Part shown: positions 1-64,000 of the stretch, in pieces | How positions within the stretch are numbered: the stretch's first letter is position 1 | How the letters are laid out: every line of letters starts with the position of its first letter | DNA from: Candidatus Omnitrophota bacterium | Lineage (GTDB): Bacteria > Omnitrophota > Gorgyraeia > Gygaellales > Profunditerraquicolaceae | Direction: 5' to 3' | Assembly: GCA_029571225.1 (NCBI GenBank) | Contig: JAKPTF010000035.1 | Span: 12,575-76,574, forward strand | DNA: 64,000 bases | Program-made: the position numbers and the translations under genes | The notes under the pieces: generated by a model | Database searches by the model: none | Seen by the model: only the letters and a program-made list of their open reading frames with translations | Told to the model about the DNA's origin: nothing

Positions 1-185
1 CTGCTTCAGCGCGGTCAAAGCGCCCGCATTCTCGAAGATCGTATTGGCGCCGATGACCAGCGCACCCTGGGTTTTTTGTTCGGCGCGCACCGCATTCACG
101 ACATTGCCGAAATACGTCGAAACCGCCTGGTACACGGCCTGATCCATCTCAAACAACGGCGCGGGCATATTCGTTGCAACACCGC
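1..185 (-). other. Shared C-terminal domain, copy 1 (N-terminal part only; the rest is off-window)
   Basis: KDGG | VATNMPAPLFEMDQAVYQAVSTYFGNVVNAVRAEQKTQGALVIGANTIFENAGALTALKQ aligns with copies 2 and 3. Confidence 0.7.
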
Positions 186-3100
186 CGTCCTTAAGCACGC
201 GGCCGACCTGCCCAGCGGGCTTTTGGGTCGTATCGACCACAACCGGAGTTTGAACATTTTCGAACACGACGACTTTTCTGGACGACGACGGATCAGCTTT
301 GTTCGCAGTTTCCAGCTTAGCCTCTGCGATGCTCGCGGCGATCCCGCCGAACCTGAGCAGCTCCTCCTCGGTCGCAAGGCGGCGCCATTCGTCCCAGAAG
401 ATATCAACGCCTGCCCACGCGGCGCCGAGTTTGAGCGTGTCGTAGCTGATAAAGCTCAAGCCTGTGCCCAGGTCCTTGAAATATTCCAGATATTTGTCCA
501 GCTCGAGCGTGTTGGCAGGCGTGGCGATATCGACACCGACCTCAAGGCCGTCCTCGCCGGGTATGATCTTCAAGTCTTTGAGGATGTCACGCCAGGCGAT
601 CATGATCGCGCCTGCTTGCGTTCCCTTGACATGGGTGATCTGCAGACCGAAGTTCTTGCGGTCCGCAGGCGGCAATGAATCGCGCACGTTCTTGAACGCC
701 TTCAATGCCATGCGGTTGATCTGCCACATGTCGCCGATTGCCCGCGCAGCTCCGGCAATGCCGTAATCGGGATTCGGGTTGACCTGCTCCTCGAGGAATC
801 CTGCGCGCAGATCGCTGAACTGGACACAGTTGAGGCTATCTGTCTTGTGGATCACCAGCGCGCCGGGATGAGCCGCCAGGGCGCTGCGCATCGCTTCTTC
901 GAACTTTCCGGTGATGAACTGCTCGGCGGTCCGGCCGTTCAGAATCTTCGAGATGCCCGCGTTCAGGTCATCAAAGTACTGCCTGCGCAGGCCGCTGATC
1001 CAATCGTTGCCCAGCGACACCGCGCCTTTTTGCTTCGCGTCATCAAGGACATCAAGCATGAACTTTTTGATCACCGGCTCGCGCAGCGACTCGACTTTGG
1101 TTTCCAGCCTGGCAAGCAGCCATGCCCGCTTTTCGGCGCTGGTTTCCTGCATCACTTTTTCGACTTCATCAACGAGCTTGGCGACATAATCGTCAAACAT
1201 CTTGGCCTGCTCGGTCCAATCCTTCTTTTCGTATGCCAGGATAGCCCGGGGATGATACACCATGGCTGCGTACACGTCATTGGCGTTTTCGGCTACTGCC
1301 GCTTTGACCGGAACCTGCGGTTTCGTTTGCGGCACGGGAAGCCTGCGCAGCGGGGTTTTGATCTTGACGACATCGAGATTCCCTCTGTATATCTTCTTTG
1401 CGCCATAATCGACCGTCACGAACTTGCCTTCCAGAATGCCGCGCGAGGCGTTGATGCCTTTCGCTATTGCCTTGATACGCGTCGGAATGATTGATTTGTT
1501 CTTGTCGAAAACATCCCACCCGGTAAGGTCTGCGTCGGCGTCAACGATGATCGCCGGGACATACTGCAGATGCTGCCAGTCAATGCCTCTGCGTTTTAAT
1601 CCGGCAACGGAATTGTCCCAAGCCTTTTTCCACAGCTCAAGGATTTTCTTCCTGGCGTTCGGGTCCGTGATGCTGGCGTCAACCTGCTCCTTGAATTTCA
1701 TTTCGGGGACATCCAGGTTGGTCCAGACAAACAGGCCGTTATCCAGTTTCCGCATAAGCGGTTTCTGCCCCGGCGTGAGCGTCAGATATTCGAAAGCGCT
1801 TGCTCCGACTGCCGCGGATATCTCTTCCTTGGAAAAGGCGACCGGATTTCTGGTTATCACCGCGATCTTTTCGAAGAAGCGCGAAGTGGACCGGGCATCT
1901 TTCAGGCTTTGCAACTTGAGCGATTCCTTTTTGGCCAGAAGATCAGGGCCCTGCAGGCCTTTCAATGCGTCAGGAATCAGATCTTCGATGCCGTCCACGA
2001 AAACGATTTCGCCCTTGATAATGCCTTTTTTCTGCCGGACTTCACCCTGGCTCAGGTCGAACAGCGGATGTTTTTTTGCGTCATCAGGCAGGGATTTTAT
2101 TTCTTTCGTCGCAGCCATGACGTCGTACCGTGTCATGGACGCAGGCAGCCGGACTTTCATCATGCTGACGCCGAATGAATCCAGAAGCACCATGATCTTG
2201 CCCGCGGTTTCGTAATCGCCGCGGTTGACCAGGGCGGTGATCGCCTCGCCGCACAGACTTGTCGCAACCTCTTCATCTTCTGCGGATGCGACAACCGCTT
2301 CGATCAGCTGGAGCATAACGTCGGCGCCTTCATCGATGAGCGGAAGCCGCTTGGTCCCCTCGTCGTAAAAGTATCCGGCGCGTTTCATCTCGGGTATGGC
2401 CGCGATGGCTGCCGGATCCATGATCTTGAGTTTCATCTTCGGGTCCTCGCGGTCTCCCATGCCGGCAAGATGCGAATAGTCGTTGGTGCCGAACGAAAAG
2501 AACGTATGCTCAACGCCGTATTTCTTATATTTCCTGCCCATATCGGCCATTTTCTTTGCAAGCTGCGGCACATCCATGGCAGCGCTCGGAACCTCGATCA
2601 TGATGCCGATTTCTTTGGGCAATTTTCCTTTTTGCCTGGCCTTATACTCGATGATCGTATCCAGTGTTTCCAGCTCGCGGATCGAGCGTATGAAAACATA
2701 AAACCAGGCCTGGTTTTTGGTATTCTGATGCGCTTCGATGACCGAATCGAACAGAAAATCGAGCACAAGCTGGTTCCCGCCGAACTGTTCGTCAAACGCC
2801 TCGATCTCAAGCGAAGTTCCGCGCAGGCCGACAAGGGGATTGACCCCCGGCCATGAGAATATCTCGGAGCCGGGCATGCCGCGGATCTTATCCTGGGCAA
2901 AATCATACGCGCGGTTCTTGGCAACCTGGTCAGGCGCGATGGTAAATCCCATGAGGTTATAAAAATAGAGAAACTCCTTGCTCACGTACTCTTTGAAGTT
3001 TGCATACCCTTTTTCATTCAGTTTTTTATTAACCTCATCCAGTATCCAGGGATGATTCTGCAGGTCGGTCAGAATGTTGTAATTATAGTTGAACCTGCGC

Positions 3101-6100
3101 TGGAACTTGCCGTAGGCATATGAGAAAAACTCATAGTCGTCCTTGTTTAATCCTTCCACAAAATTAAGATCGGCTTTTTGCTGCGGAAACACCTGCGCCG
3201 CATCTATCTTGTTCAACCTAATATCAGACATCAGGTCAAAAACAGACAGAACGGACAGCATATCGTTTATCTCCGGCAGCCGGCCGTAGGTTTTTACGAA
3301 CGTAGCTGCGGCTGTCGGGTGTTTGCGCATATACTCAAACATTTCCCGGCTCATAGTATCGAGGAACTTTTCCGCGCCTGGCATGGACGTGCGTGCCCGG
3401 TCATTCGCGTATACCCGCTGCGGCATTGCAATTGTGCCGTCTGCGATCTGCTGAAGCAGGAAATGTCCGTAGCCCGCATACACATTGATGCCGATCTCCT
3501 CGCCCTTGAACTCGGCGCGCGTCAGGGCATTGCCTGCAGAGTCGGTCGCGAGCATGATGGGTGAATTCTGCTGGGCTGCGCTCGTGGCCGCGATAATCTG
3601 GCCAATTTTCGGATAGGGCATGTTATCCGGATCTCCAGGAATCAAAGGCGGCTCAACCGTAAACTCTACGTAATTGACCGGTATGCGCTTTTCCGGATCA
3701 GAATCCATTTCGTAGATATTGCCGTTATTTGCGTCAACAGTAAGCGCATCGCCGGTCTTGACAAGCTGACCTCCAAGCATGACCTTCCCGGCGCCCGTTA
3801 CCGCCGGAATACCCTGCTCGCGGCAGAAAATCGCAGCATGACACGTATCCCCGCCACGGATCGTGACGACGGAATTAACGAGGCGCATAATCGGATCGTG
3901 GTTCGGATCCGCTTCCAGAAGGTATAGGATGACAGGAAGCGGGTTATCAGGGCCGATATCGTTCAAGTCAAACCCGATCTCCTGTATGCGCCGGCGTTCC
4001 TCATCGGTGAAATCCCCTGATTTCAACCTGCGGATCTGGTCGGCATGCCAGGCGATATCCTTGTTCGGATCGAACACAAGCACGTATCCGTGCGTGGCGT
4101 TTTCTCCTTTCGTACCGCTGGCAATCGGTTTGGCATCCGAATGATCTTCGATCCATTTTTCATCGGCCTCTGTCCTGGCACGGACGACGTCCGTTTTAAG
4201 GTATTCCGCGGTATACGGCCGCGCCTGGACATTGTACAGCCGCATGGGCATTGCCTTGATGCGCGCCTTATCCTCCTCGCTTTTAACCTCAGCGCGCTCG
4301 CCCCTGGCATCCACCCCCCATATCCGGCCGTCTACGTCTATTTCGTAGATGCGCAGCGCCTTGTCTTCGGGCGCGGTCCGGTCGACTTCGATGGCGAATT
4401 CGATATCGCGTTTGTCACCGTAATATTCGACGATATTCCACCCCATGCGCGCGACATGCGCTGCCATTTCGTCGGCAAACGTAAAGGTGTTCTGATGGAC
4501 CTTGGTCGTCTTGAAATTCGACGTAAAGCTGTTATCGACGAGCGCCCGCATGAGATAGCTCAGATTTTCCATCTCCACGCCGGAAAGGCCGAGTTTATTG
4601 AGCACGGCAATCCGTTCGGGAAGTTCGAATTCCTTGTTCTCCCATGTCTCTTTGATCATGTAGATGAACGTATCGGCTTTCTTCATATCGCCGAGCTGCG
4701 CTGCCAGTTTATGCATACCGCGGGTTGTCTCTTTTTCCGCTTTGGTGACTTCCTCGAAGACGTTACGCACAACGCCCGATAATTCCGCTTCCTGAAAACC
4801 TTTTTCGCCCTTGCGATGAGCAATGAGAAATCGCTCCTTGATAAAATCCATGACCGCCGCTTCTGGTTCTTTGGCTTTGATCATGGCGGCAATGTCATTG
4901 GCAATACGCTGCACCTGAGCCTTTTTCTGTTTTTCGTCAATACCTTCTGCTCTCAAATATCTGGTACCGTATAATTTGGTAGCCAGGATACCGTTAATGC
5001 GCTTGCCAACCTCGTCATAGGCAATCGCTTCTTTGAGCGTGACGGCCAGCGTATTCAATTCTTTTTCGCTCATCTTGCCCGTGAAAGACTCGATCACATC
5101 CTCGACATTGCGCATCTGAATAAGTTTATTGCCCTTGTTCTTTTCGATCACGAACCAGTGTTCGCCGTCATACGTCGCCATGACATACTTGTCAGGGCTG
5201 ACCTTGCCGCCGACCACGTTTTCCCCGTATCCGAACGCGATCTCGAAGCTGGCTACGATCGCCTTGGTGCCGGTGATCAGTCCGGTCTTTTTATCCCTGA
5301 AAAGCAGAGAATCATCGTTCTTGAACCATGCGTTGTATAAGGACTGAGCTACGCCGGCCATTTTCGTTGCGGGATTGACGGTAAACAGGACGCCTGCAAG
5401 ATAACTCTTGACCATCTGCATGATGACGACGTCGATGCCGATCTGTTCAGGATGCGTCACCTCTTCGGATTTCTTTTTCAGCACCTTGAGTGCCTCAGCC
5501 AGCCACTCTTCCCGCTCGTGACTCAAAATTTCTTCCATCGCATTCATAAGATTTACGGACCCGGGATTCGGGCTCGATATTTGCGACATCTGGTCGGCAT
5601 ACGCGGCATATTCGGGCTTGTTGAGCTTCTTGGCATATTCCCGCAGTTTTGCCACAATGTCCCAATACACATCCTGCGAAAGCTTGCCTTGATAGTCGAT
5701 GGCTCCTGAAAACTGCAGGAATGTGGCGTCATCGCGGTAGCTGACTGCGCGGTCGGTAAAAAGGCTTGCGAAATCAGCGCGGGTCTTATCAAGGACCGCT
5801 TTGTCGCCTTTGACGTTCAAAAATGTATCCGATTGCCCTGCCTGCGAACCGGTGGATACCGGCAGCCAGGTCTTGACATGGATATCCTCTTTCGTGCCCG
5901 AGGAGCGCACGGCGACTGCCGCAGGAACGGCCTTGCCTGTGACCTGATACCTGATCATGCTCAACTGGTGGTACATCGAGATGATCTCATCCTTGATATC
6001 CGTCGGGATGGGAGCGTTCTTTATGGTTTCCCTTATCTCAGACGTAACCACATCCCGCTTCTGGTCGTCCATGGTGTCCAGCGTCTGAAGCTCATTGAAT

Positions 6101-7179
6101 ATCTTTTCCCAGACGTTCCTGTTGTTCCTGACAAACTCGAAATATGCCGTCGTTGTGACGTTCTGTCCGCGCGGCACATCAACGATACGGGACATGACCG
6201 ACAGGCTCAATCCCTTGCCGCCTGCAAGCGCAAGGCCTACCTGCTTGGCCTGTCTGCGGCCGACCTCTTTGGCGTCTTCAGAAACCGACACCTGTGTCGA
6301 AACATCAGTCGCGACACCGGTCACTGCGATAGCCCCTGCCCCTGCGCCGGCGGTTTCCGCCCCGCCGGTCGGGCCAAACATCGGCCCCGCACCCATCCCC
6401 ATATGGACCATGTCGCTGCCGACGAGCAGGGCAGCCATTTCCTTTGCCTTTTCCATCCCGACTTTCCTGGCCAGTTCATACACATAATCGCGCAATTCGC
6501 CGAACTCCACGACCATGCGCTCATTGACCGGGACCAGGCTTCTTTTTTCCAGCACCAGATAATCGTGGACGAGAATATCCACGACCGAAATCCCTTCCCG
6601 TTTCATTGCCGCGACATCCTCTTCGATGTTCTCGGCATCGCGCGCGAACACCGATAGCGGCAGATCCGGAATATCGCTGACGATCGCCTTGACCACGTGT
6701 TCCCCGGCAGCGTCCTCTTTCACCAAAGCAAGGGGAATGTCCGTATAGGTCAGGGTGTAAAATTTATCGCCCGGGTTGACCGCGCCGAAATAGTCCGCAA
6801 GATTCGCCTTTGCCCTGGGAGAACGAGCCAGGTCTATCTGCTGTTTTATAAATGTCCCGTAGGCGAGATTATCGATGGTCGCCGAAATCTTATAGTCGCC
6901 CAGAAATGCCTTGAAGGCATCCGCGCCTTTTGCCTCCTGGGAAGCGCCTGACCCGCCGTCCTTTGGAGCGAGAATCTCGGTTTTGGCAACTGACGCGGGC
7001 GCGACGTCAAGCGCCCGGCGTATCTCGGTAAGCCTGCCGCCGTCACGCGCAGGCGCGGGACGCAGGTTCGAATCACCAGCCAGCGCGCGCAGGGGCGCTG
7101 CACTCACGATAAACTGGACGGAAACAATGACGGCGATTATCTTTCTGGTAAACATAGATTTCGTCAACCTCTGGAACAT
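1..7179 (-). CDS. Partial (3' end beyond left window edge) large secreted multidomain protein with a PEP-utilizing enzyme core (PEP synthase / pyruvate phosphate dikinase family) and the start of the shared C-terminal domain
   Basis: My own reverse-complement translation. Start ATG at 7177-7179 is preceded by a GGGAGGAG Shine-Dalgarno and an in-frame upstream stop at 7195-7197. N-terminus MFQRLTKSMFTRKIIAVIVSVQFIVSAAPLRALAG is signal-peptide-like, followed by two DGG junctions (ARDGG, APKDGG). ATP-grasp region: GLALAGGKGLSLSVM ... AVRSSGTKED ... GSQAGQSDTFLNV. Phosphohistidine swivel: TIRGGDTCHAAIFCREQGIPAVTG (about 3780-3850). PEP/pyruvate-binding C-terminal barrel: NPLVGLRGTSL ... FFSFGTNDYSHLAG ... 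MGDREDPKMKLKIMDPAAIA (about 2400-2880). A KDGG junction at about 185-195 is followed by ...QGALVIGANTIFENAGALTALKQ, which matches the C-terminal domain of the next two genes. Absent from the ORF track only because it has no stop codon in the window. Confidence 0.8.
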   Translation of the reverse strand, partial: MFQRLTKSMFTRKIIAVIVSVQFIVSAAPLRALAGDSNLRPAPARDGGRLTEIRRALDVAPASVAKTEILAPKDGGSGASQEAKGADAFKAFLGDYKISATIDNLAYGTFIKQQIDLARSPRAKANLADYFGAVNPGDKFYTLTYTDIPLALVKEDAAGEHVVKAIVSDIPDLPLSVFARDAENIEEDVAAMKREGISVVDILVHDYLVLEKRSLVPVNERMVVEFGELRDYVYELARKVGMEKAKEMAALLVGSDMVHMGMGAGPMFGPTGGAETAGAGAGAIAVTGVATDVSTQVSVSEDAKEVGRRQAKQVGLALAGGKGLSLSVMSRIVDVPRGQNVTTTAYFEFVRNNRNVWEKIFNELQTLDTMDDQKRDVVTSEIRETIKNAPIPTDIKDEIISMYHQLSMIRYQVTGKAVPAAVAVRSSGTKEDIHVKTWLPVSTGSQAGQSDTFLNVKGDKAVLDKTRADFASLFTDRAVSYRDDATFLQFSGAIDYQGKLSQDVYWDIVAKLREYAKKLNKPEYAAYADQMSQISSPNPGSVNLMNAMEEILSHEREEWLAEALKVLKKKSEEVTHPEQIGIDVVIMQMVKSYLAGVLFTVNPATKMAGVAQSLYNAWFKNDDSLLFRDKKTGLITGTKAIVASFEIAFGYGENVVGGKVSPDKYVMATYDGEHWFVIEKNKGNKLIQMRNVEDVIESFTGKMSEKELNTLAVTLKEAIAYDEVGKRINGILATKLYGTRYLRAEGIDEKQKKAQVQRIANDIAAMIKAKEPEAAVMDFIKERFLIAHRKGEKGFQEAELSGVVRNVFEEVTKAEKETTRGMHKLAAQLGDMKKADTFIYMIKETWENKEFELPERIAVLNKLGLSGVEMENLSYLMRALVDNSFTSNFKTTKVHQNTFTFADEMAAHVARMGWNIVEYYGDKRDIEFAIEVDRTAPEDKALRIYEIDVDGRIWGVDARGERAEVKSEEDKARIKAMPMRLYNVQARPYTAEYLKTDVVRARTEADEKWIEDHSDAKPIASGTKGENATHGYVLVFDPNKDIAWHADQIRRLKSGDFTDEERRRIQEIGFDLNDIGPDNPLPVILYLLEADPNHDPIMRLVNSVVTIRGGDTCHAAIFCREQGIPAVTGAGKVMLGGQLVKTGDALTVDANNGNIYEMDSDPEKRIPVNYVEFTVEPPLIPGDPDNMPYPKIGQIIAATSAAQQNSPIMLATDSAGNALTRAEFKGEEIGINVYAGYGHFLLQQIADGTIAMPQRVYANDRARTSMPGAEKFLDTMSREMFEYMRKHPTAAATFVKTYGRLPEINDMLSVLSVFDLMSDIRLNKIDAAQVFPQQKADLNFVEGLNKDDYEFFSYAYGKFQRRFNYNYNILTDLQNHPWILDEVNKKLNEKGYANFKEYVSKEFLYFYNLMGFTIAPDQVAKNRAYDFAQDKIRGMPGSEIFSWPGVNPLVGLRGTSLEIEAFDEQFGGNQLVLDFLFDSVIEAHQNTKNQAWFYVFIRSIRELETLDTIIEYKARQKGKLPKEIGIMIEVPSAAMDVPQLAKKMADMGRKYKKYGVEHTFFSFGTNDYSHLAGMGDREDPKMKLKIMDPAAIAAIPEMKRAGYFYDEGTKRLPLIDEGADVMLQLIEAVVASAEDEEVATSLCGEAITALVNRGDYETAGKIMVLLDSFGVSMMKVRLPASMTRYDVMAATKEIKSLPDDAKKHPLFDLSQGEVRQKKGIIKGEIVFVDGIEDLIPDALKGLQGPDLLAKKESLKLQSLKDARSTSRFFEKIAVITRNPVAFSKEEISAAVGASAFEYLTLTPGQKPLMRKLDNGLFVWTNLDVPEMKFKEQVDASITDPNARKKILELWKKAWDNSVAGLKRRGIDWQHLQYVPAIIVDADADLTGWDVFDKNKSIIPTRIKAIAKGINASRGILEGKFVTVDYGAKKIYRGNLDVVKIKTPLRRLPVPQTKPQVPVKAAVAENANDVYAAMVYHPRAILAYEKKDWTEQAKMFDDYVAKLVDEVEKVMQETSAEKRAWLLARLETKVESLREPVIKKFMLDVLDDAKQKGAVSLGNDWISGLRRQYFDDLNAGISKILNGRTAEQFITGKFEEAMRSALAAHPGALVIHKTDSLNCVQFSDLRAGFLEEQVNPNPDYGIAGAARAIGDMWQINRMALKAFKNVRDSLPPADRKNFGLQITHVKGTQAGAIMIAWRDILKDLKIIPGEDGLEVGVDIATPANTLELDKYLEYFKDLGTGLSFISYDTLKLGAAWAGVDIFWDEWRRLATEEELLRFGGIAASIAEAKLETANKADPSSSRKVVVFENVQTPVVVDTTQKPAGQVGRVLKDGGVATNMPAPLFEMDQAVYQAVSTYFGNVVNAVRAEQKTQGALVIGANTIFENAGALTALKQ

Positions 7180-7217
7180 TGTACTCCTCCCATGTTAGGA
7201 CGATTTTAAAATATCGG

Positions 7218-7900
7218 TTATATCTTGTTCAATGTATCTTCGAATATCACCTGGAGTCTGGCTATGTCATCGCTGACCGCAACCAGCGGAATATCCGATA
7301 TCTGAGCTGTTAATTCATTAAGGGACTTGGCATCCGCCTCGCTGATCATGCCCCTGTCCTTAAATGCCTGCACCATTTTGGCGAACTGCGCTCTCGTAGT
7401 GCCGACGTCGAATATAATGGCGATCGCCTTGGCGATTGCCAGCGGGACTGCGTTGATCTGTTTGACCGCCCCTGCCGTCCGCGCGGTCGAAACATGGACC
7501 ATCTGCAGCTCGCGATTATTGTTGAAGAATACGCTTGCATCGGGTACCTTGTACTCATCCTTGATATTATCGAGATCGAGATCCGAGTTGATGAGCACGA
7601 CTTTTCTGGGTGATATTTTGAGCTTCTCCATTGCCATGAGGGTTTCGCCCAGGCCCGTGTAGATTGTCGCTATTTTGTCAACGCCCAGCGCCTTTAACGC
7701 TGCGACGTCATCGTTATTCCTGGCCCATACGGCTATGGTGAGGACATTGGCCGCGTCGCGTGCCTGAGTGAGCGCTGCAATGCTGCCCGCGTTCTCGAAT
7801 ATGGTGTTGGCACCGATGACCAGCGCTCCTTCGATCCCTTCTATTTCGCGAACGCCCTTGATGATACCTTCATACATAAATGACGTTGCGCTGTACACGT
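7218..7900 (-). other. Shared C-terminal domain, copy 2 (roughly 230 aa, ends EDTLNKI)
   Basis: GALVIGANTIFENAGSIAALTQARDAANVL ... LINSDLDLDNIKDEYKVPDASVFF ... INAVPLAIAKAIAIIF ... DIPLVAVSDDIARLQVIFEDTLNKI. No family recognised by eye. Confidence 0.7.
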
Positions 7901-10073
7901 TTCGGTCGGCGTCCTCGATGAACGCGGCAGCTTTACCAACAAGAGAATCGGCCGCATCCCGTACCCGTGCGAGGTCCAGATACGCCTTGACCTTGGAGAA
8001 AAAGTCCGCATACGCGCTTTCGACCTCAGGGGTCATCTGCTCGGCAACGAACAATACCGCTTTGCGCGGATCGAGCGAAGTGTACATCGCCTTGACCGTG
8101 CCGATGGTCTGGGCGAAAAGCAGGTTATCGTCGAATGGCACAGCCGGCTGGGGATTATTCAATGACGTAAAATATGTGGAAAAGAACATGTTCCTGCCGT
8201 CCTGGATGTTCTGCTGGTACGAATGGTTCTTATCCGGCCCTTCACCGAGTTTCGAAGGTATCCGGAGGCCGCGGGTAAATATGTCCCGGCGGGCGTCTTC
8301 AAGAATCCTCGTCATGGCAGGGCTCAGCTTGCCGTATGAAGACAACTCAGCGGCATTGAACTCGGTCTCGCCTGCTTTGGCCTTCTGTTCCAGAATCTGG
8401 GTGATTGCCGCATACACTGCAGCCGCGTTCTGCATATCCGCGCCCATTCTGCGCACCTGCGCGTCCAGAGCATCGGCAGTGATAATCCCTGACATGACAA
8501 GCGGCGCATAATACAGCGTGAATGCGTTTAAGTAATCGGCCGAAAACGGCGCCCATGCTGCCAGAACATCCTGTTTGGTTTGCCCGGAATCCTTCATGGC
8601 TTGAGCAATCGCCTTTGATTCTTTTTTGTATGCTTCGACGCCCGGTTGATTCACAAACCTGATATCCCATAAATAACCGATCGTCGCTACCATGCGCTGC
8701 AATCCGAGCATAACCCCGCCGATATCGGTAATATCCTTGATATTGATCTCCAGGGTCGGATACCCGTTTTCCTGCAGATACTTCCAGAATTCCCTGTTTG
8801 TCTCTGTTGCGCCGAGGTTAATCCTTAGGAAAACGCGGTCATTCTCATCAGCCGGCTTCAAAGACGCTTTCCACTGGTCATTGTCCGTTCCCAGGTCTTC
8901 TCCGTAAAAGACCGTGACGCCTTTTCCATCCTTGCCGAGCGATTCCTCGAATAGTTGTTCGGCCCACATAGGCAGAGCATTCAGTTTTTTCGGCACCAGC
9001 ATGGTCAGCTTGTCTTGTTTCAGATTTCTGGCGCGCACGAAGATCTCTGCCCCCATTTTCAGAAAATCGCCCTCACTGAGGCCCGAATTCATCCGCACGG
9101 CGCTCTTTAATATCGGCTCGATATCATCAGCCCCGGGCGTCAATGACCACGGAAGCATGAATATATTCGTGGTCGGCGCGGTAAACCGTCCCCCCACGTC
9201 CTTGAGATTATATACTTTGCCGGGGTTGACATCGTTCATCTGGATATATGCCCCCTGGCCTTTTTTGACATGGTCCCCATCCCACGGGCTGCCGGGATCG
9301 GTCACGTAAAACAAATGTTTTTCCGGGCCGGACACTGCGTATGCTTCGAATAATTTCCTGAAATATTTCTCGTGCTCAGTGGTTTCCTGGGTGGTCGCTG
9401 TCTTTGACATGAAAACCGCAACGGTTTTTTCCAAACCCGCCTTCATGTCATTACCCTCGGCACGCGCGATCTCATCGAGTATGGCTTTTATCGCGGCAGG
9501 ATCGGTGGTCCTCAGGCTATAGAACGGAGTACCTTCAGAATCGGGATCAAATGTTTGTTTGACCAGCTCCACGCTTAAGCCTGACCCGCCCATTCCACAG
9601 AACACCGCGTATTTAAAGCGGTTTACCAGCATTAAATTTTTAAGCCCTGTCGCCTGCCAGGGGACATATTCGTCAGCGCGCGCCAGATCGTCCAGAATAG
9701 CCTGGGCATTCCTCACGGTCCACCCAAGGCGAGAGGTAACGCCGTCTTCCTCATATCCCCACGCCGCGAAATCGCTGTCCGCCGACTCAAGCCGCTCGTT
9801 CATGCGCTCGGCCTTCAATCGTTGCATAAGCGTTTCGACTTCCCGTTTAACATTCACCGGCTTTCCGCCGTCTTTCAAAAGCGATAAGCGGCTGATGCCG
9901 AGATCCTGGCCAAGACTGTGTAAGCGCGAATTGCTCTGCTTTGCCGAAACCGGCCGGAGGTTATTGCCAGCAGCATAACCAGGAACAGCAATGCTATCGA
10001 CAAAAAAAGCCGCGCTCATGGCTACGGCTATTGCTTTACGAACGCGCCTTAAAGTTTCCGTCGAAGCAGGCAT
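7218..10073 (-). CDS. Secreted glucose-6-phosphate isomerase (PGI/SIS family) domain fused to the shared roughly 230-aa C-terminal domain
   Basis: 951-aa ORF. ATG at 10071-10073 with a GGGGGAG Shine-Dalgarno 5 nt upstream. N-terminal hydrophobic signal-like segment AIAVAMSAAFFVDSIAVPGYAAG, then an LLKDGG junction. PGI motifs FCGMGGSGLSVELV and KDVGGRFTAPTTNIF. C-terminal about 230 aa (ALVIGANTIFENAGSIAAL ... DIPLVAVSDDIARLQVIFEDTLNKI) is paralogous to the C-termini of the two flanking genes. Confidence 0.75.
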   Translation of the reverse strand: MPASTETLRRVRKAIAVAMSAAFFVDSIAVPGYAAGNNLRPVSAKQSNSRLHSLGQDLGISRLSLLKDGGKPVNVKREVETLMQRLKAERMNERLESADSDFAAWGYEEDGVTSRLGWTVRNAQAILDDLARADEYVPWQATGLKNLMLVNRFKYAVFCGMGGSGLSVELVKQTFDPDSEGTPFYSLRTTDPAAIKAILDEIARAEGNDMKAGLEKTVAVFMSKTATTQETTEHEKYFRKLFEAYAVSGPEKHLFYVTDPGSPWDGDHVKKGQGAYIQMNDVNPGKVYNLKDVGGRFTAPTTNIFMLPWSLTPGADDIEPILKSAVRMNSGLSEGDFLKMGAEIFVRARNLKQDKLTMLVPKKLNALPMWAEQLFEESLGKDGKGVTVFYGEDLGTDNDQWKASLKPADENDRVFLRINLGATETNREFWKYLQENGYPTLEINIKDITDIGGVMLGLQRMVATIGYLWDIRFVNQPGVEAYKKESKAIAQAMKDSGQTKQDVLAAWAPFSADYLNAFTLYYAPLVMSGIITADALDAQVRRMGADMQNAAAVYAAITQILEQKAKAGETEFNAAELSSYGKLSPAMTRILEDARRDIFTRGLRIPSKLGEGPDKNHSYQQNIQDGRNMFFSTYFTSLNNPQPAVPFDDNLLFAQTIGTVKAMYTSLDPRKAVLFVAEQMTPEVESAYADFFSKVKAYLDLARVRDAADSLVGKAAAFIEDADRNVYSATSFMYEGIIKGVREIEGIEGALVIGANTIFENAGSIAALTQARDAANVLTIAVWARNNDDVAALKALGVDKIATIYTGLGETLMAMEKLKISPRKVVLINSDLDLDNIKDEYKVPDASVFFNNNRELQMVHVSTARTAGAVKQINAVPLAIAKAIAIIFDVGTTRAQFAKMVQAFKDRGMISEADAKSLNELTAQISDIPLVAVSDDIARLQVIFEDTLNKI

Positions 10074-10120
10074 TATCTCCCCCTTTTTATCGGCTTAGAT
10101 GGCATTACGATATATGCATG

Positions 10121-10153
10121 CCTGCGCGGCAGGCATCATGCCTGCCGCGCAGG
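10121..10153. promoter_or_regulatory. GC-rich 13-bp perfect inverted repeat (stem-loop) in the 89-nt gap between the fusion-enzyme gene and the PGI gene
   Basis: CCTGCGCGGCAGG (10121-10133), loop CATCATG, CCTGCCGCGCAGG (10141-10153). No U-run follows on the coding strand, so it is more likely an mRNA processing or stability element, or a protein-binding site, than an intrinsic terminator. Confidence 0.45.
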
Positions 10154-10162
10154 TAATTGATA

Positions 10163-10880
10163 TTAAATCTTGTTGAGCGTATCTTCGTACACGGTCTGCA
10201 TTGCTGCGACTTCGTCGCTGACAGACACCAGCGGCACATCGGCCAGCTGCGCGGCGAGCTGCGTGATGTTAAGCAGGTCTTCCGAGCTGATGAGGCCTTT
10301 GTTCATATACGCAGCGGCCATGTTCTGGAGCTGCTGTCTGACCGTATCCTCGGTATTGAAGATCATGGCGAGTGCCTTTGCCATGACAAGCGGCATCGCA
10401 TTGATGCGTTTCTGCGTGACGGCCGCGCGGGATCCGGTTACGCGCACGTTCTTCACCTTTGCCTTTTCGAAGAACAGCGACGCATCGGATACGGTAAACT
10501 CGGCTTCGATATTGTCCATATCGGCATCCGCGCTGATGAGCGCGATCCTGGCCTGCGGGATCTTTGCCGCGGTCACTGCCTCAAGTGCCGCCTTCAAACC
10601 AACATGGATCGTCGCGATCCGGCCGACCCCTAATGCCTCAAGGGTCAGCTTAGCCGCGTCGTCCTTTGCCCATACGCTGAAGTCCACAACGCCTGCCGCA
10701 TCTTTTGCTTTCTCGAGCGCCGCGATGCTGCCGGCGTTTTCCATGATGGCGTTGGCGCCGAGGATAACCGCGCCCCTGGCGTTCTGGACATCGCTGATTG
10801 ATTTGACGAGATCATCGAAGTTCAACGCGCCTGCATTGTACACGCTTGCATCGCTCTTAAGCACAGTCTCGATGAGATCG
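10163..10880 (-). other. Shared C-terminal domain, copy 3 (roughly 230 aa, ends EDTLNKI)
   Basis: GAVILGANAIMENAGSIAALEKAKDAAGVV ... LISADADMDNIEAEFTVSDASLFF ... INAMPLVMAKALAMIF ... DVPLVSVSDEVAAMQTVYEDTLNKI. Confidence 0.7.
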
Positions 10881-13800
10881 GCGATATCGACCATTTCGGG
10901 AAGCACCGTCTCTGTTTGCGCAAGCGCAACGGAGGCGCCTCCGTCCTTTGCATAGTCGCCATTGACGAGGGCGCGCATTCTCACGCCGTCCACCATCCAC
11001 GGTGACCATTTGGAGATCATCTGGTTGGGAGCGGCTGACTGGTTGTCATACAGGCCTTTGATGATCACGGTCTTCTTGTTTTCCAGCACCTGGATCAGCA
11101 CGCTGTCGATGATTGATATATTGTTCCAGCCGACGACCGCATTGACATCGAGCGGGCCAGGGTTGACCTCTGGATCGCCCTCATAGAATTTCACCACTCC
11201 GTCCGACTTGTTGAGCGCGAAATCCTTCAAAGCGGCACGGACCTCCTCCACGGTAGTTTCTCTTTTCAGGTTCAGGGTCACTTCCCACAGGGACGCAGAA
11301 ACCGTATCCGTGCGCACAGCGGTTATCTCGAACTTGCCTTTGAGCTGCGGTATCATCTTGAACAGGTTCTTCTTGGCCCCGGTGGAGGCGGGAATGATAT
11401 TGTCGCGGATCGAATCTCCGCGGGCAATATCAAGCGGGTCGCGCGCCCTCTTGCTCTTCATGGGGAAAGTCTCGTTCGAATCGGTCTCCGAATGGATGGT
11501 CAGGCCGGTCCCGTTGACGATACCGAACTCGTCCCACATGGCCTTGATGACCGAGATCATGGCGTTGGACGTGCAACTGAGCGTGTCAACGATCTTGACA
11601 TCCGGCCCGATCTGTTTGCGCATGGCAGAATACAGCGCTTCTTTGAACACGGCGCTGACGGATTTATCGACCGTGTCGGCGCTGACGCCTTCCTGAAGGA
11701 ACTTTTCCTTGAGCATATTCTTCACCGCGTCGGTGTTGACCGGGGAGGCGGCGACAACGGGGAATCCGGCTTCCATGAACTCCTTGAAAATGCGCGGCTG
11801 GACCTTTTCGTCAGTCGGGCCGTAATACGATACCACATCCGGCTTGACTCCGAGTGTCCTGACGGTATCGAGCACCTGCTGATTCGTCGTTTCTGGGCCG
11901 AAATACGGAATCTTTATATCGGGCCTTCCTATATTTTTGTCGCCCGGCACGAAGATGAAATTGACCTCGACGCCGTCAACGACCCTGCGCTCGTCCTTGA
12001 GCACGCGCATACCTTTCACCTGGTACGGCCCGAACGGGCCGTTGTACCTGCTGTTCATGCGCACGAATTCCTCTGCGCTGGCTTCTTTGCCGCCCTTCAT
12101 GGACTTGAGAGCCGCCAGATTGACGCCCGGCTCCCAGTTCTTATAGAAAAGCGCAAACGCTCCGGCGCGGAAAATAAGCGCGTTCGCCGCGATGACCACG
12201 ATGTTCTGGTCCTGCAATGCCAGATCAAGCTTCTTGGGCGTATTGCTTTTCGCAAAAACGCCCATTCCGGCAAGGATCTTGACCTGCGCAAGCTGCCGGT
12301 CATCGATACGGTGCAGGATCCTTCTGATCGACTGCATGACTTCCTGGTTATCGCCGCTTTCCTTCTTGATTGTATTCAATTTCCACAGAACAGCCTTCAT
12401 TTCATCAAGGCCAAGGGACAGTATCTCACCCGGCTTGAGCTGATACAAACGCTTGACCGCAGCCTGATACCGCAGTTGATTCATAGCTGCCTTACCAAGC
12501 TTGAGGTTTGTTTTTTCATTGACAAGCGCCATATTCGCCAGCAGGTATTCATCGCGGTGGGCGCCTTTGTAATCCAGCTGCCTGCCGCCGAGTTCCTGAT
12601 CGAACGGTATGGACTTGATCTGGCCCTTATAGGCGTAGAGCAGCTGATTGTTCTGAAGGTCGGCGATTTTCTCAACAGCCGCTTTGCCGAGCATGCCGGT
12701 CATTTCCTCGTCAAGTTTGGAAATATCAGCCGAGCGGAAAAGATAATCGGCCTTGCCTGCGAGGCTGATGTCGATTTTATCTTCCTTGAGCGCCGTCTTT
12801 ACCACGGCCGCGACGATTAAACCGGCGTTCTCGAGTTTGGGATGACCGAAATCGTCAACGCCGGCTTTCATTGATTTAATGAACGCCGCTTTGGCAACCG
12901 GATCGCTGTTGAACGCCGCCAGCAGCAGCTTGACATCGGCATTGCGGGGCTTGACGACTTCAAGGTCTCCGTTGTCGTTCAGCCTGAAGCCGTCGGTCGC
13001 GATGCTGGCTCCTTCAGCTACGACGACGACGCCGTATTTGTTCTGCTTGTAATACGCTCGCAGATCATCCACCAGCTTCTTCAGATCCACCATCTCTTCG
13101 GGGATCAGGGTACGGGTAGCACCGACATTGGCGCCGATGCGCGCCGCAACAAACCCTGCGCTTCTGCCGAACACTTCGCCGATGAGAATCCTTTTTGTCG
13201 ATATGGCGTCGATTTTTCCGGCTTCGAAGGCGTCCGTAGCGGCCCGGGTAAAGCTGTCAAAACCATAGGTCTGCGCATCCGGTTCTGGAAGCGCGATATC
13301 ATTGTCCATGGTCTTGGGCAGGCCGATAAAAAGGAATTCAGGATGCTCTTTCTGCAGCTTTGCCGTAACGCCATTGGTATCGTCGCCGCCCAGGGTAACA
13401 AGGCCGTCCAGATCGAGCTTTTTGATATTCTCCCAGACTTTCTGCGCGTCACCTTCCTTTTTATACGGATTGGTGCGGCTTGTCTTTATGAATGTGCCGC
13501 CTTTTTTCTCCCACTTTTCGGCTTCCGAAAGGCGTATCGCCCTGGCCTGCGCCACAAGATCGTCTTTGATGAGGCCGGCCCATCCTTCGGGGATAGCAAC
13601 GATCTCGATACCGTTCTTCAGACCTTCGCGCACCATCGCTGCAAGGACCTTGTTATGCCCTGACGCGGGTCCGCCGCCGGTTAACACTCCAATCCTCTTG
13701 GGTCCGACCAACTGTGAAAATTTGACCCCCTGGCGGTCGGTAACGACCTGCTCCTTATACCTGATACCGGTGATAAATTCCACGGCATCGGCAACGGTCG

Positions 13801-15313
13801 AGTTCTCTTTGCCGCCGATCTCGCCGACTTCGGCTTCCAACCCGGCGTCCTCGGGAATAAAACCGGCAAGAAATGCGCTCACAAGCACGTTCAAGCGCGT
13901 GGGCATGAACGACGCGTCAAGCGCAAAGACGGCATGATCTTCTGCAACCTGCTTCTTTACCTGAAGCATGGCCTTGTTGACTGCCTTCATCGCTTTGCCC
14001 ACGCCGGGCGCTGCGTTGAATGCTTCGTCCTTTAAGGCCGCATTGAACATGGCTTCTCTTTTCGCGATGTCTTTTTCAGCCAGTATCCTCTCGAACAGCT
14101 CCGCAACCGCATTCTGCGCCCCCGTGTCCTTCAGGAATGCTTCATCGACTTTGACGGTGACGTGGTCCGACTTGTTCATATAATCGCGGAAACCCTCTTT
14201 CATCGCGGCTGCTTTGGTGTTTGCCGCAAACCTGGCGACGTTATCGAGGCTGTATCCGCCCGGCCAGGTGTAATCGAGTTCGCTCATGGCTTGCTGGAAC
14301 ACGACCACACTGCCGGTCTTTTTTGCCGCGCGTATGATGCCGGGCAGGCTGAGCGGATGGCGTATATTGCAGCACATGATCGCCTTATCCGTTCCTTCGA
14401 GCGCCTTGAACACATGATAACCCTTGAGCGACGAAAAATCGGACGGGTATTCCAGGCCGTTGGCCTGATAATAATCCCTGACCATCTGCGCCGTGCCGTC
14501 AGAGCCAAAACCGATCATGTGCTCGGTCGCCGATTTCTCGGTCGCGGCGTCGATCTTTTCGATAAGGCGCGCGGGAAGCCCCAGAAGCTCCTGATGGAAA
14601 TCGCCGATGACCATTTTCAGCTCTTTGCCCAGAAGCTTGTCGAGGTCTTTGTCTTTTCCTGCGACATACACGCTGTTCTTGGCTTCATCGCTGCGGGGAG
14701 AAACCTTGTATTTCTTTTCCACGTCCGCGGTCTTGGCGATCGTCGCGTCGATCATGCGGTTGACGATTGATTTGGCCGTCGCGTCTCCGTTCTGCGCTTC
14801 GGCAACAAGCGTTTCCCAGATGATATTCTGCCAGTTCGTGCCGACGTGAGCGGCGCTGATGCCGACATTGCGCAAGGCCTGGAGGTTCTCAATGGGAGTA
14901 CCGGTAACGCCGTGCTGCACGATCTTGACGCCGTAGGGTTTGATCGCTTCGTAAATGGCGCCGGTCATCTTCAGGTTCATCTGCGTCTTGATGAGATTGC
15001 CTTCGGCATCGTAGTTGTTGCCGTGGGCGGTGCCGTTATTGATCGCAAGACGCTGGATCATGCGCGGCAGGTAATCAGCAAGCCCCTTGCCTTTGCTCAC
15101 CACGATGAATTTCCCGGTCGCCAGCGAACCGCCGTCCTTGCCGAGAAACTCGCTTTTCATGGCCAGAGGCTGATTGGTATGGTTGGCCGATCTGCCCCGG
15201 AGGTGGTCAAATGAGACGACGCCTGCCATCGAGGCGGTGTTGAACGTGAATATGCCGATAATAAGCAATGCCGTTATCCTGAATAACACCCGAGCGAACC
15301 GTGAACCGTTCAT
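10163..15313 (-). CDS. Secreted multi-enzyme fusion: class II fructose-bisphosphate-aldolase-like region, PPi-dependent phosphofructokinase, unknown middle region, GAPDH-like catalytic domain, shared C-terminal domain
   Basis: The ORF-track call 10163-15343 begins at a TTG. The in-frame ATG at 15311-15313 has an AAGGAG Shine-Dalgarno 9 nt upstream and is the more plausible start (MNGSRFARVLFRITALLIIGIFTFNTASMAG, signal/TM-like). A GKDGG junction follows. Aldolase-like: TAHGNNYD ... VKIVQHGVTGTPIENLQALRNVGISAAHVGTNWQ, and later GYHVFKALEGTDKAIMCCNIRHPLSLPGIIRAAKKTGSVVVFQQAMSELDY. PFK: RIGVLTGGGPASGHN, LGGDDTNGV, PKTMDNDI; the GGDD and PKT variants are the PPi-PFK signatures. GAPDH-like: LSCTSNAMISVIKAM, LYDNQSA. 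YAKDGG precedes the C-terminal domain ...GAVILGANAIMENAGSIAAL ... VSDEVAAMQTVYEDTLNKI. Confidence 0.75.
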   Translation of the reverse strand: MNGSRFARVLFRITALLIIGIFTFNTASMAGVVSFDHLRGRSANHTNQPLAMKSEFLGKDGGSLATGKFIVVSKGKGLADYLPRMIQRLAINNGTAHGNNYDAEGNLIKTQMNLKMTGAIYEAIKPYGVKIVQHGVTGTPIENLQALRNVGISAAHVGTNWQNIIWETLVAEAQNGDATAKSIVNRMIDATIAKTADVEKKYKVSPRSDEAKNSVYVAGKDKDLDKLLGKELKMVIGDFHQELLGLPARLIEKIDAATEKSATEHMIGFGSDGTAQMVRDYYQANGLEYPSDFSSLKGYHVFKALEGTDKAIMCCNIRHPLSLPGIIRAAKKTGSVVVFQQAMSELDYTWPGGYSLDNVARFAANTKAAAMKEGFRDYMNKSDHVTVKVDEAFLKDTGAQNAVAELFERILAEKDIAKREAMFNAALKDEAFNAAPGVGKAMKAVNKAMLQVKKQVAEDHAVFALDASFMPTRLNVLVSAFLAGFIPEDAGLEAEVGEIGGKENSTVADAVEFITGIRYKEQVVTDRQGVKFSQLVGPKRIGVLTGGGPASGHNKVLAAMVREGLKNGIEIVAIPEGWAGLIKDDLVAQARAIRLSEAEKWEKKGGTFIKTSRTNPYKKEGDAQKVWENIKKLDLDGLVTLGGDDTNGVTAKLQKEHPEFLFIGLPKTMDNDIALPEPDAQTYGFDSFTRAATDAFEAGKIDAISTKRILIGEVFGRSAGFVAARIGANVGATRTLIPEEMVDLKKLVDDLRAYYKQNKYGVVVVAEGASIATDGFRLNDNGDLEVVKPRNADVKLLLAAFNSDPVAKAAFIKSMKAGVDDFGHPKLENAGLIVAAVVKTALKEDKIDISLAGKADYLFRSADISKLDEEMTGMLGKAAVEKIADLQNNQLLYAYKGQIKSIPFDQELGGRQLDYKGAHRDEYLLANMALVNEKTNLKLGKAAMNQLRYQAAVKRLYQLKPGEILSLGLDEMKAVLWKLNTIKKESGDNQEVMQSIRRILHRIDDRQLAQVKILAGMGVFAKSNTPKKLDLALQDQNIVVIAANALIFRAGAFALFYKNWEPGVNLAALKSMKGGKEASAEEFVRMNSRYNGPFGPYQVKGMRVLKDERRVVDGVEVNFIFVPGDKNIGRPDIKIPYFGPETTNQQVLDTVRTLGVKPDVVSYYGPTDEKVQPRIFKEFMEAGFPVVAASPVNTDAVKNMLKEKFLQEGVSADTVDKSVSAVFKEALYSAMRKQIGPDVKIVDTLSCTSNAMISVIKAMWDEFGIVNGTGLTIHSETDSNETFPMKSKRARDPLDIARGDSIRDNIIPASTGAKKNLFKMIPQLKGKFEITAVRTDTVSASLWEVTLNLKRETTVEEVRAALKDFALNKSDGVVKFYEGDPEVNPGPLDVNAVVGWNNISIIDSVLIQVLENKKTVIIKGLYDNQSAAPNQMISKWSPWMVDGVRMRALVNGDYAKDGGASVALAQTETVLPEMVDIADLIETVLKSDASVYNAGALNFDDLVKSISDVQNARGAVILGANAIMENAGSIAALEKAKDAAGVVDFSVWAKDDAAKLTLEALGVGRIATIHVGLKAALEAVTAAKIPQARIALISADADMDNIEAEFTVSDASLFFEKAKVKNVRVTGSRAAVTQKRINAMPLVMAKALAMIFNTEDTVRQQLQNMAAAYMNKGLISSEDLLNITQLAAQLADVPLVSVSDEVAAMQTVYEDTLNKI

Positions 15314-15329
15314 CGTTTCTTCTCCTTTT

Positions 15330-16859
15330 TTAATCTTCCGCAAGATATGTATCCTCGAGTTCTCCCTGTTCCCCCCGGAGAACGGAATAATAGATTGACG
15401 GGTCAGACCGCTGCGATATCGAAGGGGTAACCACGGCGTAGGAATAACCGTGCTCCTTGAACAACCTGCTCAAACCGGATGTGTGAAAACCGCCGGTAAT
15501 GACAGCGACATAGCTGCTGTCCGATGCGGTATTGATCTTCCGGGCGATATTGCGCATGAACGCCTGTTCGCGGTCGATCCCGACTTTATAAAAACTGTCG
15601 AGCGCATCGAAATTTTCATCGATGACCGTAGACGCGACGGGCCGTGACGGAAGGCCGTACCTTCTGCATGAATCGGATAGAAACACGATCCATCCGGCGG
15701 TCACATAGCGGGAGCGGTCGGCCTGCATGGCGTCGTATTCTGCGGGCGTCAGGTCGAGCCGCAGGAACTGATCGAGGGTATCGAGCGCCTCCGAAATGTC
15801 GCTCAGGCGGCGTTCGTCATTATTAACAAAAAGCTCCTGCCGCACACGCGCCTCCAGTTCGGAGATCTCCCTGATCAATTTCTCCGCATCGATATTCCTG
15901 CCCATAGCGACATACCGCATGTATGCGTCGAACTGCGGATAGGCTGCCGCCAGATCAAGGTGGTCCTGCGCGGCATTGCGCAAAAAGTCATAAAATTCCT
16001 GAGCGGATATCTTTTTGTCCTTGAAATCCGCCGTCTTATCTATCAACTCCTTAATCGAGGCGCCCTGCAATTTCTGGGCAAGGTCCTTGATGAATGCGCT
16101 CCGCTGGGACTCCGCCTGTTTGAAATCGATCGTCTTTTCAAGTTCGAGGCTTTCCCTGAACAAATTGACCTGCTGGCATTCGGACAGAGAGATACTCTTC
16201 TTTTGCGCCGATTCGGCAAGATATGTAACGTATTTGACCAGCGGTAACGCTTTATGCTTGAATGCTCGTTTCTGCGCATCGAGCTCAATCAGCTCGGGAT
16301 TGAACATATGCGGCTTGAGCGCCTCGACAATAGCGGCCAGCCCGTTGATATCGTTCAATCCCTGCTCCTTGTATGCCTCTATATTAAGGAAGGAATCCAG
16401 GTTGCTGTCGTATAATGCGGGGTCTTCAATGCCGAAAAGCTCAAGGTTATGGTCGGAAACGATGTCGAGGTATTCTTCCCCGGATATCTTGCCGTCGCGG
16501 AGGTATTTTTCAGCGACTTCCTCGCGCGCCTTTTTATCCGCAAAGTCCCTTAAGAACGAAAGGCTCACGTCGCCGCTGCCCCCTTCGACCATGATGAGCC
16601 TCAATTTCTTTTCGCGGGCAAGATAATCAAGGATCTGCGCAAGGTTCTTTTGTGCTTCGTAGTTACAATGGGCGTCCTGGATCTGTATTATTGCAGGGCC
16701 GGGCCGTCCTGCCTGTGGCGCTTCGAAGACTTCCTTGATTGTGCCGAACTGGGAAGGTATCTGAAGATTTTTTAAAGGGGTGCTTGGAAAAACGGGATTG
16801 ACATAAATTAAGGAAAGCAATAAGAAGAATGGAATAGTTTTTTTAAGTTTTTTATTCAT
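15330..16859 (-). CDS. Secreted TraB/GumN (Tiki-like) family protein, putative
   Basis: ORF 15330-16991, but the convincing start is the internal ATG at 16857-16859 (MNKKLKKTIPFFLLLSLIYVNPVFPS, a classic signal peptide). The C-terminal motif AVITGGFHTSGLSRLFKEHGY resembles the TraB/GumN GxGHxxGxxGLxxLLxxxGY motif; N-terminal IQIQDAHCNYEAQ is a possible first His motif. The stop at 15330-15332 lies 17 nt from the next gene's ATG, which indicates translational coupling. Confidence 0.45.
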   Translation of the reverse strand: MNKKLKKTIPFFLLLSLIYVNPVFPSTPLKNLQIPSQFGTIKEVFEAPQAGRPGPAIIQIQDAHCNYEAQKNLAQILDYLAREKKLRLIMVEGGSGDVSLSFLRDFADKKAREEVAEKYLRDGKISGEEYLDIVSDHNLELFGIEDPALYDSNLDSFLNIEAYKEQGLNDINGLAAIVEALKPHMFNPELIELDAQKRAFKHKALPLVKYVTYLAESAQKKSISLSECQQVNLFRESLELEKTIDFKQAESQRSAFIKDLAQKLQGASIKELIDKTADFKDKKISAQEFYDFLRNAAQDHLDLAAAYPQFDAYMRYVAMGRNIDAEKLIREISELEARVRQELFVNNDERRLSDISEALDTLDQFLRLDLTPAEYDAMQADRSRYVTAGWIVFLSDSCRRYGLPSRPVASTVIDENFDALDSFYKVGIDREQAFMRNIARKINTASDSSYVAVITGGFHTSGLSRLFKEHGYSYAVVTPSISQRSDPSIYYSVLRGEQGELEDTYLAED

Positions 16860-16861
16860 GG

Positions 16862-16918
16862 GCAAATAAAAAAGCCACGACTCACTGAATCCTCTTTTCC
16901 GGAGGCATTCAGTCATCC
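16862..16918 (-). terminator. Terminator/attenuator-like hairpin followed by a U-run, immediately 5' of the TraB-like gene's ATG
   Basis: Minus-strand RNA: GGAUGACUGAAU-(16-nt loop GCCUCCGGAAAAGAGG)-AUUCAGUGAGUCGUGG, then CUUUUUUAUUU, then GCCC AUG. A 7-bp perfect stem plus imperfect extension. Could terminate giant-gene transcripts or act as a leader attenuator. Confidence 0.35.
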
Positions 16919-16946
16919 GTGGCCATTCCATACTGTATGTGCTTCT

Positions 16947-16964
16947 TTTGAAAGCGCTTTCAAA
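16947..16964. promoter_or_regulatory. Perfect 18-bp palindrome TTTGAAAGCGCTTTCAAA, candidate operator
   Basis: Seen directly. Positioned just downstream of the candidate -10 element and about 90 nt upstream of the MNKKLKK start. Confidence 0.4.
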
Positions 16965-16981
16965 ACGCCTTACTATTAAAA

Positions 16982-17010
16982 AAGATACCATAGAACACCA
17001 TTTCTGTCAA
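16982..17010 (-). promoter_or_regulatory. Candidate sigma70-like promoter for the downstream (lower-coordinate) genes
   Basis: On the minus strand: TTGACA (17010-17005), a 17-nt spacer, then TATCTT (16987-16982). Lies in the AT-rich 217-nt gap between the giant gene's stop and the TraB-like gene's start. By eye only. Confidence 0.3.
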
Positions 17011-17076
17011 GAAATACTTTTATAAAAGATTGATAATCTATTTACCTTGTTTCCCATGCACAAATTAATATAGCGA

Positions 17077-20000
17077 TTAAATATTTGTCGAGAAACAGCC
17101 GTCTATCCATACAACAAACTCGATCGCTGTTTTTTCAAGGACATTGTTGTTAAACGCTCCCGCAAGAAAGGCTTTGATGCCGCCGTCTTTGTTCTCAGGC
17201 GCATTGTCGTTCTTATTGTCTTTCCCACCCTTATCATATTTCACATAAAATCCTGAAGCAGTTCTCTGAGTCTTCTGCGCATCCGTGCACGCAGCCCGCA
17301 TAGTATCAATAGCCGCGTCTATATTGCCTGCTCCCTGAACCAACGACCGCACGTGATCGGTCTCATACCCGCACCGGCACCAAAGATGCGCAAGCTGTGA
17401 TTTTTGTTCGCAGGTCGCTTTAAGGCCCAGAAGATAACAAATATCCTCTTCGCTGAACACGTAGCTGCCGGTATACTCTGATCGCCGACAGCACAGCTCG
17501 ATCAAAAAACTTGTTGTTTCGGCATCGAGGACAATAAGGCTTGCTTTGCTCATGTTCCTGATCTGAGTCTTATTGAACAACGGTTTATTGCCTCTATAGA
17601 TAAGCGAAAGCAGGAATGCGTTTCGCTCCCGCCGAAGCCAGTACGCGATGCTCTTCAGAGGCCCGGCATTCATTCCTTTGCGAGATTCCATGAATTCGCC
17701 AAGCCTCACATACGGGCTTATATTATCGGGCACCAGGCCTGCTTCCACCAGCGCCGTAACAAGCTTGCCCATGCGCGTATTGCAAAGTTCAGCCAGCCGT
17801 CTGCTGTCCATCCGCAGGTCCTTAAGGAAAAGGAACTCGGGGTCCCCATACTCTCCTGCCGGATTGTTTATCCGGCAACACAAATTGAACCCCTGCTTTC
17901 TCCAGAAACCGGTCAAGCCTGCCAGATTATTCTGCGAAACGAGCACGGACGCAAAATCGCTCCCCATGGCCCTGCATACCGGTTCCATGAATTGTTTATA
18001 CAAAAATGTGCCAATGCCTTTCCCACGCAGGGCCGGGTCGAGCATAAGCTCGATCTGTGCGCGCCGCTGGGTATCTATTTTGGTAAAGTGCATCATTGCC
18101 AGCGGCATCTCCGTTGGTTGCGCGGTTCGGTCTCGCAGGAATACGGAATACGCAAAACCATCCCGTGATGTCACGACTGCCCGGAGCGAAGCGATCCCGG
18201 TCAGCTTTCGCAGCTGTCGTATCGGCAGTTCCGATTCGATGAAGGTCTTGACGGGAATTGCGCCTCCGTCCGAACGGCGCACCGCGTATCCAGCCCCGGA
18301 CCGCCGGATATTGACAGCAGGGTCACGCCGCGGATTGAACACGTAATAATATTCGCTCCTGTCCTCGCAGGGCAGGGACAATTCCCGGCTACGATAATCG
18401 TCGCTGTCAAGCGCCTCCTTTGCGTCTGCGGTAAAGCAGGCCCCTCCTGCAGTGAATACGTACGTACGGCTATCCATTCTGACTTTCTTCGACTCGCTCA
18501 AGGCGCTTTTTCTTACCAGATACTTGAGATAAATCCGCCTCTCCAGAAGCTGTTCGTACAGACACTGTTCCCCGTGCAGAGTCGCATCGGGATAACTTCT
18601 GCAAAAAGCCAATGCCTCCGCATAGATACGGCAGCTGGTGCTCAGGGTAAAACCTGCCTCAGGCGAATAATCGAACAGTATCTGTAATGCGCTGCACGGC
18701 CACCTGAAGAGGTATCGGTCAAGCGGGATCTCGTCGCAGGCCCTGCGCCCTGACGGACAGAACGCAAGGGCAATGTCTTTCCTGCCATGCGCATGTGTAG
18801 CTCCGAATTTGCGCTGCAACAATGTATTGATTTCAGGGAATCCGCGCTCTGACCGGGCAAAGCAGCACGCCCCGTCTGCGCATCTGATCCTGCCTGCCGT
18901 TTCCCGGGAAAAACGAAGTTCTATACCGTGATTTCCGCCGTCTCTGCCTCTTTTCCCCCCACCAGGATCGTCCGGAAGAACCTCAGATTCGGCCTTTGAA
19001 CGGGTATAATGCACCACGACGGCTGCACAGAATGCCGCTGTCAATATCGCGCTCAAAATGAAAACCGTATTGGACGGCAGCGCAATCAATCCCATGTCCT
19101 CAATGCCCGAAAGGAACAAATAAACCAGGAGGCCGGCGGTAATCAGTTTGCTTACCCATCTCAGGCATGTTGAGATCATCGGATTGTGCTGCAGCGTAAG
19201 CTGGCAAAGGGATTTTGATACGCATACGTCCAGCACAATGACCAGTAAGACCACATTGATTATGAAAGCCGCAAAGGTAATCCCCGTGCCGAACCGGCTG
19301 AGCAGCAGCGGCGTTATTCCGAGCAATCCGGGGCCCGCGATCAAAGGAAAAGAAACCGGGATTACGCAGAACCATTTATAGGGAACGGCCTCGAAATATC
19401 TGCACACATGGAGGCGGGGCATGAAGAAATCAAGACAGAATATTCCCAGGACGATGACGCAGGCGATCTTCAATATCCCCAATTGGAACAGGGACAGGGA
19501 AAGCCCGAGCGCCATGAAGGCAATCACAAAAACGATTGATATCGGCATCGACAGCAACAACAACCTCCTGATGCTGCCGCGCGTCAAATTAAGATGCTGG
19601 GCAATCGCACGGAAAACGATCGCGGTTCCGATGATATTGATCGCCATGCCGACTACAAATACCGCCATGGCCAACTGGTAAAGCAGGCCCATCATGCCTC
19701 CGTCCTGCTGCGCCTCAAGTCGCCGGAGCATATCGATCGACCGAGCCTGCGCATAAAGGCCTTTGCCTCTGAGTACCTCCCGGTAAAAAACCAGTATTTC
19801 AATCCACGTCCGGCCGGAAAAGTAAAGTTTCTGGTTGCCGAACCTGACCGGATGGCCGTTATCTATCAGGAAAAGCCCTGTTGATTCTTCAACGACCTTA
19901 ATGACTTCTTCCGGCGAGACCGATAGAGAGACCTCCTTGATGAGCCGGCGGTAGAATAACATCCGTTCCTGCTGGGATACGAGCCGCTTCGACCATGGAG

Positions 20001-23000
20001 CGCGCCTCTTGCGCGTCTCGATACGCGCGAGTATGTTATCGTACTGGCGGATCAGTATTCCGAACAGGACCTGATGAAGAAACGCATGGACGCTTTGATC
20101 CGTACAGGCGAGCTCGCTGTAGAGAGCGCCCGGGGAGGACAGTTTTCTTTCGAAACGCAAGCTTGCGCGCTCGAACCTGCGTTGAGCACGCTCGATCGCA
20201 CGGCTGCTGTTCGCCGGATATACGGACACGATATCAAAACCGACGTGGTTATTCTCGAATACGACGAGCGCGCCGATATCCGGGTTGATGGCCACAAAAC
20301 GGCCGTCATTGATGAAGTAATTCGTATCATGGCTCAAGACCACCTCATACGGCATTGCCTCATACATGCGTAGCAGCTCAAGGACCGGTTTATTGCGGTC
20401 GTACAGCGGGCTGCGGCTCGGCCATTCGTATAAATGGCGGGAAAAATGCCAGCACAGATTTTCAACGCCGGACCATGCGATCCTGCGAGCGCCTCCGTCG
20501 AGATGGTTATTGCCGTTCTTGATGAATTCAATATACGTGGGAAGCGCTTCGACCACATCGTTGTCCCCTTTGACGAGGATCGCGTACATGCCGAGGCTGC
20601 GGGCCGGATGGATATCACTGTCAAGATTATCCCCCACCATAATGGCCTGCGAGCTGTCGATATTAAAATCCCGCAACACAATCCTGAACGCTTCCGGGTG
20701 CGGCTTTTCTTTCTGAGACGGGAAATCGTCCTGCGTGATGATACGGGAAAAATATTTCTTGATCTTAAGGTATTCGAGCGTCTTATATGCCATCGCTTCG
20801 CAGTTGTTCGTCAGAAGCACCAGGGGATAATCCTCTGACAGCCTATGAAGCACACCCTGCAGCTCGGGATTCGGCTGAAGGTACCGGGAAAGATCAATAC
20901 TGGCAGTCAAGTATTCATGATAATCGTGGGCGCTCAATCCGAACATGCGGCATATCCTGCTATGGCTCTTTTCGCTGCCGACGCGCTGTTCGATCTCCGC
21001 GGCGGATAAAAACGGCCTTCGGCACCTGATGAACTCGAGCAGCGCCTGGTCATATTTTTGTGCGAGCTCATCGCTGTCGTAGAGCGTGTTATCGAGATCA
21101 AAGATGATAACCGCGACGCTTCCCGAAACCCGCTGCTGGACAGCCGGCAAAAACGTAGAAAAGAAATAGTACACCAGACCCGAGAGCTGCTTGGGCCCCG
21201 GATGCTGCTGCTGGTAGTAGATCTTGCGCAGCCGCGCAAGATATCGTTTTTCAATGGGGATCCCCGCGTTATCGACAACTACGATGAATTCAGCCAGCTC
21301 CAGAGGATGCGCCTTGAAATATTCATAACTGATGCGGCGGCCGCCCCGTTCCCCTTGATGGGCAAGATGCGCCAGCTCGTGACGGAGGATATCTTCCTGG
21401 ACGACCCGGGGCAGGGTCAGAAAATACGGATGGAAGCAGATGGTATTGGTCTCCCGGACGCTGTGGGCGACCTTGGACCAGCGCAAAGACTCTTGCGCCG
21501 AGATAAGGACGTTGAATTCCGGCGGGCCGCGGATGATGCCGCGTGCCGTATGGACCAGATTGGCGAATTCCTGGAAGCTCCAGAAATAATCATACACGAT
21601 GGCTCCCGGCTTGATGGCATATCTGCCTTTGGAGATTGAAAAGGATAGGCTCGTCGGTATCCTTTTTGCGTATTTCTTTTGGCCTTCCTTTCGGGCGTGC
21701 GCCGGTATGACAAGCGGGTAAAAATGACGCCGATGGCCGTTATTATACATTCTAAAAATCTTCCCGATCAGGATCAGAGAATTCACCGCAAGCCAGACTG
21801 AAATACCGATGCTGATGGCCAGGTCGAAGAACGGCATGCCGGTGACGAAGATGGCGATCCCCGCTGCTATTGCGGCGATAGATGCCGCAAGGTCCCCGAG
21901 AACATGGATGTATGCCCCTTCCATGTTGATATCGGTGCCCGAATGGCCGCAGAGGAACCGGTACCCGACCAGATTCACGATCATGCCGAAGAAAGCGATG
22001 ATGAGAACCTCAGCCCCCCCCACCGGTAGCGGCTTGAAAAACCGGACTAATGCGGATATGATGATATACCCCGATGTTATCCCGAGGATCAGCGCGTTAA
22101 TGCCCGCTGCTGCCAGCTGGAGGAAAGAGTTGCCTTCGTATTTCGGTGCAAGCCCGAACCGGTGCGTGGCCCAATGCGCGACCAATGCGCAGCTCAGCCC
22201 TGAAATATCCGTTATCATATGGCCGGCATCGGCGACAAGCGCCAGGGAATGGAACCAGAGGCCGCCGATGACCTCGATAAGCGCATATCCGGCGGTAATC
22301 GCCAGGACGATCATGAGCACACGTGTCCCGGCGTGATGATGTTCGTGGCCGCCATCCCTGAAACCATTACGATGGTTGACGTTGCCGTTGAACGTCTCGA
22401 CCATCTCCGGGTATTCGGCATAGGCAGCATAGCCCTCGCCGATCACCTTTCTTGTCGCCGCGAATATGACCGCGGAAAATACCAGGGTCTGCGTCATGCC
22501 AATAGCAAACATGAAACCGAATACCAGATAAGCGCCGATAGACATCACAAAACTGCGCAGGAAATCGCGGCGCGCCGTGCTGCGGCGGTAGCCCCGCAGG
22601 ATACGCTGGGCATAATTGAGCGGCCCGCCGACCATGCTCACAAGAATGATATCAAGAATTATATTGACCGCCATGTTCCCGCCAAGCATCAATGCAAGCG
22701 GGTCTGAAAGATACATTTTAGCCGCGACAATGGGTATGCATGACAGGCCGCTCGCGAACAAATCATTGGCGAGCTTCTTACGGCGCACATAACCGTACGC
22801 GCTTATAAGCTTTCGCACGCGCGTGGAAATATCAGCGATCCGGGGACATACAAGCTGATCGCCTACATATCCGCACGCTTTCATATCGACAAGGGCATTG
22901 CGCACGATCACAAGGCTGATCCAGACGCAGGAAAGCACAATACTGATCTGCCCGATGCCCTGTCCGAGCGACATGCCGATAACGGTTGCAAGTATCCCCG

Positions 23001-26000
23001 CAATAACCTTGGCATAGGTCAACGACCTGAACCTATTGTCCTCGAACGGCAGCTTGTTCTCCATGATCGCGTCGCTGATGTCCTGGAACCGCCGGCTGCC
23101 CCCGTCTGCGATGCTGTTGTCAAGCACCAGGTCATACTCGTCATCCGGCACAAAAACCAGGCACCGCGATACGGCGCCCCATCCTCTGCACCGGGAATAG
23201 TGGCGGCGGTCCTCTTCCCGGGCAACAATCTTGACCTTGATATCGAACATGCCCCGGTCAAGGCTGCTGAGCGAGTGGATACCCTCGACGACAACCACCC
23301 TGGCCGGACATTTTGTCGCGCATTCAACGATGTCTGCGGTCAAGGAAGCCCAGTTATGGTGCCCGCAGGTATAATCAAACGATTCTATATACGCATCAGC
23401 TGCAAACACCTTCACCCAAAACCTGTTTGCAAACACAAGACCCGTAAAATACGTTTTGCCTACTCCGCTCGACCCGTCGATGAGAACAAACGCCCTGCCT
23501 TTCTTGCGGCACACGCCATCGATCATAGCAGGAAGCAGCGCCTGCCCTTCCTTGAGCGTGGCGCGGAGCGCTCCTCCGTCATTCCGGGGATACCGGGGGG
23601 AAGAGGCGGGATCTTCCGCCACGGTAGATTCATCCGCCTCTTTTGGCCCCCCAATATGATCCCTGGAATCATAACTCACGAAATGTATTGCTTTGCGTAT
23701 TGCTGCGGCGTAGAGCTTCCAGACATTGCCCGAATGGTTCTTATGATACAGGTATGATAACAGCACGATCCACGGCACTGATGCGCATTGCGTGATCATA
23801 TAAGAATACTGCGGGAACACCAGAAATGCGAAGAATACGACCGGAAGCCAGTACGGCAGGTTGGTCATGAATATGAGCCTGGGATATTTCAAATACCGGT
23901 GCACGCCCTGTGCCGTACCGTCATAATACACGTCGCGCAGGCTCTGGCGCAGCGGATGCCTTTCGACCCAGAACCTGCCCAGGAAGTATCCTGCGCCCAG
24001 GCCGAACCAGGTGCCCGGACCTTGATCAAGAAATGCTTTTATGACAGGGATCGGAAGGCCGGATGCCGGGATGCCGAGCGCTCCGGCGGTATATGCCGTC
24101 GCCAGCGGCAGGACTATCCCATACCACCCTATGCCGAACCAGGCAGCGCTGAACGTAAAACCCAGTATCCCTGCCCTGATGACCCTGCCCGTATCGAGAT
24201 GGCAGTGTTCTTCATCTATGCGGATCTCATAACACTGCGCGAAATAATTTGAGATCGCCGCGCTGATGCACCCGACGATCGCACAGCGTACATAATCAGC
24301 CAGAATATAGCTGCTCACATAGGCATCCACGGAAAGGCCTGTCGGAATCGGAAAGATCAGCATGATCGCTGCTGCAAACACGGTGAAAATGACTGACGTA
24401 AGCGCCAGCTGTATGATAAACTGCCTGACCTGGCCGTTTTCAGCGCCGCCGTCTTTGTTCAGATCACCAAACAGATGCCGCGCGACGCCGAACCATTCGC
24501 GCTCATAGGTGAGGCGCGAACGTTCGATGCCCCGGGCAAGCGCCATCGCCTTCTTTTGTTTCACGCCGAGAAATACCAGTTCTTTCCATGCGCCCTCTCG
24601 CACGCTCGCAACGAACAAATCAGCGCCCTTTTCGTCAATAACCCCTTTGCCGATCTTTTCGAACACGCCGGAACCCAATATCTGATGCTGAATAAAATCT
24701 TCGTTCAGGTACGCATACATATACGCGGCCATGGCCGCGCCGGCTTCCCTGCCGATCTTGCGTATCAATTTACGGGCAGCACCATTGCCCCGCACAGCTT
24801 CTTCAGTCAGCGAACGCAGTGTGAATCCCTGTTTCTTGAGTTTCCTGGTCAGGTTTGGCCCGGAAAACAGGTCTTCAAAATCGCCCCGCAGGTCATTCCC
24901 CGACTCGTCCTTCGGGTGATCCCCGCGCGTTTTGGAACCCAGGAAAATGAACCTGCCGCGGTATCCCTCCGGAATATCGGTAAGCGGCACCACGCTGCGC
25001 AAGACCACATTATGGCCGAGTTCCCGTATTTCGCCATGCTCGCCGGCATATACTTTATTGTCACGAGCTGCAGCGGCATTACTGCCCGTTCCGGATATCC
25101 AGACTGTCCCATGTCCCCAGGGGAACAGGGCACCTTTCGGCGTTAGTTCTCCGTCAACAGCCGCATTGCAGTCATTATCGATATACACGGGCATACTGCG
25201 GCCGAATGCCTTTTCCATCCGCTGCCCGAGCGCCTCCCGGAGCGGATAGTGGTCAAACGGCATGTTCTTTGCGGCAAAAGGCGTTCCGACAACCCCCTTT
25301 TCCTGGTCCAGAGGGCCGGCAAAAGCTATCCCCAAACCAGCGATCCTATCAACGGCAATCCGGTTGTCGCGGACCACCCGTTCGATTTCGCTTACCATGG
25401 CATCAACGCACTCCTCAGGGCTCGCCTGCATAAGGCCCTGTCTGAAATAATCGTTCCACAACAATTCGTCCCCGCGGGCAGCGACCTCATACTGTTTGGT
25501 GATCGCGCCGACAGCAAGCTTGCTTCCGCCCACGCTCGCCGCCATCACGAGCGGCCCGGATTCATCGTGCCGGGCTTTTTCGACAATATATCGTACGGGC
25601 TCAAGGGATTCGTTATACTGGATGACGTTACGGGCAATACCAGCGGGATTGCTGAAGCTTATATAGACGTCGAAATCCTGCGCCGTAGGGATACGATTAA
25701 AATCATCGAACGTCCGTTCCAGATAATTCCAGACCCTCCTTTTTGACAGGGACTGTTTGGTTTCCAGAATATAGCTGTCGATCATTTCATCGTCCGTCAG
25801 GAGCAGCCTGAAATCTGTGATCGCAAGCCTGACCGTATAGCCGTCGCCGTTCGAAACAACCCGTGACCTGTTGCCGGGGCGCCCCTCCAGGCGCCTGACG
25901 ACGCGGTCAACTACTGCAGCCACCGCATCGTCGTTTTCCGCGAAATAGACGATGTTCTTGACACGCTCGAGTCGGCGGTCGTCTTCAAGAGAAAATATGC

Positions 26001-29000
26001 GGTCGTCGGCATGGGCGTCAAGGATCATGCTGAAAACCGAAATATGCTTGCCGAAACCGGCAATCTGTTCATACAGGTCCTTGAAATGCGCGTTGAACTT
26101 GAATTCCATGATGCCGTTGACCGTCGTAGCATCGACTTCCTTTGAACCCTTGGCGGAGATGAACACCCTCTCAAAATCATCGATGTCCCCCAGGTTCGCG
26201 AGGAACGCGATGATGTCCTCGAACTCGAAGCTGAACTTATGAATGCCCGAGGTCTCGCCGAGCATGCCTTTCACCCGGCCATAGCATTTTGTATCATGCC
26301 TGCAGCCGACGTCATGGGTCCCCAGACGGCTGAACCTGGCGAGCGTCGAGCGCACAACATTAACGAGCATGCCCTTGTGGGGGAAACGCGAATACATGAC
26401 ATTACGGTTGCCTTCCTGCATCAGGTCGTCGAGTTTGCTGACAAAAACCCCCATGTCCGCCTTGCGCACGAAACGGTTCCAGTCCGGTATGATCTCGATG
26501 CCGCGGAACAGCTCCTGCATCTGGCAGGACAGGCGCGCATCGGCAGCGCCGGCTTTATTGGCGTAAATCAGGCCGAGCAGAAGGCCGGCGATCCTGCCGT
26601 CTTCGATCCTGATCCGCTTATCGGTAAAGGCCGCGCGCATTTTCCTGAACTGATCATCGAGAGCGGACGCAGCGGGACAGAACGAACGTATGTCTTGGCC
26701 ATAGAGCAGCTTGAATATGCGTTCCATGGCGTCCGTGTTTCCCGTGGCAGGAACCGTAAGATCATTAAGCGCCTTATCAGCTGACGCAAGGGCCTCAGAG
26801 GCCGGATACGAGTATCTGACAATATTGGCAAGTATGGCCTGCCGCTCGTGTCCGGGCAGGCGCAGGAAAAAGTTCAGGTCGCCGTTAATTACCTCCTCGT
26901 TGCAGGAATCTTTTATCAAACATCGGTCGCAATGCAGTTTATGGCGGAGGATGAAGGTAAAGGTTGGTATATCGTGCAGGGCTGATGCGGGCAGATCGAT
27001 GACTCCGGTGACGGCGCAGGTCGTGAATATGCCTTTGTCGCTCGGGGAGGAAACAAGCTGGTAATCAGGAGGGCTCCTGATCGAATACACGTATCCCCAT
27101 ACCTTGTATTTCTTGAGCGTGTCAAGGGCGGCATTGAGGATACGCACGATATCGTCCTTGGTAAAACCCTCGCACTGGCAATTCTCAATGATCACCTGTT
27201 TGCCGATGATCCTGCCGTAGATGCCCGGCGCTGTCGCTGACGGCGCAATCGGGGCTTCGCCGCCGTCTTTGCGGCTGTTCATCCTGTCAAGCACCGACAG
27301 GAGCCTCTTTTGCTCCCGGCTTCTGGCGATCTGCAGGTCTTTTTCATGCAACCCTGCCCAGAAGTCATGATGCAGATGCCCCGCATTCTCGATAATGATC
27401 TGATCGATGCGCCCGCCGATTCCGCCGCGGGCCATTACCTCCAGGACGAATTCGAGGCGGAAGGACTTGCGCAGCGGCAGATTGATATTGTCGATCAGGT
27501 ACGGCACGCAGCCGCGCTCGCCGAATGTTTGGATAAATTCTTTGTAGGGCCACCGGCTGTCTTTGGCCATAACCGCCACGCTTGCGAGCACCCGCTGCGC
27601 AAGCAGGCCGGTAAGGATATCGCGGTAACTCCATCCGAACATCTCCGGATTTGCGGCTTTATGGATCGATTCGATGTATTCGATAAACCTGCTGCCGAAA
27701 CCGTCGGTGTCTTTTGCAAGCTCCTCGATGACCCGGGAATTGAATTGCAGGTTGAACACGCCCATCAGGAACTCAAGATAGAGGTCGAATAACGGCATCT
27801 TTTTTTCCGATGTCAGGAATATGATGCAGCCTGCCAGCCGGTCAACGATGATATGGCGGGCGGCATATTTCTGCCGGGCGTCTGATGGCAGGAGGCGGCG
27901 GTCAAGCACCCACACCTGCATTTCTTCCCTTTGAATCTGACCGCTGTTCAAATGCCTCTTCCACCATTTCGGCTTGACCGATTTTCTGTCAGTGAAAACC
28001 GAGGCGAACGCGAGCATCATGCGGAATGGTTCGCGTTTTTTCTCCAGAATACGGTTATAGATACCGGGGTATCTCTCGAACAGCGCAGCGACCTCTTTCG
28101 GTTTGTGCTGTTCGATGAGATCGCGCATGGCCGGCTCGGAGATGGCAAAGACTGTGCGCGGGATGCCTGATTTTTCCATCTGGCCGAGAAAGATGTCGCG
28201 CGCCTTGGAAACGCCGGAGGCAGTCGTCGTATCGAGGTCTGCCTTCAGGAAATTCCTTCTGATCTCGGCGAGCATCTGATTCAGTTCTTCCGGGTTATAG
28301 AGGTCCTTGCGGTACCGGTTCAGATGCATGGCGCGGATATTGCCCATCGCGTATCCCAGGTCGATCTCGAGGTCGCTCGTGATCCTTGTCGCGCTCACCA
28401 CCGAACCCGTACTCCTGAATTTCTTGCGGTTAAATGGTATAAGAAAGTGGATGTTTTCCGCGACCTTGCGGCGCAGGACCAGCTTCGGAAACAGGTAATC
28501 GATAAAACCGCTGACCACCTGGCTGAAAAGTTTCCTGCTGATCTGGTATGCGCCGGTTTGGCCGAGGATATTGCTGCCGCCGAGCAGGGTACAGCCGATC
28601 GTCGCAATGGTAAAACCGACGTCCTTATACGCTTCCGTGTATTGGGCATCGACGCCGAATCCTTCTTTTTTGCGCGTGTACATGGAATACAGGACTCCGG
28701 CGACGATATTGACAGGCAGCTGGATCAGGACGATGGCGAGTATCTCACCGTATCCGAGGATATTAACGGCAGTCCAGAGCGACGCGATGTTGAGGACGGA
28801 AAAGATGATGAGGCCGTAAAGCCCGTACTGGAGGAATTGCGCGAATTTCTGCCAGTCGATATCGGCCCAGTCCCATTTCTTGACCTTTCCGCCGTACCAG
28901 TGTATCTCATCCGTTATCACCGAGCGCAGGAATACGCTGACATGCCACAATATCCAGGAAATAACGGCCCACTCGTATCCGATAGGGATGCCGATGGTGA

Positions 29001-32000
29001 TGAGGAACACCGCAAGGACACCGACAAGCGACAGGGCGATCCAGCCGATATATTCCCAGCGGATCTTCTTCCTTTCATAAATATTCTTGATGACCGGGTC
29101 CGCAGCGACTTCCTTGCCTTCTCCGCCGTCCTGAACGGCCCCGGCTCCCCATCGGGAATAAATCCTGCGGTACGCATTCTGCGTGGCTTGGTCCCTGCTG
29201 AGCCTGAACTGGTCAACGGTGGCATCGAGGATATATCCGGAATCCTTGCCCGGAGGCGTTATAATGACGAAACTATGGCCGTCGAGTGCATGATACCTGT
29301 TCTCTTTAGCATATACCTGATCGACCCGGTACCCGAGCAGGGAGAATGCCTCGGCAAGCAGATACGACGCTAATCCGCAGCAACGCGGATATGCGGGAAG
29401 CGTTTTGATATACAGGTGCAAAATCCTGACCACGGCATCCGCCTGCGCTTCTACCGTGTCCATTTCATTCACCCGCAGCACCCGCATGCCCTTGAGCATC
29501 TTACTGCGCAGGACGCGCGCCTGCAGATACGGCCGCCTGCTTCCGGGGATAATGGAAATAAATCCGATGTGGTTGGCCAGATAATCAGGCGCAGGCTGCG
29601 AGGAAGCAAGATAGAAGTTATAGACAAGCGACCGCTTATCGAGTTTGTCCATTGGGAACAGAACATAATCGCGTCCCTTCTGCCCGGAAATTGAGCGTAA
29701 ACGCGTATATTCGCGCATGCGCCGTACCCTGACTTTTCTTCCTCCGTCCTGCGTGACGCTTCTTGCATTGCGTCTTTTTTCAATGGCCATAATGGCTTCC
29801 CGAACCGCACGGCGCACCTCAAGGTTCCTGTCGTCGCGGAATCTGGCCAATACTTCGATGTCGTTTTCATCCCCTATTTTACCCAATGCCGCAGCGGCAT
29901 TGGAACGGCTGCGGAAATACACGGACGGTTCGAGATATCGCGCCAGCATATGTTTTGCCCGACAATCACCGGTTTTTGCGCTGATTGTTCCGATTGCTTC
30001 AATGAAATCGGGGGTAACGTTTTCATTGTCGCTTTTGCGCTCCAGGGCAAGCATCAAAAACGGTATGGCGCCGGGATTCGCCATTTGCCCCAGATGACCT
30101 GCTCCTGTCCTGTTCCAGCAGTTATGATAATTGAATATCATGTTGATCTGCTGCCAGATGGGGGCCTTGCCCTCTTTTGTCTCGATCCTGCCTCTGACCT
30201 TTCCGGCTGCCTTAAACGCCTCAAAAACAGACGCATCGATATAAAATAAGCGGATAACGCTCTCTGAACGCGCATGCCGGAATGTTTTCTCGCACGCCGC
30301 GAGCCCATCCTGTTCCATATCGTGCTTTATGCGCCTGAATATCTCAACCGGAACTTCATAAACCGTTCCGCGTACCCGGCTACCCGGTTCCCTGACCGCG
30401 ATCGCCGAACTATATACTTTGCCGTTGTATTCGAATGCATATTTATAGATGCCAATACACCCGATATCGAGCTCGGCGTTCGTTTCGCGGAACATCCTCA
30501 ATATATCAAGGTCAAACCCAAGTTTCCACGGCCCATAGACAAACAGGGAAACATTCTCTTCTCCGCCGTCGCGCCTCGTATGATTATTCGTTGTGCGCAC
30601 GCGCTCCAGCAGGGCTGCCAGCTCGCCGCGCCGGTAGCGTTCTAAAAGTATCGCGCGCTCGCGAGCCACAGATGTATTGCTTATTCTCCTGCCAAGTTTC
30701 ACAGACACTTCCCATGCGGTAATTCTTTGCTCTCCGGCAAGAAGGTTATCGATAGCGGCACGGTCATCCAATGTTATGCCATTTCGTTCCATGGTATCAG
30801 ACAGAACTTCAACGACCCCGTCCCGGATCGTCCTGGGATAGCGGCCCATGTTATTGTCAAACTCTTGAATGTCCGGATATATGGCCTTCATGATCTTCCG
30901 GTCCACGCTTTCTATCTGGAATCCCTCTTTATTGACAAACCTGATCGTGATTGCTCCGAGGAATGCAAGAACGCGCAGATCCAGATTCGGGTTTAATGCA
31001 CCCGTAATGCCTTTTGATAAAAGAGCCACAGCCATGGCCCATTTCGTCAACGGACCTGACCCGTAATCATGCGTATAGATGAGGTACAGCCTGCGGCGCT
31101 GCAGGGGGATCGGGTTCAGAAGTATTCGTTCGACGCGCTGAACCGTATTGCGGCTCACGTTCTGGCTTTTTTCCAATGACTTAATCCGGGCAATGCGCGT
31201 ATCTTTGGAGAACAGCGTTTTCATGGTACGCATGAACATTATCACATGCCTAACAGACGTGACCTCCGAAAGGCCGGCCTTTCCTTTGAGATGCTCGAGC
31301 AAAGAATCCAGTTTGACTGCATCGGGATCTTTTCCTCCGTCACGGAAAGGCTCACAAAACATCCTGGTCCGCTGAATGGCGCGTTCCTGTTCTTCCGCGA
31401 TCCGGTAAAACTCTTTATCGGTAAAATAAACGCTGCCACCGTATTCCACTTCCAGAGCATCCACAATAAGCTGGAACAAAAACATCTCAAACTGAACCTT
31501 GTCCAGCGGAAAGCTGATGCCGGAATCGATATAATGGGACAAAGGCGATTCGACCCTCTCGCCGTAATAATACTGCGGCAAAGCTGCCAGGATGTCCTGC
31601 TCCCTGCTCAAGATCCCCCGCTGATGCATGATCCTGATAATGAACAATTGCAAAACCATTGCGAGATCGTGGAACTCGGCGTCCGGGCTATTATCGGGCA
31701 TCGTGATTGTGATCTGCGAAAGTCTGCCCTGTGGATCATAGCCGACATCTAAGGTGCCGTAATCGTCCGTCCTGTTTTCACCAAGGGGATATATTACGGT
31801 CTCGATATTCACCTCCAGGTTTGTTGCCAGGCAGCGGATGAACGCCCTGAAACCGGGGAGCATCATCTTTTTTGCCTGCCGCGAGCACGCGGACGCGTGC
31901 ATCATGCGCATTGCGCTTTGTACCCTGAAGAAATATTCCTTCAGCCTTCGCGCCAGGGAAATATGGCTGTAATAGAACCGTGTTTGCGCATACACCGCTG

Positions 32001-35000
32001 CATCATCCTTGCCGGTAAGCACTGCAGCACAAGGGTCCACGGTATAAGACCTGAAGAAACCGATCGCGATCTTCTTCACATCCTTCCTGTCCATCCCCTC
32101 ATCGATCTCTTGCTTATAGATACGGTACAGGCCGCGCACCTCAGCCGCGCAGGCGCGCTCCGCAGGTGCGCCGAGACCGCCGTCTTTGGCAGCCGGGGAT
32201 CGCAATAATTGCCGGACGCGTTCGTGCAGCGCTTCTATGGAGCCGTTGTTGTCGATGATACGTGTCCTCGGATCACCACGGAGAGCGTCAAGCGCCGGTT
32301 TCTGACGCGCTTCGATATCGCCTATCTGCTCCCTGCTCAAACCGCGCGCAGCGAGACGGCTGTGCCTCACAGATTGGTCGGCGTCAATAAGCCAGATCTC
32401 ATCGCACAGGTCATCCAGCTCCTTCATCTCATTGAGCACTGCGGCTTCGATGACAATCATGGCCTTTCCCGACCGTTTTGCTTGAGCTATCCCGGCAAGC
32501 GCCCGCTCTTTCATGGGCTCGAACATGATCGCGTTCAGGGCGCGGCGCTGCGATTCATCGCCGAATACGATCGCGCCGAGTTTCTTCCGGTCAACCGCTC
32601 CGTCAGGCGCCAGGACGCCTGCGCCGAATCTTTGTACGATCTTTTGAATCATACCCGGATCAGCCCTGACTTCATGGCCTATGGCGTCCATGTGAATGAT
32701 CCTGACGCTCTCCATGACCTCTCTCTCGATCAGTGTGCATACCGTTGTCTTGGCGCTTCCGATATACCCGGCTACGCCGATTATTCTGGGCGTGCGGAAT
32801 GCCCTGTCTGCGGCACCCGGAAGCAGCGATTTGGCCATGACAACAGTTCCGTCATATTCAAGCGGCCCGCGGAATCCGAGAGACCTCAGGAAGCCGACAA
32901 CGTCCCTGCACGGTTTCCCGGTCTTCTTATTGGGCCTGACATGCACGATCAATTCCGTTATGGCCGGATCCCTGCTGAACTCGTTTTCAAGCAATGCGCA
33001 GAATATGCGTCCGCGCCTCAGTTTAAGGTCCTGCGGATACGTGCGCCAGAAGCTGACCACTGCCGCGTTCCCCCGCGTCCGGACCCTGGCAAGCCCGACC
33101 CAAGAAGACCGCTCACCGCCTGTTGCCAGATAGACAGTGTCCGGTTTCCGCTCGCTGAACTCAAGCCGATATTCCGGAATTCCTGTCTTGCCGCCGTCCT
33201 GCTGCGCAGCCGCCTGCAGTGGCGGCACCGGCGCATTGAGATCAACGGCATGATTGAGAATATGCCATTGGCTGTCATTGACGTTATGCGCCCTGGCATA
33301 CTCCTGTAATGCATCTGCCCGCTCGGCAACGGCATATTCTTTCCACTGCTGCGTCCCCTGCATCACGTAGAGATCAGCGACAAGGCCCGAAAGCCGGTCA
33401 TGCACCGGTTTGTGGGTCAGGTCAGGCCGCAGGACCGTGCGCAGGTATGCATGGGTCCAGATGCCTGCAGGGCCTTTGTTTATAAGATCGGCTTCGGCGC
33501 ACAATTCAGCGAGCTTCTGCTCTTTCTCATCAATACTGCCGGCCTTTTTTTCGCTCAACCATTTCCAGTACCTGCTTTCCACAGCTCCAAGCAAGTACAA
33601 CCAATCAACTGCCTGCAGGTTGCATTTGAACTCTTCGAAGCTACGGACATTGCGCGCAGCTTCAGGAACCCCGTCCCTGAAAGCATCACCGGCGTATATA
33701 CCGAGGCTGGCCAGGCGCAGGTTCATCTCTGCCATAAGCCCCAGCGCCTTGCGCAGATCTTCGAGCGAAAGATTGCCCACCATGCCTATGAACTCGTCTC
33801 TGACGATGGTTTCGAAGAACGGCCGCAGCCGTATGAATGAGTGGACTATCGGGCCTGCAAGAAAGCCTGCATTGGGAGCGCGTTTCTCCCTTCTTTCAAC
33901 CAGATAATCCTGCGGGAAAGCCGTGCGCATATCATAAAGCAACGCTATTTTCTCCCTGGCATCCGTATCCGAAACTCCTGCAGAGCGCATTTTCTCGCGC
34001 AGAAACGCATCGGAACGGAGATCTAACCGGAATTCCGCCCTGTGATATTTATTCCACACCGGCACGTCAAGAAGCTTTGCCGCAAGTTCTGCCCTATCGT
34101 CGCGCAGCAGACGGGTAAATGCATATACACGGTGCTTCTTCGCAAGGCGCGATACTGCGCGCGCTGCGCGCTTCAGGTAAAAATCAGGCATTTCTTTGCG
34201 TTCCGGATCCATAAGCATCTTGACGGCGTGGTAATCAAACGGGAACATAACCGCATTGCGGAGAAAGGGCGCCAGCAGGCCTGCAGATCCGAACAACGAG
34301 ACGAGTGCCACGAATAAAGCGTACGGTAATCCGGCAATTGAGGCTCCGGCAAAAGCATATAGGCCTGTAACGACTGTGAACAATGCGCAGGCGCCACAAT
34401 AAAACGAAGAGAACCATTCAGACGATCTTTCTTTTTTATTCAAATAGACAATACGGCGAAACAATGGCGCTGGTGAAAAATCGAACGGTTCCATGGGTTG
34501 ATTCTCGTATTGCGGCACATGGTGCGGCCAGGTGGCAAACGTGGCATGCATCTTGTCAGGGAAATCCTTATACTCTTTGCCGCCTGTATATGTCAGCCAG
34601 GGAATCAATATAACAAAGATGAACACGCCTGCCGCAAACGCAAGGACCGGGATAAGCAGCCCGCCGTCCCTGACCTGCTGGCCGCCTGCTGTCTCCGGAT
34701 CGACTGCATGGTTGAGCAGGATCCAATCATTCTCGGTCAGCTCGTTCTCACGTGCCAGATCCCTGAGATACTGTGTTCGCTCATCTGCAGAGCGGTTCTG
34801 CCAATCGGACGTTGTTTCCTCTATATAAAGCTTGGATACGGCTTTTTTGATGTTCTCTGGCGCAGGGGCAAGCACAGTCCGGAAATAGACGAATGTCCAG
34901 CATCCGGCAGGCGCATCTTTATGCAAACCATGTTTATCGAACATCCGGAGCAAAAGCTCATCCTGTTCGATAATGCTGTAAAGAGCGAGCTCCCATTTGA

Positions 35001-38000
35001 TATGCTGGAAATCCTCGATGATATGGTTCTGGATGATCGAAACTGCAAGAGCATCAAGATACTGTTGGAACGCAGGCAGGCTGGTAACGCTTCGGCATGC
35101 TGCCGGGATCCATGTGGACACGGTCTTATCATCGACCATGTTCATCGAGGTCAGACGGGCCTGGAATTCCTGGGCATACTGCAGCGCCTGACGGAAGTCG
35201 TCGAGGGTGAGATTTCTCGCAAGATCGTACAGGGAAGCGGACCTGCCGTCCTGGAACCAGATCTTCTGGAGGTCAGGCAGGCCTTTCCAGTATATCGTTT
35301 CCTGGAATGCCTGCGCGTAGGCGCGGCCATGGGCCCTTTCGCGGGCGTTTTCCAGGATGCCTTGCTGGACCTCAAGCCGCAATGCAACGCGCCTGGAGGC
35401 ATATTCCCTGAGATCATCCGGTATTGCCGGATGGGCCAGTATTTGCCTCGCCTTATCAGCTTCGAACCGTTCGATCCAGTTATTAAGTATCGACACGAGC
35501 GATCCCCGCTCGATTCGTGCGAAAATCGGCGCTGCATTATCAACATCTCTATCGGTCAGATAATCTACGGAAACACGATCGAAGCGCCGGACAATCGCCT
35601 GATCATTGGCAAGGCGAAGGATATGCAAACAACATGTGCCTGCACGGCGGCCGAATACATCCAGCATCATCAAACACCATACTGCCAAAGCCTTTGAACG
35701 GGGTAATTTACTGATCAAATAGACGGCAAATGAATACCCGACGCATCCCAGAACAATCGACATATATATATTTCGCGTATTCCACCATACGAACATGGGA
35801 TATATGGCCGGAATGACCCATGCGATAATAAATGTAAGGATGATCGGCACGGCATTGCTCTGCATCCTCGGATTCGCTGCTGCGGGATACGCCGGCTGAT
35901 CCGGCCACAGGCGCAGGTTCTTGATGAAACCGAACGGCCGGAGCAGGGACTGTCCGCCAATACCTCCATCGAAATTCTCGAGAATATATCCGTGCTTTTC
36001 CATATGATCCGTGCTGACAAACGCGAACGTCGGGCTAACGCCGGCCTCGCGGTTGGGTACTTTTATTATGCGGTAAAGGCCTAAGAGCCAAATGGAGTGC
36101 ATACCGAGGTACAGAGTCTCATCAGTTGCATTAAAAAAGACATGTTGTATCAGGCGGGAATGAAATATATCGGATTCACCACAGGCATAGTCCCGCAAGC
36201 CGAACTGGAGGCCTAAACGGGATGACGTGCTGATGCGCGTCGTATTTGAACGGCCGTCTTCGATGATCAGCGTATCCCACGTTTCGTGAAAATCGCCGGT
36301 GCGATCGCCATGGCACAAAAGCGATGACAGGTATATGGAAAAAGACAATTCTTTCCGGTCATATACCAGTGTAAACCGCCTGTTATCCGGCTGCCATATG
36401 ACGGTATCCCGTGTTTTTTCCCTTCGCAGGGCGTCTACTTTATCCAGATGTTTCGCAAGAAGATCAAACCTGGCCTGCGCCAGGCGCATGTGATGATACC
36501 GTTCATCATCGATCTCATCGAGCTTATCGAACGGGATGAAGCTGCTTCCGATCGGCAGGCTTGCGAGCAATTCCTGTTCATTCCTGAATGACTCGATTTT
36601 TTTACCGGCTATCGCGGAGACCGCCAAAGAACTGGTTTGTGCGCGCACAACTATCAACGCTTCAGACGGTTTCCCGAAGGCTGAATTTGAAAGTTTGCGG
36701 AATATGATATCACCGGCTTGTATCTTTTCCAATCCGGATATTTGGGGGGCAAAAGACTGTAACTCTGACATGTGGTTGGAAAGCTTGTGTTCTTCAGACA
36801 AAGTGTCCTTGTTAAATTCGCTCAGATACAGACGCATCCAGTCGCGGAGGCTGCGGCAAGGACTTGTCTTTTCCTGGCGCAGAAGATCAAACGCCGGCGG
36901 ACCGCGTAAGTCTTCGACAACATTGCGGTCAAACCACGATAAATCAACCGATGCCGCCTGGCTGATCGACTGCGCAACACCATGAAGGTCATCGTCGCTA
37001 ACGGATCTCATGGATCCGAAGCGGATCGTATTGTTTATCTCCGGGCAAATCCCTGGTACGCGGCTTGCCAGGGCATGCGCGGAGGACTGAAAAAGCAGCG
37101 CTTCATCCCTGGTAAGACTTCGGTACGCTTCAACCCGTGCAAGGAACGCGGATACTTCGGCATTGATACCGGGCTGTTCGCCTTTGCTGCGAATATAGAG
37201 CAAGTGCGCAGGCCTCATAAGCGCCATGAACATGAATATTTTCCTCTGCGGGATAGTCAATTCTTCCATGGCCTGCTTCAGCGCATTATTCATAACCAGA
37301 CAATACGTTGTACTGCCCTGTGCCTCATCCATGATGTTCACATCCCAGGGGCTCTCAGTGCGATCCGCCCAGAAAAACCCCGTTGAGCCTTTTGTAAGAG
37401 CGCAATAATAACACGGGTATACGATCTTCATCATGGCCAGGCCATGCTCATAAACCCTGGTATCCATGGGAAGCGCGACAAAATCCGCAGAGTGCTTTTC
37501 GATGAACGAAGACTCAAGCGCAAGCTCCCCGGCAATAAAACTGATGTTTCCTTTCCTGTCCGCGCCTCCGTCTTTGGGCTTCTGCGCATAAAGATTGACC
37601 TCATACAATTCAGACCGTTCCCAGTACGGGAACGCTGCTTTGGCAAGCAGCGCCCGTTCGTATTCGTTCAATTTCATATCAGAAGCAATCCCGTCAATTA
37701 TTGCCTGTTTATCCTTGGCCGGCAGCGCGTTCCAGTCATGCCTGCCCTGCTCCACAAAAAGCCTGCTGGCTGCGGCAGACGCCTGATTTTTGATTAATCG
37801 AATTTTACCGCCGTGGGGAAGGGTTTCAGAAACAAAAGATTCATCTTCCAGTACCGTGTTTATATATAGTCTCGTCCAGCCGCCCGAAGCCACCTGCTCC
37901 TGAAACGCCAGCTCCCTGCAGATATCGATCAGCTTTTGGTCTCTGCTGAACCACCGATTGTACCTGGTATAAGCTCTGTAACGGGATGTGATCTCAGTAA

Positions 38001-41000
38001 TGATCGCCATGGCCTTGATAGCATCCAGATTTCGCTTGAATTCGGCAAGGTCAACTGCCAGACAGGCGGCGGGGATACCGTCATTAAATAATGGTTTGAT
38101 ATCGACTTTACCGTTCAGATACACATAAAACCCCTTGATATGTTTCAGTGCCTGTTCGAAATCCCGTGCAGGAATAGTTTTCAACAGGCGCAGGAAGTCC
38201 GTGTTTGAGAACAAATCCCTGAAGAGCCGGTCAGCATCTGCGTTTCTTTCATTCTCCAGCAATCTGAAAACGGAACGCTGATCTAACGGATACGCCTTGA
38301 TCTGGTTCAGCATATCGTAAATCAACTTCGCCTTTTCCCTGCCGTCCGGCTCCGATGCCGCAGCCGTGACGATCTTATAGTAAAATTCGGTTTCTTTCTT
38401 TGCCCGCGGCAATAATATCCAATCGCGCCTTTCTTTCAATTCACGCGTCATTTTCCACCACGGATGGTCGACGATTTTGATTGTTTTCATTTCCTGGCCA
38501 TTGATAAGCCACTGGGTCAATACGCGCATCAATACATCATTATCCAGCCGCCCGTACAACGCTACTGCCCGGGCATACTCCTTATCTGCAATAGACGCGG
38601 GATCCTGTTCATCGAAATCCCTCATTTCCTTCAGGTCATTCCCGAATGAGCTCACTCTCTGTATAAACAATTGGACCCGCTGCGCCCGTGCAATAAGCAG
38701 GCACAATCCGGTGGTGAGACCCAGAACGATTAATAGTGCCGTTTGATTATCTACTAAAATAAAACAGGCAACGATGGTGACAACCAGGAAAACGCCGAAA
38801 GCGAGTATATTAAAGAATTCCTCTTTCATGAGAGAAAGATCGCCTTCTTTTACCTGTGCCATCTGCAGGCGGATACCCGGCTCTAACAGAATCTCGCTGA
38901 TTCCGGTGCCGGATCCCTGCTGCCTGCCGCCGTCTTTTAAAGGCGGGAGCGCATCTTCGGAAATGCCAGGATCCAGGGATTTATTCAGATGGTACCATTC
39001 CTTAAGAGAAGATAACTGATTGTCCTGAAACAGGGTTCTCATGAATCCGGCTTTCTGCTCGGGCGTATACGCCTTCCACTCAGGTTTTGATTGCTCGTTG
39101 AAGATCCTGAATACTGCTCTTTTGAGATTATCCGGGCCATGTGCCAGGATAGTTTTCAGGTATACGTGCGTCCAGGAACCAGTCTGGCATCTCGTCCAGA
39201 GTTCCAGATCATCGGCGAGTTCCTTCAAATACGCGACCTGCGCGAGCGTATCATTGGCGCGGTATTGTGCCTGCTGCCATTTGATAAACCTGGCAACGAT
39301 GCCTTCGATGATCACCATGCTCTCGACGCCCTTAAGGTTCTCCCTGAAAGACTCGATGCTTGCCACACCACGGCATGCGGCCAGCAACCCTTCATTGACC
39401 AGCTCACCTGTGCCGAGGCCTGAACGCGCCAGGAATGCATACAGGCCGCTAATCAGTTTCAGGCATTCCCGGAAATCCTCGACAGACAGGTTACGCACCA
39501 GATCCTTGAATTCCTCGCGCGTGCGCATTTCGACAAAATCCTTTTCGATTTGCTGCGCGCGAACATCCCCCAGGGATGCGCTGTTCATATCCCTCAGCAT
39601 ACTGCATAATGACTTAACTTTTGCCTTGGCGTCACCGAAAGACGGCACCGCATCCTGCATTGCGTCAAGGAGAAGTGCCTCATTCTGTATCAGAGATTCA
39701 TATACCTTGCGTCCTCTGCTCATCGGCCGATGCGCCATAATAAGCGCTATCTTGTCGGACTCTCCCCTGAACAGCAGGTCCTTTAAAAGCAGAACGGTCA
39801 TGTAATGCGTGGTCCAATAGATGGCCCTGCTGGCGTTTTTGATCTGCCGTTCTGAAAGGGCCTTTGTTTGAACTGCATAAAATGTATTCAGGGCTTCAAA
39901 TGTCCAGGAAATACGCCACATTTTCCCGAAAAGACCGTACATATAACGGGTAAATTTAAATATACAGGCAAAGAACATCCAGATAAACGGCCAGATTGCT
40001 GCTAAAACTACCGCCGCAAAAATGCCCGTGTTCTGCGATATGATTACGCCGCCTACGAGATGCGGGCCGAAGATACCAAAGGCCACAAGCCCAGAAATCA
40101 AAAGAATACCACTGATAGAGTGCCATGGCAAGAAGCCTTTCGTAATGATCTCAAGAGCACGTTTAGCCTCCTGCCAGAAAATGTTGGTCAAGTACTCTAT
40201 CAGCCGCTGCCTGGCAAGTTCCAACGACAGCCTTCGATATTCCTCGTACGTATAGGGGAATCCTTCTGCCTTATGCCGCGTGCTTCTGCCGCCGTCCTTC
40301 TGGCCATTGCCGTTGACGTCACGGCGGCCTGCGGCGTAGAACCCGCGCTCCTGCAGGATCTCGTCGCGGATGATCGAAGCAATGGCAAGCGGCACGTTCT
40401 CGATGTCGCCCTCAACAACCCAGTGCGAATACACCTGCTGGACATAGGTAATACCTTCACCGATGCCTAAACCGATGACCTTGATGCCTTCAGCTTCGGC
40501 TTTCTCAATTTCCTCCTGCATGACCGCGGTATTATTGAAGTGGCCGTTGCCCTCTCCGTCTGTGATGATGATAATAACACGGCTATCTACTGTTTCTTCG
40601 CGCATCTTTTCTACTGCCAGCCGCAGCGCATCGACGTCGCATGTAGCGCCGCCACCCATGAAGTTTATGATCTCGCTGATCAGCTCTTCTTTTTTGGCCA
40701 GGTCAAGCTTCTCGTCAAATTCTTTGTGCACCCATGCCCCTGAATGAAACCCGATGACGTTGAATTCAATGTTCAGGTACTGGAGCGTCTCCATGAGCAG
40801 GACCAAACCATGGATCTCGTCTTCCACGCGGCCCATCGCGGGAATACTGCCGCTTTCGTCCAGCAGCAGCGAGAACCTGTGGCTGCGCGATTCCGGCCGC
40901 GTCTTGCGCAGCCAAACCTTATCGTCGCTAATGCCCTTGACCTCATATGCGATATCCGCCTGCATTAGCCTGCGAAGGTCTATCTTCTTGCCGGTGCGGT

Positions 41001-44000
41001 AGAAACCCTTGAAGCGCGGCTTTGTATCCTTGTGCAGGATGTTGTCGAGATAACCGATGAGCGTATTGATGATGACGCTGACCGGGGCGTAGTATTTGTC
41101 ATAATCAGTAGAGTGCTTTTTGCGCTGGATCTCGAATTTACGCTTGAGGTCGATCAGATCGCCCAACGACCTGCCTTTGAACTGCGCATCGCGGGCCGCT
41201 TTCTTCTGGTCAAGCCGCTTGTCGCTATCCTTATTGCTTTTCCTGTCCGTTTCGTCTTTCTTTGGTTTTTCGCCGGCTTCCTGCGCTGCCTTTGCTTCTT
41301 CTTTTTCGCGCTCTTCCTGCTCCTGGCGCAGGCTTTCCTCCGCCGCTTCGATCTCATTCTCCTTCTGGGCTTTCTCTTCCGCGTTCTTTTCTGCGTGCGT
41401 ATATACCTTTGCGCCGAATTTATCAGCCATTTCCTTCGATTTCTCATCGACGATCTGGCGCGCACGTTGCACGATCTCTTCTTCGCTTAATTCATGGTCC
41501 CAGTCCTCTTCGTCGTTCTGGTCGCTGCTTCCACCTTTCTGATCCTTATTTTGAGGTTCCTGGCCGCCCCCGCCGCCACCCTGCTGGTCTTTTTGATCCT
41601 TATTGTCCTGCTGGCCTTGCTGCCCCTGCTGGTCGCCCGACCCGCTACCGCTCCGGTTGCATTGCTTGCAGCCTTGTTGATTCCGTTTCCTGACCTGGTC
41701 CTTCACGAGATTTTCCGATTCCTGCACTAACGGCTCGTACACAGGCATGATCTTGTCGCGCAAGACACGCATCACGTTCTTGGACGCCTTGAGCTTCTCG
41801 GTCGCGGTCGGGTTGAGGTCCATAAGGACTTTTGTCTTCTCGTTGATATCCGGGGCTGATATCTTGCGTTCATGTCTGCGGTTATCTTTGATAACAAGAT
41901 CTTTTTCCCCGTCCCTGCGCACGGATAATCCCAGGTCTGGAGCATCGACTGCCTCATCGCCTTCAGGATACATGACTGTCTGGCGCCTGCCGTCCGCCGT
42001 TGTAATAGTCAACTTATCTTTGTCCGTGCGTTCAACGTCTATCGTGCCGGCAAGGGTGTTGAAGATGCCGGTATAATCCTTTCTGGTTTTCTCCAGAGCT
42101 TCCAGGACATTCTTGTTTTTGATGCGCGGATGCGGTTTGCCGTACGCCCAATCGTGTATGGCGCCAAAACCGTACTGCAGATGCGGCAGGACCTGCTGGT
42201 CATTGAATGGCTCGTTCGAGTCAGCGCCGAGCAGCTTGGGATCCTCATAAAGCGCGTCAATATACTTATCAGCTCCTTCGAATTTCTTTTTTGTCCAGTT
42301 ATTGACGCGCGGGTCTTCGAGGGCGTTCCAGACGAATTGCCTCGTCGGTTTCTGCTTGACGTACGGATCAGGGAAGGTGATGTCGCGATGGGCGCCTTCA
42401 TGAAGGCACGCGCCAAGCACGAATTCTTCCTTCTTATCAAGCAGGTCCGATTCCGGGCAGTGCATCACCGGCGGCTTGGCTTCAAGGTCAACGCCCCACA
42501 TGGGGCCCGGGCCGGGCTGGATCTTCATGTCATGGCCGAACGACCGGGCCATGGATTCGACGCGGCGCACCTTATCCTGAATCTTGCGTTCCTTTAATTT
42601 CCGGGCGAGCCAGTTCTCCTGGTCCTGCCTGGCATCGTCCGCAGCCGGCTGCTGCTCATTCTCATCCCCCCCGTCTTTCCTGCGCAAGACCGCGTCAGGA
42701 TGAACAAGCTTTGATGCAGCAATCTTCTCGGCAATGGCTTCTTTTGTTACGATGAGGGGTTTTACGACTGCGGGGCCCATTGCAAGCAGTTCTTCCCGGG
42801 TGATTTCGCGTGTCAGATTATCCAGGCTATCGAAACGTTCGATGATCGTCTTAAGCTGCGCATCGCTGATGGCGGCGACTTCTGATGCGCTTGCGATCGC
42901 GACCGGGCTGAATTCTTTCATGACACAAACCGTTTTATCCAGCGCTTTGTCAATCAGAGGCAATAACGCGCAGCACACGACCCGGTGCGCCAGCGGCAGA
43001 GGCGGGCCCGTGGTCAAGACAGGCGATGCCTTTCTCTGCGCGCGAATGATATCTTTTTCATTCGGGTTTATTCCGCTTAATGCCTCGGCAATGCAGCAGC
43101 GCGGCCACTGCGCATACAGAATATCTTCCAGCTCATCACTGAGTCTTTCCATTGCATCCAGGACAGCATCAGTACGCAGAGCCCGAGGTTCCATTGCTGC
43201 AAATTCCGCATAGTGCTGCTGCACATATGCCTCATCCAGGCTTAAGGCTTCAGCGATAAACCGTATATTCGCATCCTCTTTTTCTCCACCGTCCGCTTCC
43301 TGCTCTTTGGAGTACGCCGGGATATCTTTATTCGGGTCAAGCGCTTTGTTCAGCTTATACCATGCATGGCCGTTAAGCCGAAAATCCCTGGCCAATGCCC
43401 GCAGGAATGCATCTTGTGCGGATGGAGAACGGCCTTTCCAATCAGGCATTGCCTGTTCTGCGAACAATTTTTTTACCGCTTCTTTCAACGGTCCCTCATC
43501 TTTCTCAAGGATCGCAGCATAATAGACCTGTGTCCAGGCGCCAGCTGGGCCTCTTGATTCCAGTTCCATCTCCTTGCTCAATCGGAGAAGCTCTTGTTCC
43601 TGCAGGAAAATGTTCTCCTGGCGGTATTGCTTGGTTTTCCACTCGTTGAATTTAACGATAATACCTTTAACTATCTGCTGGCCCTCAATACCTTGTATGC
43701 TGGACCTGAATTCCTCAAGGTTTGAAACTGCGCGCGCCGCAGCGGGAACTCCCTCGGAAAGCGCCTCATTGGGATCAATATCCTTGCTGCTTAGAAACAT
43801 ATACATATCTTTGATGAAATCGAGGCTTTTACGGAAATCATGTGTCGGCAGGCGGCGGATCAGATCAAGGAAATCAGGATTCCTGCGCATTGTCCCGAAT
43901 GCCGCTTCAAAATCGACCGCCTTGCCCCAGACGTTTTCGAGCATTGCGTCTTTAAGGGCGACCAGTGCATTGACATTATCGCGCGCTTCTTCCGGCGACC

Positions 44001-47000
44001 AGGACATGATCCATACCTGGTCAAAGAAAGAAGCTTCCTCGCGGATATCCTCTTCAATCGATTTCTTCTCTTCGTCGGTCCATACGGACTCAAGCTCAAG
44101 GATCCTCTGTATCCTGTCCTCTTTTCCGTTGAGCAGCATCCGGCGGAGCACCATGGCGCGGTATTTTGCAGACATCTGTTTCAGGAATTTTCCCGCGAGT
44201 GCAATATCTTCCTGTGATATGTCTTTCACAGGCCTATCATAAACCTTTGAAAATCCGCGGAACCTCTTGTCAAAACGGACCGACCGCACGGCGAACCGCA
44301 ACGCATTAACCCCTGTGTAGAGCGCCAGCGTAAAAGCAAAAAAGATAAACAACGGCACGAAACATACGGGCTGCAGTAACAGTCCGTACCAGATCCAGTC
44401 AATGATAGTGTAAAGATATAAGTGAACACCCAGGAACACATCAAGCAGATATGCCGCGATGGCCGGCATCCACACAAAACCAGCCATCAAATAAACAAAA
44501 AGATACTTGCAAAATATGTCCTCCAGGACTGCATTCAGTTTCGCGCGCGTACCTAACCGCTCCGATTCTTTGCCCCTGATAAATTCGTGTTTCATATCAT
44601 CAACAGGGAACACAGGCGCATCGCTGCCGCCATCTTTAACCGGATTGGCGCATTCAGGCGCGCTGATACCTTTGGTCAAACAGGAATTAACGATCTGTTC
44701 CATTTCCTCCGGCCTGAACTCGCCGTCGATCCAGAATTCCTGGAACTTATTCCTCATGGCCAGCGAAAGCCGGTTGCGGCCTGCATACCTGCTCGGGTTC
44801 ATGGCGGCGAAGAGGCGGAAATCAGGATGCGGCCGCACCATTTCGCCCTCATGTTCGGTGATGACCAGGTATCCGTCGTCGTCAAGCAGGGAATTGATGC
44901 GCTCGAGTATCTGCGGTTCTGCGAGATTGATCTCATCGAGCAATATCCAGTATCCCTTTTTCATCGCCTCAACAAGCACGCCGTCGCGCCAGCCATATCT
45001 GCGCTTACCCTCTCCTTCCAGAGGCAGATATTCGCCGATAAGTTCCGACGTATCGGTCTGGCCGTCAAGCGACACGCGCACGAAATTGGCATTGGCCAGG
45101 CGCGCCATATAACGGATAAGCGACGTCTTGCTGGATGCGGTCGGCCCGACAAGAAGGACATACTCGCCCATTTTTATGGACGGCGCGATCCTCACCAGGT
45201 ACGACAGCGTTGTCTGGATGTGAACAAGCGCCGCATCAGGTCCTGGTATGTACGGCCCGCCATGCCGGAGCTTTTCAACCCTGACACCGCTGAAATCGAC
45301 CCCGTCAGGATCATCGGTAATGCCGTACGTGCGTGACGCCTGCGCGGGAACATGGCAATGCTTTGCAACAATCCGGTCGAACACCGCCTTGTCCTTTGCG
45401 GTGCGCAAACAGCTGCCGTACACCTCTTTCATCTGGCAGCACAAAAGGTCATGCAAGTCACCCTGGCCGTTGTTGAGCAGGTTTATCCTGTTCGACACGC
45501 GCAGGAGGTTGCGGAGGGTAAAATAATAGAACTCCCCCTCCTCTGAACCGAACAGTCCTTCGACGCCAGCGGTGCGGATTTCGTAGTGAAGGTCGCGGAT
45601 GATCCGGAGGCTGTTGCCGTCCACCTGCGTGAACTTGCGCTCGAGAAGGTCAAGGAGCTCCGATTCCGGCATCTCGTCGATCCATTTGACCCTGAACCGG
45701 TTCATGAAGGCAGGCGATAGCGCCTTGCGGCCCGCATATTCCACCGGGTTCATGGTCGCAAAAAGCCTGAAGTCCGGGTGGGGCACGATCTTTTCGCCTT
45801 CGTGTTCGCGCAGGATTATGTTGCGGTCGTCATCGAGCAGCGAGTTAATGCGCTCGATGATCTGCGGCTCAGCAAGGTTGATCTCATCCAGGAGCAGCCA
45901 TTGGCCTTTTTTCATCGCGTCGATAAGGATGCCGTCGACCCAGGCGAATGAACCGTTGATCTGCGGCCGCGATCCGCCGATGAACTCCAGCTTGTCGGTC
46001 TGGCCGTTCAAGTTGAACCTGCGGAAATCGTTATTTGTCATGGCAGCCAGGTAGCGGATGAGGGATGTCTTTCCGACGCCGGTCTCGCCGACGAGAAGCA
46101 CCTGCTCGTTCATGGCCACCGCATACGCAAGTGACTGGAGGTTATGCACGGTGCTGGGCGTATGGATCAGCTGCGCCGTTGCCTTATTGGGCACGTATGC
46201 CCCGGCTTTTTGGTTGACCGGAAGGACGGTCAGGCCCACGGTCACCTCGTCATCCGTAACCTTTATGGCATCCTGCGGCGTTGGAACAAATACCGCAGTA
46301 TCGGCGCCGCTCGCCGCTGCTCCGAGGTCCTGCAGAAGAACCGCAAACTGCCGCATGTCTTTCTGTGTTTCCATGCGGTCCTGATATACGTACATGGCGC
46401 CTTCCAATACCGCTTTCTCGGTCCCGATGGACTGATACATGTTCACGAAACGAGCCCACGATTTCAAGTCCCTGATGCTGAACACATACCCCTGCAGGCC
46501 GCTGCCGGAGAGCGCGCCGGTATTGACGAGCGAAAGCAGCCTCATATGCAGCCTGACCATTGCCCCGGCAATCGCGTCCTTATCCGGTACCTGCAAATAC
46601 CTGCCCACGATCGTGATCAGCTCATCCTTTTGGAAATTGCCGTCAATCCAGATCTCATGGAACTTGTTGCGCATTGCTGGCGAAAGCTTGTTCCTGCCGG
46701 AGTACCTGCTCGGGTTCATGGCGGCGAACAGCCTGAAGTTCGCATGCGGCCTGACCTGCTCCGCCTCATGCTCGGTAACGATGATTGAGCCATCGTCGTC
46801 AAGGAGCGGATTGATGCGCTCGAGGATCTGCGGCTCGGCGAGATTCACCTCGTCCAACAGCACCCAGTATCCCTTTTTCATCGCATCAATAAGGACACCG
46901 TCGCGCCATACATATTTCCTGCCAAAACCGTTGCCTTCAGGCGCGTATTCGCCGATGATCTCTGCGGTATCGGTCTGGCCGTCAAGGGACACACGGACAA

Positions 47001-50000
47001 AATTATTTCTGGTCAGATATGCCAAATACCGCACGAGGGACGTCTTGCTTGCTGCGGTCGGGCCGACAAGAAGTACGCGCTCGTTCAGCCGGATCGCCGG
47101 AATTATATGGCGAAGGTAGCGCATGGTTGTCGGGATATGCACAAGGCTTGATTCCTTTCCCGGGACATACGGGCCGTCCACGTTGTTTATCTCCGACGTA
47201 TCCAGCGCCATATTGTTCGGATCATGCGCTCCGTTGGGGCTCAGACCGCTGAACGTCGTATCAAGCAGGTCTGCGAATATCTGCTGGTCCGTCTCGGAAC
47301 GGAGTGCGCTCGCATAGACCTCCTTGGCCTCTTCGTTGAACAGCCGCTTCAGCGCGAATTCATTAACCTGTTCGCCGTCCTCCCTCATCCGCTTTTCGCG
47401 CAGTTTAACGCGCTCGCACAGGCGGATCAGGTGCCTGAGGGTAAAACAAAACGGCTCTCTTTCGTCCCTTCCGAGGATCCTTTCCTTACTGTCGCGCACG
47501 AGCGATTGATGCAACTGGTCAATGCGGCCGAGAAGCAGGGTATCGAACCCGAATTTCTCATTCAGCAGGCTGATCCGTTCGCTCGGCAGCATCTCATCGA
47601 TCCATTTGACCCTGAAGCGGTTCATAAGCGCGGGCGAAAGGACGTTCCTTCCTATATAATCGGTCGGGTTCATGGTGGCGAACAGGCGAAAATCCGGATG
47701 CGGCACGATCTTTTCGCCGTCGTGCTCCCGCAGGACGATGTTATGGTCGTCGTCCAAAAGCGAATTGATGCGCTCGATAATCTGCGGTTCTGCAAGGTTG
47801 ATCTCATCCAGAAGGAGCCACTGGCCCTTTTTCATCGCCTCGATAAGGATGCCGTCAACCCAGGCGAATTTCCCGTTTGCCTGGGGCCTGCGGCCTCCGA
47901 TGAATTCCAGCTTATCGGTCTGGCCGTTCAGATTGAACCTGCGGAAATCATTGTTGGTCATGTATGCGAGATAGCGCACGAGCGACGTCTTGCCCACGCC
48001 GGTTTCACCGACCAGAAGCACCGGATCGTTCAATGTCACTGCCTGCGCGACCGCTTCAAGGTTAGAGACCGTGCTTTGCGTATGGACGAGCTGCGAGGAC
48101 TCTTTCTTCGGAACGAATGCGCCTGCCTGTTTCTTCACGGGAAGGATAACCGAATCAACCCGCACCGTATTGTCTTTTATTTCGATAGTGCCTTCCTTAT
48201 ACGGCAATACGACAGGCCCCTCTTCCTCTTTCTTTTGCTGCTGGTCCGCTGCCGGTTTTTCTTTCGGGCCTTCGACGGCCTTGCGGAACCTGATGAATTT
48301 CTCCGCAACGTCTGCGGACAACGGGCCGACCGCGATATGCGCTGCGTCAACGCTGTCGGATTCGTTCTCCAGCTTCTGCAGGGCAACGGTAACAGCCGCG
48401 CTCAATGCAGGGTTCAACCCCATGAGAAGCTCATTGCGCAGCTTTTCCGAAAATGCGCGCAGGCGCAAGTCGCCGATAACCTCGATGGCCGCCTTTTTGA
48501 TCTGGGTGACCTTGCTGGCAAGCGGAACATCGAGCAGCACCGTCGCAATCTCGCGCGGAAGCAGGACGAATATCCGTATGCCTTCCGCGATCTTCGCGTC
48601 CTCGCGGCTTGCAAGCATCTGGGCGATCTGTTTGAGGTACGGCTGCAGGTCCTGCGGAAAGTTCTCCGTTGCCCTGCGGAACTGGTCCGCGAGGCTAAGC
48701 GACGTAAAATCCTCCTCCTGGACGAAGTCAGCCATGGACATGATGTCGTATGTCTCATAGGTCTGCTCTTCCCACACTACGTCGATGTCGAAATCCCTCG
48801 ACTTGCTGCCCGTTGACGCGAATTTAGATTCCTTGACGATCTCCTTGAGCTGCTCCTTATCCTGCGGGGATTCCAGGCGGTCCTTGAACACGTACATGGC
48901 GCCCTTGAGGAACGTAGTGCGCATGTCGGCGTTGAAATTCTCGTTGAACGTCTTGATGAAATACGCCCATTGTTTCACGTCGCGCAGGGAGAAACTGTAT
49001 CCGTCATTGCCCATCTTGCGCCTGCCGATCTGCCCTTCCTGGATGCGCTTCTGGACATGCTTGTAGATCTTGATCATTTCCGCAATGACGTCGTCTGCGG
49101 CAAAACTGCCGAGGTAATGACGGATGATCGAGGTCAGCTCCTCATCGGTAAACTCACCGTCCATCCATATCTCGTGAAACTTGTTGCGCAAAGCCGGGGA
49201 GATCTTGTTGCGGCCCGAATACCGGGTCGGGTTCATGGCGGCGAAGAGCCTGAAGTTCGCATGCGGCCTGACCATCTCGCCTTCATGCTCGGTGACGACG
49301 ATAAAGCCATCGTCGTCTATGAGCGAGTTGATGCGTTCGAGGATCTGCGGTTCGGCAAGGTTCATTTCGTCAAGGAGGATCCAGTAGCCTTTTTTCATCG
49401 CCTCAATAAGGACGCCGTCGCGCCACAGATAGGAACGCTCCGCCGCATTCTCACCCGGGATATATTCCCCGATCAGCTCGCAGGTATCGGTCTGGCCGTC
49501 GAGGGAGACGCGCACGAAATTGTTCCCGGTCAGATGCGCAAGGTAACGGATGACCGATGTCTTGCTCGAGGCAGTCGGCCCGACGAGCAGGATGCGCTCA
49601 TTCTGGCGGACAGCCTTGATGATCTTGCGGGCATAGCACAAGGTGGACTTGACGTGCACGAGCTTTGCTTCTTCCCCGGGCACATACGGCCCCTGCACGT
49701 GTTCGATGCCGGACGTATCCAGCTCCTCGTCGGATACCGGGCAGGAATAGCAGTCGACGCCCGGAAAGACCTGCTGCATCTGTTCTTTGAAGACCTGCTG
49801 GTCTTCTTTTGACCGCAGCATGCTGCCGTAAATATCGCATGCCTCCTGCGCGAACAGCTTCATCACCAGCGGCCCGAACTCGAAATTATTGTTCGTGCGT
49901 GCTTTGACGCGCTTGGCAATGCGCAGAAGATGCCTGACGGTGAAATAATACGGTTCCGGCTCGTTCTTGCCCAGGGTCGGAGCAATGCTGCGCAGGTTCT

Positions 50001-53000
50001 GGTGAAGCATGATAACGCGGGCGATCACGTCCTCATCGAAGCCGAATTTGCGGCGCACAAGATTCAACAACTCGCGCTCGCTCAGTTCCTCGATCCATTT
50101 CACGCGGAAACGGTTCATCAAAGCGGGAGACAAGGCCTGGCGGCCGGCATACTCAACCGGGTTCATGGTAGCGAACAGGCGGAAGTTGGGATGCGGAACG
50201 ATCTTCTCACCGTCATGCTCGCGCAGGATGATATTGCGGTCGTCGTCGAGCAGCGAGTTGATGCGCTCGATGATCTGCGGTTCTGCCAGGTTGATCTCAT
50301 CCAGGAGCAGCCAGTATCCGTTCTTCATGGATTCTATCAGTATGCCGTCAACCCATTTCAACGTGCCGTCGGCCTGCGGCCTGCGGCCGCCGATGAACTC
50401 CAGCTTATCGGTCTGGCCGTTCAAGTTGAACCTGCGGAAGTTATTATTGCTCAAATAGGCCAGATAGCGCACAAGCGACGTCTTGCCAACGCCCGTTTCG
50501 CCGATGAGCAGGATAGGATCGTTAAGCGTCACTGCCTGGCCGATCGCCTCGAGATTGCTCACGGTCGAGGCTGTATGCACGAGATGAGCGACGTCTGCGG
50601 AAGGGACATACGGCCCGCCCTGTTCATTGATCATTACCTTCGCGCAGCCGACCTGCACATAACCTTCCTTGGGCGGCAGGATGCGATTGTTCGCGTCGCG
50701 TTCGTTGAAGTGCTTGCGCGACCGCACGGACTCAAAACATTGCTTCATTTGCGGATGATATTTGGCAAAAACAGCTGCCACTTCATCTGATTTCTTCTGC
50801 AGGTCTTCCGGCAGGACCGGCGCATTGAGATCGACTTCTGCAGCCACATCTTTTAATAATCTGCCGTCCACTTTCTTATAGCCGAGCGTAATGAGCGCCC
50901 GCGCTGCCGATGCTGCCACAAACCTGTCTTTGCGGTCCAGGAGCGTCATCAAGTATGTTGCGTATTTCTTGAACCGGAATTGATTGACCAGGTCGATGAT
51001 CGCCCGTTTGATCGGCCCATCCTCATAGGTAATGGTATGGTCGATCAGCTGTTGCGCTATTTCAGGCGGCAGGCCTTTCCAGGCATAAATTGCGGCAACG
51101 GTCGTCATATCGACTTTATCGCTGAGCATTCCGGAACTTTCCCTGATCGCTCCGGCCAGATCTTCAGTTTGGCCGCGGACAAAATACCTGAACAGGACAT
51201 CCAGGTTGTTTGAGAACAAAATGTCCCGCTCGTCAAATCCTTTGAATTCCACGATCTGGTCAAACTCATCGCTTGCCGCGACATCGATAAAGCTGCCCAG
51301 ATTCAGCTCCGACATAGTTTTCATGAATTCTTTGCGGTCCTCGGGCTTTTCCATGCGGTCGCGGTATACGTACATCGCGCCCTTGACGAATGACCGGGCA
51401 AGGCCCAGTCGAGGGCTGAACTCGCGCACGTAATTCGACCACGCGCGCAGGTCTCTCAGGCTGAACTCATACGGCTCTTTGCGGCCGGCGCCGATCATGT
51501 TCTTTTTAACCTTTTCCCTCAGCTTGGAATGCAGACAGACCATCTCCTTAACCACCTCATCCTTCTGCGTGAGGTTCTCAAGGGGTTTTATCGCGTCTGC
51601 GACCAGGTCTTGTTTACCGCCGTCCTTCATCGGCGCAAGTGTCGCCTCGGTCACCGCAGGATCGAGCGCCTTGTTGAGCTGATACCATTCTTTCTGGTTT
51701 AACCCGTAGTTCGCAGCCAGGGAATGCAGGAAATCCACCTTTTGCTGCTGCGAATACGCTTGCCATTCGGGCTGGGCCTGCTTGTCATAGAGTTTAAGTG
51801 CGGCGTCATGGAAATCCGGCCGGATATCCTTGAGGATAGTCTTGAGGTAAACATGCGTCCATCCGCCCGGAGGACCGCGCGCAGCAAGCTCCATGTGCTC
51901 ATAGAGCCTGATCAACTGTTGTTCCTGTCCGATAACGTCCTTACGCCTGAATTGCCGTCCAAGCCACGATTCGTATTTGGCGACCACGCCCTGGACCAGC
52001 TGGTAACTTTCGATGCCTTTGAGATTGCTGATAAAGTCGTCTGCGCTCCTCGCTCCCCTCGCTGCTGCAGGCACGCCTTCGGAGATAGCCTCATCAGCCG
52101 CGATCTCCTTGGAACGGAGGAACTCGGCCAGCGCCTCGATACTGCGACAGCACTGCCTGAGCTGTTCCGGAGCCAGGCTAAAGACGAGTTTTTTGAAATC
52201 TTCGTGCCTGCTCATGGTCTTGAACGTTTCAAGGCTGACACCGGCCTTTTTGTCAAGCCGCACCTGTGCCGCACTAAGCACCAGTATTTTTAACCTGGCT
52301 TCTTCAAAAGACTGTGAGTGATCCGCAATCTCATCCTGAAATGCACCTTCTTCCTGCAATTCACGGAGCAAAATTTCCGTGTTGCGCTTGTCAGAGAGTG
52401 TATTAATGATCCTGCGGGCAACATCCGAGCGGGAATTAAGCAGGAATAATTTAAGCAGCCCTGCTATGTCCTTATTCGACCACTGGCCGATGATGCTGTT
52501 CATCTTTAAGATCAGCTCATCAGGGCACGGATCACAATCAGGGATCAGCATTTTTTCGATCACCGCTCTCTCTTTGTTACTTATGGAACAAGATACCCGC
52601 AACTGCCTGAATGCGAACACGGCATATATGCCAAGATGAATAAGCGACGCTACCAGCATCACAGGCACGAAAAGGCAGCAAACGCTTCCGAAGAGCCAAT
52701 AATACCAGGGGATTACAAAAGTTATGCCATAAAACCATTCTATTCCGACTAAGGCTATGGCGAATATTATTCCACCGAGGATTTCGCCGACGGGTACTAT
52801 ATGAAGCGCTATAAAGGCCCCGAGAAACTTCGAGTCCCATAAACCTTGGATCCTCTGATCACATTTGGCCGAGAGCTGTTCCAATGCAGCGTCTTTATTC
52901 GCCAGGGGCAGCGCCGCATACTCGGCAAACAGTTCCTCCTCGTCCGGATTGCCGCCGTCCATCAGCGGCGCCAGGGTCGCCTCGGTCACCGCAGGATCGA

Positions 53001-56000
53001 GCGCATAGACAAATTTCTGCTGTAGTGATAACGTCTCCCAATCAGGCCGCAAGCGCCGGTGATACAGCTGGGTAATAGCCTCTTTCAACCGGCCGGGACC
53101 GCATGCTTCCCTGGCGATAACAAGAAATTCCAGATTCTCCTGGCGGCCGCCGTCGAATGCCCCGGACATGCGATAGTGCTGATCTATTGCGGCATACTCT
53201 TCTTTTACCCTGGCCATCCATTGATCATGAGCTTCCCTGCCGTTTTGCCCGGAGAATTCCGGTATTGTTTTCTGCGCTGTCGTTGATATCAGGTCAAACA
53301 GTTCCGTGTCGGATCCGGTCCCGGTGCCGAATGTATGCTGCAGGTCGCGTATAAGACATATCCCCATGCCGATGCGCTCGAGAACCGTCTGATCGTACAG
53401 ATTCTGATATGACAGAGAAGAAATATTCCTGGCCAGATGAGCCGGCGACAGGAAAAGCCATTCTAACATAAGCGATTTGATAATGGTCGCCGGAACGGAT
53501 AATGAGATCCCACCCAGCACCAGAGACACGGCAACGGCGGAGAGCCAGGTAATAGGCGAGACGATCACCACCCATATCAGGATGTAGCCGATGTTAAGGG
53601 ATGCCTTTGCGCACCATGAAAGCACGGTATCAATGGTGTTTATCGTCTTGCGGTGCCTGCCAAGGGCGAGCGGCCATCCTGCCGCATCTTTACTGCGTGT
53701 TTTCCATCCGATCAGATGAGCTGTCATACGGCAGGAATCAGTTTCCAGGGACGGATATAAACCGTTGAACACCGCCGCTGCCAGATTGACATGCGTGAAT
53801 ATTATCAGCGCAAGCCAGGGAGACGCGATGTTCGGGATCAATACCGAAAAGGGCGCGATCCCCAGGGAATACAGGACGATAAGGCCGATCACTGCCAGGA
53901 TGAGGTTGGATAAAGGCCCTGCCGCTGCTACGTAGAAGCCGGACCGGCTGGAGCTAGTGATCGCCGTTGCGGGATCCTCCTCGACATATGATGAGACAGC
54001 GGACAGCCTGATGCGTCTTATGGGCCTCTTGAATCGGATCATGACGAGCGCATGCGCGGCCTCATGGATGGCTGATATGGAATATACTCCGAGAGTCAAG
54101 GCGCCCAGCACCGGGTTCAAGACCCACAGGACGATTATTGCAGGAACAAGAAGAACCAGATTAAAGTGCAGTTCGATCGGGATCGATGTGGGCAGGTGAT
54201 AGACGCTTGAGAACCCTCTTCCGGTCCAGCCGGATTTTCGCCGCTCCGTTTCAGATTCTCCGCCGTCGCGCAGGATGACGTGCGGCAGGGTCTGATAATC
54301 GGGCACGACGGTGCGGATGTTCACCGCGCGCTTGAGCTTCTCCCAATCGACCTTATTGAGCTGATGCTCTGCGGCGATATTCTTCAACCAACCCAGCTTC
54401 TCCTCCAAGGATAAGCCGTTCCATTCAGGCCCGCTTGTCTTCTCAAACACCTTGACCGCCGCTCTGCGCAAAGGCGCATGGGGTCCGTAGTTTTCCTGTA
54501 TCTGTGTCCTGAAATACAAATAGGTCCAATCTGCGGAATCACGAGGTATCGTCAGCCCGATTTCTGATATAAGATCCTTCAGTTTAGTCTCCTGAACGTC
54601 AAGTTCATAATTATGCCCGAGCGGACCGTTAATAAAATAACCCAATTCCCACTGTTTATATGCCCGCACCACAGCTTCTTTCAGGGCCCAGAACTTAATG
54701 GCATGCAGATTCCGAGCAATCTCCTCTTTGGTGGCGGCGCGGGTCGCCGCGGGCACAGAATCGCATAATATCCCGTCGACTGCGATCCCCCGGCTGCGAA
54801 GGCCGCTGCACATCGAGACGATCATATCAAGGCTTTGCTGAAAATCATCCTGCGCGAGATTGCGGATCATTTCCAGAAATTCAGTCTGCGTGGTAAGATG
54901 AAGAAACACCTCGTGGGCATGCCGCATACCTTCCGACCCCTCTCCCAGGTACGGCACAAGCTGACGCTCAAATCCATACAGGGCGCGCAACCTATCCCTG
55001 GCGGTTTCGGCACTATCTGCCAGGCGGAATACTTCGCTCTGGAACTTTAACTCTGCCTGTAGCGATTCCGTAAGCCTTGCTCTTCTTCTATCGTTCCAGA
55101 CAGACAACGCGCAAAACCGCACGGCCTTGTCGCCCTGCAGCCGGGAGAGCCAATCCTGGATCAGAAACGTCAAATACCTGTCCGGAAGCTGGCTGAAGGC
55201 TTTTGCCGATCTCTCCAGACTATTATCAGATACATCGGAGCTGTCAGATACTATGATCTTCTTCATCCGGGGATGATCAACGCAATGGTGCACGGCCAAC
55301 GCAATATCATACACATGACCCGTGAGGAATAAAGCGCCCATAACAGGCATGATATAAAGAATATTCAGGGAAAGCGTGAAACCCACGCCAGCAGCTATAA
55401 AGTTTAAAATTACAGTCATGAAGAAAACTATCCATCCAAGATCAGCTTCTGGTGACGTATGATATGTCCGCGCCTCCAGTGTTTTCCAGAAAGGGACCTG
55501 CGGCAGAGCCTTGCATAAGCGATTAGAGATTTCTTCATCTGCCACAAGCAGCATATTGACTACGAAGTTTAAAATAGATATCATGAATATTGTCGCGCAC
55601 AAAATGAGGCCCAGAGCGGACAACATAAAAATTCCATCGATAGTCACGGCCTGCGTATAGAACTGCCATGCCAGACCTGTATCGCCTCCTGACAACGCAG
55701 CCCAGGCCTGCGCAAAATATGAAAGAGATATCTGATCCTGGGGGGTTAAGAAACCGGCGGCGAAAACGCTGCATGCAGTCCACAGCGACCCGCCATCCGA
55801 ACGCAGGCTCGCCAGTCCGTCCTGGTCTGTTAATTTCTCCCGAATAAGACCGTTGTTGAACTGCGGGTTGACCCAGACGATCCTTCCATCAGGCGTAATG
55901 TCGCAGAGCGCGGGGCACACAATATCGATGCCGAAGGTCCTGTGCCACTCATCCTGTATATCGCGCGGCAATATCAAACGGTATATGTCGGCCACCGCAC

Positions 56001-59000
56001 GACCCTGCTCGACGTGGGTATATGCGGCCCTGTCCGGCCAATTCGCCGGGTCAAGAACCGTTTGCCAATCCGCCTCTGTAATCTCTCCCTTCTGCAGGCC
56101 CAACACCACCCTTAAACTGCTCAAGAGTTTTTGTCTTTCCTTCGAAAGGTCGCCGCCGTCATGCTCTGCCGCTAAACTAGTCTCCTTGGCACTGATTATT
56201 TCAAGCGCATCCCCGGCCATTTGAAGCGTTGCTTTCATACCCCGTATCTGCTCATCGGAAAAATCGCCGCTGGCGCGCACACTTTCAGCGATCTCATCGC
56301 GCATCTCTGCGGCGCGCGCGCGGCGGTCCGCAGGCTTTTCCTCCGCAACCAGATGGTGAATACCCTCGGCGATCATAACCAGGTTCCGGTCGTTCATGAA
56401 GTCTGCCGGGCGCAACTGGCCGGCAATATCCTTGAGCTGCTGTACCGACGTTATGGCATAATCGTGGTTAACCAGGCCAAAGGCTGAAAACATCAAAACG
56501 AATACACCTATAATTCCCAGGCTGAAGGGCACATAAAACGGAAGAATGCCGATTACGGACAATACCGCCAGGGCAATGCAACTGACCGCGACAATCCGGC
56601 TGTAGACTACGGTCACCCTGTTCGCATAAACGACATTTGTTTTCATCGCAAGCAATGACCTGATCACGCGGCCCGAATCAAGCGGGTACATCGGCATGAA
56701 AAGATTGAATATGCCCAGAATCCAATTGATCAGGCCAAGCGACACCAGCCAGGCGAGCGGGCTTGCCATATCTATGACCGGCCAGGCGAACAGGTTGAAC
56801 GAAGCACCCAGGAGCGCTGCGGGAACGAACAGCGACGCTGCTATGCCGAAACTTGCAAGGGGGCCGGCAATGGAAACCAGAAATTCCTGTTTCGGATCCC
56901 TGAACTTCATGTCCCGGATCGCCGTAGTGCCTCCCAGGATATGAAGCGTAATATGATCCGTTTCAAAGCCGTATCGCCGGGCAGCGCGGATATGCGAAAA
57001 TTCATGCGCCAGCACTGACAGAAGAACGGCAATATAGAACAACAGAAGTTCCCATCCGGTTAACGCAAACAGGGCAATCGGAATAACCAGCGTGATGTGC
57101 AGCCGCAGCGGGATCCTGGTCGGTATCTGTAACGATGGAAATATCCCGTCGCCGACCAATTCCCAGGATTTGCTCTGCGCTGCGCCGCCGTCCCGGCTCG
57201 CATCGATCCGTGTCGACGGACAAACCACCCTGGCTCTGAACCATAGAGGAACATGCCGGATCATATCCTGCCTGATCGAAACAGCTTTTATAAAGCTGTC
57301 CTGCGCCATGTCTTCAAAGCCAAGGGCAAGCGACATTGCCCCCAGGTTTACATGTGATATATGGCACGCCGGATTGAGCTCGATTGCCTTCTGCATCTCT
57401 ATAATGGCTTGCTGAAAATAACCCTGCCGGTAATAGAGTAGCATGCTGCGGTTATAGAGAACCGACGCGTAATCGGGATTCTGCTCAAGCGCCTTCCGAT
57501 ATGCCGAAAGTGCGGCGTCATAGTGGCCGAACTCCGCATATACCGCTCCCAGGTTATTATAAATACAACAGCTCACGCCCGGCTTATCCATTATCTGGAA
57601 CCCGAAGTAAAACAGATTCAATAATTCTTTCTTTGTGATGCGGTCGACATCCAGCACGCCTGCCTGATATTGCTGCTCGAGTTCGATAACACGCTCGCCG
57701 GATATTTTATAGTTTGGCTTGAGTACCCAATATACGCCTGCTTTGCGGTAATATTTCCTAACATTGACGACCCGCAACGTGTTTAATATGAAATCGATCA
57801 CCAGCAATCTTTTCTTGTCAAGCATGAGCCCGACAAAACAATGTCCGATACGGCTGCAACCCCGGACGTTGAATCCCAACATTGCCAGGATGATATACGT
57901 CAATTGCGCGGTTACAATACATCGCGCGAGGCATGCTTTCATAGCAGCGCTTTCGCTGCCGGAACGGGAATCGGCATCAATGACATCGAATATATTTTCG
58001 TGGTTCAGGCTGTTGACTAACAGCATGCTTATCTGCGGCGGATCAACCTCTTCAAAAATCCGGTTCCTGTCGAACAGGTCCCACACCACAAGCATTAATT
58101 GGCCGAGATGCTTTCTGCCTTCGGGGGCATTACGCAGGCACTGATGCCATTGCGCTGATTGTTCTGTAAGGGTTTGCCATGTATCTTCAGGAAGGACCTG
58201 TTTGATCTGAGCGTTCAACGCCGGAACGGCATTTTCAGGATACCCGATGCTCACGAGAATACCGGATAATTTTTCATCATACGCTCCGCCGTCCAGGCTG
58301 AGATACAACTCCAGAGCCTTGTTCCTGACCAGCGCAGTCATTTCCGCTTTCATATCGGCATCGTCAGGGTGCGCCATGCAGCGGCGGAAGGCGCTATCAA
58401 AAACCCGGGCCGTGAATTCAAATCCTGCGTTATAGTAAAATTTTATGTAGCCGAACATCCCTGCCGGATCGCGGTCGATCACCGGCGACGGATCATGCGC
58501 AAATCCCCTGACCGCGCCCTCATGAAGGGAATATATTGCACGGAGCCGTTCGATGAATATCTCGCGCGTCCAACCCTGATGCCGGTATTCCGGGAACAGG
58601 AAGAACCCGGTATTAAAGAACCACTTGGAATGCCAGCCAAATCCGACAATCCCATCCCTGTTGGCCAGGATCTCGAGCCTTTCATGGCGGCCGCCGATCG
58701 TGACGTTGAACCCGCGGGGTCTTTCCGAACAGGACCAGTGTATCCCGCGGCCGAGGATCGTCGTGTAGAACGGATCGTTCTCGAACATCATGATACCTTC
58801 TGTCTCAAGACAGAAATACGTCCTGCCGTAACGGGCGCTGTGCTGACTTATTTTTGCATCAAGCATTGCTACCTGGTCAGAGCTATCGGCCCAATCGGAA
58901 TCGAAAAGCTCGATCGGCTCTTTGATCCTGCTGACGATTTCTTCGCGTCCTGTCCCGCCGTCGCGCAGCGCTCTCTCGATCATCTTGATGTCGCTTGAAA

Positions 59001-62000
59001 GCCTGTCCATGGCAAAATCGGTATACCTGCAGGCGATCATGCGTTTATTGACCGGCAGTTCTCCCCGCGCCACGCGCGTCCGGATGCCCTTCATGGTAGA
59101 GGTAAACCCGCTGATGAAGCTATCCCTTGCCGCAGGCCGGATATCCCGGGCCGCGATATTCGACAGGAGGGATTGCAGCATTCCGGCCTGGGTGCTCAGA
59201 TCGTCTTTGTCCAGAGTGAACGCGCTGACAAAATCTATATTGTACATTTCAATAACCGTATCGAGGTCAAGATCAACCCGGATATTGCTCGGGTTCCTGT
59301 CACCGAGGCCGATCAAATAAGCGGCAAATGCGGTCTTGCCCAGCAAATATGCCAGTTGCGGGACAAAACGACGGTTCGCGAGCAACGCGTCATTGAAAAG
59401 GTAGATATCCTCAAGGCTCGAATTGCCCACGTTGGTATAAACATAGTAATGGCTCCGGTAATCGACGAGCATCTGCGTCGGCAGGGTAAACGCCTCCAGG
59501 ACTATCGAGGCATACGGCTCATAGCTGTACGAAAAGGCCTCTTTCAGGATGAGCGTTATATGCTTCGAACCGAACCGGACTTCCGCGCGGTACGTCCGGA
59601 GGTCATCAAACGAGGTCTGGATTACGCCTTTTATTAATTTCACGGATCCGATGCCGTCGCAGCCGAGGCGGCAGAGAAGCTGCCTGATAAACTGTTCTTC
59701 CTGGCCGCCGTCGCACGATTGTTTTGCGGAAGCCGCATCCTCTTTCCCATCGGCAGCAAGATACTTTTCTATGACGTGGCCGGGGATCAGCCTGTTCAAT
59801 CGTTTGACAGCAGATTCCTTTTCGTCAGGGCCAAGCACATTGATCACGTGCAGATTTCCCGGCGACAGGACAATCGCCTTCATGAAATTTTCCATCGCCT
59901 CCTGTTTATTTTCCGAATACAGATTAACGAGCCCTAAGCCAAGATAACTGCTGTAGTCTGCGGGATTGAGTTCCCGGGCAAAAGAAAACTCTTCCTCGGC
60001 ATTCTGGTAATCCCCTCTCTCAAGGTAATTGAATGCGGCGCCGATGTGCGCAACGACATAGTCCGGTTTAAGTTTAAGGGCCTTAAGATAATGCGCCAGC
60101 GCCGCATCCTTATCGTTCAGCCGGTCATACGTCATCGCCGCTTTCTTGTACATGACCGCCATAAGGCCTGATGCGTCGGTAATATATATATTCGAGTAAT
60201 ATAACGGGAACATCTGGGCATCTTTGAGCGTGTACGCAGGCTGATTTTTCCTGTCGGACCTTTCTTTCAGCCGGAGCAATGCCGCAGGCTCAAGCGGCCA
60301 GTTCCATGACAGATATTTTCCCTCGGCGTGGTAGGTATCCTGCAGCGGCACTGCCTTAATAATGCCGGTGAACAGGTCGACAAAAATGTGCTCGCCTGCC
60401 CAGGGGACAACCGCGAACACGGGGCCGGAGCCGACGGCAATCCTTGTCTCATAACCAAGCATCGATAACAGCAGATACATAAAAGCAGTCTTGTTGGCGC
60501 ACGTAAAAAACGAGTCATAGATCCTGTTTTTCTCTTCTTGCGCGAGGGGCGAGGCAAAAAGGGCGTCGAAAATATGCTGTATCGGCAGCGAGTGCACCAG
60601 ATATTCGTGGATTAACCAGACAGACCTGATATAAACCTTGTCATGCGCAAACCCGACTTCAGGGAGTTCGTCGTGCGTTGTTTCAAATACGATCTCTCGC
60701 GTCTTTCCGTCCCGGACGCTCTCGTCAAATATTTCCCTGAAGGTCTTTTCCATGATGAGAAGCGTGTCCCGGCTGAATTGCGCGCGGAGCTCTTCGATGA
60801 AAGCGGGCATGATCTCCTTTTCGCAGGACAACCGGCGCAGGATTTCAATCAGGTCCCCGTCATCGGCTATATGCCCGCGGTTGGGAAGCAGGAGCGCCTG
60901 CTCCGCCTTGAGCATGGCCTCTTTTTCAGCTCGCGATTTCCTTTCTATCTCAAGGTACATGGAAAGATACGGGATATCAAGGAACGTCGGGCAGACCACG
61001 ACATCGACCGCATCCGTATTTGCAAAGCCTTTCTTGAGGCCGCGGTAATAATTCATGATGCAATCGCCTTTTTCGAACATCTTCAGATTAAAGATGACGA
61101 ACGGTTTCTTGGCCTTCTTTTCCGCAAACGCCGCTGCCTGCAAGACAATACCCGCAGCGCTTTCAACCGGCATGGCGAATCGGGCGACAAATACGCCGTC
61201 GATGTCTGGTTGCCCTAAATAATCCGCGGCATTGTCCGCATTGACGTACCTGCCGTACATAAGATAGATCTTTCGCGCAATGCGCGGCCCGTACCGTTTG
61301 TTCCGGGCGAGCCACGTCCGCAGTGTCCGGCAGACCGCCTGGGCCTCGGCAGGATCTATTGCCTTCTGCTGCGACTCCTGCTGCTGCTTTACCCACAGCG
61401 GCAGATAAATGACAATGACCTTCTGGGCCTGTTTCCTGCCGATGCCCTGCAGGGCGGTGCTTAACTGGTTGATCAAAACCTCATTCGTGACCCCGCGTTT
61501 TCGTTCATCGAGCGTATCAGACACGAAAATGGCCGGTATCAGGCCGTGCGCCAGCGCAGCCTTGACCTTCTTATTGACGAGTTCATACGATTCCACGATC
61601 TCGACAACGCCGTGCGTCCGTTCCGGATGCCCGACCATGACAAAGGCGACCTGCTCGCGTAAAAGCATGGAGGGCGAAACCTCTCCCGTATACGGCCCCG
61701 CGTCCTTGTAGAACATGTTCTGGGCGCCCATGAATATACCGCCGTCGCGGTCGGTATCGGGGGCGCATTTTTCACGGTCGGACAGCTCGGTCATATACCC
61801 CTGCGCCGCCAGGAATTCGGCTTCTTCGAACCATGTCAACTTCGCATTGCGCATTTGTTCCATGACAATGCGGCGGTACAGCGATCCGGGATCGAGTACG
61901 ATGGTCACCAGATAACTCCACGGAAGCCGCTCGATGCGCGTTCCGTTCCTGATGGTCCTGCCGGAAAGCGGCACCGGCAGTTCCTTGCACATGATGCCGG

Positions 62001-63996: not shown

Positions 63997-64000
63997 AGAA

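Follow-up and report, generated by a model that had tools for sequence, protein, structure and literature searches.

In Omnitrophota it is common to find giant ORFs of 10,000 to 147,000 aa, and the central question about them is whether each works as one chain or as many cut proteins. The window analysed here, a stretch of DNA of 64,000 nucleotides, raises this question with a giant stop-free ORF, called G, on the reverse strand at 17077..63996. G holds 15,639 aa inside the window. At least 639 further residues lie upstream (from P0003), and the N-terminus is located beyond base 64000 and beyond every recovered fragment. G is therefore longer than 16,000 aa, which is above the mark of 10,000 aa for a single stop-free ORF. 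The original prediction was that a short [K/R/Q]DGG motif recurs at the module boundaries of G and of its neighbours, either as a linker for module shuffling or as a processing site.

Content of the giant ORF and enrichment of DGG

P0001, P0003 and P0005, which are labelled 'MAG TPA: Candidatus Omnitrophota bacterium', matched parts of G at 99.8-100% identity. In the species set, the closest genome was a Ca. Omnitrophota MAG at 46% identity. Parts of the locus were identical across three independent assemblies (ENA ERZ773284, Logan SRR5007359 and an NCBI MAG). Judged by these identities, the host phylum of G is Omnitrophota. The Pfam matches in G were DUF1152, TIM, TPR, two M50, several AAA_5 with midasin-type AAA lids, VWA, CoaE, HEAT, ROK, CDF, HAD and GNAT, and G is tiled by at least 13 unrelated families of enzyme, repeat and transport type. 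The TIM module is circularly permuted. Hydrophobic peaks numbered 66, many of them overlapping, and were clustered in 18 of the 38 DGG-delimited units (S00-S37). CDF, HAD and CoaE are families of stand-alone proteins elsewhere, and in G their profiles begin or finish near the unit ends. On these profile matches, one ORF holds several units that are independent proteins elsewhere.

DGG was found 37 times in G, while 4.16 were expected from composition. In 2000 shuffles of G, the mean was 4.2 (sd 2.0) and the maximum was 13. The earlier count of roughly three dozen xDGG motifs, with a handful by chance, was thus accurate, and all the examples quoted with it are present. DGG is by far the most enriched tripeptide of G (8.9-fold), and the permuted controls GGD (6) and GDG (2) are not enriched. 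At the nucleotide level, GAYGGNGG was in frame 0 of the coding strand at 37/37 sites; the other frames held 1 further occurrence and the opposite strand 3. Six more sites in three neighbouring enzyme-fusion genes give 43 sites in all, with GG invariant. The residue before D was K/R/Q at 24 of the 37 sites in G, at 31/44 sites of this genome's genes (sites with full flanks) and at 43/70 sites over three lineages. Position -4 is thus K/R/Q at 61-70% of sites; the other upstream positions carry <0.6 bit each, and D, E and P never precede the motif. Seven or eight of the 37 sites were inherited inside a single paralog family, which leaves about 30 that are independent.

Position and conservation of the sites

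No DGG site of G was located within a Pfam best-stretch envelope (0/37; the envelopes cover 17.9% of G; P = 7e-4), so the proposed overlay on HMM domain boundaries came out as expected. Gaps of <110 aa between sites were scarce (1 vs 8.2 expected, P = 3e-4), and the median spacing of ~350 aa is protein-like. Splitting G from DGG to DGG gives products of 65 to 2330 aa. The motif had been placed at essentially every module boundary. The sites do lie at junctions, but several units contain more than one domain (TIM+TPR; CDF+HAD; an unannotated 135-residue N-terminal region with CoaE; the 2330-aa unit), and this wording was too strong. The next unit opens right behind GG, at +1 to +11: TIM at +1, CDF at +10, an AAA lid at +11, and TM helices at +1 and +4.

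All sites of G are on the reverse strand. The first M50 peptidase module lies 48 aa downstream of the site at aa 2269 (57184..57192). The site at aa 3680 (52951..52959) closes the 65-aa unit S11, and that at aa 6455 (44626..44634) closes unit S13, which is 2330 aa long and midasin-like, with six AAA domains and no internal DGG. The VWA domain ends 53 aa before the site at aa 7901 (40288..40296), and CoaE ends 17 aa before aa 10605 (32176..32184). Further on, the site at aa 11417 (29740..29748) is 14 aa past a HEAT_2 domain, and that at aa 13182 (24445..24453) is 85 aa past the ROK domain. At aa 13881 (22348..22356, NGFR-DGG-HEHH), position 1 of the cation-efflux (CDF) profile follows 10 aa on. 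HAD ends 24 aa before the site at aa 14500 (20491..20499), a TM helix runs from about +4 of the site at aa 14765 (19696..19704), and the last site, at aa 15604 (17179..17187), is followed by a 33-aa tail to the stop codon. Other sites are at aa 196 (63403..63411, TERQ-DGG-ASSV), 1429 (59704..59712), 1679 (58954..58962), 1902 (58285..58293), 2613 (56152..56160), 2734 (55789..55797), 3615 (53146..53154), 7108 (42667..42675), 9343 (35962..35970), 10886 (31333..31341), 11143 (30562..30570), 12244 (27259..27267), 13473 (23572..23580) and 13631 (23098..23106). A single-sequence AlphaFold model of G 14440-15639, covering five sites, had a mean pLDDT of 37, which is too poor for a test of pLDDT breaks, and the position of its sites in non-helical gaps carries little weight.

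Seven paralogous modules of G are each closed by DGG: S09 at aa 3244 (54259..54267, with the second M50 domain 54 aa downstream), S12 at aa 4125 (51616..51624, followed by the midasin-like AAA unit of 2330 aa), S14 at aa 6902 (43285..43293), S17 at aa 8355 (38926..38934), S18 at aa 8809 (37564..37572), S20 at aa 9777 (34660..34668, with a TM helix from +1) and S21 at aa 10267 (33190..33198). The modules are 20-34% identical, and D, G and G are 3 of just 11 invariant columns. DGG closes a tail of varying length and sequence, and in the AlphaFold model of a paralog module (pLDDT 76) this tail is coil outside the fold, after the last helix. An unconstrained flexible linker has a biased composition and no fixed sequence; here DGG is invariant among the paralogs. 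Since it is invariant in old paralogs whose flanks are 20-34% identical, purifying selection appears to act on the peptide. No significant match to the fold of the paralog module was found in the PDB. When homologues were sought with the paralog profile, a word-indexed search matched the same organism only, and an exhaustive search of 1.84 billion representatives found only 28 proteins.

The three neighbouring enzyme-fusion genes are also on the reverse strand, and in all of them DGG stands behind the signal peptide, as had been stated. Gene B (10163..15343, 1726 aa) encodes a Sec-like signal peptide, an aldolase-II-like domain, PFK, GAPDH_C and a shared C-terminal domain; its sites are at aa 70 (15128..15136, FLGK-DGG-SLAT), behind the signal peptide and leader, and at aa 1467 (10937..10945, DYAK-DGG-ASVA), ahead of the shared C-terminal domain. 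Gene C (7218..10073, 951 aa) encodes a signal peptide, a PGI-like region and the shared C-terminal domain, with one site at aa 68 (9864..9872, SLLK-DGG-KPVN) behind the signal peptide and an NLRP leader. The PPDK-like fusion gene (1..7179) is 2573 aa on contig L001, with its last ~180 residues beyond the window start, and has an N-terminal signal peptide. Its sites are at aa 46 (7036..7044, APAR-DGG-RLTE), at aa 74 (6952..6960, LAPK-DGG-SGAS), 28 aa past the previous site, and at aa 2331 (181..189, RVLK-DGG-VATN), ahead of the shared C-terminal domain. The claim that DGG also precedes this shared domain held for the PPDK-like gene (VLKDGG) and gene B (YAKDGG), but gene C has no such site. A fourth gene, just outside the window, has DGG behind a Sec-like signal peptide too. 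The occurrence of DGG after Sec-like signal peptides in four separate genes resembles that of pro-peptide sites. The sites occur both in apparently exported proteins and beside apparently cytoplasmic enzymes, and one protease confined to one compartment would not easily reach both.

At least three further giant ORFs of Omnitrophota also carry the motif. P0002 has 5 DGG vs 0.46 expected, P0030 has 19 vs 1.76 expected (P = 7.5e-14), and L087 has 23 on the coding strand vs 1 on the other. Unit boundaries with DGG are shared with G at 39-63% identity, and the order of the units differs. The site of G at aa 330 (63001..63009, AAEH-DGG-HFRI), from which the DUF1152 domain starts 28 aa on, is kept in P0002 (63% id). 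L087 shares with G the DGG boundaries ahead of TIM and of an S27-like unit (39-44% id). The former is the site at aa 751 (61738..61746, DTDR-DGG-IFMG; 39% id), with the circularly permuted TIM module directly after it. The latter is that at aa 11623 (29122..29130), which opens S27; L087 has DGG at the equivalent start, with another upstream neighbour. Between genomes, units that run from one DGG to the next can be aligned over their full length, yet their neighbours differ. For example, S35, opened by the site at aa 15019 (18934..18942) and closed by that at aa 15243 (18262..18270, with a GNAT domain 52 aa on), matches a DGG-to-DGG unit of P0002 over its whole length. In BLAST comparisons with relatives that lack DGG, the aligned blocks end at DGG sites. 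As these alignments indicate, DGG-bounded units are rearranged between relatives by cassette shuffling.

Conservation in homologous loci, which had been proposed as a test, was thus found in P0002 and L087, with enrichment also in P0030, but relatives at 41-46% identity lack the motif. L003, L004, P0022/25/27 and 80 C39-bearing loci (see below) lack it as well, and these are most of the giant ORFs sampled, so that DGG-punctuated ORFs form a distinct, lineage-restricted subset. No alternative junction motif was found in the DGG-less relatives; an excess of YPS in L003 was explained by repeated domains. A scan of the metagenome collection with the DUF1152 module gave no match.

Cleavage site or uncleaved linker

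In this study, we consider the chance about even that [K/R/Q]DGG is a protease site which makes the giant ORF a cellular polyprotein. G would be translated as a single precursor and then be cut at or beside each DGG by a dedicated endopeptidase. The likeliest cut would be after Gly-Gly, as with C39, Ulp/adenain and PLpro-type cysteine proteases. Alternatively, the cut may fall between Asp and Gly, as with caspase- or taspase-type enzymes. Cutting would release ~38 protein-sized products, among them soluble enzymes, membrane proteins and a midasin-like AAA machine. The products of the glycolytic fusion genes would lose an N-terminal leader or anchor when cut at the DGG that lies 10-40 residues past the signal peptide, and their shared C-terminal domain when cut at the DGG ahead of that domain. 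We propose that units which work after release could take any order in the ORF, which would account for cassettes bounded by DGG being shuffled from lineage to lineage. Cutting itself, its position and the enzyme behind it are inferred from the sequence.

The anatomy of the sites is consistent with cleavage. The 10-15 residues upstream of DGG are hydrophilic (z = -3.9 to -4.6) and the downstream side is not, so the sites are asymmetric. In P0030, P0002 and the PPDK-like leader, some DGG sites are separated by very short peptides of 17-35 aa, which look like spacers rather than domains. Leader sites, the hydrophilic upstream stretch, the prompt start of the next unit and the short spacers match what a processing site would be expected to look like. 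The lability of Asp-Gly had been suggested as a route to cleavage, and this suggestion was dropped: such lability yields isoaspartate, and the chain stays intact. N-degron-type residues (L/F/W/Y) at P1' were found at 5/70 sites vs 13.5 expected; this avoidance is not diagnostic, because other linker positions are similarly depleted.

The serious rival, which we hold to be possible but rather less likely, is that DGG is a conserved, uncleaved linear motif in the linkers between units. It would serve as a hinge or turn, or as a docking site for a chaperone, scaffold or insertion factor, and help a megadalton chain to fold, insert and assemble, with the giant protein working as one chain. The motif does sit in hydrophilic, non-helical tails outside folded domains, Gly-Gly is naturally flexible, and the architecture does not depend on the motif, as related giant ORFs do without it. 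However, what normally marks a flexible linker is biased composition rather than a tripeptide that stays invariant across paralogs at 20-34% identity and genomes of 40-54% GC. A hinge also poorly explains the asymmetry, the places behind signal peptides and the inter-DGG peptides of 17-35 aa, and the complete absence of D, E and P from the position before the motif resembles the specificity of an enzyme.

An uncleaved linker is also favoured by the protease search, as no cognate protease for DGG was found in the window. Three kinds of module had been named as possible proteases in cis. The S2P-like ones are present, as two M50/S2P modules that are the only proteases detected by Pfam in G, but SprT-like and transglutaminase-like domains were not detected by Pfam (E <= 0.1-1). 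An HExxH motif was read by eye in unit S16; like the M50 modules, it is not known to cut at DGG. Peptidases of the C39 family cut after Gly-Gly. With all filters off, the C39 profile gave no match in G, the 639 upstream residues or the neighbouring genes. P0030 opens with a TM segment and a Peptidase_C39 domain (E = 1.4e-7). A further 80 giant genes of Omnitrophota have C39 at the N-terminus, and no DGG enrichment was seen in their first 3700 aa or less. These genes and the DGG-less relatives at 41-46% identity show that C39 alone does not predict the motif. The DGG sites do not follow the canonical C39 leader, LSxxELxxIxGG with hydrophobic residues at -4, -7 and -12. Other Omnitrophota giant genes have a canonical LSxxE[AS]KxVLG[AGS] just behind the C39 domain. 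In full-length giant genes of Omnitrophota, C39 domains have been described close to the N-terminus, and a signal or TM segment followed by a C39 peptidase was given as the general arrangement at this end (West-Roberts et al. 2023, 10.1101/2023.11.21.568195). The same authors propose that the giant proteins are cleaved and state that the cleavage points are unknown, for which reason they could not take up the question of one chain or many proteins.

A further alternative is that DGG is a scar or tool of gene fusion and cassette shuffling by recombination, with little function in the protein. We regard it as very improbable. It would fit the rearrangement of DGG-bounded cassettes between genomes and the fact that the same modules are separate genes here and parts of giant ORFs in relatives (gene C is separate here, but inside giant ORFs in L003 and L004). 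Moreover, some sites read GGAGG, which is ribosome-binding-site-like. The codons tell against it. GAC is used at 32/37 and GGC at 25/37 sites of G, synonymous variants occur, and the bias is equal to that of any D-G or G-G pair (54 GAC : 11 GAT in non-motif D-G pairs, with G-G pairs biased likewise), for which reason codon bias was dropped as a nucleotide-level signal. No nucleotide conservation was found outside the nine motif bases (flanking information <0.35 bit), and nine degenerate bases cannot guide homologous recombination. A scar would also hardly stay invariant in old paralogs with flanks at 20-34% identity, and the sites are not followed by start codons. The pattern in these sequences indicates that the motif is under selection at the protein level. 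The proposal of a standard linker for module shuffling thus stands as to a conserved junction and units rearranged between relatives, but not as to a recombination site in the DNA, of which nothing extends beyond nine bases. Internal translation starts after DGG were ruled out: Met follows GG at 1/44 sites in this genome and 2/70 across lineages, and the sole ATG checked, at QQDGG|MM, is too near the SD-like GGAGG for an internal start.

That the excess is an artefact of composition, internal repeats or a mis-assembled or mis-translated ORF has practically no probability: seven or eight sites do come from one paralog family, but ~30 stand in unrelated contexts vs ~4 expected, GGD and GDG are not enriched, the 2000 shuffles never exceeded 13, and the three independent assemblies and the enrichment in other genomes refute it.

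Comparison with known systems and implications

Giant multi-enzyme ORFs are already known in Omnitrophota, and for the DGG junction motif no earlier report was found in the literature. G is of the same phylum as the giant genes of 'Archaeovorin' type (West-Roberts et al. 2023, 10.1101/2023.11.21.568195), and the 'multi-enzyme metabolic cluster' is a related class (Nielsen & Lui 2026, 10.64898/2026.06.07.730766). Like the known Omnitrophota giant ORFs, G is stop-free, longer than 10,000 aa, and holds many unrelated Pfam families and many TM helices. TIM, ROK, HAD, GNAT, HEAT/TPR and peptidases are in common, as are glycolytic and PPDK domains. The junction motif is reported in neither of the two studies (10.1101/2023.11.21.568195; 10.64898/2026.06.07.730766), and the latter makes no mention of cleavage, motifs or DGG.

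Compared with the double-glycine leaders of C39 (bacteriocin/PCAT), the DGG sites also have Gly-Gly directly before the presumed mature N-terminus. They differ in being internal and repeated dozens of times, with an invariant Asp at P3, in having a basic residue or Gln rather than a hydrophobic one at P4, in lacking a conserved amphipathic leader, and in that some stand behind Sec-type signal peptides. Polyproteins cut at Gly-Gly are known from the coronavirus PLpro (LXGG), the alphavirus nsP2 protease, the adenovirus protease and polyubiquitin, which is processed by deubiquitinases. In African swine fever virus, pp220/pp62 are cut by the SUMO-like protease pS273R. As in these systems, one ORF holds many independent proteins with a short GG-ending site at each boundary; in G this site is conserved at the unit boundaries, and boundaries are kept in P0002 and L087. 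Those systems are viral or ubiquitin, with a known protease and demonstrated cleavage, whereas G is read from sequence, on a bacterial chromosome, and holds metabolic enzymes and membrane proteins. MARTX toxins are autoprocessed by a cysteine protease domain that is activated by inositol phosphate and cuts after Leu, and polymorphic toxins with releasing peptidases were reportedly described by Zhang et al. in 2012. Both are large bacterial proteins of exchangeable modules that are shuffled between strains, in which short protease sites separate the modules and an in-cis protease releases them. Unlike in G, the cargo is toxins for other cells rather than core-metabolism-like enzymes, and the proteins are 3 to 10 times smaller.

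Returning to cleavage at DGG, a broader proposal is made more tentatively, with somewhat less than even confidence. A lineage of Omnitrophota would make a large part of its proteome as polyproteins, and a dedicated protease would cut the >16,000-aa precursor at [K/R/Q]DGG into ~40 proteins, including metabolic enzymes, transporters, intramembrane proteases and the midasin-like AAA machine. Exported glycolytic fusions would be matured at this site too, and genome evolution would have DGG cassettes as its units. Should the sites be cut, core metabolism would have its first cellular polyprotein system, a virus-like expression strategy for core cell functions, and the reading of gene number, operons and protein size in these genomes would change. 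If they are uncleaved, the motif is still strongly selected, as an unexplained linker element. DGG would be the first concrete candidate for the cut positions in such giant proteins. It gives a prediction that can be checked in metaproteomes, namely peptides that start after DGG or end in DGG, and structure prediction and annotation of the giant ORFs can proceed on pieces divided in silico at DGG.

DGG sites in the giant ORF

All large genes of the window lie on the minus strand. The giant ORF G runs stop-free from 63996 down to 17077 (minus strand; 15,639 aa) and extends past the window edge. The database protein P0003 is identical to G across the overlap and adds 639 residues upstream, where the start is still not reached. 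The Asp-Gly-Gly motif (DGG) occurs 37 times in G, against 4.16 expected. In 2000 shuffled versions of G the mean was 4.2 (sd 2.0) and the maximum 13, which bears out the predicted excess over shuffled expectation. DGG is the most enriched tripeptide in G (8.9-fold); the permuted tripeptides GGD and GDG were found 6 times and twice, respectively. K, R or Q precedes Asp at 24 of the 37 sites, and at 43 of the 70 sites from three lineages taken together; D, E or P never does (0/70 pooled sites). None of the other flanking positions exceeds 0.6 bit. Six sites in gene B, gene C and the PPDK-like gene lie exactly where the original prediction placed them. The DGG observation is confirmed, and extended here.

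The motif had been placed at essentially every module boundary. The sites are indeed junctions, as 0 of 37 lie inside Pfam best-stretch envelopes, which make up 17.9% of G (P = 7e-4). "Every" was too strong, because several units hold at least two domains: TIM and TPR, CDF and HAD, an unannotated N-terminal region and CoaE, and the AAA run. The spacing of DGG is protein-like (median 352 aa); only one gap is shorter than 110 aa, against 8.2 expected (P = 3e-4), and a gap of 2330 aa is the multi-AAA unit. Little or nothing separates the motif from the following unit (TIM at +1, CDF profile at +10, an AAA lid at +11, TM helices at +1 and +4), and upstream profiles end 17 aa (CoaE), 14 aa (HEAT) and 24 aa (HAD) ahead of the motif. 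A pronounced hydrophilic stretch of 10-15 residues precedes the motif (z = -3.9 to -4.6); the downstream residues show no such bias.

Pfam families along G are DUF1152, TIM, TPR, two M50 peptidases, VWA, CoaE, HEAT, ROK, cation-efflux, HAD and GNAT, plus AAA_5 domains with lids in a midasin-like run. This midasin/dynein-like run forms the DGG-free 2330-aa unit (44626-51615, minus). Three units past it, a separate unit (40288-42666, minus) combines a VWA domain with an HExxH motif. By sequence, the two together resemble the MoxR/midasin AAA-plus-VWA pair.

Seven paralogous modules of approximately 450 aa, mutually 20-34% identical, flank the midasin-like unit (54259-55788, 51616-52950, 43285-44625, 38926-40287, 37564-38925, 34660-35961 and 33190-34659, all minus). 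Each consists of two TM helices and an all-alpha domain of approximately 300 aa. They gave no Pfam family, no significant PDB fold match and only 28 matches among 1.84 billion representative proteins. Eleven columns are invariant across the seven paralogs, and the D, G and G of the motif account for three of them; DGG terminates a tail of variable length and sequence. In the AlphaFold model of the module, made from these seven sequences (pLDDT 76), the final 16 residues, ending in DGG, are coil past the last helix.

Genes downstream of G

Gene A, gene B, gene C and the PPDK-like gene lie downstream of G. Gene A (15330-16991, minus; 553 aa), between G and gene B, encodes a signal peptide. It lacks DGG, is assigned to no Pfam family and has no exact counterpart in the gene-position index. 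Gene B (10163-15343, minus; 1726 aa) carries class-II aldolase, PFK and GAPDH C-terminal domains, and gene C (7218-10073, minus; 951 aa) is PGI-like. The PPDK-like gene (1-7179, minus) runs off the window start and reaches 2573 aa on the identical ENA contig L001, where the next gene carries TIM, Peptidase_M54, PGK and enolase domains. Database proteins that match parts of G at 99.8-100% identity carry the name "MAG TPA: Candidatus Omnitrophota bacterium".

Across 1-15343 (minus) and L001, four consecutive genes are glycolytic-enzyme fusions (aldolase-PFK-GAPDH, PGI-like, PPDK-like and TIM-M54-PGK-enolase). All four have a Sec-like signal peptide and an NLRP-containing leader, degenerate in gene B (HLRG). 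Three share a C-terminal domain of approximately 230 aa (41-66% identity) without Pfam family. Export of ATP- and NAD-dependent enzymes would be odd.

Conservation and shuffling among relatives

Conservation of DGG is real but patchy. The database protein P0002 (GCA_026387435.1, 46.5% GC), whose DUF1152 unit is 63% identical to that of G, has 5 DGG against 0.46 expected and shares with G the boundary ahead of DUF1152. P0030 covers the first 6788 aa of a giant gene from GCA_022013145.1 (39.7% GC) and has 19 against 1.76 expected (P = 7.5e-14). In the metagenomic locus L087 (JGI 3300045909, 53.6% GC), 23 sites that encode the motif lie on the coding strand versus 1 on the other, and DGG is kept directly ahead of IFLGAQN of its TIM unit (39% identity) and ahead of a unit like S27 of G (44% identity). 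Enrichment was absent in the two closest species-representative genomes (41-46% identity to gene C), whose loci are fully stop-free, in three P0030 relatives at approximately 30% identity, and in 80 metagenomic loci that span the C39 region at the N-terminus of other giant Omnitrophota genes and up to 3700 aa downstream. No alternative junction motif was found in these DGG-poor relatives.

One DGG-to-DGG unit in P0002 (190 aa) and unit S35 of G align over their whole length. This type of unit stands two units before DUF1152 in P0002 and 14,700 residues after it in the window. The S27-like unit directly follows the TIM unit in L087; in the window S27 is 10,000 residues away. BLAST blocks between P0030 and its DGG-less relatives stop at DGG sites, and their order differs. 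These alignments indicate that DGG-bounded units are shuffled as cassettes.

The PGI-like module, a separate gene here, is embedded in stop-free ORFs in L003 (JAQUPI010000006.1, 21.6 kb) and L004 (CAZWJT010000006.1, labelled Planctomycetia, 18.4 kb), so that the arrangement of fused and separate units varies from genome to genome. In L087 (Ga0496406_003196) the giant-ORF relative is fragmented: one strand carries more than 25 small ORFs whose frames shift, as a result of either assembly indel errors or decay of a giant gene. Very short inter-DGG peptides (17-35 aa) occur in runs in P0030 (aa 3545-4044), the window (6952-7044) and P0002 (aa 88-117), and look like spacers or small released peptides, not domains.

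The TIM module of G (approximately 60967-61737, minus; aa 754 to approximately 1010) is circularly permuted. Its first residues after DGG correspond to canonical position ~58 (IFMGAQN), and the canonical N-terminal beta1-alpha1-beta2 (KPFVIFNLKMFE...VDVVVCPTFLDI) is placed after the C-terminus. The same permutation is found in L087 (16624-17395, 39% identity). Since Leu (IYLPLWV) replaces the catalytic Glu of YEPxWAIGTG, the module may be inactive as triosephosphate isomerase.

Proposed cleavage and alternative readings

Support for the original interpretation is partial: the junction motif and cassette shuffling hold, and cleavage, judged from sequence, has about an even chance of being correct. 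We consider a protease recognition site, which would make G a polyprotein, the most economical reading of DGG. A protease acting at DGG would split G into many proteins and take the leaders off the neighbouring exported fusion enzymes, and the scissile bond would lie after GG or between D and G. This reading is favoured because the site is asymmetric, D, E and P are strictly excluded before it, and unit order is free. It is also favoured because DGG lies 10-40 residues after the Sec-like signal peptides in four genes and ahead of the shared C-terminal domain in two of them, because inter-DGG peptides of 17-35 aa are hardly sensible as domains, and because several protease families cut on the C-terminal side of Gly-Gly.

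That DGG is an uncleaved but selected linker motif is possible, though we find it the more doubtful. A DNA-level fusion scar is improbable, as the signal is protein, not DNA. GAYGGNGG occurs in frame on the coding strand at 37/37 DGG sites of G, once in another frame and three times on the opposite strand. GAC and GGC preference inside the motif is that of any Asp-Gly or Gly-Gly pair in G (54 GAC to 11 GAT for Asp-Gly), and relatives at 40% and 46% GC use other synonymous codons. Nucleotides flanking the nine motif bases hold no information, and no start codons follow the DGG sites. An artefactual excess has a negligible chance of explaining the counts.

Two preprints (including 10.1101/2023.11.21.568195) and one paper have already described Omnitrophota giant multi-enzyme ORFs, with their TM helices and their glycolytic, PPDK and C39 domains. 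These descriptions make no mention of a junction motif or DGG, and full-text literature search returned no report; the motif thus adds a new, lineage-restricted feature to a gene class already known. In function, DGG-punctuated G is like MARTX-type autoprocessed toxins and those viral polyproteins that are cut at Gly-Gly. Cargo and scale set it apart from them, as do the identified protease and demonstrated cleavage of those systems. The motif is of high interest because it allows a direct test of whether these giant genes yield one chain or many proteins; its narrow phyletic distribution and the missing protease moderate that interest.

West-Roberts et al. (10.1101/2023.11.21.568195) reported that full-length giant genes of Omnitrophota carry C39-type domains at the N-terminus, and speculated on cleavage, stating the cleavage points as unknown. 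The N-terminus of P0030 likewise has a TM segment followed by a Peptidase_C39 domain (E = 1.4e-7). We do not assign DGG to C39 processing, because the sites lack the features of a canonical leader, the window gave no C39 domain hit, and C39-bearing giant genes are generally without DGG. The 80 metagenomic loci (L007-L086), which lack DGG enrichment, have an N-terminal TM segment and C39 domain, then a conserved LSxxE[AS]KxVLG[AGS] approximately 25-30 aa past C39. This motif conforms to the canonical double-glycine leader; it is a candidate self-cleavage site of the C39 module.

Follow-up and report, generated by a model that had tools for sequence, protein, structure and literature searches.

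Glycolytic multi-enzyme genes of an uncultured Omnitrophota bacterium share a leader, a C-terminal domain, and a DGG motif at module boundaries

Why would consecutive genes of a bacterium place core glycolytic enzymes behind signal-like N-termini and ahead of a common C-terminal domain? The question arises from a 64-kb stretch of DNA (64,000 nucleotides; the window) of an uncultured Candidatus Omnitrophota bacterium known from a MAG. Every gene described, like every coordinate below, belongs to the minus strand; gA, gB, and gC are consecutive, with gD and a giant open reading frame (ORF) upstream. A preliminary description called the arrangement highly atypical, a verdict that fits bacteria at large but not Omnitrophota, where glycolytic domains in giant proteins were reported in 2023. 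Those giants ("Archaeovorins," West-Roberts et al. 2023) carry TIM, PGI, FBPase, PGM, aldolase, and PPDK-type domains predicted to be extracellular (bioRxiv 10.1101/2023.11.21.568195), a "multi-enzyme metabolic" class and clusters of Omnitrophota giants were described by Nielsen & Lui 2026 (bioRxiv 10.64898/2026.06.07.730766), and ROK kinase, HAD, and GNAT are also among the giant-protein domains listed in the two preprints together. Whether giants are cleaved, and whether their enzyme domains truly are extracellular, are questions raised there (10.1101/2023.11.21.568195; 10.64898/2026.06.07.730766). The explanation that we favor, and to which we give about an even chance, is that these are the Embden–Meyerhof glycolysis/gluconeogenesis genes of this bacterium, encoding precursor or tethered multi-enzymes of the cell's own glycolysis with module boundaries marked by the tripeptide DGG.

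The PEP-synthase/PPDK-family enzyme encoded by gA (1..7179; ORF to 7194) is cut at its C-terminus by the window start. At full length (2573 aa, from L001; the last ~180 aa lie outside the window) it runs from a leader through a ~2250-aa enzyme block, which has large insertions, to a DGG and the common C-terminal domain. Pfam detected PPDK_N at 4993..6228 (E 4.5e-52), the PEP-utilizers mobile His domain at 3721..3936 (E 3e-14), and PEP-utilizers_C, the PEP-binding domain, at 2242..2847 (E 5e-12), and the dikinase motifs TCHAA, FGTNDYS, and SLCGEA are all present. NCBIfam matched gA to PEP synthase (pyruvate, water dikinase) at 1.3e-80 versus 9e-19 for PPDK, with both scores below the curated cutoffs. 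The gA leader (6952..7179) is composed of MFQRLTKSMFTRK, a hydrophobic stretch, ALA, G-D-S-N-L-R-P, and two DGG motifs (7036..7044 and 6952..6960), both of which are kept in a relative; a third DGG (181..189) and, after it, the start of the common C-terminal domain, cut by the window edge, make up 1..189.

The neighboring gB (7218..10073; 951 aa; NCBI HQJ15126.1) encodes glucose-6-phosphate isomerase, with a leader (9864..10073) that ends in K-DGG (9864..9872), a PGI core (7974..9863), and the common C-terminal domain (7221..7961). Pfam PGI matches it weakly (7.8e-6; 25.2 bits vs. a cutoff of 22) and NCBIfam transaldolase/PGI at 6.5e-41; it is 41–48% identical to ~600-aa Omnitrophota proteins named glucose-6-phosphate isomerase by JGI, and it carries the PGI motifs GMGGS, GGRF, EESLGK, and NHSYQQ. 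In gB and in P0002, the DGG or linker sits where stand-alone ~600-aa PGIs start and stop.

A class-II aldolase, a PPi-type PFK, and GAPDH are fused in gC (10163..15313, with the likely ATG at 15313; ORF to 15343), which has 1726 aa for 10163..15343, a length of 1716 aa also being given. Its leader (15128..15313) ends in K-DGG (15128..15136) and is followed by a circularly permuted aldolase (13709..15127; class-II aldolase Pfam 1.2e-10), the PFK (12566..13699; Pfam 2e-54), the GAPDH catalytic domain (11012..11671; Gp_dh_C 9.6e-21), a DGG (10937..10945), and the common C-terminal domain (10166..10936). The GAPDH domain carries SCTSNA (11561..11578) and TIHSET, and no GAPDH NAD-binding domain was detectable in gC by sequence. 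Asp in the GGDD and Lys in the PKTxDND positions separate PPi-dependent from ATP-dependent PFKs. Both are found in the gC PFK (GGDD, 13379..13390; PKTMDND, 13298..13318), which resembles PPi-dependent PFKs (PF00365; NCBIfam PFK_mixed / PFKA_PPi) in fold and in these two residues and is unlike them in being sandwiched between aldolase and GAPDH in a leader-bearing protein; its scores are below the equivalog cutoffs of the PPi-PFK families, and its use of PPi is predicted. The PPi-type signature noted in the preliminary description is thus present, as are its PGI, PFK, GAPDH, and PEP-utilizing assignments, that of PGI being weakly upheld by Pfam. The "PPi economy" that it drew from pairing this PFK with a PPDK-type enzyme keeps the PFK half, whereas the PPDK half is weak, gA scoring better as a PEP synthase.

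Upstream of gC are gD (15330..16991), encoding a signal-bearing protein (553 aa) from a family that is found across Omnitrophota and has no assigned function, and the giant ORF (17077..63999; >15,640 aa, N-terminus outside the window), which has ~50 predicted TM helices. The next gene downstream of gA, just past the window, encodes a TIM-PGK-enolase with the same leader as its neighbors and a TIM that retains YEPRW. Together these genes form a co-directional, operon-like row: giant, gD, aldolase-PFK-GAPDH, PGI, PEP-synthase-like enzyme, and TIM-PGK-enolase. The same gene order is found in the relative (L003–L005), with proteins 35–73% identical, a giant of 39,470 aa, and gD likewise between the giant and the glycolytic genes; in P0016, a gD-like module is fused N-terminal to PGI. 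Faulty assembly, frameshifts, or gene calling could in principle create long fused ORFs, but nothing except their unusual lengths suggests this, and its probability is negligible: the ENA, NCBI, Logan, and JGI assemblies separately contain the same or nearly the same proteins, the diverged relative shares architecture and synteny, and the 46.9-kb frame of the giant is open in one frame and on one strand only. The enzyme fusions are therefore real, and the fusions, leaders, and common C-terminal domain are products of neither chance nor mis-assembly.

The same row bears on whether these are decayed glycolytic copies recruited as binding or adhesin modules, either moonlighting or pseudo-enzymes. 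The TIM-like module that the giant was said to add (60970..61737) lies directly after a DGG and is circularly permuted; it matches TIM at E 1.4e-41, but YLPLW replaces YEPIW (catalytic Glu to Leu) and both phosphate-loop glycine motifs are lost, so it probably contributes no TIM activity. This loss, the undetectable NAD-binding domain of GAPDH, and the low Pfam scores of aldolase and PGI would fit decay. However, catalytic motifs are retained in PFK, GAPDH, dikinase, PGI, and the downstream TIM, the enzyme blocks are 41–73% identical between lineages, and the whole pathway is covered in pathway-like order, which makes decay very improbable. The adhesin role raised in the preliminary description has no positive evidence and is countered by the same retained motifs.

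The common C-terminal domain of gA, gB, and gC is ~230–235 aa long and 41–49% identical among these paralogues, and the three consecutive minus-strand genes with signal-like N-termini and a shared C-terminal domain are indeed present as first described. An exhaustive HMM search found the domain in only 96 protein clusters among 1.84 billion, at the extreme C-terminus in every match. Its identified partners in 65 scanned members are overwhelmingly glycolytic (PEP-utilizing enzymes, PFK, GAPDH, aldolase, PGK, TIM, enolase, cupin PGI, and FBPase), with aldose epimerase, UDPGP, GatZ-like, F420_oxidored, DHH, and HEAT_2 as further partners. Because nearly all identified partners are glycolytic or other sugar-phosphate enzymes, the view of the enzymes as one organized set is strengthened. 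A Pfam search with the domain gave no match, and no Foldseek match was significant (best E 0.009 and TM about 0.3, to generic Rossmann folds); we tentatively regard the fold as Rossmann-like. A catalytic HAD was considered and ruled out, since identity to the Rossmannoid core of HAD-superfamily phosphatases is 6–19%, a conserved G-A-N occupies the position of the HAD nucleophile DxD, and neither Foldseek nor Pfam supports it.

Between this domain and the leader, each product has one to three enzyme domains with intact catalytic motifs. At the other end of these proteins, the leader runs as follows: a basic stretch, ~20 hydrophobic residues, AxA, D-x-L-R-P, 15–35 residues, and K-D-G-G. The N-termini of gA, gB, and gC, judged signal-like by inspection and hydropathy scan, have a basic stretch and then about 17–23 uncharged or hydrophobic residues up to AxA, and that of gD is likewise signal-like. 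Among 56 full-length members of the C-terminal-domain family, 42 have a hydrophobic N-terminus, 41 have D-x-L-R, and half (28) have DGG at residues 34–75. AxA lies 0–6 residues ahead of D-x-L-R-P in about 40 family members, the N-flank of the leader is more basic than the C-flank, and DGG is wholly absent from about one third of leader-bearing members.

Several two-step secretion substrates pair a common N-terminal signal with a common C-terminal domain. If the leaders were Sec signals of this kind, the enzymes would work in the periplasm, in an internal compartment, on the cell surface, or where the cell meets a host, with D-x-L-R-P to DGG as a propeptide and the C-terminal domain serving for sorting or anchoring. 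The canonical n/h/c layout, with AxA before D-x-L-R-P and a basic N-flank, looks like ordinary Sec, gD shares it in being signal-like, published topology predictions make sugar-phosphate enzyme domains in Omnitrophota giants extracellular (10.1101/2023.11.21.568195), and 39% of giants are predicted to have a signal peptide plus TM (10.64898/2026.06.07.730766). Yet West-Roberts et al. suspected a topology error in their own extracellular prediction (10.1101/2023.11.21.568195). ATP/ADP, NAD+, PPi, and phosphorylated intermediates, all required for glycolysis, are normally not available outside the cytoplasm, orthologous ~600-aa PGIs of other Omnitrophota are leaderless, PGI is fused in other lineages to domains such as response-regulator receivers and histidine-kinase ATPases, and DGG also flanks modules that must be cytoplasmic. 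Export is thus unlikely, and for surface display or feeding on a host, as the preliminary description proposed, there is no positive evidence to set against the leaderless orthologues, the cofactor needs, and the cytoplasmic modules beside DGG.

In the giant ORF we identified DUF1152, TIM-like, TPR, M50 protease, midasin-like AAA ring, VWA, CoaE, HEAT, ROK kinase, CDF transporter plus HAD, and GNAT modules, and 37 DGG sites versus 4.2 expected (8.9-fold, the most enriched tripeptide) cut it into 38 segments, whose median length is about 340 aa. All 32 copies of GACGGNGG on the coding strand are in frame 0, with none in either other frame; since the GAC/GGC codon choice in DGG is that of ordinary D-G and G-G dipeptides, the signal lies at the protein level. 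The 3572 residues covered by Pfam domains contain no DGG (P about 7e-5), none interrupts the six-AAA ring of 2330 aa, and BLAST alignments of seven paralogous ~450-aa modules stop exactly at DGG. The His-rich N-tail of the CDF transporter directly follows DGG, as does the PFK N-terminus in P0182. DGG is kept at aligned positions in the relative while the surrounding linker varies in sequence and length, although the site before the C-terminal domain has been gained or lost: it is present in the relative's gB and not in gB here, and in gA here and not in the relative's. On sequence evidence, DGG is a short linear protein motif at module boundaries: it follows the leader, in most cases precedes the C-terminal domain, and recurs from module to module in the giant.

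Gly-Gly is the commonest P2–P1 pair in leader and polyprotein processing, and DGG is probably a cleavage site. From the placement of DGG beside the AAA+ ring, CoaE, the CDF N-tail, and GNAT, modules that must face the cytoplasm, we infer that DGG would be read on the cytoplasmic side; Sec-like leaders (positive-inside rule, AxA) would put DGG and the enzymes outside the cytoplasm, at odds with such a reader. The reader would most likely be a Gly-Gly-specific endopeptidase that takes off the leader and parts the modules, the long ORFs being polyprotein-like precursors. The leader would bring the nascent chain to the membrane, and the C-terminal domain would gather or co-regulate the glycolytic enzymes as a membrane-proximal metabolon. 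Aldolase-PFK-GAPDH and TIM-PGK-enolase have no internal DGG and so would stay fused even after cutting.

These persisting fusions would also suit intact, membrane-anchored multi-enzymes in which DGG is a hinge or a docking motif for a partner or modifying enzyme. The peptidases found in the 64 kb are all M50 modules, with no Gly-Gly-specific type (C39, papain-like) among them; relatives differ in some of their DGG sites; the Ser-rich junction motifs SSSP and SSSG of other lineages resemble ordinary linkers; and giants are treated as intact membrane-anchored proteins in 10.64898/2026.06.07.730766. We consider this rather doubtful, because an invariant tripeptide within freely drifting linkers is unlike a mere spacer, the segments have normal protein sizes, Gly-Gly is so common in processing, and an S2P protease, a normally dimerizing CDF transporter, soluble enzymes, and ~50 TM helices would be hard to fold and operate as one protein.

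Cleavage of Omnitrophota giants was proposed earlier, with the cleavage points stated to be unknown (10.1101/2023.11.21.568195); the text of 10.64898/2026.06.07.730766 has no word starting with "cleav." The upstream ORF here is one of these giants, from the same phylum and with many unrelated Pfam domains, whereas gA, gB, and gC are mid-sized (951–2573 aa) and stand beside the giant, not within it. Neither the 2023 nor the 2026 preprint mentions a glycolysis C-terminal domain, a D-x-L-R-P...K-D-G-G leader, DGG punctuation, or a conserved row covering the whole pathway, and the glycolysis-linked C-terminal domain, common leader, and DGG boundary motif appear to be undescribed so far.

Glycolytic fusions are known, such as Thermotoga PGK-TIM, stramenopile mitochondrial TPI-GAPDH, and bifunctional transaldolase/PGI, and kinetoplastid glycosomes hold PTS-tagged glycolytic enzymes. 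The present genes likewise join consecutive pathway enzymes in one chain and put a common tag on one pathway, but the fused partners differ (aldolase-PFK-GAPDH and TIM-PGK-enolase), an N-terminal leader and a folded domain of ~230 aa take the place of a short targeting peptide, and any compartment would be hypothetical. Viral polyproteins (xGG, papain-like proteases) and MARTX toxins (own cysteine protease domain) are cut between modules; the giant is like them in its many unrelated, normal-sized units and short recurring motif ending in small residues, and unlike them in that its units are bacterial housekeeping and membrane proteins and its processing is putative. C39 domains are frequent in Omnitrophota giants (10.1101/2023.11.21.568195; 10.64898/2026.06.07.730766). 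The leaders here resemble C39/PCAT double-glycine leaders (bacteriocins, NHLP/Nif11) in length (about 60–75 aa), in their Gly-Gly end, and, in many members, in an acidic residue then Leu about 7–8 residues upstream of Gly-Gly. They differ in that DGG is also internal, 37 times in the giant, with no C39 found in the window, and in having a hydrophobic signal-like segment, which classical double-glycine leaders lack. At position −4, they have Lys, Arg, or Gln where classical double-glycine leaders have a hydrophobic residue, an observation that speaks against cleavage.

Five co-directional open reading frames (ORFs), all on the minus strand and with intergenic gaps of 16 to 89 nt, make up the gene row of the window. 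A giant multi-module ORF (17077..63999) of more than 15,640 aa, whose reading frame runs off the window edge, is followed by a 553-aa signal-bearing protein (15330..16991; hereafter gD), an aldolase-PFK-GAPDH fusion (10163..15343; 1726 aa counted from the first TTG, with the likely ATG at 15313), a PGI protein (7218..10073; 951 aa), and a dikinase that begins at 7179 and runs to the window start, with at least 2393 aa in the window and a full length of 2573 aa in ENA contig L001, which extends past that point. The PGI protein is 100% identical to NCBI HQJ15126.1 ([quoted passage not shown]). The next gene downstream of the dikinase in L001 encodes a TIM with its YEPRW motif kept, together with PGK, enolase, and a Peptidase_M54 domain. 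When a ROK kinase of the giant is counted in, most of the Embden-Meyerhof pathway is represented at the locus; no phosphoglycerate mutase was identified there.

The gene row is kept in a relative (JGI Ga0116236_10000047, 173 kb; ENA NODE_104; NCBI GCA_035430765.1), where it consists, in order, of a giant of 39,470 aa in that contig, a gD homolog, an aldolase-PFK-GAPDH protein of 1885 aa, a PGI of 947 aa, a dikinase of 2552 aa, and a TIM-HEAT-PGK-enolase protein of ~2600 aa, these proteins being 35 to 73% identical to those of the window. Fusions on this scale might be products of misassembly, but such an artefact is unlikely because independent assemblies carry them and the synteny is conserved. 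The upstream giant fits the Omnitrophota giant class, which is characterized by more than 10,000 aa, many transmembrane (TM) helices, and many unrelated enzyme Pfams; the dikinase, PGI, and aldolase-PFK-GAPDH proteins, at fewer than 10,000 aa, are relatives and neighbors of that class and by size not members of it.

The preliminary description had assigned the three enzyme genes to the PEP synthase/PPDK family, to PGI, and to a single chain of aldolase-like, PFK, and GAPDH regions, and Pfam, PDB, and NCBIfam searches concur with these assignments. The dikinase contains PPDK_N, the mobile-histidine PEP-utilizers domain, and PEP-utilizers_C, and keeps the motifs TCHAA (phospho-histidine), FGTNDYS, and SLCGEA (cysteine). 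It had further been called a PPDK-type enzyme, of which the three-domain dikinase architecture and the His and Cys motifs hold, but the PPDK assignment itself is unsupported: PEP synthase models (NF005057, 1.3e-80; TIGR01418, 6.4e-77) are far ahead of the PPDK model (TIGR01828, 9.3e-19), all of these scores lying below the NCBIfam cutoffs because of large insertions. The protein is some three times as long as an ordinary PEP synthase; within it (window 190..2241 and other regions), insertions lengthen the ATP-grasp domain to 412 residues over 279 profile positions, and no match was obtained for ~630 residues (aa ~1700-2330) past the PEP-binding domain. The PGI protein matches Pfam PGI weakly (25.2 bits against a cutoff of 22) and the NCBIfam transaldolase/PGI model at 6.5e-41, and is 41 to 48% identical to ~600-aa Omnitrophota PGIs; the motifs GMGGSGLS, GGRF, EESLGK, and NHSYQQ are kept in the PGI family.

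In the triple fusion, Pfam finds a class-II aldolase, PFK, and the GAPDH catalytic domain. The PFK fold is well supported (PF00365, E = 2e-54, 185 bits against a cutoff of 30.9), PDB PFKs align at 1e-24 to 1e-31, among them the PPi-PFK 9dqm at 4e-25, and the GGDD and PKTxDND substitutions reported for it are present at aa 652 and, as PKTMDND, at aa 676. PPi is the predicted donor, the match to PFKA_PPi_Ttgales (166 bits against 550) lying below the NCBIfam equivalog cutoff. The GAPDH region matches Gp_dh_C at 9.6e-21, aligns with PDB GAPDHs over their chain residues ~120-327, and contains SCTSNA and TIHSET; ~200 unassigned residues precede it, with no Pfam match to Gp_dh_N, a domain that one of 28 members of the C-terminal-domain family described below does match. 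For the aldolase, a partial class-II profile match (positions 166-266 of 277) is accompanied by the candidate ligand motifs SDH, TAHG, and VQHG, and by PDB alignments (E = 4e-4 to 6e-3) in which chain residues 195-252 precede 103-157, a reversed order that suggests circular permutation, though at weak E-values. Decay of these proteins into pseudo-enzymes is unlikely, since catalytic motifs are retained and the proteins are conserved between lineages.

A TIM-like module had also been described in the giant, and its fold is borne out by a profile match (E = 1.4e-41) and by 1btm (1.5e-34); its catalytic features are not. The module reads YLPLWVKQQQ for YEPIWAIGTG, with Leu at the position of the catalytic Glu, and has YGRY for YGGS and VARFA for VGGAS, so that both phosphate-loop glycine motifs are gone. 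Circular permutation recurs among the TIM-barrel enzymes: the giant's TIM (60970..61737; aa 755-1010), apparently the aldolase of the triple fusion (13709..15127), the downstream TIM (L001 14595..16813), and the distant Omnitrophota fusion P0057. The TIM modules run from strand 3 (GAQN...) to strand 1 (G-N-W-K), and in the class-II aldolase the C-terminal half appears to be placed ahead of the N-terminal half. As P0057 has the same TIM order, the permutation seems to be old in the phylum; a literature search found no published description of it.

All three enzyme proteins end, as had been proposed, in a common domain of ~235 aa that terminates in EDTLNKI, the paralogs being 41 to 49% identical. 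A profile of this domain matched only 96 of 1.84 billion representative proteins, in every case at the extreme C terminus. Among the 65 of these proteins scanned with Pfam, the identified partners were overwhelmingly glycolytic or gluconeogenic: PPDK_N/PEP-utilising domains, PFK, GAPDH, class-II aldolase, PGK, TIM, enolase, cupin-type GPI, and FBPase. The list is completed by aldose 1-epimerase, UDPGP, a GatZ-like aldolase subunit, an F420_oxidored-type Rossmann domain, one DHH, and one HEAT_2. A word-indexed protein search with the domain alone gave no match, the likely cause being that Ala-rich words swamped its candidates. AlphaFold modeled the domain poorly from three sequences (pLDDT 53) and well from 25 (pLDDT 90); membership of the HAD superfamily, judged by a Rossmannoid fold with a DxD nucleophile after strand 1, was rejected. 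The extreme end is conserved as Y-E-E-T-x-x-K-I, with endings -NKI, -GKI, -SKV, and -TKL, and its superficial likeness to PTS1- or PDZ-type C-terminal signals is probably coincidence.

The signal-like N termini noted earlier are likewise present on all three proteins, each with a basic start, 17 to 23 uncharged residues, and AxA, and the downstream TIM-PGK-enolase gene carries the same leader. Among 56 full-length-looking members of the C-terminal-domain family, 42 have a hydrophobic N terminus, 41 have D-(N/H/S)-L-R-(P/K/R) within 0 to 6 residues past AxA, and 28 have DGG at residues 34-75, usually just after Lys and often with (D/E)-L a few residues earlier. The Sec-like n/h/c and AxA features were seen by eye in ~40 members and by a hydropathy scan; judged from sequence, an uncharged stretch of this length is compatible with a cleavable signal and a signal anchor alike. 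A Tat signal was rejected: some relatives have FKRSFL in the n-region, but the twin arginine is unconserved, and most window leaders lack it. Classical double-glycine (C39/PCAT) leaders, also rejected, are hydrophobic at -4, -7, and -12, whereas the present sites, although they contain GG, have Lys, Arg, or Gln at -4 in 29 of 43 cases and variable upstream spacing. Orthologous PGIs of other Omnitrophota, at ~600 aa, have neither the leader nor the C-terminal domain. Together, the C-terminal domain and common leader suggest that the cell treats the whole pathway as one unit, be it in assembly, regulation, or sorting, which would be unusual in bacteria and bears on the metabolic organization of ultra-small, host-dependent cells.

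DGG is by far the most overrepresented tripeptide in the visible part of the giant (37 observed against 4.2 expected, 8.9-fold). The octamer GACGGNGG is present 32 times in frame 0 but absent from the remaining frames of the coding strand, and the GAC/GGC codon preference at DGG equals that at unrelated D-G and G-G dipeptides, which places the signal at the protein level and argues against a DNA-level origin such as an internal Shine-Dalgarno or pausing site or a recombination scar; no consistent start codon lies downstream of DGG. None of the 37 sites falls within the 3572 Pfam-covered residues of the giant (P about 7e-5), and the six-AAA midasin-like ring remains one uncut piece of 2330 aa. 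At a median of ~340 aa, the 38 DGG-delimited segments are the size of ordinary bacterial proteins. DGG also coincides with module ends: alignments among seven paralogous ~450-aa modules extend as far as a terminal DGG, the PGI proteins of the window and the relative have DGG where stand-alone PGIs start and stop, and directly after DGG come the PFK N terminus in the retrieved homolog P0182 and, in the giant, the His-rich N-tail of a cation-diffusion-facilitator (CDF) transporter.

When the two lineages are aligned, DGG stays in place and the linker around it varies in sequence and length, as is typical of short linear motifs that a trans-acting factor recognizes. The last DGG of the giant, which precedes a 33-aa tail, IKAFLAGAFNNNVLEKTAIEFVVWIDGCFSTNI (17080..17178; aa 15608-15640), is kept in the relative together with the start of that tail. 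In PGI fusions from other Omnitrophota lineages (P0015, P0021, P0056, P0060, P0027, P0003, and P0062), the same junctions carry SSSP, SSSG/SSSS, or D-x-A-M-M. The junction motifs thus appear to be lineage specific, which looks like motif-reader co-evolution. Many of the other-lineage PGI fusions share further caps, an N-terminal FWVNLSPYE... and a C-terminal GGIDLNPALLDLQIKRD....

A boundary motif, segments of normal size, and the mixing of polytopic membrane proteins with soluble enzymes point to polyprotein-like processing at DGG, for which the cutting agent would most likely be a Gly-Gly-specific endopeptidase. We take the window enzymes to be the cell's own glycolytic enzymes; the leader would serve membrane targeting, and the common C-terminal domain may act in assembly or co-regulation of the glycolytic enzymes. 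Against processing, the 64 kb contains neither a protease suited to cutting DGG nor a match to a C39 peptidase (the N-terminal part of the giant lies beyond the window), some DGG sites are unconserved between lineages, one-third of leaders have no DGG, and the aldolase-PFK-GAPDH protein has none internally. Intact, uncleaved, membrane-anchored multi-enzymes in which DGG is a hinge or docking motif are an alternative that we regard as doubtful. That much of the clade's proteome is made as polyproteins, with cleavage motifs that differ by lineage (DGG in this one; SSSP, SSSG, and D-x-A-M-M in others), is a further proposal, less radical than the relocation of glycolysis considered below, that we advance tentatively, as possible but short of probable.

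Because the AAA+ ring, CoaE, the CDF N-tail, and GNAT all have DGG at their flanks, the factor that reads it is expected in the cytoplasm, and by extension the post-leader DGG and the enzymes behind it would be cytoplasmic too. The leaders, however, resemble ordinary cleavable Sec signals with the N terminus inside, which conflicts with a cytoplasmic placement. Export, whether to the periplasm, to a compartment, or to the surface, is, in our judgment, unlikely. The metabolon proposed in the preliminary description keeps its organized, fused glycolytic enzymes and loses its surface display, which is unsupported. A bolder and even less likely reading is that glycolysis has been relocated, with a genuine export signal and a common C-terminal sorting or assembly domain on every Embden-Meyerhof enzyme placing the pathway outside the ordinary cytoplasm; an enlarged periplasm, an internal vesicle, or the host-cell interface could be the compartment. 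Such a pathway would be a bacterial counterpart of the kinetoplastid glycosome, and export, if true, would change the view of where bacterial central metabolism can occur.

Why Omnitrophota proteins reach 10,000 to 147,000 residues, and whether they are cut, is an open question; a V. archaeovorus giant protein was reportedly studied by proteomics by Kizina et al. in 2022. DGG is a concrete, testable candidate for the cleavage points of the giants because it lies only between domains, falls at the ends of stand-alone homologs, and is conserved in variable linkers, and it supplies a rule by which giants could be divided before their structures are predicted. Omnitrophota ORFs of giant size that contain sugar-phosphate enzyme domains, predicted to be extracellular, have already been described (bioRxiv 10.1101/2023.11.21.568195; 10.64898/2026.06.07.730766), so the core of the finding is not new for the phylum. 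The 2023 preprint (bioRxiv 10.1101/2023.11.21.568195) proposed cleavage from C39 and S8 peptidase domains and describes the cleavage points as unknown. The papers searched make no mention of the conserved whole-pathway gene row, the glycolysis-associated C-terminal domain, the D-x-L-R-P...K-D-G-G leader, or DGG punctuation and its lineage-specific counterparts.

The family of gD, the signal-bearing protein between the giant and the triple fusion, is Omnitrophota-wide, with more than 229 signal-bearing homologs of ~510 aa at 42 to 73% identity, and in the retrieved homolog P0016 a gD-like module is fused ahead of PGI. No Pfam, NCBIfam, or PDB match was obtained for gD, even with a 28-sequence profile, which rules it out as a recognizable protease. 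Its invariant motifs are QDAHCNYEAQK, VEGG, GEEY, RE, and GGFHT, of which QDAHCNYEAQK, VEGG, and GGFHT may resemble those of TIKI/TraB/ChaN hydrolases; gD could be a candidate hydrolase.

Modules of the giant were placed without TM helix counts, as topology from crude hydropathy peaks is unreliable (plus or minus one helix per cluster). The seven paralogous modules (33190..55788; aa 2738-10270) are ~434 to 510 aa long, have 22 to 35% mutual identity and no Pfam match, and combine an N-terminal TM hairpin with a C-terminal W-(Y/H)-x-L-N-x-A-(L/V)-D-P...DGG, at which BLAST alignments end exactly. The midasin/dynein-like ring (44626..51615; aa 4129-6458) comprises ~6 to 7 AAA_5 modules and midasin lid domains in a DGG-free 2330 aa, and two segments past it lies a MIDAS-type VWA domain (~40456..40869; aa ~7711-7848), a midasin- or MoxR-VWA-like pairing. 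One segment (20491..22347; aa 13885-14503) joins the CDF transporter, with HEHHH right after DGG, to a HAD_2 phosphatase. A Peptidase_M50 (site-2 protease) module with an intact HEFSH (56152..57183; aa 2273-2616) is distantly related to a second module (53146..54258; aa 3248-3618), the two being 28% identical over 187 aa.

Follow-up and report, generated by a model that had tools for sequence, protein, structure and literature searches.

Very large single-gene proteins of the Omnitrophota have been described as 'Archaeovorins' (West-Roberts et al. 2023, bioRxiv 10.1101/2023.11.21.568195) and as 'multi-enzyme metabolic clusters' (Nielsen & Lui 2026, bioRxiv 10.64898/2026.06.07.730766), and in both papers they are viewed as membrane-anchored assemblies. 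N-terminal C39 peptidases were reported in Omnitrophota giants by West-Roberts 2023, where the cleavage points of giant proteins are described as unknown; cleavage is not treated in Nielsen & Lui 2026. Whether giant proteins act as one or are cut up was raised in the discussion of a PLoS Comput Biol 2024 survey, and whether they remain one molecule or are cut, and at which motifs, is an unanswered question in recent papers on giant prokaryotic proteins.

The gene described here, located in a 64,000-nucleotide stretch of DNA (hereafter 'the window'), belongs to this published class, and a giant mosaic ORF is in itself not new. Like the Archaeovorins and multi-enzyme clusters, which come from the same phylum, it is a single ORF of tens of kilobases holding numerous unrelated Pfam families, none of them dominant, and no nucleotide tandem repeats; it shares their TIM, ROK, HAD, GNAT, peptidase, TPR and HEAT content, a density of about one TM helix per 300-400 residues, and the presence of PPDK and glycolysis modules nearby. 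The first-pass annotation of this DNA had not recognised the domain combination from any described giant, which overstates its novelty, as the same TIM/ROK/HAD/GNAT/TPR/HEAT content has been published (West-Roberts 2023; Nielsen & Lui 2026). The difference lies in a recurring delimiter: none is reported in the papers on these two groups, whereas the giant ORF is split by an invariant [K/R/Q]DGG. Its punctuation by DGG appears to be undescribed so far, and nothing else at the locus proved as informative as the 'DGG-delimited segments' that the first-pass annotation mentioned in passing.

Extent and integrity of the giant reading frame

The giant ORF is encoded on the minus strand, which had previously been left unstated, and the uninterrupted frame claimed for it was borne out up to the window edge at 63999, with the first in-window GTG at 63996:

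17077..63999, minus strand: giant ORF, 15,640 sense codons plus stop codon (17077-17079), 5' end beyond the window

Such a frame could be an artefact, either of assembly or consensus errors joining adjacent genes or of a contig that is chimeric or collapsed; the DNA was assembled from a metagenome, and low-coverage short-read contigs of 2.5-4 kb provide the gene's public fragments. A stop-free run of 15,640 codons would, at this base composition, occur by chance with a probability of about 1e-302, the GC1/GC2/GC3 pattern is the same in all 1,000-codon blocks, and the remaining two same-strand frames contain 23-60 stops per block of that size, all of which argues against an artefact. An 11.6 kb part of the ORF was moreover recovered in three independent assemblies (NCBI GCA_035419745.1 and GCA_035372505.1, and ENA ERZ761562) with 4 substitutions, 0 indels and 0 stops, protein fragments from other assemblies (99.8-100% identical) tile further parts of it, and equally long frames in related organisms fill entire loci of 20-28 kb. 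Collapse by the assembler would need internal nucleotide repeats, and Tandem Repeats Finder detected 0 tandem nucleotide repeats in the ORF, a region that also contains 0 N bases and 0 tRNA genes. The probability of an artefact is negligible, and the 47-kb-plus giant gene is real. The strain variants gave no statistical power for dN/dS (4 substitutions per 11.6 kb).

Because a database fragment (P0002), overlapping the giant ORF by 248 aa at 100% identity, lengthens the frame by at least 638 aa past the window edge, the encoded protein has 16,278 aa or more (window portion plus P0002), a lower bound with the 5' end outside the window. The expectation that the true gene extends beyond the window was thereby confirmed, and the product lies above the 10,000 aa required for the Nielsen & Lui catalogue, the West-Roberts threshold for 'giant' being at least 30,000 aa. 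The amino-acid make-up is that of an ordinary globular and membrane protein, unlike that of a repeat adhesin, and together with the empty Tandem Repeats Finder result this agrees with the earlier statement that the product is not a repeat-only adhesin.

Domain and cassette content

Fragments 100% identical to the giant ORF carry Candidatus Omnitrophota MAG annotation, in line with the lineage proposed at the outset, and Omnitrophota MAGs also supplied the nearest homologues of the AAA module. Some 13 kinds of domain are spread along the chain and no one repeat prevails (Pfam; Tandem Repeats Finder), so that its description as a mosaic of unrelated globular, membrane and enzyme modules was sound. 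The modules comprise DUF1152, TIM-like, TPR, two M50, a six-AAA midasin-like ring with MIDAS/VWA, CoaE, HEAT, ROK, CDF, HAD and GNAT. Signature items of Archaeovorins in the window portion were peptidases (the two M50), TPR and HEAT; the Archaeovorin-defining glycosyltransferase, methyltransferase, NUDIX, SecA-like and C39 domains, as well as glycosyl hydrolase and S8 peptidase, were not found by Pfam in this 15.6-kaa portion. Clusters of about 49 hydrophobic 19-mers, counted by a crude Kyte-Doolittle scan rather than a topology predictor, were present in addition to the M50 and CDF membrane domains. Altogether, the product consists of about 38 protein-sized cassettes, each closed by [K/R/Q]DGG. 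The mapped features are listed below, with cassettes given as numbered segments (seg) and DGG sites by aa position:

62314..62916, minus strand: DUF1152 domain, aa 362-562 (Pfam), in the cassette from DGG331 to DGG752
61144..61737, minus strand: TIM-like pseudo-enzyme, aa 755-952, starting 3 aa past DGG752
56152..57183, minus strand: seg7, aa 2273-2616, M50 intramembrane metalloprotease, HEFSH (Pfam)
54259..55788, minus strand: seg9, aa 2738-3247, module X copy 1 (paralogue alignment)
53146..54258, minus strand: seg10, aa 3248-3618, second M50 peptidase, HEAAH, paralogue of seg7 (Pfam, paralogy)
51616..52950, minus strand: seg12, aa 3684-4128, module X copy 2, AlphaFold-modelled (paralogue alignment)
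44626..51615, minus strand: seg13, aa 4129-6458, midasin-like ring of six AAA_5 plus AAA lid domains (Pfam)
42667..44625, minus strand: seg14 (a module X copy) and seg15, aa 6459-7111, inserted between AAA ring and MIDAS (homologue alignment)
40288..42666, minus strand: seg16, aa 7112-7904, acidic stretch, linker homology, VWA/MIDAS with intact DESGS at aa 7714
33190..40287, minus strand: region of module X copies 4-7 (seg17, aa 7905-8358; seg18, aa 8359-8812; seg20, aa 9347-9780; seg21, aa 9781-10270), every copy closing with the invariant DGG
32236..32784, minus strand: CoaE-like domain, aa 10406-10588, degenerate P-loop GSAKT, ending 18 aa before DGG10606
24709..25533, minus strand: ROK-family sugar-kinase-like domain, aa 12823-13097, DxGxT degenerate (Pfam)
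20491..22347, minus strand: seg32, aa 13885-14503, CDF cation-efflux transporter followed by HAD hydrolase (DLDNT)
17179..18261, minus strand: seg36, aa 15247-15607, weak match to GNAT acetyltransferase (Pfam)

Within seg32, CDF starts 13 aa past DGG13882 and HAD ends 25 aa ahead of DGG14501. Module X, present in seven copies, is an uncharacterised all-alpha membrane module anchored by two to three helices; an unrelated cassette, seg19, sits between its copies in seg18 and seg20. Because homology of the TIM-like module begins only at TIM residue ~58, short of a complete (beta-alpha)8 barrel, and catalytic Glu165 is replaced by Leu (YLPLW; Phe in the related locus L003), the module would not be classed as a functional TIM, His95 being retained.

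Midasin (Rea1) is a eukaryotic AAA+ remodeller of ribosome assembly, with MoxR-VWA systems as prokaryotic counterparts. The midasin-like module of the giant ORF (aa 4129-7904) is 27-30% identical to eukaryotic midasins across about 45% of its length and resembles them in its six tandem AAA_5 units, midasin lids, acidic stretch and C-terminal VWA with MIDAS. Pfam placed AAA_5 in stretches of 2 + 4, together with AAA_lid_7, AAA_lid_5, MDN1_4th and VWA, and the MIDAS domain has, besides its DESGS, a TDG motif downstream. Unlike midasin, the module is embedded in a giant ORF, has two cassettes inserted between DGG sites and carries an intact Walker A in only three of the six AAA_5 units (Walker B is intact in five); a link to the ribosome is without support. 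Three Omnitrophota homologues (P0005, P0006 and P0009) align up to aa 6454-6460 and pick up again at aa 7121-7157, leaving a gap flanked by DGG6456 and DGG7109, which bracket the inserted seg14 and seg15.

Enrichment and placement of DGG

The giant ORF contains 37 DGG tripeptides relative to 4.2 expected (Poisson p = 1e-22; maximum of 12 in 2,000 shuffles), and the five other frames contain 0-2. The preceding residue is usually K, R or Q, and the median spacing is 352 aa.

17179..63411, minus strand: span of the 37 in-frame DGG tripeptides, at aa 197, 331, 752, 1430, 1680, 1903, 2270, 2614, 2735, 3245, 3616, 3681, 4126, 6456, 6903, 7109, 7902, 8356, 8810, 9344, 9778, 10268, 10606, 10887, 11144, 11418, 11624, 12245, 13183, 13474, 13632, 13882, 14501, 14766, 15020, 15244 and 15605

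None of the 37 falls inside a Pfam domain envelope (p = 1.5e-5), and domain edges of TIM, CDF, CoaE, HEAT and HAD lie 3-25 aa from a DGG. All seven paralogous cassettes of module X (21-34% identity) close with DGG, whose residues make up 3 of the 11 invariant columns of the alignment and follow a variable linker predicted to be disordered in the AlphaFold model. What lies between DGG sites corresponds to entire domains, paralogous cassettes and blocks of homology. Not every domain boundary carries a DGG, since some segments hold two domains (CDF + HAD), the midasin-like unit is split into its ring part and its MIDAS part, and a related locus (L083) has a multi-domain stretch of 2,310 aa without DGG; the longest such stretch in the giant ORF is seg13, bounded by DGG4126 and DGG6456.

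Selection at the nucleotide or translation level was considered as an explanation, with DGG as a by-product of a recombination hotspot, an RNA processing site or a Shine-Dalgarno-like GGAGG in what would amount to a stop-less operon. Cassettes are clearly shuffled between relatives at DGG junctions, GGAGG occurs within 9 of the 37 sites and GAC is used at 32 of them. The tripeptide is, however, written in 13 synonymous codon versions in the giant ORF, and in as many in a relative with a 40% GC genome (P0148). GAC and GGC are preferred to the same degree as in all other D-G and x-G-G contexts, and the commonest 8-mer, GACGGCGG, has 22 in-frame occurrences and none in the other frames or on the opposite strand; a nucleotide motif behind the GAC bias was therefore ruled out. 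Internal initiation at GGAGG was ruled out by the codon diversity together with the frequency of SD-like sequence plus start codon after DGG (7 of 37 sites versus 5.0 +/- 2.1 at random positions); neither internal translation starts nor Met are enriched after DGG. A nucleotide or translation signal is thus largely refuted, and we regard it as very improbable; DGG is selected as a peptide. A GlyGly-CTERM/rhombosortase signal, suggested by 3-4 DGG sites directly before a TM helix, was likewise ruled out as a general explanation, most sites not being so placed.

DGG in related giants

The TIM junction R-DGG-IF[ML]GAQNM is kept in both L003 and L083 behind unrelated upstream sequence, the DGG11624 junction is kept in L003 beside a different neighbour cassette, and DGG331 is the exact starting point of the homology with L083 (59% identity). 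L003 itself is a giant ORF broken by frameshifts, error-prone or decaying, and still usable for junction conservation; taking its separate gene calls as a 'Rosetta-stone' test was invalid, as homology crosses the frame changes. The 13 DGG of L083 (2.4 expected) delimit GNAT (153 aa), PRTase (197 aa), GDPD (240 aa) and NDK. P0148, an Omnitrophota giant from a compositionally unrelated genome, has 19 relative to 1.8 expected, and its first DGG-bounded segment holds an N-terminal Peptidase_C39 domain (31.8 bits; Pfam cut-off 22).

Nine other Omnitrophota giants sharing the midasin-like module showed no DGG enrichment, and no alternative delimiter was found in them among 3-mers, 4-mers and GG dipeptides. 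In a distant relative (P0129) SDAA stands at the DGG-equivalent position and the chain goes on. Among the sequences compared, DGG punctuation is limited to a sub-lineage of the Omnitrophota. Sequence resembling C39 was found neither in the window nor in L001, L003, L083 or L005-L019 (L083 and L003 sampled in part), and the C39 relatives of P0148 adjoin Tad/T2SS pilus genes and themselves have no DGG. The presence of C39 alone is no predictor of DGG punctuation, because C39 is said to be widespread in giants and the nine are unenriched.

DGG in the leaders of downstream genes

The genes downstream of the giant ORF are as follows:

15330..16991, minus strand: next downstream gene, 553 aa, signal-peptide-like N-terminus, no DGG
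10163..15343, minus strand: fusion gene, 1,726 aa, partial class-II aldolase, PFK and GAPDH C-terminal domain, leader KDGG at aa 70
7218..10073, minus strand: PGI-like gene, 951 aa, leader KDGG at aa 68
1..7194, minus strand: PPDK fusion, 2,573 aa, N-terminal 2,398 aa in the window, RDGG at aa 46 and KDGG at aa 74

The 553-aa neighbour gave no family match. [K/R]DGG closes the leader in 4/4 downstream glycolysis-fusion genes, at aa 46-79 (p = 2e-7). These leaders contain a Sec-like hydrophobic segment, and comparison with known leader families gave no match.

A candidate cellular polyprotein

The best reading of these observations is a polyprotein cut at DGG, to which we assign a probability of about 0.5; cleavage, a cut after GG and a C39-type enzyme are all what we infer. 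Translation would give one long membrane-threaded chain, which a DGG-recognising protease would then cut into separate proteins; through the same signal, the neighbouring glycolysis-fusion proteins would lose their N-terminal leaders. Over evolution, cassettes would have been duplicated, inserted and reshuffled as units, each taking its DGG along. The protein-sized units and the conserved short motif at their junctions are as expected of a polyprotein.

C39 peptidases, which are cysteine peptidases of the double-glycine type, cut after Gly-Gly, and the cutting enzyme may be of this type. With a cut after GG, Gly-Gly would occupy -2/-1 at 37/37 internal sites and in the four leaders. The double-glycine leader consensus (hydrophobic at -4, -7 and -12; LSxxELxxIxGG-type) is absent, with K/R/Q at -4, and a positional profile revealed no periodic hydrophobic pattern upstream of DGG. 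Candidate proteases are the two M50 modules in cis and, in the relative P0148 only, the C39 domain; neither C39 nor another GG-specific protease was found in the window or the sampled parts of L083 and L003. This negative result and the missing leader consensus speak against the polyprotein reading, as do the nine unenriched giants, the SDAA of P0129 and the domain boundaries that DGG leaves unmarked.

The chain could instead work intact, as a giant membrane-anchored multi-enzyme scaffold in which DGG stays uncut and acts as a hinge, stops a helix or offers a place for docking or modification, which we consider possible though on the unlikely side. This is the literature's reading, in which such a chain might, for example, serve a predatory or episymbiotic lifestyle as a surface or contact apparatus. 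Membrane-anchored assemblies are the view of both West-Roberts 2023 and Nielsen & Lui 2026, the chain contains scaffold repeats (TPR and HEAT) as well as the hydrophobic helices, the catalytic degeneracy of several enzyme modules would suit binding or scaffold roles, and sister-lineage giants without DGG presumably function unprocessed. A passive linker, however, needs no three invariant residues across such divergent paralogues and across genomes of 40-57% GC, and DGG stays fixed amid linkers of differing length and sequence. A hinge role is also implausible for DGG at the ends of leaders in separate neighbour genes of normal length, and cell-wall-degrading or adhesion domains were not found in the 15.6-kaa portion.

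If the polyprotein reading is extended to the sub-lineage, these Omnitrophota might encode much of their proteome as DGG-cut cellular polyproteins, and glycolytic enzymes with cleavable leaders, with the cassette as the unit of duplication, insertion and exchange; this wider proposal is tentative, its chances being somewhat short of even. The cargo proposed for such polyproteins consists of membrane transporters, proteases, an AAA+ machine and enzymes of nucleotide and sugar metabolism. To our knowledge, an 'operon-in-one-gene' polyprotein strategy is so far known only from viruses.

DGG provides explicit residue-level candidate cleavage sites, 37 in the giant ORF and more in three relatives, and with these named the question of one molecule versus cut products becomes directly testable. 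For structure prediction, it offers a reasoned basis for dividing giants. Should processing be true, cells would for the first time be known to have a polyprotein system of such scale, which would alter the reading of gene counts, operon structure and metabolic reconstructions in Omnitrophota; should it not, DGG still defines the evolutionary building blocks of giant genes.

Comparison with known processed proteins

Double-glycine leader peptides of bacteriocin and PCAT systems are processed by C39 domains. The four downstream genes are similar in that Gly-Gly closes an N-terminal leader, with a C39 domain in the first segment of P0148. They differ in leaders of 46-79 aa, the Sec-like hydrophobic segment and K/R/Q at -4, and the giant ORF differs in its mostly internal sites, its huge cargo and a window with no ABC transporter or C39.

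Viral polyproteins are cut at Gly-Gly in African swine fever virus (ASFV pp220/pp62, by pS273R) and by the papain-like proteases of coronaviruses and alphaviruses. As in the giant ORF, one frame encodes protein-sized units with a short Gly-Gly-ending motif at every junction. The viral systems have a known protease and proven processing, whereas the giant ORF is cellular, 5-10 times longer and its cleavage putative.

MARTX toxins of Vibrio and related bacteria are 3,500-5,300 aa long, type I secreted and loaded with toxin cargo, and are cut after Leu, at short recognition sites between modules, by an in-cis InsP6-activated cysteine protease domain (CPD); the modules then act separately, and cassette content differs between strains via recombination. 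The giant ORF departs from them in its housekeeping-type enzymes and membrane proteins, its DGG motif, the lack of a CPD and a cleavage that is so far a proposal. It resembles them in being very large and in carrying unrelated modules as exchangeable cassettes.

Extent and integrity of the giant reading frame

A six-frame scan found 15,640 stop-free codons on the minus strand, bounded by a stop codon at 17077-17079 and by the window edge (63999), and the first in-window GTG gave an ORF of 17077..63996 in the ORF listing, identical to the coordinates called in the first-pass annotation. The probability of such an absence of stops by chance, calculated from base composition, was ~1e-302. Codon-position GC (GC1/GC2/GC3) was ~0.57/0.39/0.65 in each 1,000-codon block of the giant ORF, and the two other same-strand frames carried 23-60 stops per block. 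Three independent public assemblies (GCA_035419745.1, GCA_035372505.1 and ERZ761562) matched 11.6 kb of the ORF with four substitutions and no indels, and other parts were tiled by 99.8-100% identical protein fragments from further assemblies; fragments identical to the giant ORF carry the annotation Candidatus Omnitrophota MAG, and the organism is also present in the sample behind ERZ773284. The uniform codon-position GC and the indel-free match to the three assemblies effectively exclude an assembly artefact. Database protein P0002 was 100% identical over its overlap with the in-window N-terminus and added 638 aa upstream, giving the encoded protein a length of at least 16,278 aa. The earlier proposal of a giant gene running past the window edge was borne out by this extension.

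No tRNA genes or tandem nucleotide repeats were found in the window. The plus strand opposite the giant ORF has open frames of 400-554 codons (47152-48813, 34477-35694 and 28171-29370); rather than genes, these are most likely shadow ORFs that arise from the GC-rich coding strand. The sole AT-rich non-coding stretch in the window (16982-17076, GC down to ~0.47) separates the giant-ORF stop from the next gene; it contains a promoter-like TTGACA-17-TATCTT with extended TG on the minus strand, in a region where the count of promoter-like matches was not above shuffle expectation.

Modules along the chain

Pfam revealed a string of unrelated modules, in agreement with the first-pass reading as a giant mosaic gene: DUF1152, a TIM-like domain, TPR blocks, two M50 intramembrane metalloproteases, six AAA_5 domains with midasin-type lids, VWA, CoaE, HEAT, a ROK kinase domain, a CDF transporter, a HAD hydrolase and a weak GNAT match. 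The HExxH motifs of both M50 domains were intact and the HAD domain kept its catalytic motifs, and the nucleotide-binding motifs of the ROK and CoaE domains were degenerate. A crude hydropathy scan gave ~49 clustered TM-like helices. Three features are referred to repeatedly, two related loci (L003 and L083) sharing the third:

Principal modules of the giant ORF
33190-55788, minus strand: module X, seven copies, each with 2-3 TM helices and a ~330-aa all-alpha domain
40288-51615 (aa 4129-7904), minus strand: midasin-like module with six AAA_5, lid domains, an acidic stretch and an intact MIDAS
61144-61737 (L003, 16615-17148; L083, ~10037-10648): TIM-like cassette lacking residues 1-~57 and the catalytic Glu

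The midasin-like module carried five Walker B and three Walker A motifs and an intact MIDAS motif (DESGS), was 27-30% identical to eukaryotic midasins, and looks functional from these motifs. Shorter relatives occurred in Anammoxibacter, Vulcanimicrobiota, Myxococcota and Verrucomicrobiota MAGs, and one of 4,005 aa (P0007) is annotated in a Thermoproteota archaeon. The TIM-like cassette is 42-60% conserved among the window, L003 and L083 despite its lost catalytic Glu; since truncation and loss of this residue are shared by three organisms, it looks like a conserved pseudo-enzyme with a non-catalytic role. Module X (motifs GVPAAxR, GxWTxVY and W..LNKAxDP) had no Pfam or NCBIfam match, no fold neighbour in the PDB and very few relatives, all of them distant, among 1.84 billion representative proteins.

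DGG sites bound the modules

The tripeptide Asp-Gly-Gly (DGG; numbered below by its position in the in-window protein) was the most over-represented in the giant ORF, with 37 copies against 4.2 expected (Poisson p = 1e-22), a maximum of 12 in 2,000 shuffles and 0-2 copies in each of the other five frames. The 37 sites were encoded by 13 different 9-mers, their GAC/GGC preference was that of all other D-G and x-G-G contexts, and all 22 copies of the commonest 8-mer were in frame, with none in another frame or on the opposite strand. The constraint therefore acts on the peptide, and a nucleotide-level signal is rejected on the ordinary codon preference and the strictly in-frame 8-mer. A role as internal-initiation site was also tested and rejected.

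By five independent lines of evidence, DGG sites behave as module boundaries. All 37 lay outside Pfam envelopes (p = 1.5e-5). Several domains ended or started 3-25 residues from a DGG, and the six-AAA ring coincided exactly with the longest span free of the motif (aa 4127-6456). The seven module X copies are DGG-bounded paralogous segments (434-510 aa, 21-34% identity) that aligned to the last residue, with D, G and G constituting three of the 11 invariant columns; the DGG there follows a variable linker, which an AlphaFold model, confident elsewhere, showed as disordered. K, R or Q preceded Asp in 24 of the 37 cases. DGG-bounded units had a median length of 352 aa, which is about the typical size of a bacterial protein.

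Conservation of DGG boundaries in relatives

Homology between the window and L083 (59% identity) began exactly at DGG331. L083 is itself a giant ORF, its frame staying open throughout a 20.6-kb locus of the 702-kb contig Ga0209507_1000007 (JGI), with 13 DGG (2.4 expected) bounding GNAT (153 aa), PRTase (197 aa), GDPD (240 aa) and NDK domains of normal stand-alone sizes. The TIM-like junction (window, '...DTDR-DGG-IFMGAQNM'; L003, '...RMPR-DGG-IFLGAQNM'; L083, '...DAAA-DGG-IFLGAQNM') was kept in both loci while the neighbours differed. In L003 (~19 DGG in 18.8 kb) the cassette order departs from that of the window, the TIM-like cassette being followed directly by a homologue of aa 11627-12073, and the DGG11624 junction is kept though the cassette comes after a different one. 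Homology to the giant ORF persists in L003 (JGI 3300045909, Ga0496406_003196) over repeated frame changes, with many tiny ORFs called; the locus is either a giant gene in decay or the product of error-prone assembly. An N-terminally complete fragment of 6,788 aa (P0148), from a 40% GC Omnitrophota MAG, contained 19 DGG (1.8 expected) in 13 codon versions.

Nine further Omnitrophota species also had midasin-like modules within giant ORFs (5,098 to >9,283 aa), which contained 0-2 DGG and no alternative short delimiter; the punctuation is thus lineage-specific. The midasin-like homologues P0005, P0006 and P0009, without DGG, aligned up to aa 6454-6460 and resumed at aa 7121-7157, precisely skipping the two cassettes between DGG6456 and DGG7109.

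DGG in the leaders of downstream glycolysis genes

Downstream glycolysis locus
1-15343, minus strand, continuing at 14595-16813 of contig L001: four consecutive fusion genes encoding near-complete glycolysis

The four genes together cover almost the whole pathway: partial class-II aldolase + PFK + GAPDH; PGI; PPDK; and TIM + M54 peptidase + PGK + enolase, the last lying just past the window on L001. All four leaders had a Sec-signal-like segment followed by [K/R]DGG at aa 46-79 (p = 2e-7). In three of the four, 'AAG(D/N)(S/N)NLRP' directly followed the hydrophobic segment (window ~7090-7110 and ~9960-9980; L001 ~14700); these leaders matched no known leader family, and the motif may serve in sorting or recognition specific to the lineage. 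Directly after its leader, the 1,726-aa product retains only the C-terminal third of a class-II aldolase. ATP-dependent glycolytic enzymes behind an export-like leader present a topological puzzle.

Putative processing at DGG sites

DGG stays invariant within linkers that are otherwise variable and disordered, in paralogues and in genomes whose GC ranges over 40-57%, and it also closes the N-terminal leaders of ordinary genes; these observations point to an enzyme that recognises it, the simplest being a protease. We therefore put at about one half the probability that the giant gene encodes a polyprotein with putative cleavage at DGG, which would release ~38 proteins with a median of 352 aa. 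A tentative alternative, to which we give less credence, is that the protein stays intact as a scaffold with DGG as an uncleaved hinge; degenerate enzymes and DGG-free giants would be accounted for, but neither the strict invariance of DGG nor its presence in leaders. For the polyprotein reading, the AAA ring, kinases and glycolytic enzymes are ATP-dependent and, by established biochemistry, would have to face the cytoplasm, which suggests that the DGG sites would be cytoplasmic and the TM helices arranged as hairpins.

The best lead for a DGG protease is the C39 family, whose peptidases cleave after Gly-Gly. The first DGG-bounded segment of P0148 contained a C39 domain (aa ~220-360) above the Pfam cut-off, with CG...H motifs visible, and C39 domains are reported from the N-termini of Omnitrophota giants (West-Roberts et al. 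2023, 10.1101/2023.11.21.568195). Against this candidate, C39 is reportedly widespread in giants whereas DGG is not, and canonical hydrophobic leader positions were not kept upstream of DGG. No C39 domain was found in the window or in the sampled parts of L003 and L083. Another candidate is offered by the pair of M50 proteases encoded in cis, although M50 proteases are not known to cut DGG-type sites. The N-terminal, C39-bearing segment of P0148 has its closest relatives in proteins of 893-1,074 aa (L004 and the P0155 locus), encoded immediately downstream of pilus genes of the Tad/T2SS type (T2SSF, T2SSE, Tad). Pilus loci have been proposed as a symbiosis trait in Omnitrophota (Seymour 2023).

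Comparison with known giant proteins

No mention of DGG punctuation or of any double-glycine signal was found in the accessible literature. DGG punctuation supplies candidate cleavage sites of the kind that the field says it lacks, and makes directly testable whether such genes yield one giant protein or many. The domain combination, not recognised in the first-pass annotation from any described giant protein, proved to match published ones: Omnitrophota Archaeovorins contain TIM, PGI, PPDK, TPR, HEAT and peptidases (West-Roberts et al. 2023, bioRxiv 10.1101/2023.11.21.568195), and the giant ORF is alike in domain content. Catalogued Omnitrophota proteins of 10 kaa or more number 5,761. The ORF thus belongs to a kind of giant mosaic gene already described (2022-2026), to which the present analysis adds the lineage-specific DGG punctuation of its cassettes.

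Follow-up and report, generated by a model that had tools for sequence, protein, structure and literature searches.

A giant Omnitrophota gene is a chain of protein-sized cassettes joined at a DGG motif

The giant gene and its neighbors

The window (the whole 64,000-nucleotide stretch analyzed here) carries a giant open reading frame (ORF) on the minus strand (17077..64000; stop codon 17077-17079), of which 15,639 codons lie within the window (17077..63996, 15,639 amino acids). All features described below are on the same strand. The frame is stop-free up to the window edge and the 5' end lies outside it; an identical NCBI fragment (P0159) lengthens the ORF by at least 636 amino acids further upstream, for a total of at least 16,275. 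The interval studied is the C-terminal third of this gene, a chain of protein-sized cassettes, and the window holds 38 cassettes with a median length of ~350 amino acids. A conserved gene of 553 amino acids lies downstream (15330..16991, start probably at 16859). Its product has a signal-like N-terminus, contains no DGG, and belongs to no known family; the relative L014 has a 68.6% identical counterpart close to its own homologue of the giant gene. Three co-directional multi-enzyme genes (1..15313) follow: FBA-PFK-GAPDH (10163-15313), a PGI-like gene (7218-10073), and PPDK (7179 to beyond position 1). All three code for a signal-peptide-like N-terminus followed by [DN]NLRP and then by K/R-DGG at about residues 46–74, and they have a common C-terminal domain ending in EDTLNKI. 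In four neighboring proteins, DGG occurs 25–40 amino acids past the signal-like N-terminus.

This uncultured Omnitrophota bacterium has a real gene exceeding 16,000 codons. An assembly or sequencing error that fused separate genes, or a pseudogene in decay, is extremely improbable, even with a relative (L013) whose copy is full of frameshifts: 46.9 kb pass without any in-frame stop, the homologous ORF in L014 is intact, and the junction motif and the module cores are conserved. Window positions 1-25313, which take in the ORF's final 8.2 kb and the downstream genes, match three contigs from independent assemblies of other samples at 99.99%–100%, and identical NCBI protein fragments match the start of the ORF.

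Enzyme and transporter modules

Different small-molecule metabolism and transport modules had been predicted to occur in this single polypeptide, and profile searches of each module confirmed it, with CoaE, ROK-like, CDF membrane, and HAD-IA phosphatase domains all exceeding curated HMM cut-offs at the predicted positions. Cassette 22 (338 amino acids; 32176..33189; terminal DGG at 32176-32184, previous DGG at 33190-33198) has a 130-residue N-terminal extension followed by the dephospho-CoA kinase domain CoaE (32236-32784), predicted at 32.2–32.8 kb. This domain matched Pfam at E 4e-24 and the TIGR00152 equivalog model of NCBIfam over its whole length (106.6 bits versus a cut-off of 65.6). PDB alignments indicate that the P-loop, here GSAKT, retains its K/T and that the Asp of hmDaigHEV is retained; the GSAKT variant is also conserved in a relative at 58% identity. 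The module is 33%–41% identical to ordinary 200-residue CoaE proteins, and the divergence of the CoaE and CDF modules from stand-alone proteins (33%–41% identity) does not exceed that among those proteins across phyla.

Cassettes 23–26 (281, 257, 274, and 206 amino acids; 29122..32175; terminal DGG at 31333, 30562, 29740, and 29122) are soluble and include HEAT repeats at 29791-30063, beyond which family searches of these cassettes gave no other family. Cassette 27 (621 amino acids; 27259..29121) contains TM segments and no known family, and it is 35% identical over its full length to an L006 cassette with DGG at both ends (4893, 5611). Cassette 28 (938 amino acids; 24445..27258; terminal DGG 24445-24453) joins an unknown N-terminal module to a ROK-like module (core 24481-25545; Pfam ROK match 24709-25533). 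The expected ROK/BadF-type sugar kinase held up as a ROK family member above the Pfam gathering threshold (GA), with E of about 1e-11 to 5e-11, but not as a canonical one, since it falls far under the ROK-glucokinase subfamily cut-off. Alignment (A1) placed it in an Omnitrophota-specific subfamily.

By hydropathy, cassette 29 (291 amino acids; 23572..24444) is a TM "staple," and its homologous blocks in P0013, L013, and L014 begin at DGG. Cassette 30 (158 amino acids; 23098..23571) codes for a small P-loop NTPase in which a perfect Walker A (GSSGVGKT) occurs along with RVVVVEGIH, a motif whose hhhhEG pattern is uridine-kinase-like. The motifs agree with a P-loop kinase at 23.0–23.6 kb, but family profile searches of the cassette returned nothing significant and only weak matches (AAA_16, PRK06547, and the uridine-kinase-like TTM1). 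Cassette 31 (250 amino acids; 22348..23097) is conserved, has ~4 TM helices, and falls in no known family; its homologues (40%–69% identical) include parts of other large proteins and one protein of 256 residues (P0014).

Cassette 32 (619 amino acids; 20491..22347; terminal DGG 20491-20499) codes for a His-rich N-terminus, a 6-TM cation diffusion facilitator (CDF) membrane domain, and a HAD-IA phosphatase block. The His-rich CDF transporter with its TM bundle had been predicted, and the Cation_efflux domain (21769-22317) matched Pfam at E 3e-19 and TIGR01297 at 108 bits (cut-off 82). Both HxxxD motifs (HMITD and HVLGD) are intact and align with the metal-site residues of ZnT1, and the cytoplasmic C-terminal domain is missing. 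Read from the sequence, the loops obey the positive-inside rule and a strongly basic tail precedes the HAD block, which together place that block in the cytoplasm. HAD_2 (20572-21108, predicted at 20.5–21.1 kb) matched at E 3e-22 and retains all four motifs (DLDNT, LLTNN, KP, and GDNLDSD). Cassettes 33–35 (265, 254, and 224 amino acids; 18262..20490), with cassette 34 TM-rich, precede cassette 36 (361 amino acids; 17179..18261), which has a GNAT acetyltransferase core (17884-18105) with an intact motif A (RGKGIG) that aligns with PDB 2gan. The GNAT predicted at 17.7–18.2 kb passes, but only marginally, because Acetyltransf_1 scored 21.3 bits against a GA of 20.7. A C-terminal tail of 33 amino acids (17080..17178) follows the final DGG.

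Elsewhere in the ORF, a six-AAA ring forms a single uninterrupted cassette of 2,330 amino acids, and the AAA_5 ring and a VWA domain occur in the same ORF. A PI3/4K-like loop proposed near 59 kb was not upheld, as the match at ~59.2–59.4 kb is sub-threshold (E 0.0027; 18.1 bits versus a GA of 27.1). A TIM-like cassette at 61 kb has lost its phosphate loop and residues 1–57, and its catalytic Glu is replaced by Leu (YEPiW to YLPlW); it is predicted to be catalytically dead and is nevertheless 55%–87% conserved among relatives.

For this cassette the suggestion holds that the modules are domesticated pseudo-enzymes, that is, non-catalytic units with ligand-binding or structural roles. The ROK-like module may be another case: its subfamily has SxGG[TSH]K in place of DxGGT (SxGGS in the module) and has lost the zinc cysteines, which by its residues makes it a conserved but non-canonical subfamily. 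The GSAKT P-loop of CoaE and the truncated CDF point the same way. As an account of the whole interval the suggestion is unlikely, given that the motifs of CoaE, HAD, CDF, and GNAT are intact, CoaE scores above an equivalog cut-off and shares its P-loop variant with a relative, and the neighboring PFK and GAPDH retain PPi-type catalytic motifs and the catalytic Cys, respectively.

The DGG motif at cassette junctions

DGG is the most enriched tripeptide in the protein, with 37 copies against 4.2 expected (z = 16); there are 84 GG dipeptides, 44% of them preceded by D. The DGG codons vary, which indicates that the motif acts at the protein level. No copy falls inside a Pfam envelope (9.8 expected, with envelopes covering 26% of the protein), and 19 of 56 homology-block end points lie within 10 amino acids of a DGG, compared to 2.7 expected and with none of 5000 randomizations reaching 19. 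Cassettes end in a flexible tail bearing [K/R/Q]-D-G-G. Seven paralogous cassettes all finish with an invariant DGG; AF2 gave low confidence to the tail that carries it and high confidence to the all-alpha domain before that tail. In relatives, namely for CoaE and iPGM in L006 and for PHP in L014, DGG is followed within 2–3 residues by position 1–2 of the full-length domain model. One DGG adjoins the TIM-like module, whose first 57 residues are missing, so not every copy marks the natural start of a protein. The original prediction that DGG junctions and TM stretches separate the modules stands far beyond chance for DGG, but not for every module, since CDF and HAD share one cassette, as do the unknown N-terminal module and ROK. 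Hydrophobic TM-like stretches do occur between modules in a crude hydropathy scan, whose counts do not fix topology.

Patterns of cassette gain and loss were identified by comparing the window to L014, where the ORF is intact, and the frameshifted L013. What differs is the presence of whole cassettes (ROK, CDF, GNAT, P-loop, and the AAA region), and the break points fall at DGG or close to it. The ROK cassette (28) is found in L014 and not in L013, and CDF is a clean insertion right after a DGG relative to both. GNAT cassette 36 is missing from both, and in L014 cassettes 34 and 35 are kept and 33 is missing. Orthologous junctions keep their DGG. In other Omnitrophota lineages DGG is lacking altogether, and the same homologous cassettes are flanked by recurrent peptides particular to those lineages (RSE[VM]R, TAFGAESR, and GEKAFP). 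We read DGG as a selected junction signal, at which whole cassettes are gained and lost.

Relationship to described giant proteins

Identical NCBI fragments carry the label Candidatus Omnitrophota and all close homologues are Omnitrophota large proteins, and the giant protein accordingly belongs to a described class, either the "multi-enzyme metabolic cluster" proteins (bioRxiv 10.64898/2026.06.07.730766) or the Archaeovorin-like giants (West-Roberts et al., bioRxiv 10.1101/2023.11.21.568195), and is no new type of system. It shares with them an Omnitrophota origin, a length of more than 10,000 amino acids, many TM helices, diverse Pfam enzyme domains tiling one polypeptide (HAD_2, GNAT, ROK, AAA_5, HEAT, TPR, and TIM), and glycolytic and PPDK domains in or beside the giant gene. 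The premise that such a concatenation is without precedent was wrong, as the two preprints describe Omnitrophota giants with HAD, GNAT, ROK, TIM, and AAA_5; their text makes no mention of CoaE or CDF modules, a DGG tag, cassette indels, or lineage-specific junction peptides. Unlike in Archaeovorins, the defining glycosyl transferases/hydrolases, methyltransferases, NUDIX, SecA_DEAD, and C39/S8 domains are absent from the part in the window, although some may still be present because the N-terminus lies outside it.

The literature's hypothesis for such giants is an extracellular prey-attack effector, namely a coat on the cell surface for binding and digesting the walls of prey cells, and the signal-peptide-like N-termini of the neighboring multi-enzyme proteins are in keeping with it. 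It is very unlikely here: the 15,639 residues yielded no glycoside hydrolase, glycosyl transferase, adhesin, dockerin, or lytic transglycosylase, the modules require ATP, CoA, or acetyl-CoA, and the flanking cassettes are cytoplasmic by CDF orientation.

A candidate membrane-stapled polyprotein

We consider it about an even call that the gene codes for a membrane-stapled cassette chain that is cut at DGG like a polyprotein, with cleavage being what we infer. The soluble cassettes hold whole enzyme folds (CoaE, ROK-like, the small P-loop NTPase, HAD-IA, and GNAT) and alternate with TM-helix cassettes, among them the CDF metal transporter domain. Through these TM cassettes the chain would be stapled to the cytoplasmic membrane, its nucleotide- and CoA-using enzymes facing the cytoplasm. 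DGG would most likely be recognized by a dedicated protease, and cutting after or around it would release the enzymes and transporters singly, along with a midasin-like AAA+ motor, all of which would act together at one membrane site beside the adjacent operon of DGG-tagged glycolytic fusion proteins. DGG may be the cutting site that earlier studies called missing. The polyprotein or toolkit reading had been raised in the original prediction, and the DGG results strengthen it: the motif sits at junctions in a disordered tail, is kept at orthologous junctions, and is swapped for other peptides elsewhere. Weighing against it, searches of the window's 15,639 residues turned up no GG-specific peptidase, only two M50 domains; the N-terminus, the reported place of C39/S8, lies outside. 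The neighboring proteins look Sec-exported, and their DGG would then seemingly be across the membrane from the DGG flanking CDF/HAD.

The lack of a cutting protease in the window would fit a chain that stays whole as a membrane-anchored "beads on a string" metabolon, with DGG as a preferred flexible linker, hinge, or docking site. The presence of the AAA_5 ring and VWA domain in the same ORF and the missing DGG between some modules also speak for such a scaffold; as a docking site, DGG could supply the acidic ligand bound by the VWA/MIDAS domain of the midasin-like motor that the ORF itself encodes. We regard it as possible but doubtful. A linker needs no invariant tripeptide, nor would other lineages have to replace it with a peptide that differs yet is just as specific, L013 retains DGG despite lacking the AAA and VWA region, and DGG after the signal-like N-termini of the neighbors resembles a pro-peptide site.

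Several known systems share features with the giant gene. Viral polyproteins are cut at Gly-Gly-X by pS273R (ASFV pp220/pp62) and the adenovirus protease, and coronavirus PLpro cuts at LXGG. They likewise have one ORF with many mature-protein-sized units and a short conserved GG-containing peptide between; in contrast, the system here is bacterial, operon-scale, and membrane-embedded, Asp precedes GG, and cleavage is putative. C39 peptidase domains process the double-glycine leaders of bacteriocins with ABC exporters, which classically have 15–30 amino acids, no hydrophobic signal, and hydrophobic residues at −4, −7, and −12. As in such leaders, GG ends a dispensable N-terminal stretch in the four neighboring proteins, but here position −4 is K/R/Q, sites are internal, and the window has no C39. 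The literature reports that giant proteins of Omnitrophota often contain C39 (double-glycine) and S8 peptidase domains. The eukaryotic bifunctional CoA synthase PPAT-DPCK (PDB 2f6r), matched at E 3e-12, also has a CoaE domain within a larger polypeptide, and an Omnitrophota relative (P0002) also has a CoaD-like domain. PPAT-DPCK and the AROM pentafunctional protein join successive steps of one pathway, whereas the cassettes of the giant gene are functionally unrelated and differ between close relatives.

Structure and class of the giant ORF

The giant open reading frame (ORF) occupies 17077..63996 on the minus strand and codes for 15,639 aa. Its frame is stop-free to the window edge, and the 5' end is therefore missing. 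A stretch of 46.9 kb without a stop codon at 54% G+C cannot have arisen by chance. Window positions 1–25313 are matched at 99.99–100% by contigs from three other samples; ENA samples ERZ773284 and ERZ27257440 and SRA run SRR5007359 contain this organism. At its start, the ORF is 100% identical to two NCBI protein fragments named 'MAG TPA: Candidatus Omnitrophota bacterium' (P0158 and P0159). One of the two extends the protein upstream of the window by at least 636 aa and has two more copies of the tripeptide Asp-Gly-Gly (DGG). The giant protein thus has at least 16,275 residues. To our knowledge, Omnitrophota giant ORFs are the longest genes known.

Pfam domains tile the chain, with none dominant: DUF1152, TIM, TPR, M50 (two), AAA_5 (six), VWA, CoaE, HEAT, ROK, Cation_efflux, HAD, and GNAT. 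In a crude hydropathy scan, 66 overlapping peaks merged into about 40 hydrophobic regions. For the ROK region, the closest homologues come from Omnitrophota, are 1,500–2,800 aa long, and have other sugar-metabolism domains; all named homologues of this region are labelled Omnitrophota or Omnitrophica. A profile of the ROK subfamily, searched against GTDB species genomes, identified nine loci, seven labelled Omnitrophota/Omnitrophica and two labelled uncultured Planctomycetales/Planctomycetia.

Archaeovorins have numerous transmembrane (TM) helices together with HEAT, TPR, HAD_2, and AAA_5 domains and, occasionally, TIM, PGI, FBA, and PPDK domains (West-Roberts et al. 2023, bioRxiv 10.1101/2023.11.21.568195). 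A 2026 survey describes a 'multi-enzyme metabolic cluster' class in which recurrent Pfams include GNAT, HAD, and ROK (bioRxiv 10.64898/2026.06.07.730766). Since such proteins are already present in these two preprints, the giant ORF belongs to a known class and is not a new kind of system. It has the features of the multi-enzyme class, namely an Omnitrophota genome, a length of at least 10,000 aa, multiple TM helices, and many enzyme Pfams. The part within the window differs from Archaeovorins in the strict sense (West-Roberts 2023), which are defined by glycosyl transferases/hydrolases, methyltransferases, SAM-dependent methylases, and NUDIX, with SecA_DEAD and with a C39 or S8 peptidase near the N-terminus. 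The first four groups were not detected in the 15,639 residues within the window, and the N-terminal part, which lies outside it, might hold some of the set. SecA_DEAD, C39, and S8 were not seen in the window, beyond the edge of which the N-terminus lies.

A tripeptide tag at cassette junctions

Within the window, the giant ORF contains 37 DGG (4.2 expected), making this the most enriched tripeptide. Asp precedes 37 of the 84 GG dipeptides, and in 24 of these 37 it comes directly after K, R, or Q. The Gly codons of DGG vary, and GAC is favoured to the same extent at all Asp codons that precede Gly (Fisher p = 0.78), which places the signal at the protein level. The same observations rule out an internal Shine-Dalgarno sequence or other RNA-level signal at DGG.

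Within the window, the tag divides the protein into 38 pieces, whose median length is ~350 aa. No DGG falls inside a Pfam envelope (9.8 expected, the envelopes making up 26% of the chain), and a midasin-like ring of six AAA domains forms a single piece of 2,330 aa without DGG. Seven paralogous cassettes of ~450 aa (54259–55788, 51616–52950, 43285–44625, 38926–40287, 37564–38925, 34660–35961, and 33190–34659, all on the minus strand), each a TM hairpin and an all-alpha domain, line up in register and share an invariant DGG end, ...LNKA.DP....[KRQ]DGG. An AF2 model of the seven-sequence alignment had a pLDDT of 86, with low confidence in the last ~15 residues, including DGG. Homology blocks in common with other large Omnitrophota proteins end within 10 aa of a DGG in 19 of 56 cases (2.7 expected), and the partner proteins have DGG at the same block ends. 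Pfam envelopes, the AAA ring, the paralogous cassettes, and the block ends all point to DGG as a mark at the ends of units. The giant protein strings cassettes together, and its junction tag has been selected.

Enzyme and transporter modules

Small-molecule enzymes and a transporter had been predicted within this one polypeptide, and HMM searches agree with those calls almost base for base for CoaE, ROK, the cation-diffusion-facilitator (CDF) domain, and HAD, and only marginally for GNAT. All of these modules are on the minus strand. The CoaE module (32236–32784; Pfam E 4e-24) scores 106.6 bits against the TIGR00152 equivalog (cut-off 65.6), with a match that spans model positions 1–187 of 188. 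It keeps both the Lys/Thr of the P-loop and the Asp that is conserved in the family (hmDaigHEV). Its P-loop reads GSAKT, not GSGKT, with Ala for Gly before the Lys; the same form is found in a 58% identical homologue (P0160). At 33–41% identity to ordinary 200-aa CoaE proteins of several phyla, its divergence is normal.

In the CDF domain (21769–22317; Cation_efflux, Pfam E 3e-19; TIGR01297, 108 bits versus 82), the HxxxD motifs HMITD (TM2) and HVLGD (TM5) align with zinc-site residues of human ZnT1 and ZnT7. The cytoplasmic C-terminal (ZT_dimer) domain is absent: Pfam and TIGR matches end after TM6, and the N-terminal extension of HAD follows directly. The HAD module (20572–21108; HAD_2, Pfam E 3e-22; HAD-SF-IA v1 and v3 above their cut-offs) contains all four motifs (FDLDNT, LLTNN, EKPHP, and VGDNLDSD), and these are conserved in L013, a closely related locus with a giant-gene homologue. 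The GNAT module (17884–18105) is a marginal pass for Acetyltransf_1 (21.3 bits, gathering score [GA] 20.7), with Acetyltransf_7 below GA. It keeps motif A as RGKGIG (pattern Q/R-x-x-G-x-G/A), which aligns to PDB 2gan.

The ROK-like module (24709–25533; Pfam E 5e-11) has a superfamily-level Pfam match (43–45 bits, GA 22.9) and scores 37.7 bits against the ROK-glucokinase subfamily model, for which the cut-off is 260. IDNDCNAAVDGE and RELGHN have aligned counterparts in a Streptomyces glucokinase (3vgk), and the catalytic Asp motif ND..GE and the sugar-binding motif ExGH (as ELGHN) are kept. At the phosphate-1 site, SVGGSK (subfamily form SxGG[TSH]K) replaces the canonical DxGxT. The module has no cysteines, and the zinc motif CxCGxxGCxE is absent, with GDHPKD..G..GDFED in its place. 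Both deviations are invariant across seven Omnitrophota homologues, and the subfamily is Omnitrophota-specific with many invariant residues. These patterns indicate a module that is clearly under selection and that is not a canonical ROK kinase.

The cassette at 23098–23571 is P-loop NTPase-like. It had been called a P-loop kinase, for which there is a perfect Walker A motif (GSSGVGKT) and a uridine-kinase-like hhhhEG motif; no family match was significant, the only ones being PRK06547 (Walker A alone) and the uridine-kinase-like motif at E 0.27. An AF2 model without an alignment had a pLDDT of 34, too low for use. For the PI3/4K-like loop predicted at 59 kb, the match, near 59.3 kb, was below threshold.

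Other cassettes of the giant ORF

The remaining features are also on the minus strand. A TIM-like cassette (61144–61740) begins right after a DGG, and its alignment to Bacillus TIM does not start until residue 58. Its catalytic Glu is replaced by Leu (YEPiWAiGtGK to YLPlWvkqqq), and the YGGSV phosphate loop has become YGryV. The cassette is 55–87% conserved in P0013, a homologous protein, and in L013. It is a pseudo-enzyme, catalytically dead. The alternative offered originally, that the modules are pseudo-enzymes, thus fits some cassettes, such as this one, and not CoaE, HAD, and CDF, in which functional residues are kept. Taken as a whole, the observation of housekeeping-type modules in one chain is confirmed, and its interpretation is supported in part.

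The cassette upstream of the TIM-like module contains a DUF1152 domain (62314–62916; E 1e-14). Two cassettes have site-2 protease (Peptidase_M50) domains (56152–57183 and 53146–54258; E 2e-19 and 1e-7); no other peptidase domain was seen in the giant ORF within the window. The six AAA_5 domains (44626–51615) form a midasin/dynein-like ring that includes midasin lid domains (lowest E 5e-105) in one cassette, and a VWA/MIDAS domain (40456–40869) follows ~1,250 residues later, a layout that resembles midasin or MoxR-VWA. The seven-fold all-alpha cassette has no Pfam family and no PDB match by Foldseek (best E 0.58, TM-score <0.25), and it is absent from all homologues fetched. A conserved cassette with ~4 TM helices (cassette 31; 22348–23097) belongs to no known family and is 40–69% identical in many large Omnitrophota proteins. 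It is also found as a 256-aa protein (P0014) with ends that match the DGG-delimited cassette.

Gain and loss of cassettes in related loci

Two closer relatives, L014 with an intact ORF and the frameshifted L013, are 42–87% identical to the window and were compared for cassette content. The CDF domain, cassette 33, and the GNAT cassette are present in the window and absent from both relatives. The ROK cassette is shared with L014 and absent from L013, and cassette 31 is shared with L013 and absent from L014. The P-loop cassette is absent from L014, and L013 has a P-loop-like block elsewhere in the locus. Residues 1433–10361 of the window protein, including the AAA ring, are missing as a whole from L013 and are not covered by L014, which begins at window residue 12418. 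Conversely, L014 has a 210-aa PHP domain between two DGG, starting at model position 1, that is absent from the window and was not detected in L013. These patterns make ROK, CDF, and GNAT variable cassettes; HAD and CoaE have a wider distribution.

Break points relative to L013 and L014 lie at or near DGG, and the CDF domain, an insert of ~205 aa, sits cleanly between a DGG and the sequence RRHFYPLVIP. In L006, a related locus with DGG-bounded cassettes, a 204-aa CoaE and a 532-aa iPGM each follow directly after a DGG, both from model position 2. Judged from these alignments, cassettes demonstrably turn over at DGG. The L013 gene (1–15567; JGI 3300018772, Ga0192806_1000047) has about ten frameshifts, across which identity is unbroken at 50–87%. 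It is either a recent decayed pseudogene or a product of assembly indel errors.

Junction peptides in other lineages and possible processing

Several homologous giant proteins have no DGG at all, and recurrent peptides of their own bracket the same cassettes. RSE[VM]R recurs at homologous cassette ends in P0016 and P0017, TAFGAESR lies on the flanks of both ROK modules in L004, and GEKAFP occurs in P0004 with its first copy right after the ROK module. Another peptide, SGDTI, has five copies in P0039; mapping to cassette ends covers only the other three. The value of the finding is the junction tag itself, which is kept at orthologous junctions and has counterparts in other lineages. A text search of the two preprints (bioRxiv 10.1101/2023.11.21.568195 and 10.64898/2026.06.07.730766) found no mention of junction motifs, and a literature search found no paper linking Omnitrophota with polyproteins. 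According to published work, cleavage points are not known, and whether these proteins function whole or after cutting is left open. The tag makes cleavage of giant proteins directly testable, provides a rational way to split them for structure prediction and annotation, and shows how housekeeping-type enzymes are gained and lost as in-frame cassettes.

A dedicated protease that would cut at DGG and release the units is the most likely explanation, one that we hold with a little less than even confidence. A polyprotein would have a short, conserved peptide wherever protein-sized units meet, as is the case here. A tag specific to each lineage also supports cleavage, because it is predicted for a protease recognition site and not for a plain linker. 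The main rival, which we consider rather unlikely, is a tethered metabolon that stays uncleaved. The absence of a GG-specific or otherwise matching peptidase from the window counts against cleavage, as does the one DGG that abuts the truncated TIM-like module.

TM cassettes may fasten the chain to the cytoplasmic membrane. In the CDF domain, a positive-inside pattern and the basic tail after TM6 would place the HAD block and both flanking DGG in the cytoplasm, a side that fits enzymes needing ATP, CoA, or acetyl-CoA. A test for even numbers of TM helices per cassette, meant to show the membrane side of each DGG, was dropped; the hydropathy scan gives a wrong count even for the six-helix CDF. 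Extending the cleavage reading beyond this gene, we tentatively suggest that the Omnitrophota giant genes could be bacterial polyproteins: operon-sized ORFs cut at lineage-specific peptides (DGG in this clade; RSE[VM]R, TAFGAESR, or GEKAFP in others) into dozens of enzymes, transporters, and motors, with a protease co-evolving in each lineage and genes recruited as in-frame cassettes.

Neighbouring genes

A conserved 553-aa protein (15330–16991, minus strand) is encoded directly after the giant gene, with no known family and no DGG. It is 68.6% identical to the product of a gene one ORF downstream of the giant-gene homologue in L014 and is the best-conserved protein of the locus. A TIKI/TraB-like protease, suggested by H..E..GGFH spacing, was considered for this protein and was not supported by HMM and PDB searches (best DUF5682, E 0.023).

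Downstream of this gene, the minus strand of 1–15313 encodes an FBA-PFK-GAPDH fusion of 1,716 aa and a co-directional PGI-like protein of 951 aa. A co-directional PPDK protein of 2,573 aa, also on the minus strand, extends past the window start, and a TIM-M54-PGK-enolase protein, again co-directional, lies beyond it in locus L001. Together the four fusion proteins cover most of glycolysis. All four have a signal-peptide-like N-terminus ending A-x-A-G, then [DN]NLRP, and K/R-DGG 25–40 residues later, a common plan that the 553-aa protein does not share. A C-terminal domain of ~240 aa ending EDTLNKI is present in all three for which the C-terminus could be read, that of the fourth lying beyond the locus, and two have a further DGG before this domain. 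With the tag in four neighbouring proteins, the use of DGG extends over an entire locus dedicated to sugar-phosphate metabolism.

These neighbours look exported, which would put their DGG across the membrane from the copies that flank CDF and HAD and also argues against cleavage. Export of glycolytic enzymes would itself be odd. The GAPDH keeps the SCTSN cysteine, and the PFK carries GGDD and PKTMDND, which we take to mark the PPi-dependent type.

Follow-up and report, generated by a model that had tools for sequence, protein, structure and literature searches.

The 64,000-nucleotide stretch of an Omnitrophota MAG analysed here (the window) may well encode a multi-enzyme giant built as a polyprotein, in which the tripeptide DGG separates the modules and would be cut by a soluble Gly-Gly peptidase, while two embedded M50 metalloproteases travel as cargo. 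This is a reading of the sequence that we hold with moderate confidence.

Architecture of the giant open reading frame

The minus strand holds a single open frame of more than 15,600 codons (Table 1), which is still open at the window end, so that its N-terminus lies outside the window. Pfam domains follow one another in the same frame from end to end: DUF1152, TIM, TPR, two M50 domains, an AAA_5 array, VWA, CoaE, HEAT, ROK, Cation_efflux, HAD, and GNAT. Among them are 51 predicted transmembrane (TM) helices. In the TIM cassette, the alignment places Leu in the column of the catalytic Glu; this cassette and the second, degenerate M50 module appear inactive.

The frame resembles the Omnitrophota giant ORFs of more than 15 kaa (‘Archaeovorin’, West-Roberts et al., 2023; the ‘multi-enzyme metabolic cluster’ of 2026) in size, in its dozens of TM helices, and in mixing TIM, ROK, HAD, GNAT, HEAT, TPR, and peptidase domains, and PPDK and glycolytic enzymes are likewise encoded close by. 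Self-cleavage of such giants has already been proposed, with C39 and S8 named as possible proteases (10.1101/2023.11.21.568195; 10.64898/2026.06.07.730766). C39 is reported as their recurrent N-terminal domain, the cleavage points being stated as unknown (10.1101/2023.11.21.568195), and forms the largest architecture cluster of a 2026 survey (10.64898/2026.06.07.730766). The papers on these giants are silent on M50 modules, on DGG or another junction motif, and on glycine motifs altogether.

Table 1. Features of the window discussed in the text (positions in the window; aa, residues of the giant ORF).
Feature	Position	Strand	Remarks
Giant ORF	17077..64000	-	at least 15,639 aa, continuing past 64000; 37 DGG, giving 38 cassettes
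Paralogous core, cassette 3, C1166/D1207	60376..60501	-	Pro1192 in the His column of the paralogue
Candidate papain/transglutaminase-like core, cassette 6, C2026/H2052/D2068	57793..57921	-	sequence pattern only; upstream of TPR array
M50/S2P module 1, aa 2272-2615	56152..57183	-	PF02163 60 bits; 3B4R E = 1.4e-14
Module 1, DGG just before	57184-57192	-	
Module 1, HEFSH	56992-57006	-	
Module 1, ligand-Asp motif NLFMPMYPLDSGR, PLDSGR	56668-56685	-	
Module 1, DGG as last three residues	56152-56160	-	
M50/S2P module 2, aa 3247-3617	53146..54258	-	degenerate paralogue; PF02163 32.1 bits
Module 2, HEAAH	54052-54066	-	
Module 2, ETDSCR	53728-53745	-	
Extra HExxH, HEGAH, aa 7199	42388..42402	-	N-terminal part of VWA-bearing cassette after AAA+ array
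Zincin-like stretch TICFHPYFLTLPRVVQEDILRHELAHLAH, aa 14179-14214	21355..21462	-	between Cation_efflux and HAD of one cassette; sub-threshold matches only
KDGG ending ~70-aa N-terminal leader, aldolase-PFK-GAPDH fusion (1,726 aa, ORF 10163-15343)	15128..15136	-	downstream of giant ORF
KDGG ending ~68-aa leader, PGI protein (951 aa, ORF 7218-10073)	9864..9872	-	downstream of giant ORF
RDGG and KDGG in leader, PPDK protein (at least 2,398 aa)	6952..7044	-	ORF from 7194 past window start

DGG as a proposed junction signal

DGG occurs 37 times in the giant ORF where 4.16 occurrences are expected (Poisson p = 1e-22; at most 13 among 2000 shuffles), with a median distance of 352 aa between sites, and makes up 44% of all GG dipeptides. 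It delimits all the cassettes, and its enrichment is absent from the other five reading frames. The wobble positions vary freely, yielding 13 synonymous codon versions, so the constraint acts on the peptide and DGG is read as an amino-acid-level signal. The Asp is directly preceded by a basic residue (K/R) at 22 of 40 sites (4.9 expected). Seven paralogous cassettes of ~450 aa, only 20-34% identical, each end in DGG, equidistant from a conserved W..LN.A.DP motif.

The signal extends to other giants. In a distant relative (L002), whose TIM module is 40% identical and whose other modules are 21-44% identical, the forward frames hold 23 DGG where 5.1 are expected, and the reverse frames hold one. 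The junction ‘R-DGG-IF[ML]GAQNM’ ahead of TIM is kept, and DGG immediately precedes a seg27-like module despite a different upstream neighbour, which argues that cassettes move as DGG-delimited units. A further Omnitrophota giant, P0065, is represented by its N-terminal 6,788 aa; these start with a C39 peptidase domain (PF03412 Peptidase_C39, 36.6 bits) and contain 19 DGG (1.76 expected), a 10-fold excess that makes it the top enriched tripeptide. Four other giant fragments (P0057, P0060, P0062, and P0066) contain no DGG.

Three proteins encoded downstream of the giant ORF, PPDK, the aldolase-PFK-GAPDH fusion, and PGI, share a leader consisting of a hydrophobic helix, NLRP, and ...KDGG, with DGG ~46-74 residues from the start. 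Removal of a leader fits these sites better than a hinge does. The leaders resemble Sec signal peptides, and their DGG would accordingly sit outside the cytoplasm. A cytoplasmic position is expected for the DGG adjoining the N-terminus of the CDF transporter and for those next to the ATP-dependent enzymes, and no single compartment obviously fits all sites.

These leaders bear on whether the chain is cut at all. DGG could instead be a flexible hinge or a boundary for cassette shuffling in a giant that works uncut, its protease-like modules being ordinary or dead enzymes. Such a role would accommodate the shuffling of cassettes at DGG between genomes, the apparent inactivity of some cassettes (Glu to Leu in TIM, the degenerate M50 module 2), and a preference for GAC as the Asp codon, used at 31 of the 37 sites but for 47% of Asp overall (p = 5e-6). 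The free wobble, however, places the constraint on the peptide; a hinge needs neither an invariant tripeptide nor a basic residue, and a leader DGG in a separate protein joins no two modules. Moreover, by a crude hydropathy count, the ATP-using domains of cytoplasmic type are separated by odd numbers of predicted TM helices (17, 1, 9, and 3), so that in an uncut chain some of them would end up outside the cell. An uncut giant is thus unlikely, though it keeps a real chance. Several independent, though indirect, lines support the general idea of a preliminary description of this DNA, a giant precursor assembled from DGG-joined modules of protein size that is probably processed.

The embedded M50 modules

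Both M50 modules of that description are real. Module 1 aligns with the site-2 protease (S2P) structure of M. jannaschii (3B4R) across the whole core, HExxH and the ligand Asp falling opposite their counterparts, and the catalytic set sought there is complete; the downstream motif, given as LD[G/S]G, reads LDSG. Module 2 is 28% identical to module 1 and no longer carries the LGG strand motif, and its N-terminal half alone aligns with 3B4R (E = 0.043). It passes the family test despite this degeneration, its score lying above the PF02163 cut-off of 27.2 bits. On paper, therefore, module 1 is catalytically intact and module 2 is degenerate.

Like other site-2 proteases (M. jannaschii S2P, SpoIVFB, RseP), the modules combine HExxH and N..P...D in membrane helices, and they retain AGPL and FN..P. 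They differ in lying inside a giant chain. For both, the closest relatives are M50+CBS proteins of the usual free-standing kind, 360-400 aa long, whose CBS pair is absent here. The near-invariant DGG after the ligand Asp has also been replaced: the S2P motif P-L-DGG-R (N..P...DGG) is carried by 38 of 39 stand-alone relatives, whereas the embedded modules read DSG and DSC. This replacement in both modules would suggest that they are themselves governed by the DGG signal and are not its obvious reader. The argument is only suggestive, since the DGG-to-DSG change may have been a single event in the common ancestor of both modules and one of the 39 stand-alone relatives also lacks DGG.

The preliminary description saw in these and three further modules a candidate self-processing machinery, cutting the precursor in cis at or beside DGG, within or next to the membrane. 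Two bona fide M50 modules, one with a full catalytic set, speak for this, as do a 12-fold over-representation of HExxH (5 against 0.42 expected) and four DGG placed 1-10 residues ahead of a predicted TM helix. S2P enzymes cleave inside membrane helices. The other 33 of the 37 DGG, by contrast, occupy soluble linkers, with over 10 residues between them and the closest predicted TM helix, so the placement of junctions at membrane edges holds for a small minority of sites, and in the neighbouring leaders DGG lies ~35 residues past the hydrophobic helix. P0065 has its 19 DGG and no HExxH in 6,788 aa. Both M50 modules have DGG on either side, as any cargo cassette does, and of the five modules just two can be verified as proteases. 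S2P-type cleavage at DGG by this set is very improbable, and the M50 modules look like cargo or products of the DGG-delimited chain, not a general junction protease.

In a narrower role, which is not our main reading, the M50 modules would act as site-2 proteases on just those few cassettes in which a TM helix adjoins the DGG. S2P enzymes generally require an earlier cut that shortens the substrate; a soluble peptidase could act at DGG (site 1), followed by the M50 modules on membrane cassettes left with short stubs, releasing or clearing membrane-anchored modules. Four to six DGG fall within 10-25 residues of a TM start, the chain is rich in TM helices, and that of L002 has a weak match to another intramembrane protease family (Rce1-like/CPBP). 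This two-step scheme is purely inferential. Module 2 is degenerate, and the presence of M50 calls for no special role, given how common stand-alone M50+CBS housekeeping genes are. We regard it as doubtful.

Other protease-like modules

All motif strings of the preliminary description are present at or near their reported positions, on the minus strand; the families assigned to the remaining three modules could not be established. HELAHLAH starts at 21381, and its region matches PF01863 (E = 0.049, 14.1 bits) and PF10263 (E = 0.19, 12.1 bits), both under the cut-off. The region has no sequence match in the PDB, and its AF2 model (pLDDT 36) is too poor to use. HEGAH, a further motif absent from the earlier list, has no peptidase family across it in domain searches.

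The two putative transglutaminase- or cysteine-protease-like cores have no match in Pfam (E up to 5), NCBIfam, the PDB, or a search of 5.8 billion proteins. The Cys-helix motif of cassette 3 starts at 60501, as reported, and the second core lies at 57793-57921, in cassette 6, rather than at 57.6 kb, where the TPR array begins. The two cassettes are 26% identical and conserve the Cys and Asp columns, with Pro in the His column of cassette 3 (alignments A3/A4).

The core of cassette 6 with its TPR array might itself read [K/R]DGG in cis, the array binding the linear motif. The residue pattern and the predicted order, a Cys helix followed by His and Asp strands, match a papain/transglutaminase core; papain-fold enzymes cover most known Gly-Gly-specific peptidases, and transglutaminase-like plus TPR is a known architecture, annotated in E. 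coli YchA. Against this stand the lack of database matches, the Pro in the paralogue, and a core modelled by AF2 at pLDDT 35-50, too poor to use. In hhalign comparisons, YchA is covered in the TPR part alone and the C39 domain of P0065 returns nothing. Moreover, no proteolytic activity is known for the SirB1/YchA family. A reader in this cassette is quite improbable.

Candidate readers of DGG

One long chain whose modules are parted by short linker sites recalls the autoprocessing multi-effector toxins (MARTX and large clostridial toxins), which carry an internal cysteine protease domain, and viral polyproteins cleaved at Gly-Gly-X (ASFV pS273R, coronavirus PLpro); in all of them a dedicated cysteine protease separates unrelated modules. 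The giant differs in having at least 38 modules, in a cargo of housekeeping-type enzymes and membrane proteins, and in its motif, and no dedicated protease is recognised in cis.

C39 peptidases cut after Gly-Gly, and their canonical substrates require hydrophobic residues at -4, -7, and -12 (PMC6363468). As in C39 double-glycine leader processing (PCAT/AMS transporters, LahT, ComA), Gly-Gly closes the leader or linker here, and a C39 domain stands at the N-terminus of the DGG-rich P0065. The sites themselves differ: positions -4, -7, and -12 are hydrophobic in just 6, 7, and 6 of 40 (14.8 expected), -4 is K/R in most, and -3 is an invariant Asp. DGG also recurs dozens of times in one chain, and the neighbours' leaders carry a signal-peptide-like helix. 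Domain searches detect no C39 in the 15.6 kaa of the giant ORF inside the window, and no ABC transporter is seen in the window.

The anatomy of the giant, the M50 membership of two modules, the enrichment and conservation of DGG, and its loss from the M50 motif are direct results of the analysis; from these comparisons we infer that DGG is cleaved and by what kind of enzyme. The giant ORF is an in-frame series of cassettes of protein size, each ended by [K/R]-D-G-G, in which the M50/S2P modules are full cassettes of the stand-alone type, placed like the TIM, CoaE, ROK, HAD, CDF-transporter, and AAA+ ones. DGG would most probably serve as a proteolytic junction and leader site in a soluble, unfolded linker. 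Its reader is probably a soluble, Gly-Gly-specific cysteine peptidase, the leading candidate being the C39 domain at the N-terminus of such giants, which here would lie outside the window. If C39 reads DGG, its specificity in these giants would be non-canonical.

A giant open reading frame with Asp-Gly-Gly joints

The giant ORF is a single frame whose N-terminus lies beyond the window, and parts of it are matched at 99.8-100% identity by deposited protein fragments labelled 'MAG TPA: Candidatus Omnitrophota bacterium'. Over its whole length, Pfam recognizes more than 12 unrelated families in this one frame, including DUF1152, triosephosphate isomerase (TIM), TPR, two copies of Peptidase_M50, an array of midasin/MoxR-type AAA_5 domains followed by VWA, CoaE, HEAT, ROK, Cation_efflux, HAD, and GNAT, and a crude transmembrane (TM) predictor finds 51 hydropathy peaks. 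Its origin, its length of more than 10,000 residues, its many TM helices, and its tiling of unrelated enzyme domains agree with the giant multi-enzyme ORFs published for Omnitrophota. No longer copy of the locus was found in the genome collection (queried with an exact 48-mer and with a profile built on the 450-aa paralogues) or in two metagenome scans. The first 7.3 kb of the window gave no Rfam match. For the published giants, self-cleavage by a C39 or S8 peptidase was proposed and the cleavage points were stated to be unknown, an absence which, according to the original describers, stopped further analysis (10.1101/2023.11.21.568195). The papers describing these giants make no mention of M50, glycine motifs, or linkers.

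The tripeptide Asp-Gly-Gly (DGG) occurs 37 times in the giant ORF against 4.16 expected (Poisson p = 1e-22; maximum of 13 in any of 2000 shuffles), and 44% of its Gly-Gly pairs are preceded by Asp. The 38 cassettes delimited in this way are protein-sized: DGG recurs at a median spacing of 352 residues, a usual length for a bacterial protein. The CDF transporter and both M50 cores start 10-25 residues past a DGG, and the HAD and CoaE domains end ~20 residues ahead of one. Lys or Arg precedes the Asp at 22 of 40 sites, where 4.9 are expected, while other flanking positions are unconstrained. The motif is written in 13 synonymous codon versions and shows no enrichment in the remaining five frames, and the constraint therefore acts on the peptide. 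Reading at the RNA or DNA level was rejected, given the variable wobble positions and the restriction of the motif to the coding frame; a 2A-like ribosomal skipping signal is unlikely, as there is no conservation upstream of [K/R]DGG. The Asp of DGG is encoded by GAC at 31 of 37 sites, compared with 47% of Asp codons across the giant ORF (p = 5e-6), and the commonest codon version, GACGGCGGC, accounts for 12 of the 37. One idea is that this bias offers microhomology for cassette shuffling. Only 33 residues (IKAFLAGAFNNNVLEKTAIEFVVWIDGCFSTNI) and a stop codon follow the last DGG; if DGG is cut, this C-terminal tail would become a free small peptide.

Coordinates of the features discussed (window positions in nt unless marked kb; aa numbering of the giant ORF)
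Feature	Window position	Strand	aa	Remark
Giant ORF	17077 to window end	minus	at least 15,639	
TIM module	60901-61737	minus	754-1032	
DDGD after TIM	60730-60760	minus	~1080-1090	
Cys core, cassette 3		minus	1166-1207	
Cys core, cassette 6	57.79-57.92 kb	minus	2026-2068	
M50 module 1	56152-57183	minus	2272-2615	PF02163
M50 module 2		minus	3247-3617	PF02163
Seven diverged ~450-aa copies	33190-55788	minus		cassettes 9, 12, 14, 17, 18, 20, 21
HEGAH	42388-42402	minus		fifth HExxH
Zincin-like HELAHLAH		minus	14206	within one cassette, flanked by Cation_efflux and HAD domains
Tail after the last DGG	17080-17178	minus	15607-15639	
Downstream genes	1-15343	minus		PPDK, at least 2,398 aa; class-II aldolase + PFK + GAPDH fusion, 1,726 aa; PGI, 951 aa
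C-terminal tails of the 951-aa and 1,726-aa proteins	7218-7400, 10163-10350	minus		

DGG in paralogues, neighbouring genes, and relatives

Seven paralogous membrane cassettes (20-34% identity) have just 11 invariant columns in common. The terminal DGG makes up three of these, its distance to a W..LN.A.DP motif being constant. The paralogue segments were split at DGG, so the evidential weight lies in the register with this preceding motif. These cassettes contain 2-3 TM helices and a ~300-aa soluble domain, have no Pfam match, and possess few, distant relatives beyond this organism. The blocks composed of an M50 cassette, a short cassette, and a 450-aa cassette (7-8-9 and 10-11-12) resemble the outcome of an ancient tandem duplication.

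The motif extends to the genes downstream. The leaders of PPDK, the aldolase-PFK-GAPDH fusion, and PGI consist of a hydrophobic helix, NLRP, and then [K/R]DGG ~46-74 residues from the start, with DGG ~35 residues past the helix. These sites can be explained by leader removal, but not by a joint between two modules. The presence of ATP-using glycolytic enzymes after an export-type leader is odd. The 951-aa and 1,726-aa proteins also end in closely similar tails (...PLV[SA]VSD[ED]...[YF]EDTLNKI, then stop), which may represent a domain for docking or sorting common to both.

A distant relative, the 20-kb contig JGI 3300045909 Ga0496406_003196 (L002), carries many frameshifts: positions 1-18773 are broken into ~26 short called genes that jump between the three forward frames, a pattern due either to indels in the assembly or to decay of the copy. 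Its forward frames hold 23 DGG against 5.1 expected, and its reverse frames 1 against 1.4. The TIM module of L002, 40% identical to that of the window, begins at the same joint (R-DGG-IF[ML]GAQNM), and a DGG stands immediately before its seg27-like module despite a different upstream neighbour. That joints are shared although the neighbours differ indicates that cassettes move between genomes as DGG-delimited units. The cassette order is unlike that of the window, the seg27-like module directly following TIM, and one L002 cassette has a weak match to Rce1-like/CPBP intramembrane proteases. The TIM cassette of L002 is closed by DGG, where its counterpart in the window has DDGD (HIADDGDLIE) and the chain continues into the Cys/TPR domain; a joint may have been lost here and two cassettes fused. 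The window TIM is circularly permuted relative to E. coli TpiA (TpiA 59-251 corresponds to aa 754-956, followed by TpiA 2-64 at aa 963-1032), and its new N-terminus coincides with a DGG joint. The catalytic Glu165 of TpiA is replaced by Leu (YEPVWAIGTG vs YLPLWVKQQQ), hence the module may be inactive.

DGG is also the most enriched tripeptide (19 vs 1.76 expected) in P0065, the N-terminal 6,788 aa of a giant belonging to a different Omnitrophota MAG; the fragment fills its contig. It is absent from four other giant fragments. In one of these four, the partial giant P0066 (NCBI MFA5350818.1), SSP[IV] occurs seven times against 0.58 expected at apparent linkers and may be a separate junction motif of another lineage.

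Embedded site-2 proteases

The preliminary description proposed that five protease-like modules may process the giant in cis, with site-2 protease (S2P)-type cuts at or next to DGG. Two of the five are M50 proteases, while the SprT-like module is weak and two Cys cores lack family support. M50 module 1, for which HEFSH and a downstream LD[G/S]G had been noted, is borne out. It scores 60 bits against the PF02163 gathering cut-off of 27.2 and aligns with the M. jannaschii S2P structure 3B4R (E = 1.4e-14), HEFSH falling over HELGH and NLFMPMYPLDSGR (PMYPLDSGR) over PAFPMDGGR. The zinc-ligand Asp of the N..P...D(G) motif is in register with the solved S2P, the module preserves the LGG strand as well as AGPL and FN..P, and the aligned core shows five hydropathy peaks by the crude predictor, as in a multi-pass membrane core. 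M50 module 2, a paralogue with 28% identity, also passes the cut-off (32.1 bits) and retains the HEAAH ascribed to it, as well as AGPL and the Asp at the same spacing. However, LGG has become a gap/Ser and LDG has become TDS, giving the ligand motif ETDSCR, and the alignment with 3B4R covers only the N-terminal half.

The M50 modules have as their nearest relatives stand-alone M50+CBS proteins of an ordinary kind, 360-400 aa long, and each module has DGG on either side, as metabolic cassettes do. The S2P metal-ligand motif usually takes the form P-[LM]-D-G-G-R, and DGG is present there in 38 of the 39 stand-alone relatives retrieved. In both embedded modules, Ser follows the ligand Asp (PLDSGR and ETDSCR), the motif of module 1 otherwise equalling the consensus. 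From the aligned motifs, it looks as though internal DGG has been avoided, which is suggestive rather than conclusive; a single event possibly lies behind the loss, since the two modules are paralogues.

S2P enzymes cut inside membrane helices. The placement of DGG at TM-helix edges, first described for some of the joints, applies to 4 of 37 (within 10 residues of a predicted helix; 6 within 25), and the other 33 lie farther away. The M50 modules are read as cargo because few DGG lie near TM helices and the leader DGG stands well past its helix, because they are flanked by DGG and have stand-alone relatives, and because DGG-rich P0065 contains no HExxH in 6,788 aa. Embedded S2P modules are thus more likely cargo than scissors, possibly carrying out normal S2P tasks. 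They could take on site-2 cleavage in those few cassettes where cutting at DGG would leave a short stub ahead of a membrane helix.

Remaining protease-like modules

The HELAHLAH region had been taken for a SprT-like module, an assignment that stays weak. It falls below threshold for both PF10263 (SprT-like; 12.1 bits, cut-off 25.6) and PF01863 (YgjP-like; 14.1 bits, cut-off 26), both matches covering the same ~35 residues around HExxH. A PDB sequence search and NCBIfam gave no match, and a single-sequence AF2 model (pLDDT 36) is too poor to use. HEGAH, absent from the first list of modules, matches no peptidase family. HEHHH at aa 13884 was discarded as a protease motif, since it belongs to the CDF transporter, whose His-rich N-terminus immediately follows a DGG.

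The two cores described as transglutaminase-like are 26%-identical paralogues with TPR repeats after each. The Cys/His/Asp set exists in cassette 6 (C2026, H2052, and D2068, in helix-strand-strand order), whose core had been placed at 57.6 kb, outside its actual span, but in cassette 3 only Cys and Asp are kept and Pro occupies the His column. Neither core matches a family in Pfam (E up to 5) or NCBIfam, and no homologue was found in PDB (sequence and profile) or in a search of 5.8 billion proteins. With hhalign, only the TPR part aligns with E. coli YchA, and nothing aligns with the C39 domain of P0065. An AlphaFold model of cassette 6 from a two-sequence alignment (mean pLDDT 57.7; 35-50 in the Cys core) is too poor to use. 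The Cys/TPR cassette is nevertheless an alternative candidate for reading DGG in cis.

The reader of DGG and the fate of the chain

The reader of DGG is more likely a soluble peptidase working on unfolded linker. A C39 domain is the leading, albeit weak, candidate. Its candidacy is strengthened by its reported recurrence as the N-terminal domain of Omnitrophota giants (10.1101/2023.11.21.568195) and by the cleavage of this family after Gly-Gly (PMC6363468). The N-terminal domain of P0065 passes Pfam as Peptidase_C39 (36.6 bits). Canonical C39 substrates carry Gly-Gly at -2/-1 and hydrophobic residues at -4/-7/-12 on a leader helix (PMC6363468). The DGG sites have the Gly-Gly but not the hydrophobic helix: among 40 sites, positions -4/-7/-12 are hydrophobic in 6/7/6 vs 14.8 expected, a depletion, and -4 is Lys or Arg in 22. 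No C39 was found in the 15.6 kaa within the window, the N-terminus lying beyond it, and a phmmer search of the 38 cassettes with the P0065 C39 domain returned only noise. The C39 assignment is weak owing to this absence and to the missing hydrophobic positions.

Between cytoplasm-type ATP-using domains, TM helices occur in odd numbers (17, 1, 9, and 3 by a crude hydropathy count), so that in an uncut chain some of them would end up outside the cell. The same topology paradox was met in published analyses of Omnitrophota giants. The odd counts are an indirect argument for cutting. The giant chain may also not be cleaved at all. The neighbouring leaders resemble Sec signal peptides and their DGG would therefore be extracytoplasmic, whereas a location inside is expected for the DGG next to the N-terminus of the CDF transporter and to the kinases. 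Of the self-processing precursor first proposed, the spirit survives (a modular chain bearing processing joints), whereas the machinery assigned to it does not.

Implications for Omnitrophota giants

Neither the division into DGG-delimited cassettes nor the disappearance of DGG from the S2P motif of the embedded modules has a precedent in the literature searched. Published work leaves open whether Omnitrophota giants act as one chain or as cut pieces, a question that these two features render testable. The junction motif supplies exact predicted cut sites, existing metaproteomes become searchable for new chain ends at DGG, and giants can be divided in silico at DGG into foldable units. Among the five proposed proteases, the analysis tells the real ones apart, and candidate proteases (C39, M50, and the Cys/TPR module) become testable with small reporters.

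A broader reading, offered tentatively and with more doubt than conviction, is that Omnitrophota giants are true bacterial polyproteins in which [K/R]DGG is a four-residue code for every cut, including those in the leaders of companion proteins, read by a dedicated Gly-Gly peptidase. Domains with a natural DGG, among them the S2P active-site motif, would have been edited to escape it. One translation unit would then supply dozens of products (housekeeping-type enzymes, transporters, and proteases), and these might be exported or reach prey.
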